From positions 10,228,818 through 10,292,817 of the forward strand of contig OZ037772.1 of assembly GCA_964035545.1 (NCBI GenBank): a stretch of 64,000 nt of DNA, read 5' to 3'. Shown here in pieces: positions 1 through 64,000 of this stretch. Every line of letters starts with the position of its first letter. The stretch's first letter is position 1. Below the pieces are notes generated by a model. That model saw only the letters and a program-made list of their open reading frames with translations. It ran no database searches and was not told where the DNA came from. A program made the translations under genes and the position numbers. This DNA comes from Bugula neritina. Taxonomy: Eukaryota; Animalia; Bryozoa.

Positions 1-1521
1 TTCAAATGTTATATTCTACTTTAAACCGATAATTAGTTCAATCACAAAGCAAAAATTAAATGGAAAAACTATAAATATTTAGCCATTCAATTCTCAGTTT
101 ATTTTGAAGTTCAATAGACGGCTTTCGTTGGAGCTCAATCTTATTGGTATTGATGTGTTTTTAAAAGGTGTTGCTAACTTATACTAACTTATTATAGAAC
201 AGTAACTATCTGCAGTATCATATTGTATAGCATTGTATTGTATGTTATTGTATAGCATTGTATTGTTTTTTATTGTATAGCATTGCATTGCTTAGCATTG
301 CACTGTTTAGCATTGTATTGTTTAGCATTGTAATGTGCTATAATTTTATTGTCGTGTTGTATTGTGTTGTGAAGCCACCACCTTTATATTATTATTTATT
401 GTGTTTTAATATTATGTATTGTACCAAAACAGTGGAATAGTATGTTTTTATTATTGTATAGTGAACATTAAAGCGTGTAATATCCATGCAAGTAGATTAT
501 ATGATACAACATGTTATATACTGTGTAAAATATGAGCTATATGGTATATTATAATACATAAATAGAATAAGATATACTTTTAAATACATTAATCAGAGTT
601 GCATGATGATCATTAATGCTGAACGTAAAGACATAGTAAAAACTTTTAACTGCACAACCCTGCTAACATAGTTCTATGACATTCACTGTATACTTTTTTA
701 ATTAGAAATACTTATACTTACAATACAACCTCAAATACTTTACTTATACATTCACCTTTTAAAACAAATCTTTCAGTTAAAAATTCCTCTCATTGGAACT
801 GTTGTCATGTTATTTTAAATAAATATATATATGTTGTCTTAGTAAAAATTTTGATAAAAAGTTACAAGCAGGAAAAAAAGGTTGTGTTTTTGTGAAATTA
901 AATTTCCTCACTTCAACAACCTGCTGTATTTTATGCAAACACTATACATATGAACACCTATGTATAACAGGTACAACATGTCACCCAGAACACTTAGATT
1001 GTGTATCACATGGTATAATGTTTGAAATTAAAATCACATTGCAACTAAACAGTGAAAAGATCAATACTTGAGAGACAATAAATTCAACTACCTCGAAATA
1101 AGATAACAAAAACCATTGCCAGCGGAAAAGTGGCAAGTTAAAATATTAAAGTTGTTAGACTAATTATCTGTATCTTAAGATCAATAAAGTATTCTGCTGT
1201 ATCCACACAATCCTCTGAAAGCTACAATAAACTAGTCCTGAATGAAACAGAATCTTCACAAGCAACTCATATGACTAATTGTAAGGAAACTGGAAAATCT
1301 GATTAGGGGGGAGTCATCAATTTCATTTGTGTGTCCAATCAGAATTGTGTATCTGTTCTATAGGTTTAATCATAGCAATCATAGATCTTATTGTGTACAT
1401 AGAAATTTATTGTTTGCTAACTATTGAGATATATTGATTTCTTCCGCACCAATGAAAGAGAGAGTGACTTACTAGTAAAACTTATCAAAATATATTTACT
1501 ATTTATACATTAGTTTAGTAT

Positions 1522-1826
1522 TGTTATAGTTTTCAGATTTAGGGTTGATGTGTCACCAAGAGAGTCTATTTATCACTAGAGAAACTTCACCAGTTAAGTC
1601 GAGTAGATATCGTTATATTTAATACAAGAATACATAATAAAAATCCAATGTACAACAGTAATGATACGCACGTCTATTTAGTTTACAGCACTATCCTCAA
1701 CTGAGCTAGTAGCGCGAAGCGGCTACTATTACTTATAAAACAACCTAGCTAATTGGCTAATACATTGTTCCGGGTCAATACGCAACCTTGCGTATTGTGT
1801 TGCTGGTAGCTCCACGAGCCACCACA
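1522..1826 (-). repeat. 3' LTR (305 bp)
   Basis: Identical to 8624-8928 except one substitution (tttaTcacta vs tttaAcacta); preceded on the minus strand by the PPT. Confidence 0.97.
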
Positions 1827-1837
1827 CTGCCCCCTCC
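1827..1837 (-). other. Polypurine tract
   Basis: Minus strand GGAGGGGGCAG immediately 5' of the 3' LTR. Confidence 0.85.
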
Positions 1838-2097
1838 AGCAGAAAGCCCACTTTCTGATAAAATAAACTCACATAAAAAAACGTATACTTCGGGGGGGGG
1901 GTAAGAGAACAGTATAAAAGTATATACAAAAAAAAACAACAACTGATAAAAAAAATATACAGGTATATATAACGTGCACACTAAGTAATAAGCAAGAGAA
2001 GGTCCTATCTACATGTAGAGTACGTGCCACCATTACGGTAGGGAATGCCACAGAGAGGTAGGGGAATGAGTAGTATGGAGTTGTAGGTAGATTCGAG

Positions 2098-3171
2098 TTA
2101 ACTGCGGGCCGCACGCTTCATGCGTTTAATAGACTCCTGTAAGTATTTGAGTTCACTGGATGCTGCCTGTACCCGTGGGGCCAGCCTGTACACTTCTTGC
2201 TCCAAGTCATGCGCCCTAGCTTCTACCTCACGTAGGTTACGGGCCCAGGGGGACGAGCGAGAGGAAGTTGGTTGCCTGTGTCGTTTCCGCTCTGAGGATG
2301 GAAGAGGAGGAGGGAGTGTATACGCATTTGTGTCTACTCTCTGTAGTACGACACGAGGAAAGGTATGCGGCATGCGTATAGGACTGTGAGGTGGAGAGTT
2401 AGCAGACTGTGTAGGTTTATCTGCGGCTCCAGAGATGATGGGTAGCGGGGAAGGGAAGCCTTGCTCCAGGCGAGATAGCCGAGCTGAGTCAGTGATGAGT
2501 GGTTTGATGGCGTTGAGAAAAGCAGGATAGGATGATTCGTCTACTTCATAGACATGCCCTTGATAACACTGCATAGTACGTTGGTGCCGCAACAGGTAGT
2601 CACGATTGTAGCTATATTCTCCGCAAGGGCAGAAAGTGGTGATGTAGTGTTGCGGCAAGTGTACTTTTAGTCTGCGGTGGGTCGTGAATCGCTGTTGGCA
2701 GAGGTTGCATTCACGATTACCCTCACCTCCTTGATGGGTCCTGATCTCTCTCTCTGTGGCAGGGGTAATCCAGTTGGAGGTTGCTTCCAACTGGGGTGGC
2801 AGTTTCCTGGTGGTAGAAGTTGTTGGGGCCGGCTCTGAGTCCCACGCCATCTCTAGAGAAGGCATGCCCGGAGAGACGGGCGCGAGTGTGTCTACAAAAG
2901 TAGAATTAGTGTTAGATCGCGGTGGATCTTTACAACCTAATTCTAGTGACTGTCGACCGTTGCTAGCCTGAGAGTCACTGCTTTTGGAATGCACTCGAGG
3001 AACTGATGAATCATGTGTGGACTGACCAAGAACAGTGTCTAGCTCCAGGTCTAACAGACCATCGGCCATTACAGTGTCTTCATCGTCATTCACATGAAAC
3101 GTGGTTCCCAGTAATTCTGATTCAATCTGCTGAATTAGTTCAGAATCTACTGGCATCGAGCCCGTTTCCAT
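2098..3171 (-). CDS. Retrotransposon ORF3, 357 aa: acidic N-terminus, C2H2 plus C2HC-like zinc fingers, basic patch, C-terminal coiled coil
   Basis: Intact ORF between the pol stop and the PPT. Motifs: CNLC-x3-F-x5-L-x2-H-x3-H, CPC-x12-H-x5-C, RKRHR, heptad-like LREVEARAHDLEQEVYRL...LQESIKRMK. No signal peptide or TM segment visible. Confidence 0.85.
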   Translation of the reverse strand: METGSMPVDSELIQQIESELLGTTFHVNDDEDTVMADGLLDLELDTVLGQSTHDSSVPRVHSKSSDSQASNGRQSLELGCKDPPRSNTNSTFVDTLAPVSPGMPSLEMAWDSEPAPTTSTTRKLPPQLEATSNWITPATEREIRTHQGGEGNRECNLCQQRFTTHRRLKVHLPQHYITTFCPCGEYSYNRDYLLRHQRTMQCYQGHVYEVDESSYPAFLNAIKPLITDSARLSRLEQGFPSPLPIISGAADKPTQSANSPPHSPIRMPHTFPRVVLQRVDTNAYTLPPPLPSSERKRHRQPTSSRSSPWARNLREVEARAHDLEQEVYRLAPRVQAASSELKYLQESIKRMKRAARS

Positions 3172-3188
3172 GAATAGGAATACAAGAC

Positions 3189-6100
3189 TTATACTGGCTT
3201 ACCTGGGAACTCGGTATTAATGTCCATACTCAACGTTCTTGGTAAGGTTGGAGCTGGTTGTGAGATACGTCTGCCTTTGGCGATGTCAGCATAAGAAAAG
3301 GCTGAGCATCGTTTCTGAGGCACGAGGTCGGAACTATTTGCTTTACGCGCATTAATTCCTCCCACTATTCCGCCCTCGCAAAAGTTGATATTTGCGTGGG
3401 GTTCACAACTCCAACATTTCATCGTACGGTTTTCCCCTAGACTTTCATGTGCGCCGCTTCTAATGCAGTCACATATGAAGTCTTTCAAATACGGTGGGGG
3501 CTTCCTCGTACGCTGTCCCCTCTCTAGGGGGGGTGACACACTTGCCGGTTCGTTAGTAGGGGCCTCTAATGGCGTCTCTACTTCACCGTTAGTGGTCACC
3601 TCTTCTTGTTCTCCGGATGGAGCCCCTCCCTCCGTGGGGGTTTGCACTTCCGGAACCGGCTCGGTTTCTGGAAGTGATGGAATTAGACTTGGCGGTGGCG
3701 GACACGCTTCTGTTGACAAAAGCTGCCGCTCCTCTCTCACCAAGTTTTCTTCCCGCGGTATGACCACTTCGTATTCAGGTCCATGCCGCCGTCGCCCGCG
3801 CGTCGTTGTCTGCCTCCTGGGCTCTAACAACGGGGGGGCTTCTCCCACTCCGTCAGGGCTAGCCCAATACGGTTTCAAGCGAGACTCATTTTGGATAGAC
3901 ACCTGTCCTGAGCGCTCAATCTTGTACGTATGATTGGGCATAGCCTCGACGACCACGTAGGGGCCTACGAACTTAGGCTTCAGCTTATCAGCCTGTCCGC
4001 GGCGCCTACGGTAATTGACCATCCACACCTTATCTCCTCTTTGATAGAGGGGTGGTTCATCGGAATCTTCGTGCCGCACCTTCCACTGCTGTTGGCGCAG
4101 TATCTCGTGTGCGGCCTTCATCCGTTCCACTAGTTCACTGGCATACTCATGGACTGAGTTATCCTGCTCTGGAATGTGATAGGTGAGATGGTCAGGGACA
4201 CGAGTCTCTCTCCCGAGCATCAAGAGGTTTGGGGTCTCACCAGTACTGGTGTGTGGGGTGCTACGGTATGCACGCATGACTTGCGGCAACACCGTATCCC
4301 ATTCCTCTTGACCTCGTCCAAGGAGGAGACTCCGGAGCGCATCACCTAGCATCCGGTTGTTGCGCTCCACCACCCCGTTACCTTGAGGGTGGTAGGGGGT
4401 GGTCCTGCTCTGATTTACTCCCCAGAGGTGGCAAAGGTCGCTCATCAGTTGAGACTGGAATTGAGCGCCTTGATCAGAGTGTATCTGTTCGGGAAGCCCA
4501 AAATAACAGAATACATGTTGGTCTAGTGCCCTGGCCACTGTTGGGGCTGATGCATCTGGGATAGCCAGAGCATCCGCCCACCTAGTAAAGTGGTCGGTTA
4601 GTACTAGGATCCAATTATTGCCTCTGGGGGTCAGGGGCATGGGTCCGACCAGGTCTACAGCGACCACTTGCCAGGGCCTACCAGCATATAGCCTCCGCCG
4701 TCCTGCTTCACCAGGGGGGCGGCTATGCTTACTGGCCTGGCAGATCTCACACTGTTTGACTCTGAGCCGGACGTCACGCTCCATCTGCGGCCAATACCAC
4801 CGGAGTCGTAATTTGGATATCACTCGCTTGACCCCTGCGTGAGCCTGCTTGTGAGTATCCCAAATCAACTCACGGCGGATGGCTGTGGGGCAGACTACCC
4901 TCTTCCTTTCCGGGTGTCTGCCGCTGGCAGCTAGCGAGATGGTTAGCAACCCATCCTGCCCGATCCGCAGCGAGTCCCAACGCTGACAGTATAGCCGGAA
5001 CTCGGCGCATCCCTGTCGTATGCGTTCCTCGCTGGGTCGTCGCCCTTCCCTTTTGGCCCGGTAGATGTCTGCCACGACTCCCGGCAGCTCTTCTTGGAGC
5101 TTCTTCAGCTCTCGAACATTACCGGCCAGTACAGGGTTGGCGCGGAGGTTTTGTACATCCTCCGGGGACTCATCAACTCTTTGCCTGAGTTGACCTTGAT
5201 CCCAGTCAAACGGTGCTCCGTGATGAGCCAGCGTCTCCAACTCGCATCGTGGGGGACCTCCATCCCTCCTCTCGATGTTGAGACACTGTTTGCAACCTCC
5301 GTCAGGTCGGCGACTCAACCCATCTGCATTGCTGTGTCTCTTGCCCGGTCGGTGTTCGATCCGGTACGAGAATTCAGCTAGGATTTCGAGCCACCGGGCG
5401 ACCTGACTGGAGGGCTCTGCTCTCCTGCACAACCAGATCAGCGAGGCATGATCCGTACGCAGCCGGAACTTCCTGCCATATAGGTATGGTCTGAAGTGCT
5501 TCACTGACTTGATTACTGCCAGCAGCTCCTTGCGGGTAGTGCAGTAATTTCGTTCAGCGGGAGAGAGAGACTTGCTGTAGTAGGCTACTACTACTTCTCG
5601 GCCTTCCTGCACTTGCGACAGCACAGCGCCAACATTCTGGTCACTGGCGTCTGTGTCTAGGATGTACTCCAGAGTGGGGTCTGGGTAGGCCAAGATGGGC
5701 GCCGTTAGGAGGCAGCCCTTGAGGCGGTCGAACGCTTCTTGTTCGACTGGAGTCCACTGCCACGTCACTCCCTTTGCGGTAAGCCGGTTTAACGGCTGGG
5801 CTATGCCCGCAAAGTCTGGTATGTATTGCCTGTAATACCCTACCAGCCCCAAGAAAGCCCGGAGTCCGGTCAAGTCTTGGGGGGTGACCCAGTCTTCTAC
5901 TGCCCGTACCTTTTCGGGATCCGTTGCCACGCCGTTTCGACCGACAACGTGCCCCAGGTACTTGACCTCCGGCTGCAATAGAGCGCACTTGGAAGGTTTG
6001 AGCTTAAGACCGGCACCTCGGAGTCTCTCGAAAACCTCCTGCAGACGACTGACATGTGTCTCGAAGTCTGGAGAGATTACGATGACATCATCGAGGTAGA

Positions 6101-7774
6101 CCAGCAGTGTCTTCCAATGGAGTCCGCTAAGGACTTGTTCCATCAGCCTCTGGAAGGTGGCTGGGGCGGAGGTTAACCCGAAGGGCAGCACCTTCCACTT
6201 CCACAAACCGTCCCGTGTGATAAACGCCGCTTTCTCCTGGGCGTCGGGACTCAGAGGAACCTGCCAATAGCCGCTTAGCAAGTCTAACGTACTGAAGTAC
6301 TTGCTGCCGGCTAGGGCGTCCAATGACTCGTCAATACGAGGTAGAGGGTAGGCGTCCTGTATGGTTACGCTATTGAGTTTGCGGTAGTCCACACAGAACC
6401 GCCAACTGCACTATGGGCGGGCTCTATCAGTCCCCGGTCCAGAAGATCCCGTACTTGTCGGCTAACCTCCTTCTCTTTCTCCGGCCCCAGCCTGCGCGTG
6501 GGCTGCCGGACAGGGACTGTCCCTGCAGTCAGCGGTATTTCGTGTCTGACAATTCCAGTCAGTCCCACGTCATTCTCCCCGCTGCTGAACACATCACCGT
6601 AGTCGCGTAGTAACTTGGCCATAGCTTGGCGTTCTCTGTTACTCGCGCAGCCGCCACTGGCTGTTTCGTATAACTCCCGGAGATGTGTCGGGACTGCCCC
6701 TCGTCCCTGAATAGGGTGTCGAGGGGGTGCCTCCGTCGCGTCACCCAGCGACGGGCCCACGTCCTCTTCCTGGACGGAATGGAACCGGCCCAGCATTGAC
6801 CCAGCTGGGAGTTCAATGGGCTCGGTAAAGGGGTTGACGCACTGCACTAAGACCTCCCCTCGCTCAGTTAGTCGGTTTAAACTACTGGCGAGTTGGATCT
6901 TTTCGTGCGCGCTTTCAACGACCCCGAGCCTGGCTATCCGGTTGCTGTTCACTCGGCAGTGGATAGTAGCTCTGGAGCGTCCGGGTACGGTGCAGTTCCG
7001 AACTACCTGAACACCGCCCACCAGAGGACGCCCAAACTTATCCACACAGGCGAGTTCTCGCCTGCCCATCAGCACCACCGACTTACTAAAATCTATTCGG
7101 CACTGGTGTTGCTTCAAGAAGGGCATGCCGAGGATAGCATCTTCCTCCAGTTGACCTATGATAAAGGTCTCTTGTACAGCCTGATCTCGGACACGCCCAG
7201 GGAGCTCGATAATACCATAAAAGGGGATACATGACCCGTCTGCCAGGGTGCCATGTTTTCCAGTATACGGTCGTACTCTATCCCTGTCCCGGCGGGGCAG
7301 TGCCTCAAAGACTCTACGGCTGAGAAGGTTGGTAGTACAACCGGAGTCGAGCAGGAAAGTGACGGCGTTGCCGGCCACCTTTCCGGGTAGGAAGTAGCTC
7401 TCTCCATGTGGTTGTACTTTCACCCCCCCCGCATGTGCTGTCCTGGTTTGACAGGACGGCGGGGGTTCCACCCGTGGTTTACGGGGCTTCCGGCGGCGAG
7501 GTTGGTGCCGGCGGGGTTTGGGCCTCTCCACTGGGCCTTTTGGCTCCATTTCAGTGGCGGGCTCCTCCTCCCGAGGTAACCGGTGAAACCGGTTAGCGAG
7601 TGGCAGGGAAAAGGTACTGGGCCGTTGTGCGGGCCTACTAGTCCTGCGTGGTACCTGCCACTCGGGTAGAATGTTCCGCCGGGTCCGTACGGACAGACGA
7701 CGGCGTGTTCCACCATACTCCTTTAGTTGCGGCCCGCGGGGAGGGAGAGTGTCCGCGGGCCGTGACAGTTTAAC
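3189..7774 (-). pseudogene. pol: Gypsy pol (protease, RT, RNase H, integrase with GPY/F), broken by a frameshifting deletion at about 6407/6408
   Basis: Motifs LLDSGCT (PR), YLDD (RT), TDAS and TDH (RH), HKQAH...CEIC plus VDLVGP/SDQG/VERNN (INT), KFVGPY. The protease frame is open upstream of the annotated Met to beyond the gag stop. The sequence reads IEPAHSA|SWRFCVDYRKLN across a frame change, missing the usual WSSPVVLV.KKDG segment. Confidence 0.9.
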
Positions 7775-8589
7775 GCCCCCTGGTATTGGGGTCGTCCTTT
7801 CTGTCCCTGGTCCTGATCAGCGCTACTCCAGCCTTGCCCCACAGGTGTTGGGGGCATCCGCAAGGCCTGACCGGGGCCAGCACCGGCCAGAATGGTCACC
7901 AATTGTCCCAGCATCTCTACCATACGGTCCACTTCGGCTTCCAGTGGGAGGGCTTCGGAGCTTGTCGTAGCCCGAGCAGCGCTGACTCCAACTACTGGTG
8001 GGTTCCGTTGTGCTCGATGCATTTGGGTAGCCAACAGGTAAGCTTCTCCAGCCTCCAGGGCATCCTCTATTCTGGTTATCCCTTTAGCTCGTAGGTGATG
8101 GTCTAGGCCCAGGTCGTTTAGGGACTGGACAAAGGCGTCATAGGTGTAACGCTCTTGGTGTTGTGCTGGCAGATCGCTATATGCAATCTGCGCCAGCTTC
8201 TTCACCGTCGCGGCATGTTCTTGTAGCGAGGTCCGCGGGGTGCGGCACAATCTCTCCAGCTTGGTCCTGGCGTCTATGACGGAGGTGCCAAAACGGGCCC
8301 GCAGCGCAGCCAGTATGCCGTCTACGTCCGTTCCCACTCCGTACGGCTTGGCTTGCTCCGTCACCGCCCTCCGCAATTTGATAAGGGCCACTCTATGCGG
8401 CCATTGAGCAACTTCCATTACCTCTCTAAATTCTTGTATAAATTGTTCGACATCTTCCGACCCAGTAAAGGTGGGAGCTTTCAAGCAATGTCTATAAGCT
8501 TCTTCTCCTTCACGATTCACAGGATTAACAGCATTTCTACGCTCACCTTCTACTGGGGGTGGTTGCATTCTAGCATGTTCAGTCTCCAT
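7723..8589 (-). CDS. gag: Gypsy gag-like capsid protein (288 aa from first ATG)
   Basis: First ORF after the PBS; PTFTGSEDVEQFIQEF and ALRARFG resemble retrotransposon capsid motifs; no clear CCHC knuckle. Confidence 0.85.
   Translation of the reverse strand: METEHARMQPPPVEGERRNAVNPVNREGEEAYRHCLKAPTFTGSEDVEQFIQEFREVMEVAQWPHRVALIKLRRAVTEQAKPYGVGTDVDGILAALRARFGTSVIDARTKLERLCRTPRTSLQEHAATVKKLAQIAYSDLPAQHQERYTYDAFVQSLNDLGLDHHLRAKGITRIEDALEAGEAYLLATQMHRAQRNPPVVGVSAARATTSSEALPLEAEVDRMVEMLGQLVTILAGAGPGQALRMPPTPVGQGWSSADQDQGQKGRPQYQGALNCHGPRTLSLPAGRN
7730..7774 (-). promoter_or_regulatory. Candidate -1 programmed ribosomal frameshift signal
   Basis: G_UUA_AAC (7774-7768) in gag frame, 5-nt spacer, then a perfect 10-bp stem CGGCCCGCGG/CCGCGGGCCG with a 13-nt loop; pol is in the -1 frame. 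Confidence 0.8.
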
Positions 8590-8604
8590 CTTTGATATAC
8601 ACAA

Positions 8605-8622
8605 ATCCCACTGCTGCCACCA
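8605..8622 (-). other. Primer-binding site (tRNA-Leu-like)
   Basis: TGGTGGCAGCAGTGGGAT, 1 nt after the 5' LTR; complementary to a tRNA-Leu-type 3' end (ATCCCACYGCTGCCA-CCA). Confidence 0.8.
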
Positions 8623-8623
8623 C

Positions 8624-8928
8624 TGTTATAGTTTTCAGATTTAGGGTTGATGTGTCACCAAGAGAGTCTATTTAACACTAGAGAAACTTCACCAGTTAAG
8701 TCGAGTAGATATCGTTATATTTAATACAAGAATACATAATAAAAATCCAATGTACAACAGTAATGATACGCACGTCTATTTAGTTTACAGCACTATCCTC
8801 AACTGAGCTAGTAGCGCGAAGCGGCTACTATTACTTATAAAACAACCTAGCTAATTGGCTAATACATTGTTCCGGGTCAATACGCAACCTTGCGTATTGT
8901 GTTGCTGGTAGCTCCACGAGCCACCACA
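8624..8928 (-). repeat. 5' LTR (305 bp)
   Basis: Direct repeat of 1522-1826; minus strand contains CCAAT, a TATA-like TTTATAA and ATTAAA. Confidence 0.97.
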
Positions 8929-10277
8929 GTATTACTAACATGTGACCAGCTCTACAAAGTGTTGCTTGTAAATGTTGAGTTAAAATAAATTAATATTGTA
9001 GCAGATGTAGCATGTGATAATGTCGATTATTAAAGAATAAAGACAGAACATTTCTCCTAATAAATTTCTATAACTACTCAGACTAAAGATAGTTCTTTTC
9101 AACTGCTTAAACAGCTGTCTTGTATAATATTATAATGAAATAACACAACACAGTATACATATACAACTCTATAATTACTAGTAACTAAAATATGATTTGT
9201 ACAATGTTTACTATAACAAAGATGGAACGTTACAAGAGGCACACAAAGGTTATAATAAAGCCTTAAATTTTATATATAATATGGTTTGCAGAACTTGATA
9301 TATAGCATGTCAGTTTTGTTGTTGTTGCTGCATGGAAATCAGTTTGATTTTGTAAAAATGTTTAAAGAGTTTTGGTGAACAGAATGTGATGGTTGACAAA
9401 GCTTTATCTAAATTTGTTTCTTGTGCAAAACAAGCACTGTTTTGGCTTTAATATTTCTGCTTTTATTATATAAATTTAAATCATAAATAACGATCACTTA
9501 CTGAAAAAGAATATCTCTGTATGCCCAATACTTAGTAGATAGAAGTCGTTTTGCTTTTTCACCAAATGAAGGGTAATTCAGCTTTGTAGAAATATCAGCT
9601 GCCATATCTTTTGTAGCAAGAGCTTTTTAGTGAAAGTTTTAATTCCAGCTTACAATACCATTTAATAGTACATTGTATAATAAGCTTGAGAAGAGAAGGC
9701 AAGTTAAGCTGCACTCAAATTATTAGTGGCGATAATCTCTAGGAAATAAGCTTTTCTTTTGTATTAAGATAGTTTCCACATAGTTTTATAAAATGGAGTT
9801 TTTGCAGAGTACTAAAACAGTTTATACTAAATGAAAATTGATTGTTTATGAACTACTGACAAATTCCTATTCGTAACATGTCCAATGGATGTGTGATATT
9901 TTTCTAAAAGGTGAAAACAAAATAATTACAGAGTATTCAAAGTAAAACGGGATAAAATTTTGGATTTCTCTTTATTAATTGCCAAATAAAAGGCAATTTT
10001 ATTTTTAACAAAGGCACTGCATATTGTAAGGGAATAATGTGCTATTTCTTGTTACTATAATAACTCCATATCATAACTGAAAACAACTTCACAGCATGTC
10101 ACATCTCAATCTAACAAAGCAATCTGTTCATAGTAATAACAAAATCTAATGCATTGGTAAGTTCTAAGACAACAAACATAGACACAATTAATTTGGCTGG
10201 ATAATTGCAAATAAAATTTTATAGTCAGTATAAAAAATAATAGGAAATTTAAAGAAAATTTTGCAAATTTAAAGTAC

Positions 10278-10280
<3 letters not shown>

Positions 10281-10334
<54 letters not shown>
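10281..10334. repeat. (TA)n microsatellite
   Basis: Pure TA run; only about 4 units at paralogous sites (e.g. about 20884, 39074, 49154). Confidence 0.95.
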
Positions 10335-10337
<3 letters not shown>

Positions 10338-11033
10338 GCCACCACCAACAAAAACTTTATAGCCTATAAAGTTTACTGATTAATTATAGAAATAAATTGT
10401 ATATAATTGATATAACGCACAGTAACCTGGATTTTCCGGTATATAATGCACCAGTAAAAGAAATTGAGTGAAAATAATGAATTAAAAATAGTGCTTGTAA
10501 AGTTTAGTGGTTATGACTTGTCTAGTAGTCTACTGTAAAGTAGGAAGTTAAACATGCAGACGTCTATAGTGAAGTGAACTGACTTAGTTGACTCATTAAA
10601 GCAGTGATGTACTGGGAAGGTAGCTCCTTATGTATGACTCAACATGATGTTTTCTACAAAGCATAGCAGGGATGTCTAGTATATAACTGACATGTTATAA
10701 TAATATAATGCTATGAGACATTAGTATACAGTGTATGCATTGTAAACTGTTGCTTTATAATTTAACTTTTGATTGATAACTAATCAGGGGAGATAACTGG
10801 TAACAATGTGCACACTACTATATAGTTAACCAACAATATTATCATAATACTATACAAATTCATAATATTTCTATGCAATAAAATGCAATGCAACACAAAA
10901 TATTATACAACAAGATGCAATGTAAAACTATTCAATACAAAGCAGCATTAGAAACATGAATTAGTAAGGCACTCAGTACCTCTCACAACATTTACTGACC
11001 TTTATTAGAGTATCCCAGTCATTTAGTTCACCT

Positions 11034-14000
11034 TCACTTCAGCTGATAGAACTGAACTTGATCATTAAAAAAATACCAAACTGGAACTACTAGAGTAGAG
11101 CCAGTGACGTGGAGATCAGGTAGGAAACTTTCTTCCGTAGATATCATGGTTAGTAACTTGCCTGTAGAGATAAAAGACATAATGTCCTTTTTTAGGAATC
11201 AAAGACAATATAAAGAGAGTGCAGTTTATTTGTAGCCACTAAATAAAATATCTGAATAAACTCATTATCTAAAATAACAATGCAGGTATATTGTAAACTA
11301 TGTGTATTCTACACAGTAACTAACCTGTATGTAATGATAGTACACAGAGTGTGGTAAGTTCAGTACCATCAGCCACAAGTACAAACTCATCTCTATAGCA
11401 GGTCACTCCACAAGGTTCAGCCACATCCTTACACTGCCAGATGATGTCACCTGATGAGGTGTCTACTTTGTATACTAGAGATGAGTAATGCTGAGATATA
11501 ATAATTGAGTTGTTATCTGCAGCAGACAGATGTACAGGATTATCAGTAAGTAGAGGACAAGGTAAAATGTTTACTACCTCTCCATTCAGAGAGTAGAGTA
11601 CTAGAGTCTTATTCAGCCTGTCAGGAATAGCTATCTGATTGTTTATGATGGCAAGCTGATTCCTGCTCTCCAATTTCTTTGTATGTGTCCAGCTGGTAAT
11701 GGACCTCCCTTCAAGGTCATGAACTCTTACAGTTGAATCAGAAGACAGAGTATATATCCTATCATTATGTACTGAGATACTCTTCACAGTGCTACCTTTA
11801 ATAGAGATGAATGATCTAGTAACTTTGTTGTTCTCATCTATCCTGTCTACACCTCCAGCACACTCAGCATATGTGACACCTTTATAGGTGTGGACGGACT
11901 CGCAGTATGGAGAAACTTTAAGAGCTTTTATCAGTTTTACAGACTTGGGTGGTGGAGGTGAGAGAACTAGTCCTTGTTCAGGAGTTATACTTGCTGTCCT
12001 TTCATTGGTCAGCTCAATCTCTATATTTCTTTTCTCTCCTGTAATAAAATATTGACATGCATGACAAGGTAATATAATATAAAACAGCTGATAAATCAGA
12101 AAAACTAGCAGATATATAAACATACATGTATATTTTGGTGCATCACTACACAAACAGCAGTGCTATAGCAGCACTGCAATGACCATGCACTATTCATTTA
12201 AAAAAATAATATTACAATTTTGCTTTCCGTACCAGATTATTTTTATGGGAATCAACTATTAAAAAAATTTAAAAAATCAGCAGCTGCCTTCATGTCAACA
12301 AAATATTAAAATCAATTCTAATGATATTCTATTTAGTGATATACTACTATATTAAATTAGGTTATGTTCATCAAAAACTTGTATTAGTATTCTCCAAGAG
12401 TAAGCACAGCTATTGCACAAGTGTGTAAATCTACAATGTAGTTGAGAGAAGCTTACAGATTGGGGGAGATGTAGGCCACTCGCCCTTTCAGTGTAAATTA
12501 AACACTAAAGATCCCCACTACCATTATTTACCTTATAACTTAGTTTAATAGGATATTGTAGGGGTGTAGTGTGGCAATAATACAAACCCAGTTTTTGAAA
12601 ATAATAGTGCCTTCACCATGTTAATTTAAAACATGATTTATAATGTGTTTTTATAACACAGATCAATAGAGTGAAATACAAGATCATGAAAATGTAACAG
12701 TTTAAAACATAGCTATACCTTACATACATATATACCTCAAATTCAACAAGTCAAAATATAATTACTTGATTGTGCTACTTGAATACAGCTAGATAAAAAG
12801 TGTCATAAAGGTGAACAACATTCATAGTTCTATAGAACTATGAATGTTGAATGCAAAATAACTTAAAACAACTTATTGAATATATTCAACATGTTGTTTT
12901 AAGTTATTTTACATGGATAACATATAAAACTGACCTTTGACCTCCACAGATGTTACAAGATCAAAATGTGCCAACTTAGGAATCTCTTCTGTCAACAGTC
13001 TATCAATCTCCTTCTTCATATCACGATATGACTTGATTGTGTCAACCTAACAGTATCATATATAATCCAGATATTGTGACACTGTGTAGCAGGTGTTTGG
13101 AAGGTATATAGTTATAGTTATAGAGAATGGCAGTGCTGAGAATGAACAATGAAATCAACAACAATTCTATATTTGACACCAACAAAACCATCTAAAAAGC
13201 AGCATTGCAATGCAAAAGACTGATGGATCGAGATTGCAATGCAGTATAAGGGAAACAGACTACTACCAACTATAAATGGGTAAGGTTTATTCTAATAAAC
13301 TGTACCTTAAGGGAGCACAGATTTCAAAGCTGACGCTAATGTGCAGTGGGCTATGCTATTAAATACAGTATCCTAATATAGCATATTATACAGCATCTTC
13401 TAGTATTATACAGTATCATATAGTATTATACTGCAGTATCCTATAACACTATACAGTATTTTATAGTATTATACAGTATCATATAGTGTTATGTAGTGTC
13501 CTATGGTACTATACAGTATACTATGATATTAAAAGTATTATGGTATTATTGTATTATACAATATCCTACGGTATTATAATACAGTGTCATATAGTGTTAG
13601 TATACTGGGTACCTTGCAGACCGACAGCAAATAAAATGGAATACTCTGGTGACTGGAGGCCACTCTGGTAAACTTAACTTGAGCTGAGCCACAATGACAG
13701 CATTTTTCAAATTACTTCATTCCAAATTCTTATAAATCATTACACAATGAAGTCCCATTAACTACTACAGGCTGCATGTTTTAGCATGTACACAAAGATA
13801 CATGTATTTAAAAAGCATTTTTTCCTTTCTAATTTATATATCTGATAGAGCAACATAATTTTATGTTTATGCCTTTGAGGGTGGCATAAATGTTGGACAG
13901 TCCTGTGTAATACAGCATGATATGTTATAGTACAGTTCCATTACTGCCTCTATTGGTTATTACCTAATTCATTTTCTACTTATGTACTCTTTAGATGTTA

Positions 14001-16107
14001 TTTACAGATAGAGAAACAATGAATATAGAATTTATATAAAGACATTGAAATATATATAAACTGCTACAGATCCTAACATCTACTATATATGCTCTGCAAC
14101 TAACCTCATGACTTTGGTCTAACTTAGCCTCTATTCCTGTTCTGTGATTATACAGCTCACAATATCTAGCCCCCACTTCCTCTACCATGAAATTCACGGC
14201 TCGACTCTCAGTCTTTTCTCTCTTCTCCACCAGTTCTTTTTCCAGTTTGTCATACTTCTGTTGAATAGCTGCTATCTAAATACAGTCACATTGAATGTTA
14301 GACAGGATAGAATAGTTTGAGGAGTGTCTGAGTGTATAACCATCTCACATCTATCACTACAGTATCTCCCTCTCAGATAAGTATGAAGAGAATTATAAAT
14401 AAACTCTCACAGTTACTATATGATCTTTATAATTATGAAATTTAAAAACCATGTAATAATCACCTGATCATCACGCTGTTTACATAGCATCCCCAGTAGC
14501 TTCTTGGTTTCAGTTCGAAACCCATCAATAATTGCAGCTATCTGTTTGTAATAACCAGATAAGTTGTCTTCTCTTGTCTTCAACTTTGTGACTTCCACCA
14601 GCTGCATTGTTAAATCTTTCAATGTCAAGAGTGTATGCTGTGATGTACCTAAAATAATATATACAAAGTAACGTATAAGCTGTTGTGTACCTGAATCATG
14701 TAATATATATAGCAAGTAAACAGAAGAATAGACACTTACCATCATCACATACACCAGCTGTAGGTACACACTGAGTACAGAGTAGTTTGAGACAGACTTT
14801 ACAACCCAAAGTATACTCTACGTCTCCATGCGTCTCACACATTCTCTTCTCTAATTTAGCAGCACGAGCTTTATACTCTGCCATATTAATTCTAGAATGT
14901 TCTTCAGACACAATATCATGATCCTATAATAAATATATACGAAAGAGTTTGTGGCTTACTAACGATAGTATATCTAAGATTGCATATATATATATTATAA
15001 TGGTCCTAATGTCATGATCATATAATGCCTAAAGTATATATGCAATAGTATATGGTTTAATAATATTTAAAGCTATATTGTACAATCTATTACAATAAAA
15101 GCATGAATGTAAGAAATCAATCTTGAGAGTTATGTCTCTTGATCATAACTTTTATTTAATGTATAATAAACTACAGCATGCTGATCGATAATTAATGTTA
15201 GGAGGTAAAGACACAAAACCAATTCATGTGAGCAAATGAGTGAAAACAAGTGAAAATAAATGATTGTTCTCGATTGATGAACCAAATCAAATATTGTAAA
15301 TAATTTGTTGCAAAGCCATTAAATTATTTCTCTGCAGAATATCACCAAAATGGCAAAGCTTTCAGTTTCAGAATATCACATATAAGGATATACACACAGA
15401 AAACAAGAAAAATAGTGTTAACTTACAATGACATGTTTAGCACAGTACAGTTTAGAACAAACTAAACAATACATCAGAGCAGGTGTATTATTCACTCCTG
15501 ACTTTGTACAGACTTCACAGAGTATAGACTTATCTATCTGTTTCATCTGGTCTGCTGTTGGTAACTTATCAGGTGTTGTATGGAATACTTGTCTATAAAA
15601 TAAATGATGAATTTATTAGTGATAGATCATTAACTATAGGCTATATAATATATAAAGTATAATAATTATATATAAAAGTTTACAGTGTAACACTATCTGT
15701 TATATAACCTGGCATAGCAATACAGGTATACTACATATAGCATAAACACATATAGTAAATACCATCATATTATTCATATTATAATAAACATTATTATAAA
15801 ATGCCTACATAATATTATGTAACATATTATATTATACATTATTATATTATTCACCTACCTACCTACGATATTTATATTACTATAAACATTAATTATGAAA
15901 TATATAATATTATGTAACATATTATTATGTTATTATATTATTCACCTACCTACACATTCCACATTTAAGAGCATTCAGCCTTCCATAGAATTCATTCAAA
16001 CACTTGTCACAGTGTGGGTGAGTACAAGGTAATGCCTTACATTCCTCTAACTTGAGTTTAGATAAACAAATAGTACATCTCACCATTGGTTGTGGTTTAG
16101 ATGCCAT
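11034..16107 (-). CDS. TRIM copy A: RING-Bbox1-Bbox2-coiled coil-NHL-like beta-propeller E3 ligase, 605 aa
   Basis: Exons 16107-15950, 15592-15427, 14923-14740, 14648-14464, 14275-14105, 13046-12935, 12038-11325, 11161-11034; GT-AG introns; total 1818 nt in frame. C3HC4 RING CTIC...CTHPHCDKC...CGMC; B-boxes CEVC..CLVC..CAKH and CETH..CKVC..CTQC; repeating beta-blade pattern (e.g. PCGVTCYRDEFVLVAD). Confidence 0.9.
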
Positions 16108-16798
16108 TTTGTTCTACAAATGTTAAAAAAAGTTGACACACTCATATATATATTCATATTGGCATACTCATCATAATAATAATCACAGTGATGAAGTTGA
16201 AAATAAACAAGTTTCTGCTATGGTTTAACTTATAGAACATAAAATATCATAACAAGTATAGTTCATGTTCCCAACCAACATGTTGGTTGCATGGTGAGGT
16301 ATTATTTGATCTTTTTAGCTTTTTAACTTTTCAGACTCACTCCAAGTTTAGACTTTTTACAAAGCTCACTACTGCATAAATCTTTTTCTTGCAGTTTTCA
16401 CTTTGATGTATAGTTCTTTTTATAATTAGTGTTTTAAATGCATATTCAACCATAACTGACAATCCGTTCTTGCTCGCAAACCTAACTATAAAAGTTATGC
16501 TCTAGCAGTGCATTAAAACACAAACTGTAACCCACACCTCTATTATAGTAGCTATAGCAAAACAACAGTGGTGCTAGCTTTTTAGTAGTGACTGATAATC
16601 TTCACAAGTCAAATTCACAAGATATTAACTGTGGAACTTTGGCAAGTATAAAGAATAACAATACCATGCAGTTGCTTCAACTAGAAATGTAAAACTTACC
16701 AGCACAATTAGCATTCACTTAGTAACTCTAGTTAGTCGATTAAATTTGAGTTGAGTGAGTATAAATGACTGTTCAATTTGAAGGTAAATGTTCCCTAC

Positions 16799-16890
16799 AA
16801 GTTTCCTCTATGAACTCAGAAGTGAAACTGATGGTTCAAGTGGAAACTGCTCTTCAGTGAAACCTTGAAATAGTTAATGAGGGAATTTTA
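16799..16890. promoter_or_regulatory. Putative promoter of TRIM A with clustered IRF-like and kappaB-like motifs
   Basis: AAGTGAAACT 16820-16829, AAGTGGAAACT 16838-16848, AGTGAAACC 16856-16864, GGGAATTT 16881-16888; 100-190 bp upstream of a G|GTAAGT donor at 16700 (putative non-coding exon 1). Confidence 0.45.
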
Positions 16891-18320
16891 TTATTCCCCT
16901 TCTTAGCCTTATCTGCTTTAAAGCTATGTCTAGTGTTTACCAAGTGTGATAAAGGATCACCAGGTATTTATGATAGCTGCAAAATGCACTTAAGTTGGTG
17001 ATAACATTGCCATGCAAAGGGTTAGTGTGTTGAGATTGTTTTTAAAGCTGAGTAAACATACGAGGGTTCAGTTGTTGTTTGTCAGCATTAATGAAGCCAT
17101 TATATGCCTACTTCATTGTAACAAAAAGCTTATTCAAAATATAATGTTTGTAAAATTATATAAAGCATAATTATAACAGAGATTACTAATAATTCTTGAC
17201 ATTTTTCATCTTGATGTTAAAAACTATATACTGTAAGTTAAGCATTTAAGCGTTTTCAACAATAACTGTGATTGCCGACAGTTGAATTTGCAACACAACG
17301 TTTTGTAACAGTATTCTGAAATATCATGAGTTAGCAACTATTCAAAAAATTGATTCAACGAGATGCTTGATGTTTGGTCACCATGGTGCTTGTGTACTTT
17401 ATTGTATTAACTATTCGATTTCACACATGAAGCTTGAAAGTAACACACAGAAATATTTAGAAATGCATAATTAATGCCAGAACGTAAATCCTAAAAGGCG
17501 CAAGTGTGAATTTGGAAAGTAATGGTAACCAGGCACAGTGGTCATACGGGTACAAAAAGTCAATAGAAATGCAAGAGAAATTAGTTTATTTTAGTTTATA
17601 GTTTCTTTTAACATATATTGTCGTCATTGCTTGTATCTGCCTTAATTAACTAGTATATTATAATAGCAAGTTCGAAAGCAATTTTCATTCAGCTACCGTA
17701 TACATTTGTTTTTCAAGTTGGCCATGTGCATGGGGCACAACGGGCCACCTGTCCATATTCTACTCACATCATTCTTATCATTTGGCTTGCCAAAAATTTT
17801 AATTTGAGGGAATTTTATTTCTCCCTTATTTAGCCTTATCTGCTTTAAAGCCCTGCGTAATGTTTACCAAGTGTGATAAGAGTCATATGGCATTTATGAC
17901 TGTTATAAAATGCATGCAACTTGGTGATAAACCTGTGAATTGCGAAGGTCACATACTTTGTGCGTTGGGCTTCGGCAGCTGGGCGGCCCCCTGGACCCCC
18001 AGCCTGAGAGTATGGCCTAGAATATTTTTGCCGCTACATCCCCGGTCTCAAGTATTCATATCTTTAAATGAGTATGTATATTTCAACAGTTTATGACACA
18101 TTGTTAATTTTGAGTAGAGAATAATTTAATGTTTTTAATACATAAACAATTATGAGGCTGCACGTCAAATATTGCTGCAGCTCTGTCAAACAATGATTAT
18201 AGAAAATGCAAATAACTACTGGTATAAGTATGTGATTGAATATAGGGCTGGGGGGAACCTGAGTTCACTTGACATAAAAAATTAATTTATGTGAAATGAA
18301 GGTAATCTGATAATAATTTT

Positions 18321-18390
18321 CCGAAACTGGGATTCGAATCTGAAACTTGCGGCCTGCAAGTAAGTGTGCTAACTATTACACCACGGAGAC
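18321..18390 (-). mobile_element. tRNA-derived SINE head or tRNA pseudogene
   Basis: Minus strand A-box TGGTGTAATAGTTAG and B-box-like GATTCGAATCC; no convincing cloverleaf. Confidence 0.6.
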
Positions 18391-19030
18391 CATTAGGCTA
18401 CTGTTAACTGACATCAATATATATAAAAATTATGTGTAATTAAACTATGTTAACTTAACGACATTATGTATAATTACTAAAACATGCAGTAAAATAAATC
18501 TTTCAGATTAAAATGCTTCGTAATACGATGATGTTATGTAAATTAGACTGTCCTAAGTCTACTTATAATATAACCATATTTTATAGGAAGAAGGCAACTC
18601 CTTTAGTATGCTCCATATATGGAATGTCTTACAAATAGTATAACATTGTATATTATTTAGTATATTAGTATGACACATTAGTATACCATATTATGTATAA
18701 TGTCAACAGCTGCTTTATAATTTGACTATCAGTTGATAAATAAACAAGTGGAGATAACTGGTAATATGTACACTACTGGTTTACTACCATTGATTACATA
18801 CAAATCAGTGAAATAGAATACAGTTTAGAATGTGACACAATAATACAATAGGCTATAGATCACAAATATAACACAGTACAATAAAATACAATGCAATATA
18901 ACATAATATATAACATAAGGCAATACAATATAACACTATATGCAAAGTGATACTACAAATACATAAAAGGGGAAATATTGCAACAAAAATTACTGACCCT
19001 TTTTAGATTATCCAGTCTATTAGTTCACTT

Positions 19031-19153
19031 TCACTTCAGCTGATAGAATTTAACTTGTCCATTATATACAAGAGCTTACTGGAACTACTAGAGTAGAGCC
19101 AATCTAGATGAGGTATGTTGTTTTTTTCAGGAAATGTCCCAATTAGTAACTTT
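19031..19153 (-). pseudogene. Orphan, frameshifted copy of the TRIM terminal exon
   Basis: Matches the last exon (AAGTTACTAA...GGCTCTACTCTAGTAGTTCCAGT...TATCAGCTGAAGTGA) with an internal small deletion. Confidence 0.8.
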
Positions 19154-21595
19154 CTCAAAATTATGAACACATTTATTGTAGAAATCAAGGAAATAAAAAT
19201 TGTAAGTATGAGCAACTCTAAACCCTCAGCTGAAAGCTACAAAGCCAAATCTTAATAATTGAACTTTAAAAACAACTCATTACCTATAATTGCAGGAAAC
19301 TGGAATATTCAATTAGGGCGGAGTTATTAATTAACTCACTTTTTGTGTGTCCAATCGAAATAGTGGATCTCTTTTATAGGTGTATTATTAGCATTCATAG
19401 ATCTTATTGTACATACAGTAGAACCCAATTATTTGCCAACTATTGAATGATGTTGATTTTTTTCCACCAATACAAGATAATATGACTCACTAGTAAAGCT
19501 CCCCCAAGGATATTTATTATTTCTACTGTATAGGTTAATATTACTATAACATGTGACCATGCAGCTCCATAAAGTGTTGCTTGTATATGTTGAGTAAAAG
19601 TACATAAATATTGTAGATGATGTAACATACAGTGTTGACTATTAAAGACAAAACATGGTTCCTAATAAATTTCTGTAACTACTCAGACTAGAGATGTTCC
19701 TATCTCACATCTTAAACAGCTCTGCTTGCAATACAAAAAGGTAACTCTTCACAGGATACAACTTCAATTGCTAGTAACTATAAAATTGTGCTTTGTACAA
19801 TGTTTACTAGTAGAGATGGAATTGGTTACTTAAGAGGTACACAAAAAGTTATATTGAATCCTTAAATTTCATATATCATATGATCTGCAGAACTTGATAT
19901 ATAGCATGTCAGTTTGATTGTTGTTGCTGCATGGAATTTAGTTTGATTTTGTAAAAATGTTTAAAGAGTTTTGGTGAACGGAATGTGATGGTTGACAAAA
20001 CTTTATCTGGAACTTATTTCTTGTGTGCAGCAGACACTGTTTTGGCTTGATCTCTGCTTTTATTACATAACATTTGAATTATAAATAATGATCCCTTACT
20101 GAAAAAGAATGTCTCTGTATGCCAATACTTAGTAGATAGAAGTCGTTTTGCTTTTTCACCAAATGAAGGGTAGTTCAAGTTTGTAGAAATATCAGCTGCC
20201 ATATCTTTTGTAGCGAGAGCTTTTTAGTGAATGCTTTAATTCCAGCTTATAATATCACTTAATAGTACACTGCATAATAAGATGGAAAAAGTAAGGCTTT
20301 GAGTTAAGCTGCACTCAAATTATTAGTGGCTATAATCTCTAGAAAAAAGCTTTTCACTTGTATTAAGATCCTTTCCACATCGTTTGAGAAAGAAGAACTT
20401 TTGCAGAGTAATAAAACAGTTTATACTAAATGAAAATGGATTGTTTATAAACTACTGACTAATTCCTATTCGTAACATGTCCAATAGCTGTGTGATATTT
20501 TCTAAAAGGTGATAACAAAAAAAATTACAGAGTATAAAATTTTGGATTTCTCTTTATTAGACAAAGAATCAATTGCCAGATAAAAAGCAACATTATCTTT
20601 ATCAAAGAAACTGCTTATTGTAAGGGAATAATGTGCTATTTCTTGTTACTAATAATAATTTCATATACCATAGCTGAAAACAGTTTCAAATCATACCATA
20701 TCTGAATGCAACACAGCAATCTGTCCATATTAATAGCAAAATCTTATTCATTAGTAATTTCTAAGACAGCAAACATAGACACAATTAATTTGGCTGGATA
20801 ATTGCAAATAACAAAAGTTTATATAAGTCAGGATAAAAAATAATAGGAAATTTAAAGAAAATTTTGCAAATTTAAAGTACATAATATATATGTAGCCATC
20901 ACCAATGAAAACTTTTATAGCCTATAAATTTTACAGATTAATTATAGAAATAGATTGCATATGTATATAATTGATATAAAGTACAATAGACTGGATATTC
21001 CGCTACATAATACACCAGTACAAGAAATTGAGTGATAATAATGAATTAAAAATAGTGCTTGTAAAATTTAGTGGATATAGCCTGTCTAGTAGTCCACTGT
21101 AAAGTAGGAAGTTAAACATGCAGACGTCTATAGTGAAGTAAACTGACTTAGTTGACTTATTAAAGCAGTGATGTACTGGGAAGGTAACTCTGAATGTATG
21201 ACTCAACATTTCGTGTTCTACAAAGCATAACAGGGATGTCCAGTATATACAATATCTGCCATGTTATAATAATACAATACTATGAGACATTAGTATATAC
21301 ACAGTATTGTTAACAGTTGTTTTATAATTTAACTATTGATTGAAAACTAATCAGGGGATATAACTGGTAATAATGTGCCCACTACTGGTTTACTAACATT
21401 TATGTAATCTGATACAATATGCATAATTTTTATATGCAATAAAATGCAATACAGCACAAGAAAATAATACAACAAAATGCCGTGCAAAGCCAACAAATGC
21501 AAAGAAAGATTACAAACATGACTTGGAAAGGCATTCTGAACCCCTCAAAAATTTTACTCACCCTCATTTGAGGATCCCAGTGTATTAGTTCACTT

Positions 21596-24500
21596 TCACT
21601 TTAGCTGATAGAACTTAACTTGTCCATTAAAAGAGTTTACTGGAACTACTAGAATAGAGCCAGTGACGTGGAGATCAGGTATGTGAATGTATTCAACTGT
21701 AGATATCCTGGTTAGTAACTTGCCTGTTGAGATAAAAGACATAATTTTCTTTCTTAAGACTCAAAGATAATATAAAGAGAGTGCAGTTTATTTGTAGCAA
21801 ATAACTATAAATATGAATGAACTCATTTCATCAAATTATAACACATATATTTCATACACTATATGTAATCTACACAGTAACTAACCCGTATGTAATGATA
21901 GTACACAGAGTGTGGTAGGTTCAGTATAATCAGCCACAACTACAAACTCATCTCTATAGCAGGTCACTCCATGAGGTTTAGCCACATCCTTACACTGCCA
22001 GATGATGTCACCTGATGAGGTGTCTACTTTGTATACTAGAGATGAGTGACGCTGAGATATAATAATTGAGTTGTTATCTGCAGCAGACAGATGTACAAGA
22101 GCATCAGTAACTAGAGGACAGGGTAAAGTGTTTACTATCTCCCCATTCAGAGAGTAGAATACTAGAGTTTTATTCAGCCTGTCAGGAATAGTTATTTGGT
22201 TGTTTACGATGGCAAGCTGATTTATCCACTTTGAGTCATTTGCATGAGTCCAACTGGTGATAGTCTTGCCTTCAAGGTCATGTACTCTTACAGTTGAATC
22301 AGAAGACAGAGTATATATCCTATCATTATGTACTGAGATACTCTTCACATGACCACCTTTAAGAGAAATGAATGATTTAGTTACTTTGTTGTTCTCATCT
22401 ATCCTGTCTACACCTCCCTTACACCCAGCATATGTGACACCTTTATAGGTGTGAACAGACCTGCAGTATGGAGAAACTTCAACAGAGTTTATCAGTTCTA
22501 CAGATTTGGGTGGTGGAGGTGAAACAGCCAGTCCTTGTTCAGGAGTTATACTTGCTGTCCTTTCATTGGTCAGCTCAATCTCTATATTTCTTTTCTCTTC
22601 TGTAATAAAATATTGACATGCATGACAAGGTAATATAATATAAAACAGCTGATACATCAGAAAAACTAGCAGATAAGTAAGCAAATTCATGTATATATTT
22701 TGTGCATCACTACACAAGCAGCAGTGCTATAGCAGCACTGCAATGACCATGCACTTTTCATTTTAAAAAATTAATAATATAATTTTGGCTTTTTAGACCA
22801 AATTATTTTTATGGAAATCAACTATTGAAAAAAATTTACTGCAAGCAAAAAAAAAACAAACCAGCAGCTGCGTTCATGTCGACAAATTATTAAAATCAAT
22901 TCTAATGATATTCTATTTAGTGATGTACTACTATATTAAATTAGGTTATGTTCATCAAAAACTTGTATTAGTATTATCCAAGAGCACAGCTATTGCACAA
23001 GTGTGTAAATCTATAGAATAGTTGAGAGAAGTATACAGATTGGGGGAGATGTAGGCCACTCGCCCTCTCAGTGTAAATTAAACACTAAAGATTTCCACTA
23101 ACATCATTTATCTTAAAACATAGTTTAATAGTAGTTTTAGAAAATGTTAGTTCCTTCATCATGTTAAGTTAAAATATTAGATATAATATATTGTTATAAC
23201 ACAGGTCAATAGAGAGAAATGCCAGATGAGGAAAATGTAACAGTTAGCAACATATAGCTTACATACATAATACACCTTCAATCTAAAAGTCAAAATATAT
23301 ACTTCCGTGATGATTTTACTTATAAATACGGCGAGATACAAAATGTCATAAAAATGAAAAACTGTTATAGTTCTATTCAATATCTTTTAAATAATTTTGC
23401 ATGGATAACATATAAAACCAACCTTTGACCTCCACAGATGTTACAAGACCAAATCGTGTCAACTTAGGAATCTCTTCTGTCAACAGTCTATCAATCTCCT
23501 TCTTCATATCACGATATGACTTAATGATGTCAACCTAACAATATAATATATACATACAATGTGACACTGTGTAGCAGGTGTTTGGGCGTTGTCTGCTATT
23601 ATAGAGAATGCTAGTGTTGAGTATGGACAATGATATCAACAACAATGCTGTATTTGACACACACAAAACCATCTAAAAACAGCAGTGCAATGCAAAATAT
23701 TGAAGGATAGAGATTGCAATGCAGATTAGGGAAACAGACTATACTACCAACTATAAATGGGTAAGGTTTACGCCAATAAACTGTACCCTATAAGGAAGCA
23801 CAGATTTCAAAATTGACGCTAATGTGTGGTGGGCTATGCTATTAAATACAGTATCCTAATATAGCATTATACAGCATCTTCTATTATTATACAGTATCAT
23901 ATAGAGTATTATACTGCAGTATACTACGATAGTATACAGTATCCTACGGTATTATAATACAGTGTCATATAGTGTTAGTATACTGGGTACCTTGCAGACC
24001 GACAGCAAATAAAATGGAATACGCTGGTGGCTGGAGGCCACTCTGTAAAACTTAACTTGGGCTGAGCCACAATGACAGCATTTCTCAAATTACTTCATTC
24101 CAAATTCTTATAAATCATTACACAATGAAGTCCCATTAACTACTACAGGCTGCATGTTTTAGCATGTACACAAAGATACATGTATTTAAAAAGTATTTTT
24201 TCCTTTCTAATTTATATATCTGATAGAGCAACATAATTTTATGTTTATGCCTTTGAGGGTGGCATAAATGTTGGACAGTCCTGTGTAATACAGCATGATA
24301 TGTTATAGTACAGTTCCATTACTGCCTCTATTGGTTATTACCTAATTCATTTTCTACTTATGTACTCTTTAGATGTTATTTACAGATAGAGAAACAATGA
24401 ATATAGAATTTATATAAAGACATTGAAATATATATAAACTGCTACAGATCCTAACATCTACTATATATGCTCTGCAACTAACCTCATGACTTTGGTCTAA

Positions 24501-26306
24501 CTTAGCCTCTATTCCTGTTCTGTGATTATACAGCTCACAGTATCTAACCCCAACTTCCTCTACCATGAAATTCACTGCTCGACTTTCAGTCTTTTCTCTC
24601 TTCTCCACCAGTTCTTTCTCCAGTTTGTCATACTTATGTTGAATAGCTGCTATCTAAATACATTCACATTGAATGTTAGACAGGATAGAATAGTTTGAGG
24701 AGTGTCTGAGTGTATAACCATCTTGCATCTACCAAAAAAGTAGCTTATCTCAGATGATTATAAAAAAGTTGTAAACAAACTCTCACAGCTTCTATATGAT
24801 CTTTATAATTATCAAATTTAAAAACCATGTAATAATCACCTGATCATCACGCTGTTTACATAGCAACATCAGCAGCTTCTTGGTTTCAGTTCTAAACTCA
24901 TCAATGTTTGCAGCTATCTGTTTGTAATATCCAGATAAGTTGTCTTCTCTTGTCTTCAACTTTGTGACTTCCACCAGCTGCATTGTTAAATCTTTCAATG
25001 TCAAGAGTGTATGCTGTGATGTACCTAAAGTATATACAAAGTAATGTATAAGCTGTTGTGTACCTGAATCATGTAATATATATAGCAAGTAAACAGAAGA
25101 ATAGACACTTACCATCATCACATACACCAGCTGTAGGTACACATTGAGTACAGAGTAGTTTGAGACAGACTTTACAACCCAAAGTATACTCTACGTCTGC
25201 ATGTGTCTCACACATTCTCTTCTCTAACTTAGCAGCGCGAGCTATATACTCTGTCATATTTATTCTAGAATGTTCTTCGGCCAGATTGTCATGGTCCTAA
25301 GATAAACATATACAAAAGAGTTTGTGGCTTACTAACGATATTACATCTAAGATTGCATATATACATTATAATGGTCCTAATGTCATGATCATATAATGCC
25401 TAAAGTATATATGCAATAGTATACAATTTAATAATATTTAAAGATATATTGTACAATCTATTACAATAAAAGCATGAATGTAAGAAATCAATCTTCAGAG
25501 TTATGTCTCCTTGAACATAACTTTTATTTAATGTATAATAAACTACAGCATGCTGATCGATAAATGTTAGGAGGTAAAGACACAAAACCAATTCATGTAA
25601 GCAAATGAGTGAAAACAAGTGAAACTAAATGAAAGTTTTCGATTGATGAATCAAATCAAATATTGTAAATAATTTGTTGCAAAGCTGATTAAATTATTTC
25701 TCTGCAAAGTATCACCAAAATCTCAAGCTTTCAGTTTCAAAATATCACATATAAAGATATATACACAGATCACACAATAAATAGTGTTAACTTACAATGA
25801 CATGTTTAGCACAGTACAGTTTGGAACAAACTAAACAATACACCAGAGCAGATGTGTTATTCACTCCTGACTTTGTACAGACTTCACAGAGTATAGACTT
25901 ATCTATCTGTTTCATCTGGTCTGCTGTTGGTAACTTATCAGGTGTTGTATTGAACACTTGTCTGTAATATAAATGATGAATTTATTGTTGATAGATCATC
26001 AATTAGTTTTATCTTAGAGAACATTTATCAATCAACGCTCATAGTATAATTTGCTCCGTTCCACCTCGTGATATTATATTAACTGTAACATATACTAGAC
26101 AGTAGACGTAGCGAAAATCACATAGCAAATACTTTGACATAAACTTACCGACATATTCCACATTTAAGAGCATTTAGCCTTCCATAGAATTCATTCAAAC
26201 ACTTGTCACAGTGTGGGTGAGTACAAGGCAGTGCCTTAATTTCCTCTAACTTGAGTTTAGATAAACAAATAGTACATCTCACCATCTGTTGTGGTTTGGA
26301 TGCCAT
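21596..26306 (-). CDS. TRIM copy B (intact, 605 aa)
   Basis: Exons 26306-26149, 25961-25796, 25296-25113, 25024-24840, 24653-24483, 23534-23423, 22599-21886, 21723-21596; same exon sizes as copy A; no stop seen. Confidence 0.9.
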
Positions 26307-27005
26307 TTTGTTCTACAATTACATCATATTAGGACGACATAATCATATTGATTACAATGATTTCACATCAATTACCAATACCCATACAAGTGGATAACAA
26401 GAGATTTAAAAGAAGATTTGGGCATTGCCCAAGTTCCAAGAACAGCAAACAATTCTATCATCAACTATCTGATATTGTTATTGAATTATTTACATCTACA
26501 TCTAGCAAGGGCTGACACTGGACTTGGTAGCAACTTTGCGTTTGAGGCTGTCGTCATTTCGACTGTATTGTCAACCAACTTACAGTTAGTGAGCCATTAA
26601 CATTCAACCTATTATTATTAAAGTTATTAATTAAATCATAATGAAAATGACAATACTTTCAACATTCATTTTCATATTAGTTTAGTGAGACTGAGACCAA
26701 GCATCGCAATCTGCCAGTCACAATCACAATGACAATCACAGTGGCAATCAATAAATTCAATCATGTATTTTTAAAACCAAAGTGATGGATGATTACACTT
26801 ACAGTTAATGTTATAACCATAATCCTAATAGGAAAAAGTAGAAGTTGAATATCAATATGGTAAATTAAAATTGGCTCACCAAAAAAGTGTTCGCTGAGTG
26901 ACTCAAGCTCTTCAATTCTAATAGTAATTGTGTCCAATCGAATGGATATGATGACCTACTTCTAGTTCTACTCAAAACTGCTTTGCAAGCTGCTACAAGG
27001 AAGTT

Positions 27006-27060
27006 GAAAATGAAACTGCGCTACAGATGAGTAATAGAAATTTCCCGAGTTGGAAATTTT
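27006..27060. promoter_or_regulatory. ISRE-consensus, AP-1-like and kappaB-like cluster upstream of TRIM B
   Basis: GAAAATGAAACT 27006-27017, TGAGTAA at about 27028-27034, GGGAAATTTC (minus) 27037-27046; about 125 bp upstream of a G|GTGAGC donor at 26880. Confidence 0.55.
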
Positions 27061-28064
27061 ACGTACTATAGATAAAGTCTGCAAAACAGACGGTACTGAA
27101 TCATTTGTTTACTAATACTAATTCCGATGTTACATTAGCCGAAAGTTGTGCTGCCTTCGACGCAATAGCGATGTGAAGAGGAGATTACTCTTATACTACA
27201 ATTCCTTCTCAATAGCCATATAATAACTATTATCCATCAGTTATTAAAAGGTAATGGTTACACATTTCTTTATTCAAAATCTTAAGCATCCGTAAAAATT
27301 GTTTATTAGATTGCATTGGGAGCTGCATATTTTAAGAGGAGTAAAATGTTTGGCCAAAAAAGTCACAAATCTGCGCATTAACCCTCTAACACTGACCTGC
27401 ACCTTTCTCTATTACTGCAATGAGTTATACTATATTATAGACTTGAAATAAATTGTAGAGTGAGTGGATTCGGTAAATCATTTTCTTTAATTGGCTTTGC
27501 ATTTTATATGCCAAATATTTTCTTGCTTAGTCACATCAAATGATATAGTATGACTATAACGAGTAGCATGTAATGGCGAAGGTATATAGAAGCTTATAAG
27601 ATTTATAAACATGTATTTTATAGTTGTGTATTTTACTTTTTATATCAAAAGCATATCATGTAACCTGCCAGTATATTAACATATCCCAATCGTTGTTACA
27701 TACTGGAGACCATAATAAACCAACAAATAATAAAATGAAACTTGCTTATCATTGTCATTTGTCATCATTGACCTAGTTTAAATACAAACCAATCAGAATT
27801 GATTTAAATACTGAGATTTATTTACAATAATACAGAAGTCATAAACTCTAAATGATAAAAACTATAGTAGGCCATATAATATAACTATAATAAATTATTC
27901 AGCACTTTGACACAATTATAGCAATGTAACTCAAATGTTTAAATGAGTCAAAATGACTCAAACTCAGCCTTAACATGGCTCGAGTTTCCAGGTTATGCTA
28001 TAGAAATGTTGATATATGAAATAATATCTACAGAACAGCGGAGCTCCTTAATAGAAGCCCTCAC

Positions 28065-29009
28065 CTCATAACTACTGATTTTCACTTTACACAAGTCTAC
28101 GACTATACTCATATCAGCTAAGTTCACATGTTGAGGCAGAGCTAGAACTATCTCCTGGTTGAAGAGTGGATTAGTAGTCACTTTGATGTTATCTATAGTA
28201 CGTTTCTTCTTCAACTTCTTTCCATCTTCTAGCACCGTCACTCTTACCGTTAGGCCTAGAATATTTTTAAAAATTAAGAGTTTGAGCATCTGATAATTAT
28301 AAAATATACATCACTCTTTTTATATGCACTTTAGTGAAAATTTTCTATTTTTTACATTGACACAAATTTTAAAGCGTGAGTTATTTTTGAAGTTGCTTAC
28401 CCAGTACTGCGATTTCGTCTTTTATGTGTAAATCTTTTGCTTTAGCAAAGAAAAAGGTGAGCGTAAGATTATCTTTAGCCTTTGTGCTCTTCACGGAAAA
28501 CAGCAGCTCTCCGACATAATTCTAAAGGATAATTTGTAAAACATATACAATACTATAAATAAATAAATACATAATAAAGTCGTGTACACATACATACTCT
28601 GCAGCTTGCATTTAATATATATTTACATTTCTTTTGCATACATTATAAACCATTTCATATAGCTACATAAAAACATATTAATGTATGATGAATGCAATAC
28701 ACACAGGTGCATTACATATGCATAATGTAGATACTATAATATTAAATGTTATATTTATAATTATATGTAGTTTTATTTTATTTAGAATACTGTATTCACT
28801 GTATACTGTAAATTTTAAATAATGAAATATATTCACCTCTTCATGGTCATGTGACTCAGGTAGACATCTGTCAATGTGTTTCTCTACGTATAATGACTCA
28901 TCATGTGGTAGACTATTTAAACGCAATTGGACAACTCCAACCTTCTCCGTCTTCACAAACTGATCGTAGTCATACAGGTGACATAACAGATGTTTCCCTG
29001 AGAGATCAT
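28065..29009 (-). pseudogene. Synaptotagmin-like tandem-C2 gene fragment (3 exons; 5' part and last exon missing)
   Basis: Exons 29009-28837 (HLYDYDQFVKTEKVG, C2A end), 28521-28401 (VGELLFSV...AKDL), 28255-28065 (KKLKKKRT...NPLFNQ, C2B). The final exon present at 62998-62858 is deleted here (junction about 27916). Confidence 0.85.
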
Positions 29010-29152
29010 CTAATTAAATACAGAACACCAGAATATTGTTGTGATTCTAGCAATAATACAGTCGAGTGATAAAAACACTCATTTCACAAGCATGTAACAG
29101 AAACAAAAATTGACATAATAGGCAGGATGATAAACACCGAATACAGTGTACT

Positions 29153-29947
29153 ACTGTACTTACTCAGTATATACTATACCACTGTACTTACTTAGTAAAT
29201 ACTCTATCACTGTACTTACTTAGTAAATACTATACCACTGTACTTACTTAGTAAATACTATACCACTGTACTTACTTAGTATATACTATACCACTGTACT
29301 TACTTAGTATATACTATACCACTGTACTTACTTAGTAAATACTATACCACTGTACTTACTGAGTAAATACTATACCACTGTACTTACTTAGTAAATGCTA
29401 TACCACTGTACTTACAGAGTAAATACTATACCACTGTACTTACTTAGTAAATAATATACCACTGTACTTACTTAGCAAATACTATACCACTGTACTTACT
29501 TAGTAAATACTATACCACTGCACTTACTGAGTAAATACTATACCACTGTACTTACATAGTAAATACTATACCACTGTACTTACTTAGTAAATACTATACC
29601 ACTGTACTTACTGAGTAAATACTATACCACTGTACTTACTTAGTAAATACTATACCACTGTACTTACTCAGTAAATACTATACCACTGTACTTACTTAGT
29701 AAATACTATACCATTGTACTTACTTAGTAAATAATATACCACTGTACTTACTCAGTAAATACTATACCATTGTACTTACTGAGTAAATACTATACCATTG
29801 TACTTACTTAGCAAATACAATACCACTGTACTTACTTAGTAAATACTATATCACTGTACTTACTTAGTATATACTATACCACTGTACTTACTTAGTAAAT
29901 ACTATACCACTGTACTTACTTAGTATATACTATACCACTGTACTTAC
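29153..29947. repeat. 28-bp minisatellite, about 28 copies (ACTGTACTTACTTAGTAAATACTATACC)
   Basis: Directly visible tandem array that starts at the donor of the last PTGES2 exon present. Confidence 0.95.
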
Positions 29948-32893
<2,946 letters not shown>

Positions 32894-34055
32894 CTTTGTT
32901 AAATGTACGAATTTGATCAGCTGTAGTAGCCTTCGCTTGATAAATACTCTACCCCTACAGATTGTGAAACTGGCTTAGATCAATATTTAGAGGCAACTTT
33001 AGGCTACTTAGCGTACATTAGGGTCGTTTTTAACACCAGCATATTATCAAATAGCCGATGTCTTCAAAGACGCAAATGCTTCTGTGCTAAGTGGTACACG
33101 GATTTAGGTAGAGCATAACTCCTTCTTATTTGCGCAGAGGCGAGTAAAATGGTGCACTAGCTTCGGTGTGACGTAAGATTATTCCAATAAACTAAAACTT
33201 CTTATAGTTGTAATTATAATTTAATGATTATACCCTTTGAAGAGCATTCTCCGTAATGATCATAGATCAATAAACACACTAGAATCTCAGATCAAAATAA
33301 TAATAGCTATAGCTATAATAGTTTAAGAATTATACTAAAGAGCAAGTTTATGATAGGTTTAATAATTGATGTATTTTTTATCAGCAACCAGAGAAAGTTG
33401 ATAGCTCTAGCCCAAGTTTGATTAATGAAGGATGTCATTAACCCCTTGAGATCTCCAATCTCAATTCACAAAAGAATCATTATTATACAAAATTCAATGA
33501 TATATGTGTAACTTATAAATGGTGTAAATTGACAAAATTATGGATATACATAAAAAATACAATATATTCAAATTGGAAATGCATAGTTTACAAAAAATAG
33601 ACCAAACATCTGTATCATATGCAATGCGCTAGAAATGAAAAATTAAGAAAATGTTATGTAAGTAATGAGAGACTGCACAATATTCTGTCTGAAGCATGTA
33701 AATTATAGTCCAAGTTTCAAGTCAGCTGGTGAATAGAAAATTAGAATGAGCAGTTATTCTATAGGGAAGGGACAGATTCAGTCTATGATCTAACCAGGGA
33801 TAGTTTCTAGAGAAGAGAATTCCTCTAGCGTGCCTAAAAATAGTACATAAAAGCTACAATAATGATTATACCGTGAACAACATAAGCTTATTTACATAAA
33901 TCAGACTTTGGTGTGCAGAAAAAATAACATTGAAACTATATATTACATATACCCCATAATCTAGGTCTTATATTTGTTCTTGATTGAAATAATATAGACT
34001 GAAAGCAAAGTATAAGCTGCGCAGCATAAATTATCTGACATGATATATATGTCTA

Positions 34056-35340
34056 CTATACGCTACACTACACTGCACTACACTGCACTGCGCTGTACTG
34101 CACTGCACTGCGCTGCACTGCACTGCACTGCACTGCACTGCACTGCACTGCACTGCACTGCACTGCACTGCACTGCACTGCACTGCACTGCACTGCACTG
34201 CACTGCACTGTACTGTATTATATATACTACACTATACTATACTACATACTGTACTATATACTATGCACTGTACTGTATTATATATACTACACTATACTAT
34301 ACTACATACTGTACTATATACTATATAATTATACTATATAATTATACTATATACATACTACACTATACTATACTATACTATACTATATACTACACTATAT
34401 TATACTATACTATACTATACTATACTATACTATACTATACTATACTATATACTACACTATATTATACTATACTATACTATACTATACTATACTATACTAT
34501 ATAATACACTATACTACACTATACTATACTATACTACACTATACTATACTATACTATATACTACACTATACTACACTATATTATACTATACTATACTATA
34601 CTATACTACACTATACTATACTACACTATATACTACACTACACTACACTACACTACACTACACTACACTACACTACACTACACTACACTACACTACACTA
34701 CACTACACTACACTACACTACACTACACTACACTACACTACACTACACTACACTACACTACACTACACTACACTACACTACACTACACTACACTACACTA
34801 CACTACACTACACTACACTACACTACACTACACTACACTACACTACACTACACTACACTACACTACACTACACTACACTACACTACACTACACTACACTA
34901 CACTACACTACACTACACTACACTACACTACACTACACTACACTACACTACACTACACTACACTACACTACACTACACTACACTACACTACACTACACTA
35001 CACTACACTACACTACACTACACTACACTACACTACACTACACTACACTACACTACACTACACTACACTACACTACACTACACTACACTACACTACACTA
35101 CACTACACTACACTACACTACACTACACTACACTACACTACACTACACTACACTACACTACACTACACTACACTACACTACACTACACTACACTACACTA
35201 CACTACACTACACTACACTACACTACACTACACTACACTACACTACACTACACTACACTACACTACACTACACTACACTACACTACACTACACTACACTA
35301 CACTACACTACACTATACTATACTATACTATACTATACTA
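34056..35340. repeat. Compound pentanucleotide microsatellite (ACTGC)n-(ACTAT)n-(ACTAC)n, about 1.3 kb
   Basis: Directly visible. Confidence 0.97.
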
Positions 35341-36361
35341 AATGCCGATTATCGATATTTCGGCATTTTGGAAAGCCAAAATGCCGATCTCGGCAACCGG
35401 AAACAAGTACATGCAAATTCAATCACAATATATATTTCCAAAAACAACTCATTAACATTAGCTCAAATACTCATACACTTGTAAAGATAAAACAACTTTG
35501 CAATAAAATATTAAACATAGAACCTCCAATAAATTGAAAAAAAGTAATAATTCAAGTCTTTCACTCCAAAGAAGTCAATTTCCTGAAGTCTTTCATCCTG
35601 AAGTTACAAAACTATATACAAAATTTGAAAGTTTGTGTTTTCATCAAAACAGTGAAGGGCTGACAGTTGAGTTTGTAACCCAAGTTTAAAGAGTGGATCA
35701 TTTGTCCATGTTTGACATTGGTATTCAGTACCCTTCTGAATATTCAATATAAATATATATAACAATATATTCTAAGATATACATATGTATGTTAAAAATT
35801 ATGTGTAATTAAACTATGTTAACCTAATGACATTATGCATAATTACTAAGACATGCAGTAAAATAAATCTTTCAGATTAAAATGCTTCGTATGAAAATGT
35901 AAAATTGATAAATCAAAATATAAGGTGCAATAGCTTTTGCAATACGATGAGATTGTGTAAATTAGACTGCCTTAAGTCTACTTATGATATAAGCATATTT
36001 TATAGGGAGAAGGCAACTCCTTTAGTATGCTCCAGATATGGAATGTCCTACAAATAGTAGAACATTGTATATTATTTAGTATAATAATATGGCACATTAG
36101 TGTACCATATTATGTACAATGTCAACTTATTATGTATAATGTCAACAGCTGCTTTATGATTTACCTATCAGTTGATAAATAAACAAGTGGAGATAACTGG
36201 TAATATGTACACTCCTGGTTTACTAGAATTGATTACATACAAATCAGTAAAATAGAATACAATTTACAATATAAAAAATAATGCAATGCGGATAAGTAAT
36301 AAAACAGAGCACAACAAAATAAAATGCAATATAACCTACAATGTAACAATATGGTGCAATA

Positions 36362-37044
36362 CATAGTAAATAATATTACATATATTTTATAAAATTATTT
36401 TATAAAACTACTATAATGTTTACGTAACGTCATAAAACAACCGACTACAGACACGAGAGGTGGACTTGCTGTGCCAAGAATTTCTGCACTCGAAACATGC
36501 ATCTGAGATTTCCAATCCGTTTACAGCCAACTCTTATCACAATTCATGCAGATTCAACTGCAGACAAAAGAATCCACTTAATATACTCGCAGTAAATAAT
36601 AGGTGCATAGAGTGGGTTATTATTATGAATAATAAACACTACATCTATTTGACAAGCTATTTTGAGATAAGATAAAATATTTTCTATCCATATACATAGT
36701 TGAAATACGTTACTACTAGTTTGTTACTGTCTAAAAATTATTATATAAGGTAAGTATACAGCATACAGCATCTGTTTAATCTGGGGACAGAGTCGAGGTG
36801 TGTACATCGTGTCATCTACTTTATCCAACTGCAGAAACGCCTTTCTCAGCAGAGTGGTTACTATTGAAGTTATTTCCTCCTGCACTTCCTCTCGTGTCTG
36901 TAGTCGGTTGTTTTATGACGTTACGTAAACATTATAGTAGTTTTATAAAATAATTTTATAAAATATATGTAATATTATTTACTATGATCATCTTTGGTCA
37001 CCTTTCACCACCGTGGTCTTGCACGGGTGGCGGAGTAATATTAT
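36362..37044. mobile_element. Non-autonomous inverted-repeat element: 99-bp perfect IRs plus a hairpin-containing tail
   Basis: 36362-36460 is the exact reverse complement of 36888-36986; the tail contains CCACCGTG...CACGGGTGG; absent from the paralogous region near 18900. Confidence 0.75.
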
Positions 37045-37182
37045 ATACTATATAAGACTGTATAACATGACGCAATACAATATAACACCATATGCAAAGT
37101 GATACTACAAATACATAAAAGGGAAAATATTGCAGCAGGAATTACTGACCCTTTTTAGAGTATCCAGTCTATTAGTTTACTT

Positions 37183-37308
37183 TCACTTCAGCTGATATAA
37201 TTTAACTTGTAAATATAGAAAAGTGTTTACTAGAACTACTAGAGTAGAGCCAATGTAGATGAGATATAATGTAGTTTTCTTCAGTAGATGCCCCAATTAG
37301 TAACTTCC
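37183..37308 (-). pseudogene. Second orphan, frameshifted TRIM terminal exon
   Basis: Homologous to 19031-19153 and shares the same internal deletion (CATCTA(C/G)ATTGGCTCT). Confidence 0.8.
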
Positions 37309-39780
37309 CTATAATTATGAGCACAATTAATGTAAAATTCTAGGGAATAAATAGTGTAAGTATGCGTATACCCTAAATCCACAGCTGAAAGCTACAAAAC
37401 CAAGATTTAATAGTTTTTTTTATAAACAACCCATACCTAATTGCAGGAAACTGGAATATCATGCAATTAAGGCGGAGTTATTAATTAACTCACTTTTTGT
37501 GTGTCCAATCAGAATAGTGGATCTCTTTTATAGGTTAGTTATTAGCATTCATAGATCTTATTGTACATATAGAACCCAATTATTTGCCAACTACTTCGCA
37601 TGACGTTGACTTTTTCTATCAATACAAGATAATATGAATAATATGACTTTTTTTTACTAGTAAAGCTCCCTCAAAGATCTTTATTATTCTATTGTTATAG
37701 TTTAGTATTACTAACATGTGACCATGCAACTCCATTTAAAGTGAAGCTTGTATATTTTGAGTGAAAGTACATAAATATGTGGCTGATATCGATGTAGCAT
37801 GCAGTGTTGACTATTAAAGACAGAACATGTCTTCTAATATTTCTATAACTATACTCAGATTAAATATAGTCCCTTCTCACTGCTTGAACAGCTCTGACCT
37901 ATACTATTATAAGATAACTCACCACGGTATATACAACTCTAATTACTAGCAACTATAATATTATGCTTTGTACAATGTTTACTATAGGAGAGATGAAAGG
38001 TTACAAGAGGCACACAAAAATTGTATTAAAGCATTAAATTTTATATCATTATATGGTCTGATATATAATATAACATGTCATTTTGATTGTTGTTGCTGCA
38101 TAGAAATCAGTTTGAGTTTATAGAAATGTTTAAAGAGTTTTGGTGAACAGAATGTGATGGTTGACAAAACTTTACCTGAAACTTAGTTTCTTGTGCGAAG
38201 CAGACACTGTTTTGGCTTCATCTCTGTTTTTATTATATAACATTCAAATTCTATATAAAGATAACTTACTGAAAAAAAACTCTCTGTATATTCCAATACT
38301 TAGTAGATAGAAGTCGTTTTTCTTTTTCACCAAATGAAGGGTAGTTCAAGTTTGTAGAAATATCAGCTGCCATATCTTTTGTAGCAAGAGCTTTTAAGTG
38401 AAAGCTTTAATTTCAGCTTATAATATCACTTAATAGTACACTGTATAATAAGCTGGAAAACGTAAGGCGAGTTTAGCTGCACTCAAATTATTAGCTGCTT
38501 TATTCCTCTAGAAAAAAAACTATTCACATGCATTAAGATAGCTTCCACATTGATTTAAAAATCAGAATTTTTGCAAAATACTAAAAACAGTTTATACTAA
38601 ATAAAAATTGTTTGTTTATGAAATACTGACCAATTCCTATATTTGTAACATGCCCAGTAGATGTGTGATATTTTATAGAAGGTGATAACAAAAATATTAC
38701 AGAGTATTCAAAGTAAAACTGGATAAAATTTTGGGATTTTTCTTTATTAGACAGAGAATCAACTGATAATTAAAAAGTAATCCTATCTTTATCAAAGAAG
38801 CTGCTTATTGTAAAAAGATAATGTGCTATTTCTTGTTATACTGATAATAACTGCATATAATAACTAAAAACAGCTTCGCAGCATGTCACATCTCAATGCA
38901 ACACAGCAATCTGTTCATATTTAATAACAAAATCTAATGCATTAGTAATTTCTAAGACAGCAAACATAGACACAATTCATTTGGCTATAGGTAATTGCAA
39001 ATAACAAAAGTTTATATTCAGGATAGGAAATAATAAGAAATTTAAAGAAAATTTTGCAAATTCAAAGTACATAATATATATGTAGCCACCACCATTGAAA
39101 ACTTTATAGCCTATAAAGTTTACAGATTAATTGTAGAAATAGATTGTGATTATAATTGATATAACGCACAATAACCTGGATTTTCCGGCATATAATACAC
39201 CAGTACAAGAACTTGAGTGATAATAATGAATGAAAAATAGTGCTTGTAAAATTTTTGACGGATCACGTGGTTATAGCCTGTCTAGTAGTCTACTGTAAAG
39301 TAGGAAGTTAAACATGCAGGCGTCTATAGTGAAGTGAACTGACTTAGTTGACTGATTAAAGCAGTGACGTACTGGGAAGGTAACTCCTTATGTATGACTA
39401 AACATGTTGTGTTCTACAAAGCATAGCAGAGATGTCTAGTATATACAATATCCGCCATGTTATAATAACATATTACTATGAGACATTAGTATATACACAG
39501 TATTGTAAACAGTTGCTTTATAATTTAATTATTGATTGATAAATATAATCAGGGGAGATAACTGGTAATAATGTGTCCACTACTATATAGGTAACCGACA
39601 ATATTATTATAAGACTATAAAAATTCATAATATTTCTATGCAATAAAATTCAATACAACACAAAATATTATATAAGAAGATGCGATGTAAAACTATTCAA
39701 TGCAAAGCAGCATTAGAAACATGAATTAGAGAAGCACTCGAAACAACATTTACTGACCTTTACTTGAGGATCCCAGTCTA

Positions 39781-42700
39781 TCAGTTCACTTTTAGCTGGT
39801 AGAACTTGACTTGTCCATTAGAAGAGTATACTGGAACTACTAGAGTAGAGCCAGTGATGTGTAGATCAGGTATGTAACTCTTTATAGTAGATATCCTGGT
39901 TAGTAACTTGCCTGTAGAGATAAAATTCATAATGTTCTTTTTTAGGAATCAAAGATAATATTAAAAGAGTGCAGTTTATTTGTAGGAAATATATAAATAT
40001 GAATGAACTCATTTCATCAAATAATAATGCATGCATATCGTACACTTGATATATTCTACACAGTAACTAACCTGTATGTAATGATAGTACACAGAGTGAG
40101 GTAGGTTCAGTATAATCAGCCACAAGTACAAACTCATCTCTATAGCAGGTCACTCCACGAGGTTTAGTCACATCCTTACACTGCCATATGATGTCACCTG
40201 ATGAGGTGTCTACTTTGTATACTAGAGATGAGTCATACTGAGATATAATAACTGAGTTGTTATCTGCAGCAGACAGACGTACAGAAGCATCAGTGAGTAG
40301 AGGACAGGATAAAGTGTTTACTACCTCCCCATTCAGAGAGTAGAATACTAGAGTTTTTTTAGGCCTATCAGGAATAGCTATCTGATTGTTTATGATGGCA
40401 AGCTGATTCATGCTATCCGACTTCTCTGGATGAGTCCAGCTGGTGATGAACTTTCCTTTAAGGTCATGAACTCTTACAGTAAAGCCAGTAGACAAAGTAT
40501 ATATCCTATCATTATGTACTGAGATATTCGTCACATTGCTATCTTTAATAGAGATGAATGATTTAGTAACTTTGTTGTTCTCATCTATCCTGTCTACACC
40601 TCCATCACACCCAGCATATGTGACACCTTTATAGGTGTGAACAGAATAGCAGAATGGAGTAACTTTAACAGAGTTTATCAGTTCAACAGACTTGAGTGGT
40701 AGAAGTGAGAGAACTAGTCCTTGTTCAGGAGTTATACTTGCTGTCCTTTCATTGGTCAACTCAATCTCTGTATTTCTTTTCTCTTCTGTAATAAAATATT
40801 GACATGCATGACAAGGTAATATAATATAAAACAGCTGATACATCAGAAAAACCAGCAGATATGTTAGCATACATGTATATATTTACACATCACTACACAA
40901 ACAGCAGTGCTATAGCAGCACTGCAATGACCGTGCACTTTTCATTTAAAAAATTATTATTATAATTTTGGCTTTCTGTACCAGATTATTTTTATGGGAAT
41001 CAAAAATGGTAAAAAATTTACTGCAGAAAAAAATCAGCAGCTGCATTCATGTCAACAAATTATTAAAATCAATTCTAATGATATTCTATTTAGTGATATA
41101 CTACTATATTAAATTAGAACTTGTATTAATATTCTCCAAGAGTAAGCACAGCTATTGCACAAGTGTGTAAATCTATAGAATAGTTGAGAGAAGTATACAG
41201 ATTAATGGAGATGTAGGCCACTTCCTCCTCAGTGTAAATTAAACACTAAAGATTTTCAATAACAACATTTATCTTAAAACATAGTTTAATATAGTAGTTT
41301 TAGAAAATATTAGTTCCTTCATCATGTTAAATTAAAATATTATATATAATATATCGTTATAACACAGGTCAATAGAGAGAAATGCCAGATGAGAAAAATG
41401 TAACAGTTAGCGACATATAGCTTACACACATAATACACCTTCAATCTAAAAGTCAAAATATACTTCTGTGATGATTTTACTTTCAAATACGGCGAGATAC
41501 AAAATGTCATAAAAATGAAAAACTCTTATAGTTCTATTCAATATCTTTTAAATAATTTTGCATGGATAACATATAAAACCAACCTTTCACTTCAGCAGAT
41601 GTTACAATATCAAACCGTGCCAACTTAGGAATCTCTTCTGTCAACAGTCTATCAATCTCCTTCTTCATATCACGGAATGACTTGATAATGTCAACCTAAC
41701 AATATTATATATACAGACAATGTGACACTGTGTAGCAGGTGTTTGGAAGTTGTCTGCTATTATAGAGAATGCGAGCGTTGAGTATGGACAATGATATCAA
41801 CAACAATGCTGTATTTGAGACCAAATAAACCATCTAAAAGACAGCAGTGCAATGCAAAATATTGAAGGATAGTGATTGCAATGCAGCATAAGGGAAACAG
41901 ACTTCTACCAACTATAAATGGGTAATTGGTTTACGCCAATAAACTGTACCCTAGCTATAAGGGAGCACAGATTTCAAAATTGACGCTAATGTATAGTGGG
42001 CTATGCTATTAAATACAGTATCCCAATATAGCATTATAAAGCATCTTCTAGTATTATACAGTATCATATAGTATTATACTGCAGTATCCTACGATACAGT
42101 ATTTTATAGTAATATTATCATATAGTGTTATGTAGTGTCCCATGGTACTATACAGTATGCTATAATATAAGTATTGTGGTATTATTATATTAGTATTAGT
42201 ATCTTACGGTATTATAATACAGTTTCATATAGTGTTAGTACTGGGTGTCAAACCCTTTCAGGCGGAGAAATGAAATACCCTGGTCAAGAAAGGCCACTGT
42301 GTAAAATTTAGCTTGAGCTGGGGCCACAGTGTCAGTATTTTATTAATTACTTCATTTCAAATTCTTATAAATCATTACGCAATGAAGTCCCATTAACTAC
42401 TACAGGCTGCATGTTTTAGCATGTACACAAAAAGACATTTAAAAGGTGTTTTTTTCACTCTAATTGATATATCTGAGCAAAATAATTTCATTTTATGCCT
42501 TTGAGAGCAACATAAATGCTGGAGAGCCCTGTGTTATACAGCATGCTATGTTATAGTACAGTCCCATTATTGGTCATTACCTGATAAATTTTCTACTTAT
42601 ATAATCTTTAGATGCTATTTACAGATAGAGAAAAACAATAAATATAGAAATAATATAAAACATCAAAATATATAAAGCTGTTACAGATCCTAACATATAC

Positions 42701-45700
42701 TATATATGCTCTGCAACTAACCTCATGACTTTGGTCTAACTTAGCCTCTATTCCTTCTCTGTGATTATACAGCTCACAGTATCTAACCCCCACTTCTTCT
42801 ACCATGCATGAAGTTCACTGCTTGACTCTCAGTCTTTTCTCTTTTCTCCACCAGTTCTTTCTCCAGTTTGTCATACTTCTGTTGAATAGCTGCTATCTAA
42901 ACACATTCACATTAAATGTTAGACAAGCTAAAAAAAGTTGGGGAGTGTATAACCATCTTGCGTCTGCCAAAAAAGTAACTTATCTCAGACGGTTATACAG
43001 AAAACTATAAATTAACTCTCACAGTTTCAATATGATCTTTAAAATTATCAAATTTAAAAACCATGCAATAATCACCTGATCATCACGCTGTTTTCATAGC
43101 AACATCAGCAGCTTCTTGGTTTCAGTTTGAAACTCATCAATGTTTGCAGCTATCTGTTTGTAATAAGCAGATAAGTCGTCTTCTCTTGTCTTCAACTTTG
43201 TGACTTCCACCAGCTGCATTGTTAAATCTTTCAATGTCAAGAGTGTGTGCTGTGATGTACCTGAAGTAATATATACAAAGTAATGTATAAGCTGTTGTGT
43301 ACCTGAATCATGTAATATATATAGCAAGTAAACAGAAGAATAGACACTTACCATCGTCACATACACCAGCTGTAGGTACACACTGAGTACAGAGTAGTTT
43401 GAGACAGACTTTACAACCCAAAGTATACTCTACGTCTGCATGTGTCTCACACATTCTCTTCTCTAACTTAGCAGCACGAGTTTTATACTCTGTCATATCA
43501 ATTCTAGAGTGTTCTTCAGACACAACGTCATGATCCTACAACAAAGTTATATTATAGAGTAGTACTTAGTTTATAATTGATGACATTGTATATAAAAAAG
43601 CATGTATATGTATCCTAATGGCCATGTCATTATGCTATAATGTAGAAAATATACACCCAACATTGCATAACTCATTCAAAAAATATATAAAGCCAAATTA
43701 CGCAGCATATAATATGTTATAGTGCCACGAATGTTATAATTAGTTAGTCTTGAGAGTTGTATGTACACTTGATCATGACTTTATCCAACGTATAACAACT
43801 CACATTATGATTTTTGCTGATCAATACATTCCAAAATTTAAATTTGTGTGAACATATGAATGAAAACGAATGAATAATTTCATTTACCAAACTAAAAAGT
43901 TATTTTATCAAATATTGCAGAGTTTTTTTTGTGAAACCAGCAAATTGTTTGTCAGTAAAACATAATAAAAACCCAGAGGTTTTGGACTAATATTATTTTG
44001 AAACATAGCCAGTTGCTACGGCTATCCAGTTTTACAACACATAAGGGAAACATGCAAAAAGAAATTAAAGAGTGCTGACTTACAATGACATGTTTAACAC
44101 AGTAAAGTTTAGAACAAACTAAACAATACATCAGAGCAGGTGTATTATTCACTCCTGACTTTGTACAGACTTCACAGAGTATAGACTTATCTATCTTTTT
44201 CATCTGGTCTGCTGTTGGTAACTTATCAGGTGTTGTATCGAACACTTGCCTGTAATATAAATGGTGAATACGTGCAACATTATCTGCTGTAGGCTATAAG
44301 TTTTGTTACGATACAATGATACAACGAGGTAGAGTTAAATACCAACTGTTGCTAGTTTTATTATTGCTAAATTAAAATCCTGCTTTTCTTAAAATACCTG
44401 CCCTTGTGTTTACATGCAGTTTTCTTTTAATTAGACCCATGTAAGACTCACTACACATGACTAGGGCAACACTAAAACCTAGACCATGGTTGCTTCTGTG
44501 TGTTGCAACTATAGCAGCTAAAAATAGCATGCAATGAAATCCTAAAATTAATTTTTAATAATAATTCTAAAATGCCACCAGCTTATAACCTGTTATAAGT
44601 TTTATCAACAAGCAATCAAAAATTTAAAACTAATCAAAAGTTGTTTCTAGAACTAACTTGCTTGCGTCTAAAGGTTTGAAAAAATGTTCTCTAGAATGCA
44701 ACTGAGATATATTTGAATATTTCAATATAATATTACGGCATAAACAATGTGTCATATAGATTCTGTAAGAAGAGGATGTTGTAATGCTGGCTCTTTCCAT
44801 ATCAACAGTACGCAGTAACTTTTGATTATGTATAGGGAGAACAATGTTTCCATCTATAAGCCACTGTATAGAACAACTATATAGGTCTGTAGACTGAACA
44901 AACATTTCTCAAAGTCTTTTGAAAATAGTTTTTACTAGCTCCTATTTTACACATCTCAAAATATCAAATGACATGAAACCTTTAGTCATATTGGTGCCGT
45001 GATATTCTATGGATGATGTAAGCTTGCATTAACCACGGCATAGCAAAATGGAATTGGTGCGAGGTGCTCTGATTAAACACATTTAGCACTCAGTCATAGC
45101 TTTGCATAACATTTATTATTGTGACAAATTATTCTGATAAAATCTATCTGACTCTATACACAATTACTGAACCAAGGCTTTATTGTACAAGTTATTCACA
45201 AAAATAATAGAGTAAAAAATCAAAGATCTCCATTGTACAAATAACAATAGAACAATTGTGTGAAAATCTCAGTGCGTTATTAATGTTGTTTTTCTCTATT
45301 GTCACAACTTTCTATAACTAGAAAAGCTAAGCTATTTCCAAATAGCATTTAGGTTGCTCAATAACAAAGTACGTTTAGTTAGGCATTACATCTCATTGAT
45401 ATGCTCCATTGATCTCTAATATATTACATTGGAGAACTTGAACTGACTAACTTTTGATTTAAACGTAGTCATTGACAACGTGAATACATTCTAATACTTA
45501 ATTGACTTAAGGGTTTAGTAACAAAGCTTTCTGTCAACATTCAGTCAATCAATTTTTGATATACAAGTATCTGTATCTAACCCTACACTCTGGTTATAGT
45601 ACCATGTCATAGTGACATATAATATCTCTATTGACTTCACAGTAAAGCAAACTATAGGTCTCTGTTTGTATAGGATATATTACAACTCATATCAAGTAGG

Positions 45701-46766
45701 GTTTGGAACCTATTTATAGCACCACCTGACTGTAAGATATATTATATTACATATGCAGACAACATATAATAAATCATGTGGCAGTACAAACATTTATTAT
45801 TTGGATTCTGCTCTGATAAAGTATATTTTACTCAAACCATAGCTACTGGGTTGTAGGGTTTGGTTATGCAACCAAAAATTAAAGGAATAGCATAATGAAA
45901 TAAAAGAGTTATATTGTATGTAACAACAGATCTATTGGGTGCCGTTTCTTTGTGCTTCTTGTGTATTGTATTATGACCACTTCAAAAAACTAGAAAAGCT
46001 TGACAAATTGTCAAAAGAATAAGAAAACAAAGCATATTTCGTTTCCAATCTAAATCATTGAGTGCACCCAACAAGGTGGTAGGTGTTGAAAAACTGCCTA
46101 AAAACTGCAACCGCATTAGAACAATGAATTTAATTTTAAACCTAATCTACTTAATGATGACCGTATTGCATTGTGAATAATTCAACTTACAAAAACTTGG
46201 AACAAAAAAAACTAAGACCAGCTTATTAGTGCCGATCATGACTTTAACCTTAGCATAAGTAAAATATCAAGACTTTATTAGACATTTTGATCAATGAGGT
46301 AGTTATCAGTATGAAACACTAAAATCACTGAAACGCTTCTCTAATGCTCACATTAAAAAAATGCACAATACTGCATTTAAGTAAAACACCTGATTTTATT
46401 ATATATACTGCATATTAAAATTGTTATAATAAAACATCTTATAATACAAATTTGTCAACATCTACTTATTTTTCTTGGTAATAATAATATATAAATCAGG
46501 ATATATGCACTGCATAGCATGAACCATGAGGTTATTGATCAACATTATTATGAAATATATGACATTATGTAACATATTATACTATATATTATGATATTAT
46601 TCACCCACCGACATATTCCACATTTAAGAGCATTCAGCCTGCCATAGAATTCATTCAAACACTTGTCACAGTGTGGGTGAGTACAAGGTAGTGCCTTACA
46701 TTCCTCTAACTTGAGTTGAGATAAACAAATAGTACATCTCACCATTTGTTGTGGTTTAGAAGCCAT
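39781..46766 (-). pseudogene. TRIM copy C (pseudogene)
   Basis: Exons 46766-46609, 44249-44084, 43535-43352, 43260-43076, 42896-42722, 41695-41584, 40785-40072, 39911-39781. In-frame TGA at 43096-43094; a 4-nt CATG duplication at about 42803-42810 makes that exon 175 instead of 171 nt. Confidence 0.9.
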
Positions 46767-49700
46767 TTTGTCCTACAAGTAGATTAGTATAATTGCTGTT
46801 ATTATTTGCAGGTATGATAACACAAGTGCAATAAGTATGTATTTTTTATTAAATAACATAAATATAAGAAGTATAGTATCCAATGCTCATTATATTATAT
46901 AACATATACTGTATAGTGGAAACTTCTTTACTGTAACTACAGTACTTATAAACATTATATTAAAACAATACACATGTGAATACCCCTAACAGGTGTTACA
47001 AGTCACCCAGAGTGCTTAAAGCAGCTGAAAAATATGATAAAATGTATAAATATTAGAATTGTTTTGCTGCTCAACTACAATAATAATAATAGTTGGAATA
47101 GAATAAATGTATTTTGTATTAAATAAACTAGCAATTTAAATCATTACCAGCTAAAAGTGACAAGTTGAACTAATAAACTTGTTAGACTAATTACCTGTAT
47201 TTTGTGATCAATGAAGTACGTGCTGTTTCCACACACTCCTCTGAAAGCTGCAACAATCCAGTCTTAAGTGAAACTGCATCTTAATAAACAACTCATGACT
47301 CATTGTAGGGAACTGGAATGTCCAATTAGGGCGGAGTTATTAACTTCCTTTTTGTGTGTCCAATCAGAATAGTGGATCTATTCTATAAGTTTATTCAGAG
47401 CAATCATAGATTTTATTGTGTACATAGAAATTCATTGTTTGCTAACTATTGAGAGATATTGATTTTTTCCACCAATGAAAAAGAGAGTGACTTGTAAATT
47501 AATTGCCTGTACCGGACTTGCAAGCAGGCTCGATAACCAATTACACTATAACAGGGGCTTCGGGATTCCAAACAAAATAACTTGCTAGTAAAGCTCATCT
47601 ATGTATTTTCATTATTTATACTTTAGTTTAGTATTACTAACAAGTGACTATGCAGCTCCATAAAGTGTTGCTTGTATATGTTGAGTTAAAATACATGAAT
47701 GTTGCAGCAGAGGTAGCATGTAACAGTGTTGACTATTAAATAGACGGCACATGTCTTCTAATATATTTCTATAACTACACTCAGATTAAACATACTTCCT
47801 TCTCACTGCTTAAACAGCTCTGACCCATATACTATTATAAGATAACTCACCACAGTATATACAACTCTAATTAATAGCAACTATAATATTATGCTTTGTA
47901 CAATGTTTACTTTAACAGAGATGAAAGGTTACAAGAGGCCGCACACAAAAGGTTATATTTTAAAGCATTAAGTTTTATATCATATGGTCTGATACATAAT
48001 ATAACATGTCAGTTTAATTGTTGTTGCTGCATAGAAATCAGTTTGAGTTTGTAGAAATGTTTAAAGAGTTTTGGTGAACAGAATGTGATGGTTGACAAAA
48101 CTTTATCTGAACTTGTTTCTTTTGCGAAGCAGACACTGTCTTGGCTTCATCTCTGCTTTTATTATATAACATTTAAATTATAAATATGGATAACTTACCG
48201 AAAAAAAATCTCTGTATGCCAATACTTCGTAGATAGAAGTCGTTTTGCTTTTTCGCCAAATGAAGGGTAGTTTAGGTTTGTAGAAATATCAGCTCCCATA
48301 CCTTTTGGAGAATAAGCCTTTTGGTTTTATTACATAACATTTGAATTTTATATAATGAAAACTTACTGAAAAAGAATATCTCTGTATGTCAATACTTTGT
48401 AGATAGAAATTGTTTGCTTTTTCACCAAAAGAAGGGTAGTTCAAGTTTGTAGAAATATCATATCTTTTGTAGAATAAGCTTTTTAGTGAAAGTTTTAATT
48501 CCCGCTTATAATAGCACTGAATAGTAGGCTGTATAATAAGCTGGAGAAGAGAAAGCAGTTTAGCTGCACTCAAATTATTAGTATGGCAATAATCTCTAGA
48601 AAAAAAACTAGTCATTTGCATTATGATCTTTTCCACATTGTTTTATAAAAATAATTTTTTCAGAGTAATAGAAACAGTTTATACTAAATAAAAATTGATT
48701 GTTTATGAACTACTAACTAATTCCTATTTGTAACATGTCTAATAGATGTGTGATATTTTATAGAAGGTGATAATAAAAATACTAAAGGATATTCAAAGTA
48801 AAACCGGATAGGATTTTGGGATTTCTCTTTATTAGCTGAAGAGTCAATTGCTAAATAAAAGGCAATCTAATGTTTAATAAATGAGCTGCTTAATAAGTAA
48901 GGGAATAATGTGCTTTTTCTTGCTACTGATTATAATTTCATACCATAGCTGAAAACAGTTTCAAGTCATACCATATCTGAATGCAACACAGCAATCTGTT
49001 CATATTAATAGCAGAATCTGATACATTAGTAATTTCTAAGACAGCAAACATAAACACAGTTAATTGGGCTGGATAATTGCAAACAACAAAAATTTAGTCA
49101 AGATAGAAAATAATAGGAAATTGAGTGAAAATTTTGCAAATTTAAAGTACATAATATATATCTAGCCACCACCAATAAGATTGTTATACAAAGTTATTAC
49201 ATATTTGTAGAAATATATTGTGTATAATTGATATAACACACAATTGCCGGGATTTTCCGGTATATAATGCACCAGTACAAGAACTTGAGTGATAATATTG
49301 AATGAAAACTACTACTTGTACGATAGTGGCATATCACATGGTTATAGCCTGTCTAGTAGTTCACTGTAAAGCAGGAAGTTAAACGCGCAGAAGTCTGTAG
49401 TAAAGTAAACTGACATAGTTGACTGATTAAAGCAGTGATGTACTGGGAAGGTAACTCCTTATGTATGACTCAACATGATGTGTTCTACAAAGCATAGCAT
49501 GAGTGTCTAGTATATACAATATCTGCCATATTATAATAATATAACACTATGATACATTAGTATACAGTGTATGCATTGTAAACAGTTGCTTTATAATTTA
49601 ACTGTTGATTGATAACTAATCAGGGGAGATAACTGGTAATAATGTGCACACTACTATATAGTTAACCGACAATATTATTATAATACTATAGAGAGTCATA

Positions 49701-49866
49701 ATATTTCTATGCAATAAAATGCAATTCAACACACAATATTATACAACAAGATGCAATGTAAAACTATTCAATACAAAGCAGCATTAGCAAGATGAATTAG
49801 AAAGGCACTCAGTACCTCTCACAACAACATTTACTGACCTTTATTGGGGAATCCCAGTCTATAAGT

Positions 49867-52800
49867 TCACTTCCACTTGAGCTGATAGAACCTAACTTGG
49901 GAATACAAGTGTACTAGAACTACTAAAGTAGAGCCAGTGATGTGGAGACCAGATATGTAATAACTGTTTTCAGCAGACATCCTGGTTAGTAACTTGCCTG
50001 TTGAGATAAAAGACATAGTGTTCTTTTTTACCAATCAAAGATAATATAAAGAGAGTGCAGTTTATTTGCAGCAAATAACTATAAATATGAACGAACTCAT
50101 TTCATCAAATTATAACACATGTATTTCATACACTATATGTATTTTACACAGTAACTAACCTGTATGTAATGATAGTACACAGAGTGTGGTAGGTATAGTT
50201 TCATCAGCCACAACTACAAACTCATCTCTATAGCAGGTCACTCCACGAGGTGAATCCACATCCTTACACTGCCATATGATGTCACCTGATGAGGTGTCTA
50301 TTTTGTATACTAGAGATGAGTAATACTGAGATATAATAATTGAGTTGTTATCTGCAGCAGACAGACGTACAGGAGTATCAGTGAGTAGAGGACAGGGTAA
50401 AGTGTTTACTACCTCCCCATTCAGAGAGTAAAATACTAAAGTCTTATTTAGCTTGTCAGGAATAGCTATCTGATTGTTTATGATGGCAAGCTGATACCTC
50501 CTCTCCAATTTATCTGGATGTGTCCAGCTAGTGATAGACTTCCCTTTAAGGTCATGAACTCTTACAGTTGAATCAGAAGACAAAGTATATATCTTATCAT
50601 TATGTACTGAGATACTCAACACATCGATACCCTTAATAGAGATGAATGATTCTGTTACTTTGTTGTTCTCATCTATCCTGGCTACACCTTTTCTACACCC
50701 AGCATATGTGACACCTTTATAGGTGTGAACAGAATAGCAGAATGGAGAAACTTCAACAGCGTTTATCAGTTCTATAGACTTGGGTGGTGGAGGTGAGAGA
50801 ACCAGTCCTTGTTCAGGAGTTATACTTGCAGCTCTTTCATTGGTCAGTTCAATCTCTATATTTCTTTTCTCTTCTATAATAAAATATTGACATGCATGCC
50901 AAGGTAATATAATATAAGACGGCTGATACATCAGAAAAACTAGCAGATATGTAAACATACATCTATATCTTTGTGCATCACTACACAAACAGCAGTGCTA
51001 TAGCAGCACTGCAATGACCATGCACTTTCCATTTAAAAATAAACATTATAATTTTGACATTATAGACCAGATTATTTTTATGGGAATCAACTATTGAAAA
51101 AAATTTACTGCAGAAAAAATCAGCAGCTGTGTTCATGTCAACAAAATTTTAAAATCAATTCTAATGATAGTCTATTTTAGTGAGATACTACTATATTAAA
51201 TTAGGTTATGTTCACCAAAAACTTGTATTAGTATTCTCCAAGAGTAAGCACAGCTATTGCACAAGTGTGTAAATCTATAATGTAGTTGAGAGAAATATAC
51301 AGATTGGGGGAGATATAAGCCACCCCCCTATAAATTAAATGTGTAAATTAAACACTAAAGATTCCCACTAATTATAGTTTATTAGTAGGTTATATACTGG
51401 CAATAATACAAACCCAGTTTTAGAAAATATTAGTTCGTTCATCATGTTAAATTAAAATATTATATACAATATATGGTTATAACACAGGTCAATAGAGAGA
51501 ATTGCCAGATGGGGAAATGTAACATTTAGCAACATATAGCTTACACACATAATACACCTTCAATCTAAAAGTCAAAATATACTTCCGTGATGATGTTACT
51601 TAAATATGGCTAGATACAAAATGTCATAAATGAACAACGTTTATACTTCTATTCAATATATTTCTTTAATTAAGTTTGCATGGATAACATATAAAACCAA
51701 CTTTTGCCTTTCACAGATGTTACAAGATCAAATTCTATCAACTTAGGAATCTCTTCTGTCAACAGTCTATCAATCTCCTTCTTCATATCACGATATGACT
51801 TAATGATGTCAACCTAACAATATTATATATACAGACAATGTGACACTGTGTAGCAGGTGTTTAAAAGTTGTCTGCTATTATAGAGAATGCTAGCGTTGAA
51901 TATGAACAATGAGATCAACAACAATGCTGTATTTGACACCAACTAAACCATCTAAAAACAGCATTACAATGCAAAAGATTGCAGGATCAAGTGTGAAAAG
52001 CACAATTCATGGGAAAAAAGCTTCTACAAGCTAATTATATGCCCTATAGTATTATACAGTGTCCTATAGTAATATACAGTGTGCTATAGTATTATACAGT
52101 ATCCTATAGTAATATACAGTGTCCTATAGTAGCGAATTCTTTTCATTACAATATATCTATTTATATTACCTAAACGATCTACAGATGTTATATAAACTAT
52201 CAAACTGCCACAAATACACACACCCTAACATCTACTATCAATCCATACTCTACAACGAACCTCATGACTTTGGTCTAACTTAGCCTCTATTCTTTCTCTG
52301 TGATTATAAAGCTCACTGTATCTAACCCCCACTTTTTCTACCATGAAATTCACTGCTTGACTCTCAGTCTTTTCTCTCTTCTCCACCAGTTCTTTCTCCA
52401 GTTCGTCATACTTCTGTTGAATAGCTGCTATCTAAATACATTCACATTAAATGTTAGACAAGCTAGAAAAATTTGGAGAGTGTCTGAATATATAACCATC
52501 TTGCATCTACCAAAAAATAGCATCTCTTAAATTATTATAAAGAAGCTATAAACAAACTCTCACAGTTTCTATATGATCTTTATAATTATCAAATTTAAAA
52601 AACATGTAATAATCACCTGATCATCACGCTGTTTCCATAGCATCCCCAGTAACTTCTTGGTTTCAGTTCGAAACTCATCAATGTTTGCAGCTATCTGTTT
52701 GTAATAAGCAGATAAGTTGTCTTCTCTTGTCTTCAACTTTGTGACTTCTACCAGCTGCATTGTTAAATCCTTCAACGTCAAGAGTGTATGCTGTGATGTA

Positions 52801-54085
52801 CCTAAAGTATATACAAAGTAATGTATAAGCTGTTGTGTACCTGAATCATGTAATATATATAGCAAGTAAACAGAAGAATAGACACTTACCATCGTCACAT
52901 ACACCAGCTGTAGATACACACTGAGTACAGAGTAGTTTGAGACAGACTTTACAACCCAAAGTATACTCTACGTCTCCATGTGTCTCACACATTTTCTTCT
53001 GTAACTTAGCAGCACGAGCTTTGTATTCTGTCATATTAATTCTAGAATGTTCCTCGGCCAGATTGTCATGGTCCTAAGACAAATATATACAAAAGAGTTT
53101 GTGGCTTACTAACGATATTACATCTAAGATTGCATATAATATACATTATAATGGTCCTAATGTCATGATCATATAATGCCTAAAGTATATATGCAATAGT
53201 ATACAATTTAAAAATATTTAAAGATATATTGTGCAATCTATTACAATAAAAGCATGGATGTAAGAAATCAATCTTGAGAGTTATGTCTCCTTGATCATAA
53301 CTTTTATCTAATGTATAATAAACTACAGCATGCTGATCGATAAATTTTAGGAGGTAAAGACTCAAAACCAATTCATGTGAGCAAATGAGTAAAAACAAAT
53401 GAAAACAAATTAATGTTTTCAATTGATGAACCAAATCAAATATCGCAAACAATTTGTTGCAAAACCATTAAATCATTTCTCCGCAAAGTATCACCAAAAT
53501 CTCAAGCTTTTAGTTTCAGAATATCACATGTAAGGATATATACACAGAAAACACGAAAAATAGTGTTAACTTACAATGACATGTTTAGCACAGTACAGTT
53601 TGGAACAAACTAAACAATACATCAGAGCAGGTGTGTTATTAACTCCTGACTTTGTACAGACTTCACAGAGTATAGACTTATCTATCTGTTTCATCTGGTC
53701 TGCTGTTGGCAACTTATCAGGTGTAGTATTGAATACCTGTCTGTAACATAAATGATGAATTTATTGTTGATATATCATCAATTAGTTTTATCTTAGAGAA
53801 CATTTATCAATCAACGCTCATAGTATAATTCGCTCTGTTCCACCTTGTGATATTATATTAACTGTAATATATACTAGACAGTAGACTTAGCGAAAACCAA
53901 ATAGCAAATACTTTGACATAAACTTACCGACATATTCCACATTTAAGAACGTTTAGCCTTCCATAGAATTCATTCAAACACTTGTCACAGTGTGGGTGAG
54001 TACAAGGTAATGCTTTACATTCCTCTAACTTGAGTGTAGATAAACAAATAGTACATCTCACCATTGGTTGTGGTTTGGATGCCAT
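49867..54085 (-). CDS. TRIM copy D (intact, 606 aa)
   Basis: Exons 54085-53928, 53740-53575, 53073-52890, 52801-52617, 52431-52261, 51813-51702, 50873-50160, 49997-49867; in frame, no stop seen. Confidence 0.88.
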
Positions 54086-54796
54086 TTTGTTCTACAATTA
54101 CATCATATTAAGACGACACAATCATGTTGATCACAATGATTTCAGAGCAGTTATCAATACTTATACAAGTGGATGGCAAGAGAATTAAAAGAAGATTTGG
54201 ACATTGCCCAAGTTAAAAGAACAGCAAACAATTCTATCACCAACTATCTGATATTAATATTGAATTATTTACATCTACATCTAGCAAGGGCTGACACTAG
54301 ACTAGGTAGTAACTTTGCGTTCGAGGCTGTCGTCATTTCGACTGTGGTGTTAACCAACTTACAGTTAGTGATTCATTAACATTCAACCTATTATTATTAA
54401 AGTTAATAATTAATTCCTTATGAAAATGACAATACTTTTATCATTCATTTTGATATTAGTTAAGTGAGACTGAGAGCAAACATTGCAATCTGCCAGTCAT
54501 AATCACAATAACAATCACAGTGGCAATCAATAATTTCAATCATGTATTTTTAAAACTTATGTGATGGATGATTACACTTCCAGTTATAACCATAATCCTA
54601 ATACTATAGTAATAGTAATAGCAAAAAGTAGAAGTTGAATATCAATATGGTAAATTAAAATTGGCTCACCAAAAAAGTGTTCGCTGAGTGACTTAGGTTC
54701 TCCAATTCTAATAGTATTTGTGTCCAATCGAATGGGTATGATTGACCTACTTCTAGTTCTACTCAAAACTGCTTTGCAAGCTGCTGCGAGGAAGTT

Positions 54797-54851
54797 GAAA
54801 ATGAAACTGCGCTACAGATGAGTAATAGAAGTTTCGCGATTTGGAAATTTT
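54797..54851. promoter_or_regulatory. ISRE-consensus motif upstream of TRIM D (kappaB-like site degenerate)
   Basis: GAAAATGAAACT at 54797-54808; paralogous to 27006. Confidence 0.5.
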
Positions 54852-56538
54852 ACGTACTATAGATAAAGTCTGCAAAACAGACGGTACTGAATCACTTGTT
54901 TAGTCATACTAATTCCGATGTTACATTAGCCGAAAGTTGTACCGCATTTGACCCAAGGGCGATGTTAAGAGCAGATTACTCTTACACTACAATTCTTTCT
55001 CAATAGAAATATAATAACTATTATCCATCAGTTATCAAAAGCTGATGGTTAATCATTTCTTTATTCAAAATTTTAAGCATCCGAAACAAATTGTTTATTA
55101 GACTGTATTGGTAGCTGCATATCCTAAGAGGAATAAAATGGTTGACCAAAAGTGTCACAAATCAGTGCAATAACGATAACACTGGCGTGCACCTTTTTTC
55201 TTTGTTACTGCAATAAGTTATACTATATTATAGACTTGAAATAAATTGTAGAGTCAGTGGAGTCAGTGAATCATTTCTTTTTATTGGCTTTGCATGCTAT
55301 ATGCAGAATATTTTCATCCTTATCCAACATTTTAGTCACATCAAATGATATAGTATGACTATAATGAGTAGTGGAAGTCATTGTGCAGTTTCACTATGCA
55401 GAAAGATAACTCCAAGGAAGTCTGTAGTATAAACTACAGACCATAAAATTTGAATGTATTTAAAATAAGAGTTGATGCAATTTTGGAATTTTAGTTTATT
55501 AGCTTAAGATCAATTATTTAATAAAAAGAAATCATATATTCATCAAAGGAGCTACTTACTGTAAAAGAATATAATGTGCTACTTTTTGTTACTGATAATA
55601 ATTTTATATCATAACTGAAAATAGATTCAAATCATGTCACATCTCAATTCAAAACAGCAATCTGTTCATATTAACAAGAAATCTGATGCATTAGTTATTT
55701 TATGGCAACAAACATACAGAATTAATTTGGTATGATAACAAATAACATAAGTGTTGTTGAGAAAAAAAAAAATGAAAAACTGAATAAAGGTTTTGTGAAT
55801 TTAAAGTACATAATATTTGTATCTAGCCACCACAAGCTAAAATATTTATATAAAGTTTACAAACTTGCAGAAATTATTTGTGTATAACTGATACAAAAAA
55901 CAGTAGACTGGATTTTTCAGCATACAATACACCAGTAATACGAATTGTGTGATATTAATGAATCAAATACAGTGCTTGTGAAATTTTAGCGAACCACGTG
56001 GTTATAGTCTGTCTGTAGTCCACTGTAAAGCAAAAACATGCAACCACTCTTAGGGGGGAGGGGGGTACTTGACATGGTGGGGTGAATAAAGAGTTGTGGT
56101 GTACTGGGAAGGTAACTCCTTATGTATGACTCAACATGATGTGCTCTACAAACCATAGAAAAGCTGTCTAGTATATACAATATCTGAATATCTGACATAG
56201 TATAACATAAAATTAGTATGACTCGTTAGTATGCATTATATGTATTATAAACAGCTGCTTTATAAGTTGACTATCAGTTAATAAGTCATCAGAGGAGATA
56301 ACTGGTAATAATGTGCACACTAATAGTTGACCAACCATAATATTATAATACTATAAAGAGTCATAATATTTTCATGCAATAAAATGCAATACAACACACA
56401 ATATTATACAACAAGATGTGCGATGTAAAACTACTAAATGCAAAGTAATATTACAAACATGAATTAGAGAGGCACTCAGAGCCCCCCTCACAATTTTAAC
56501 TGACCTTTATTGGAGTATCCTAGTCAATCGGTTTACCT

Positions 56539-59500
56539 TCACTTTAGCTGGTAGAACTTGACTGATTCATTAGAAGAGTATACTGGAACTACTAGAGTAG
56601 AGCCAGTGAGGTGTAGATCAGGTATCTATCTGTTTTCAGTAGATATCCTGGTTAGTAACTTGCCTATTGAGATAAAATACATATTGCTCTGTTTTAAGAA
56701 TCAAAGATAATAAAAAGAGAGTGCAGTTTATTTGCAGCAAATAACTATAAATGTGAATGAACTAATTTCCTCAAATTATAATGCATGCATATCATACACT
56801 ATATGTATTCTACACAGTAACTAACCTGTATGTAATGATAGTACACAGAGTGTGGTAGGTTTAGTTTCATCAGCCACAAGTACAAACTCATCTCTATAGC
56901 AAGTCACTCCATAAGGTCTAGCCACATCCTTACACTGCCAGATGATGTCACCTGATGAGATGTCTACTTTATATACTAGAGATGAGTAACGCTGAGATAT
57001 AATAATTGTGTTTTTTTCTGCAGCAGACAGAAATACAGGAGTATCAGTAAGTAGAGGACAAGGTAAAGTGTTTACTATCTCCCCATTCAGAGAGTAGAAT
57101 ACTAGAGTTTTATTCAGCCTGTCAGGAATAGCTATTTGATTGTTTATGATGGCAAACTGATTTGTCCACCTTGTTTTTTTATCTGCATGAGTCCAACCGG
57201 TGATAGTCTTGCCTTCAAGGTCATGAACTCTCACAGTTGAATCAGAAGACAGAGTATATATCCTATCATTATGTACTGAGATACTCCACACAAAACTACC
57301 CTTAATAGATATGAGTGATTTAGTTACTTTGTTGTTCTCATCTATTCTGTCTACACCTCCTCTACACCCAGCATATGTGACACCTTTATAGGTGTGCACG
57401 GACTGGCAGTATGGAAAAACTTTAGCAGAGTTTATCAGTTCTACTGACTTGGGTAGTGGAGGTGAGACAACCAGTCCTTGTTCAGGAGTTATACTTGCTG
57501 TCCTTTTATTGGTCAGCTCAATCTCTATATCTCTTTTCTCTTCTGTAATAAAATATTGACATGCATGACAAGGTAATATAATATAAAACAGCTGATACAT
57601 CAGAAAAACTAGCAGATATGTAAACACACATGTATATTTTTTTGCATCACTACACCAACAGCAGTGCTATAGCAGCACTGCAATGACCATGCACTTTTCA
57701 TTTAAAAAATTATTATTATAATTTTAGCCTTTTGGACCAGATTATTTTTATGGCAATCAATTATTGAAAAAAATTTACTGAAAAAATAACAGCAGCTGCA
57801 TTCACGTCAACAAAATATTAAAATCAGTTCTAATGATATTCTATTTAGTGATATACTACTATATTTAATTAGATTATGTTCACCAAAAACTTGTATTAGT
57901 ATTCTCCAAGAGTAAGCACAGCTATATATTGCACAAGTGTGTAAATCTATAGAATCGTTGAGAGAAGCTTACAGGTTGGGGGAGATATAGGCCACTTCCC
58001 TTTTTCAGTGTAAAATACAAACTAAAGATTCCCACTATCATCATTTACCTTATACCTTGGTTTAATAGGATATTGCAGGGGTGTAGTGTGCCAGTAATAC
58101 AAACCCAGTTTTAGAAAATAATAGTGCCTTCATCATGTTAAATTAAAATATTATTTATAATATATTTTTATAACACAGATCAATAGAGTGAAATACCAGA
58201 TGATGAAAATGCAACAGTTGGCAACATAGCTATACCTTACATACATATATACCTCAAATTCAAAAGTCAAAATATACTTACTTGATTATGTTACTTAAAT
58301 GCAGCTATAGATAAAATATTTCAGAAAGATAAATAGGGTTATTAAGCTATTCATTATCTTGTTTTAAATAGTTTTGCATATTAATAACATAAAACTGACC
58401 TTTAACATCTATAAAACTGACCTTTGACCTCCACAGATGTTACAAGATCAAAATGTGCCAACTTAGGAATCTCTTCTGTCAACAGTCTATCAATCTCCTT
58501 CTTCATATCACGATATGACTTGATGATGTCAACCTAACAATATTACATATACACACAATGCGACACTGTGTAGCAGGTGTTATAGAGTTGTCTGCTATTA
58601 TAGAGAATGTCAGTGTTGAGTATGAACAATGAGATCAACAACAATGCTGTATTTGAGACCAACAAAACCATCCAAAAGCAGCATTGCAATGCAAAAGATT
58701 ACAAAATCGAGAGTGAAAAGCACAATTTAGAACAAGAAGCATTTACAAACGAATGGGCAAACTTTACACTAACTATCTGCAGTGCCCTACGTGGATCATA
58801 CAGTTTGCTATAGTATTATACAGTTCCCTACAGTATTATACAGTACCCTATAGTATTATACAGTGTTATATAGTATTATACAGTATCTTATAGTATTATC
58901 CAGTGTCCTACAGTATTATACAGTTTCCTATAGTATATTATACAGTATCCTATAGTATTATACAGTGTCCTATAGTATTATACAGTATCCTATAATATTA
59001 TACAGTGTCCTATAGTATTATACAGTTTCCTATAGTATTATACAGTATCCTATAGTATTATACAGTGTCCTATAGTATTATACAGTGTCCTATAGTATTA
59101 TACAGTGTTCTATAGTATTATACAGTGTTCTATAGTATTATACAGTGTCCTATAGTATTATACAGTGTTATATAGTGTCATACAGTATGCTGTAGTATTA
59201 TGCAGTATTCTATATAGTATCGAGAATTCTTTTCATTAGATTATATATATTTATATTATTTAAATGATCTATAGATGTTATATAAAATATCAAACTGCTA
59301 CAGATACACACACCATAACATCTACTATCAATCCATACTCTGTAGCTAACCTCATGACTTTGGTCTAAATTAGCCTCTATTCCTTCTCTGTGGTTATACA
59401 GCTCACGGTATCTAACCCCCACTTCCTCTACCATGAAGTTCACTGCTTGACTCTCAGTCTTTTCTCTCTTCTCCACCAGTTCTTTCTCCAGTTTGTCATA

Positions 59501-61180
59501 CTTCTGTTGAATAGCTGCTATCTAAATACAGTCACATAAAATATAGGAGAAGATAGTTTGGTTTGAGGAGTGTCTAAGTGTATATGGTCATCTTACATTT
59601 CCCAAAAAAGTAACTTATCTCAGCTGGTTATACAGAGAACTATAAACAAACTCTCACAGCTTCTATATGATCTTTATAATTATCAAATTTAAAAACCACG
59701 TAATAATCACCTGATCATCACGCTGTTTCCATAGCAACATCAGCAGCTTCTTGGTTTCAGTTCGAAACTCATCAATGTTTGCAGCTATCTGTTTGTAATA
59801 ACCAGATAACTTGTCTTCTCTTGTCTTCAACTTTGTAACTTCCACCAGCTGCATTGTTAAATCTTTCAACGTCAAGAGTGTATGCTGTGATGTACCTAAA
59901 GTAATATATACAAAGTAATGTATAAGCTGTTGTGTACCTGAATCATGTAATACATATAGCAAGTAAACAGAAGAATAGACACTTACCATCATCACATACA
60001 CCAGCTGTAGGTACACACTGAGTACAGAGTAGTTTGAGACAGACTTTACAACCCAAAGTATACTCTACGTCTGCATGTGTCTCACACATTCTCTTCTCTA
60101 ACTTAGCAGCACGAGCTATATACTCTGTCATATTTATTCTAGAATGTTCTTCGGCCAGATTGTCATGGTCCTAAGATAAACATATACAAAAGAGTTTGTG
60201 GCTTACTAACGATATTACATCTAAGATTGCATATATACATTATAATGGTCCTAATGTCATGATCATATAATGCCTAAAGTATATATGCAATAGTATACAA
60301 TTTAATAATATTTAAAGATATATTGTACAATCTATTACAATAAAAGCATGAATGTAAGAAATCAATCTTCAGAGTTATGTCTTCTTGAACATAACTTTTA
60401 TTTAATGTATAATAAACTACAGCATGCTGATCGATAAATGTTAGGAGGTAAAGACGCAAAACCAATTCATGTGAGCAAATGAGTGAAAACAAGTGAAACT
60501 AAATGAATGTTTTCGATTGATGAATCAAATCAAATATTGTAAATAATTTGTTGCAAAGCTGATTAAATTATTTCTCTGCAAAGTATCACCAAAATGTCAA
60601 GCTTTCAGTTTCAAAATATCACATATAAAGATATACACACAGTAAACACGAAAAATAGTGTTAACTTACAATGACATGTTTAGCACAGTACAGTTTGGAA
60701 CAAACTAAACAATACATCAGAGCAGGTGTATCATTCACTCCTGACTTTGTACAGACTTCACAGAGTATAGACTTATCTATCTGTTTCATCTGGTCTGCTG
60801 TTGGCAACTTATCAGGTGTAGTATTGAACACTTGTCTGTAACATAAATGATGAATTTATTGTTGATAGATCATCAATTAGTTTTATCTTAGAGAACATTT
60901 ATCAATCAACGCTCATAGTATAATTCGCTCTGTTCCACCTTGTGATATTATATTAACTGTAATATATACTAGACACCAGACGTAGCGAAAATCACATAGC
61001 AAATACTTTGACATAAACTTACCGACATATTCCACATTTAAGAGCATTTAGCCTTCCATAGAATTCATTCAAACACTTGTCACAGTGTGGGTGAGTACAA
61101 GGCAGTGCCTTAATTTCCTCTAACTTGAGTTTAGATAAACAAATAGTACATCTCACCATCTGTTGTGGTTTGGATGCCAT
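56539..61180 (-). CDS. TRIM copy E, premature TAG in last exon (truncated protein or incipient pseudogene)
   Basis: Exons 61180-61023, 60835-60670, 60170-59987, 59895-59711, 59521-59351, 58533-58422, 57542-56826, 56663-56539. TAG at 56628-56626 (ENR*IPDL), 29 codons before the normal TGA. Confidence 0.85.
58809..59212. repeat. 20-bp intronic minisatellite (TATAGTATTATACAGTGTCC), about 20 copies
   Basis: Tandem array in a TRIM E intron; shorter or degenerate versions in the same intron of A-D. Confidence 0.9.
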
Positions 61181-61874
61181 TTTGTTCTACAATTACATCA
61201 TATTAGGACGACACAATCATGTTGATCACAATGATTTCACATCAGTAACCAATACCCACACAAGTGAATAACAAGAGAATTAAAAAAAGATTTGGGTATT
61301 GCCCAAGTTCCAAGAACAGCAAACAATTCCATCATCAACTATCTGATAATAATATTGAATTATTTACATCTACATCTAACAAGGGCTGACACTGGACTTG
61401 GTAGTAACTTTGCGTTTGAGGCTGTCGTCATTTCGACTGTATTGTCAACCAACTTACAGTTAGTGAGCCATTAACATTCAACCTATTATTATTAAAGTTA
61501 GTAATTAAATCATAGTGAAAATGACAATACTTTTAACATTCATTTTGATATTAGTTAAGTGAGACTGAGACTAAGCATTGCAATCTGCCAGTCACAATCA
61601 CAATGACAATCACAGTGGCAATCAATAAATTCAATCATGTATTTTTAAAACCAATGTGATGGATGATTACACTTACAGTTATAACCATAATCCTAATAGC
61701 AAAAAGTAGAAGTTGAATATCAATATGGTAAATTAAAATTGGCTCACCAAAAAAGTGTTCGCTGAGTGACTCAGGTTCTCAAATTCTAATAGTAATTGTG
61801 TCCAATCGAATGGATATGATTGACCTACTTCTAGCTCTACTCAAAACTGCTTTGCGAGCTGCTGCGAGGAAGTT

Positions 61875-61928
61875 AAAAATGAAACTGCGCTACAGATGAG
61901 TAATAGAAATTTCCCGAGTTGGAAATTT
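61875..61928. promoter_or_regulatory. ISRE-like (one mismatch) and kappaB-like motifs upstream of TRIM E
   Basis: AAAAATGAAACT 61875-61886; GGGAAATTTC (minus) 61906-61915. Confidence 0.45.
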
Positions 61929-62857
61929 TACGTGCTAGTAGATAAAGTCTGCACAACAGACGGTACTGAATCATTTGTTTACTCATACTAATTCCGATGT
62001 TACATTAACCGAAAGTTGTGCTGCCTTCGACTCAATAGCGATGTGAAGAGCAGATTACTCTTACACTACAATTCTTTCTCAACAGTAATATTATAATAAC
62101 TATTATCCATCAGTTATTAAAAGCTGATGGTTACACATTTCTTTATTCAAAATCTTAAGCATGCGTAAAAATTGTTTATTAGATTACGTTGGCAGCTGTA
62201 TATCCCAAGAGGAGTAAAATAGGTTGGCCAAAAAGTCACAAATCTGTGCGTTAACCATCTAACACTGGCGTGCACTTTTTTTCTTTGTTACTGCATTGAG
62301 TTATACTATATTATATACTTGAAATAAGTTGTAGAGTGAGTGGAGTCAGTAAACCATTTTCTTTAATTGGCTTTGTATTTTATATGCAGAATATGATATC
62401 GTATGACTATAACGAGTAGCATGTTATGGCGAAGGTATATAGAAGCTTATAAGATTCATAAACAGGTATTTTATAGTTGTGTATTTTACTTTTTATATCA
62501 AAAGCATATCATGTAACCTGCCAGTATATTAACATATCCCAATCGTTGTCACATACTGGAGACCATTATAAACCAACAACCAATAGAATGAAACTTGCTT
62601 ATCATTGGTATTTGCCATCATTGACCTAGTTTAAATACAAACCAATCAGAATTGATTTAAATACTGAGATTTATTTACAATAATACAGAAGTCATAAACT
62701 CTAAATGATAAAAACTATAGTAGGCTATATAATATAACTATAATAAATTATCCAGCACTTTGACACAATGTCCGCTGTGACTTAGTGCACTCTGTTTATC
62801 ACACTGACTAGGTTGAGACGGGTACAAGTTTCTCATACAGTACAATACTAGATAGCC

Positions 62858-63568
62858 TCAGCTCCCCTTGGCTACTTTCTTCAACTGGTGCCACCACTCC
62901 AAACTCTTATTGTTGGTATTGAGAGAATGCTGAAGCTCTCTCCAATGTTCAGCTCCTCTCTTGTCACCGTCTGCACTGATGTACACTCTACCAACCACCT
63001 GTCAAGTAATGTCAGTGTGCGTTTATAGTGAGTGAGCAGGTGCCCAGCAGGTACCATGGATGGATGATTATTAGAAACTGAGCAAATAGTGACTAAATTG
63101 CTGAGCATTTTTGTTCAAGATATTAATTATAACGAAAAAATTTTTTCCAAGTCTACCAAAATTTTGATGAAGATAAAATTTAAACAGCAATTATTTTTAA
63201 AGTATATTCTTAGATAAAAGGCAACCGACCATAGCAATATAACTCAAGTGTTCAAGTGAGTCTAAATGACTTAAACTCAGCCTTAACATAGCTCGAGTTT
63301 CCAGGTTATGCTATAGAAATGTTGATATATGAAATAATATCTACAGAACAGCGGAACCCCTTGGTAGACGCCCTCACCTCATAACTACTGATTTTCACTT
63401 TACACAAGTCTACGACTATACTCATATCAGCTAAGTTCACATGTTGAGGCAGAGCTAGAACTATCTCCTGGTTGAAGAGTGGATTAGTAGTCACTTTGAT
63501 GTTATCTATAGTACGTTTCTTCTTCAACTTCTTTCCATCTTCTAGCACCGTCACTCTTACCGTTAGGC
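62858..63568 (-). CDS. Synaptotagmin-like gene, last two exons (C2B and WHxL terminus); gene presumably continues beyond the window
   Basis: Exon 63568-63378 (GKKLKKKRT...NPLFNQ) splices in phase 0 to 62998-62858, VVGRVYISADGDKRGAEHWRELQHSLNTNNKSLEWWHQLKKVAKGS*. The last exon is not in the ORF track. Confidence 0.88.
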
Positions 63569-63666
63569 CTGAAATATTTTTAAAAATTAAGAGTTTGAGT
63601 ATCTGATAATTATAAAATATATCATATTCCTATAAAATATATCATATATCTCTAACAGGAATTGGT

Positions 63667-63735
63667 CCCCACCAGGAGTCGCACCACAGACTTCCGGCTT
63701 ACAAGTAAGCACGCTACCATTGCACCACAGGGGCT
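63667..63735 (-). mobile_element. tRNA-derived SINE head
   Basis: Minus strand GCCCCTGTGGTGCAATGGTAGC A-box and degenerate B-box GGTGCGACTCC. Confidence 0.6.
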
Positions 63736-63901
63736 GTTGATTCAACTCAACAATACGTCCCACCCAGTTCTTTAAAACTCTGCTGGCTCTTCTACTACTG
63801 CCTCACACACCCCCTCTTCCCCCCCGGTCTTTCAATCACCTCGGATTACTATAACTGCTGTAAAACTTTACGAGAGGTTGAAATAACATGTAAAACTTTT
63901 T

Positions 63902-63977
63902 CCCCCACTAGGATTTAAACCTAAGACGAGTCCTCGGAGTTGGAAGCAGGTATGCTACCATTGCACCACATGGGGCT
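63902..63977 (-). mobile_element. tRNA-derived SINE head (second, related copy)
   Basis: Minus strand GCCCCATGTGGTGCAATGGTAGC A-box and GGTTTAAATCC B-box-like motif. Confidence 0.6.
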
Positions 63978-64000
63978 CTCTTTCATTATCCTTTCAAAAT

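Follow-up and report, generated by a model that had tools for sequence, protein, structure and literature searches.

We found that the five tandem genes of a 64,000-nucleotide stretch of Bugula neritina DNA (the window) belong to an extensive family of bryozoan RBCC-NHL-like proteins, predicted to be cytosolic, which in our view probably constitutes a diversified pathogen-recognition or restriction repertoire. Selection on the predicted binding face of these proteins is real and statistically strong; their function is what we infer.

Self-comparison of the window resolved five tandem units, all on the minus strand. Manual and alignment-based modelling gave each of them eight coding exons, GT-AG introns and conserved intron phases, with the encoded order RING, B-box1, B-box2, putative coiled coil and six-bladed NHL-like propeller. 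The features are as follows:

11034-16107, minus strand: TRIM copy A, intact, 605 aa
15950-16107, 15427-15592, 14740-14923, 14464-14648, 14105-14275, 12935-13046, 11325-12038 and 11034-11161, minus strand: coding exons of copy A
11325-12038, minus strand: exon 7 of copy A, encoding the linker and NHL-like propeller blades 1-5 and carrying the hypervariable top-face sites
18940-19205, minus strand: decayed orphan last exon and 3' flank, from a deleted further paralog
21596-26306, minus strand: TRIM copy B, intact, 605 aa
26880-27060, minus strand: copy B promoter and non-coding first exon, placed by motifs and by the loose end of an RNA-like contig that matches the exon
37088-37359, minus strand: second decayed orphan last exon and 3' flank
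39792-46766, minus strand: TRIM copy C, pseudogene
49870-54085, minus strand: TRIM copy D, intact, 605 aa
54670-54850, minus strand: copy D promoter and first exon, with an ISRE-like box at 54797-54808
56539-61180, minus strand: TRIM copy E, with a premature TAG in exon 8
61750-61930, minus strand: copy E promoter and first exon, with an ISRE-like box bearing one mismatch

The first-pass annotation had reported five tandem TRIM paralogs; the five units are present, but it overlooked that two are broken (C and E), intact frames being kept by A, B and D only. Copy C carries an in-frame TGA in exon 4 (43094-43096), a frameshift in exon 5 from a 4-nt duplication (about 42803-42806) and a frameshifted end, and its intron 1 has expanded to 2359 nt. 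In copy E, the TAG at 56626-56628 cuts off approximately 29 residues of the last blade (blade 6), and this copy is probably a null, or else an assembly or allelic variant. Two further copies have been lost, leaving as relics the orphan last exons at around 19.0 kb and 37.2 kb.

The five-gene array turned out to be only a small part of the family, whose size the first-pass annotation had also missed. An exon-7 profile matched 491 clusters (50% identity clustering), and 32 further variants at least 70% identical were found outside the window, in metagenomes labelled B. neritina. The closest relatives lie on JGI contigs labelled with the accession AY690838, which appears in the mitogenome paper of Bugula neritina (PMC2678162). 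Related loci that we fetched have the same exon structure, two being open through exon 7 and one broken in exon 1. Young Gypsy elements adjoin copies both in the window and in L002, a distant paralog. A parallel family exists in Watersipora, where full-length Watersipora subatra proteins with 27-36% identity are encoded on several chromosomes, and the nearest ESM Atlas neighbours are mollusc B-box/NHL clusters. When a Watersipora protein was used to look for full-length homologues, the sole match was its own near-duplicate, and no annotated full-length Bugula protein was recovered; a related-locus search in metagenome contigs gave no match. A candidate kinase-propeller fusion (L009) was rejected, as the kinase frame is closed by a stop some 480 nt ahead of an exon 7 that is truncated at its 5' end. 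In the literature searched, mostly openly accessible papers, we found no account of this family and no relevant report of bryozoan, bivalve or other invertebrate TRIM-NHL expansions.

The N-terminal half of the proteins has the composition of a TRIM. The C3HC4 ligands of the RING (C11, C14, C28, H30, C33, C36, C49 and C52, exon 1) are kept in all five copies, with an Arg directly after the last RING Cys, and the domain matches Pfam zf-RING_2 at E 5e-4, below the curated cut-off. Exon 2 encodes a B-box1-type domain (ANCHR-like_BBOX, E 1e-4) and exon 3 a B-box2 (zf-B_box, E 5e-5, 23.9 bits vs a cut-off of 24.1). Judging from the translations, the B-boxes are followed by about 150 charged, helix-like residues in the position of the TRIM coiled coil, and neither a signal peptide nor a transmembrane segment is evident.

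At the C terminus, models and fold matches reveal a beta-propeller and no B30.2/PRY-SPRY domain. We modelled exon 7 of copy A, which yielded five four-stranded blades (AF2, pLDDT 95.6), and the full domain of a Watersipora relative, which yielded six. The best fold match of the exon-7 model is the NHL domain of Brat (Z 21.8, TM 0.73), the other top Foldseek/VIA structural matches being the NHL domains of Mei-P26, Thin, TRIM3, TRIM2 and TRIM71, with YWTD propellers trailing by only 1-2 Z. The family profile matches TRIM3 and Brat at E 3e-11, and the ESM neighbours of the family carry PF01436. As Pfam NHL (PF01436) itself matched neither the window exons nor ten Watersipora-type relatives, we call the domain NHL-like. 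The family proteins have no filamin domain. According to these models, the C-terminal domain is a six-bladed propeller of the NHL type.

The two halves of the protein have diverged to different extents. All eight series of residue motifs on which the first-pass annotation based its contrast could be confirmed letter for letter in the five copies. Its 'invariant' RBCC is conserved, with 90-95% amino-acid identity (91-98% in the RING and B-boxes), but not invariant, since 59 of 356 columns vary; in the propeller, identity is 77-83% and 92 of 252 columns vary. RBCC and propeller each have a dS of about 0.15, whereas dN is 0.04 in the RBCC vs 0.12 in the propeller. We rejected gene conversion that homogenises the RBCC as the source of this contrast, given the nearly equal dS, except in the pair B and E, whose 5' halves are more similar than their propellers.

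Defining as hypervariable the sites with entropy above 2 bits across 37 variants, we obtained 15 (370, 372, 386, 408, 409, 411, 446, 449, 451, 493, 509, 510, 533, 535 and 550), and any two variants differ on average at 12 of them. The top, RNA-binding face of NHL propellers is built of the d-a and b-c loops (PMC4015489). Mapped on the predicted structure, the variable sites do not scatter: all 15 lie on the propeller top face (Fisher 6e-9), 13 of them in d-a and b-c loops by strict count (Fisher 4e-7). The other two occupy the second position of strand a, and the bottom face has none. Among the top-face sites is 411, which aligns with Brat R875. Y, W, F, H and R make up 32% of residues at these sites vs 7.5% in other loops, a fourfold enrichment.

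Codon models were fitted with our own implementation (F3x4, empirical Bayes) rather than PAML or HyPhy. Site models of the five propellers returned likelihood-ratio statistics (LRT) of 45.5 (M1a vs M2a) and 45.4 (M8a vs M8), so that the patchiness of propeller differences claimed earlier is beyond chance, and assigned 14% of sites to a positively selected class with omega about 5.5. The LRT was 35.5 without copy C and 20.8 with A, B and D only. Omega over the whole propeller is 0.6-0.9, while the RBCC has an omega of 0.34 and a weak selected class (2%). For 13 exon-7 sequences, the LRT was 125; it was 88 when double and triple hits were allowed and 80 when, in addition, the indel loop was removed. 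The signal thus persists under the multi-hit model, which argues against multi-nucleotide mutation as its cause, and the LRT of 32.5 that remains once gamma rate variation across sites is added argues likewise against rate variation. Local hypermutation does not account for it either, since by direct counts synonymous differences at hypervariable codons (0.12) are not in excess of those elsewhere (0.10-0.12). Recombination was rejected as a cause by the screen that the first-pass annotation had proposed, which gave no signal in exon 7 (PHI-like test, p 0.33).

The dN/dS comparison on structure-defined regions bore out the expected pattern. With the synonymous clock shared between regions, the top face has an omega of 1.7-1.8, above 1 at p about 1e-6, and omega is 0.38 in the bottom loops and 0.37-0.46 in the strands. 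A separate M0 fit to the top face alone, which frees the synonymous clock on 59 heterogeneous codons, gave 0.95. Together, the top-face clustering and the top-face omega above 1 support diversifying selection on a predicted binding surface coupled to an intact RING, and thereby one part of the first-pass proposal of an arms race over a pathogen-binding surface.

The upstream regions of the genes carry candidate immune control elements. The promoter of copy B contains a kappaB-like GGGAAATTTC, an ISRE-like AGTTTCATTTTC at 27006-27017, a CCAAT box and an AP-1 TGAGTCA, and its first exon ends in a GTGAG donor. A non-coding first exon lies upstream of B, D and E and is absent from A and C; copy A lacks a promoter of the B/D/E type. 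Two exact matches to the ISRE consensus were found in the window, both in TRIM promoters, where 0.13 were expected, although the hits are non-independent copies. The distant paralog L002 carries an ISRE-like AGTTTCACTTTC, and the box is mismatched in E and one other paralog. The presence of this motif suggests IRF-driven induction.

Transcription and splicing of family members is partly shown. In two runs, from other individuals and guessed to be RNA, contigs span exons with almost no intron, and their joints match introns 1, 3, 4 and 6 and agree with the gene model of copy A; these data apply at the level of the family, not to single copies or to expression rank.

As the data above document, tandem and segmental duplication yields new copies, many of which die; purifying selection preserves the RING and B-boxes, the putative coiled coil and the frame of the propeller; and positive selection alters about 15-20 top-face residues. 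As these residues are rewritten, the binding surface differs from copy to copy. Members would be transcribed, spliced and induced by IRF through the ISRE-like box, a step documented in part. By inference from TRIM5, TRIM21 and TRIM56, a coiled-coil dimer would present two propellers, and a repetitive or clustered foreign ligand, such as a viral protein or RNP, viral RNA or an intracellular microbe's surface, would draw the RINGs together; this clustering may lead to ubiquitination and either destroy the target or trigger signalling. That the ligand derives from pathogens is suggested indirectly by the ISRE-like promoter box, birth-and-death evolution and analogy. More tentatively, we propose a germline-encoded, IRF-inducible repertoire that bryozoans, and perhaps molluscs and other lophotrochozoans, might have evolved independently: dozens of antibody-like intracellular receptors, in which the RNA face of a TRIM-NHL propeller might have become a hypervariable paratope with its own E3 ligase, possibly recognising the sequence or shape of viral RNA or RNP.

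Positive selection is also typical of conflict with selfish elements, of gamete and allorecognition systems and of symbiont control. The propellers could recognise RNA or RNP from retrotransposons or from other selfish elements, which would then be silenced or degraded, for instance in the germ line, in an arms race that would resemble that of KRAB-ZNF but on a Brat-like RNA face. The closest solved folds are indeed RNA-binding NHL domains (Brat, Mei-P26, TRIM71 and TRIM2/3). The Brat residues R875, F916 and N933 are RNA contacts (PMC13245067; roles also in PMC4015489); in the alignment, where they were recognised by their spacing of 41 and 17 residues, R875 is matched by hypervariable site 411 and F916 by site 450, placing the equivalents of both among variable sites, while N933 corresponds to a conserved Arg, and the b-c positions equivalent to N933 in blades 1, 4 and 5 (386, 509 and 550) are hypervariable. 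The five-blade top face is positive on average (mean net charge +3.4) and the bottom negative (-4), and the Gypsy elements beside the copies are young. Yet, top-face charge runs from -3 to +9, so RNA binding cannot be general, transposons commonly adjoin tandem arrays, and the ISRE-like promoter favours infection more. We consider genome defence unlikely.

The repertoire may instead police the bacterial partners of Bugula, whether intracellular or resident in tissues, or act downstream in colony fusion or rejection. The host is colonial and harbours bacterial symbionts (PMC7576161), fungal non-self receptors are selected on the same propeller face (PMC4986451), and the finding that no variant from another sample exceeds 85% identity to a window copy could reflect extreme haplotype polymorphism. 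However, the family is spread, in Watersipora across several chromosomes, and not confined to a single locus. Most of the allorecognition determinants known from animals are secreted or sit at the cell surface, unlike the family proteins, which have no evident signal or transmembrane segments. We hold a role in recognising symbionts or non-self conspecifics to be distinctly improbable. Finally, that there is no arms race, and that surface loops simply drift in relaxed redundant duplicates or under local hypermutation or gene conversion, as the two broken copies of five, the modest propeller-wide omega and the B/E similarity might suggest, is very improbable and already largely refuted by an omega above 1 on the top face vs 0.38 on equally exposed bottom loops, by unraised synonymous sites at the variable codons and by a signal robust to multi-hit and rate-variation models.

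Arms-race TRIM repertoires have been described mainly as vertebrate and SPRY-based, and TRIM-NHL proteins are counted as few-copy conserved RNA regulators. In the Bugula family, an invertebrate carries the restriction-factor signature on an NHL ligand face; the variable positions are defined, the scaffold is conserved and there is a candidate IRF site. The family offers a testable handle on specific intracellular recognition in invertebrates, which lack antibodies or canonical interferon, and it constitutes a natural library in which a soluble propeller, as putative binder, is joined to a putative ligase. If true, a hypervariable TRIM-NHL paratope repertoire would be the invertebrate counterpart of TRIM5/finTRIM immunity.

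Vertebrate PRY-SPRY TRIMs under diversifying selection (TRIM5alpha/TRIM22 and fish finTRIMs, the 'group 2' TRIMs) likewise join an RBCC effector to a C-terminal sensor with clustered selected surface loops and likewise show tandem expansion, pseudogenes and lineage-specific turnover; as in TRIM5 and the finTRIMs, selection in Bugula is focused on the C-terminal ligand face and the genes form a tandem birth-and-death cluster. Their sensor, in turn, is a B30.2/SPRY domain, while the Bugula family has a six-bladed NHL-like propeller and a lophotrochozoan host, and a review of TRIM evolution restricts the fast-evolving SPRY group to vertebrates (PMC3503706). TRIM-NHL proteins (class C-VII, subfamily C: Brat, Mei-P26, LIN-41/TRIM71, TRIM2/3, TRIM32) share the RING, the two B-boxes and the six-bladed propeller, and their coiled coil has a putative counterpart in the Bugula family; the face that they use for RNA is the one that holds the variable residues of the Bugula family. 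They are conserved regulators present in 3-5 copies per genome (PMC4015489); in contrast, the Bugula family has dozens of copies, 10-18% identity to them, a hypervariable top face, and neither a Pfam NHL repeat match nor a filamin domain.

TRIM56, which also combines an RBCC with a degenerate NHL-like propeller, requires both RING and propeller to restrict RNA viruses, and it is through the propeller that it binds to viral RNA, to TRIF and to a viral protease (PMC11768893). TRIM56 is encoded by one gene and has a long disordered linker, whereas the Bugula family is an expanded hypervariable repertoire, and the likeness drawn here is one of architecture. In the fungal HNWD/NWD NLRs (HET-D/E/R), a few equivalent positions per blade are positively selected on the interaction face (PMC4986451), a hot-spot pattern paralleled in the Bugula propellers; yet, these are NACHT-WD40 proteins with near-identical repeats in concerted evolution, while the blades of the Bugula propellers have diverged from one another and are coupled to a putative RING ligase as effector. 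In sequence, the Bugula family is TRIM, and in its evolution it resembles TRIM5 and the finTRIMs without belonging to the SPRY TRIMs; structurally it is a relative of TRIM-NHL.

The 5' halves of the TRIM copies B and E are near-identical, and synaptotagmin-like C2-domain exons are duplicated upstream of both (window 27996–29013 for B and 63309–63629 for E); together, these features mark a recent segmental duplication. Across all five tandem copies (A–E), intron 3 (88–91 nt; e.g., 14649–14739 in copy A) is 97–100% identical, which exceeds the identity of the exons. Within this intron, the acceptor and the beginning of exon 4 are present a second time (TTCAG|GTACAC..ACAG); this internal copy is also retained in four further paralogs and is possibly a regulated alternative acceptor.

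We found that the region upstream of copy A (16322–17955) is devoid of the family promoter typical for B, D and E, and matches the upstream region of a broken paralog outside the window (L004, 68–2308). Copy A may be promoter-less or start elsewhere. A segment that combines a splice donor with CCAAT, GC-box and AP-1-like motifs (46954–47493, repeated at 928–1470, 19222–19548 and 37419–37623) is found 5' of the first coding exon of pseudogene C and of both orphan last exons, and is possibly a second promoter type.

A young Gypsy LTR retrotransposon occupies 1522–8928; its 305-bp LTRs are 99.7% identical to each other, the target duplication is 4 bp (GTAT), and an extra zinc-finger-like ORF of 366 codons (2101–3198) lies 3' of pol. 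A related element (81%) adjoins the distant paralog in L002. At another outside locus (L009, 2316–6699), a kinase-propeller fusion was rejected: the MAP3K-like gene stops ~480 nt before a 5'-truncated propeller exon.

Two repeats were recorded:
29149–29949, minisatellite, 28-bp unit, 28.6 copies
34059–35340, TACAC/TATAC pentamer array, 256 copies

The array is broken between B and C by exons of a glutaredoxin/GST-like gene (30900–32974, minus strand), which carries a CPFCCKV motif and is probably prostaglandin E synthase 2.
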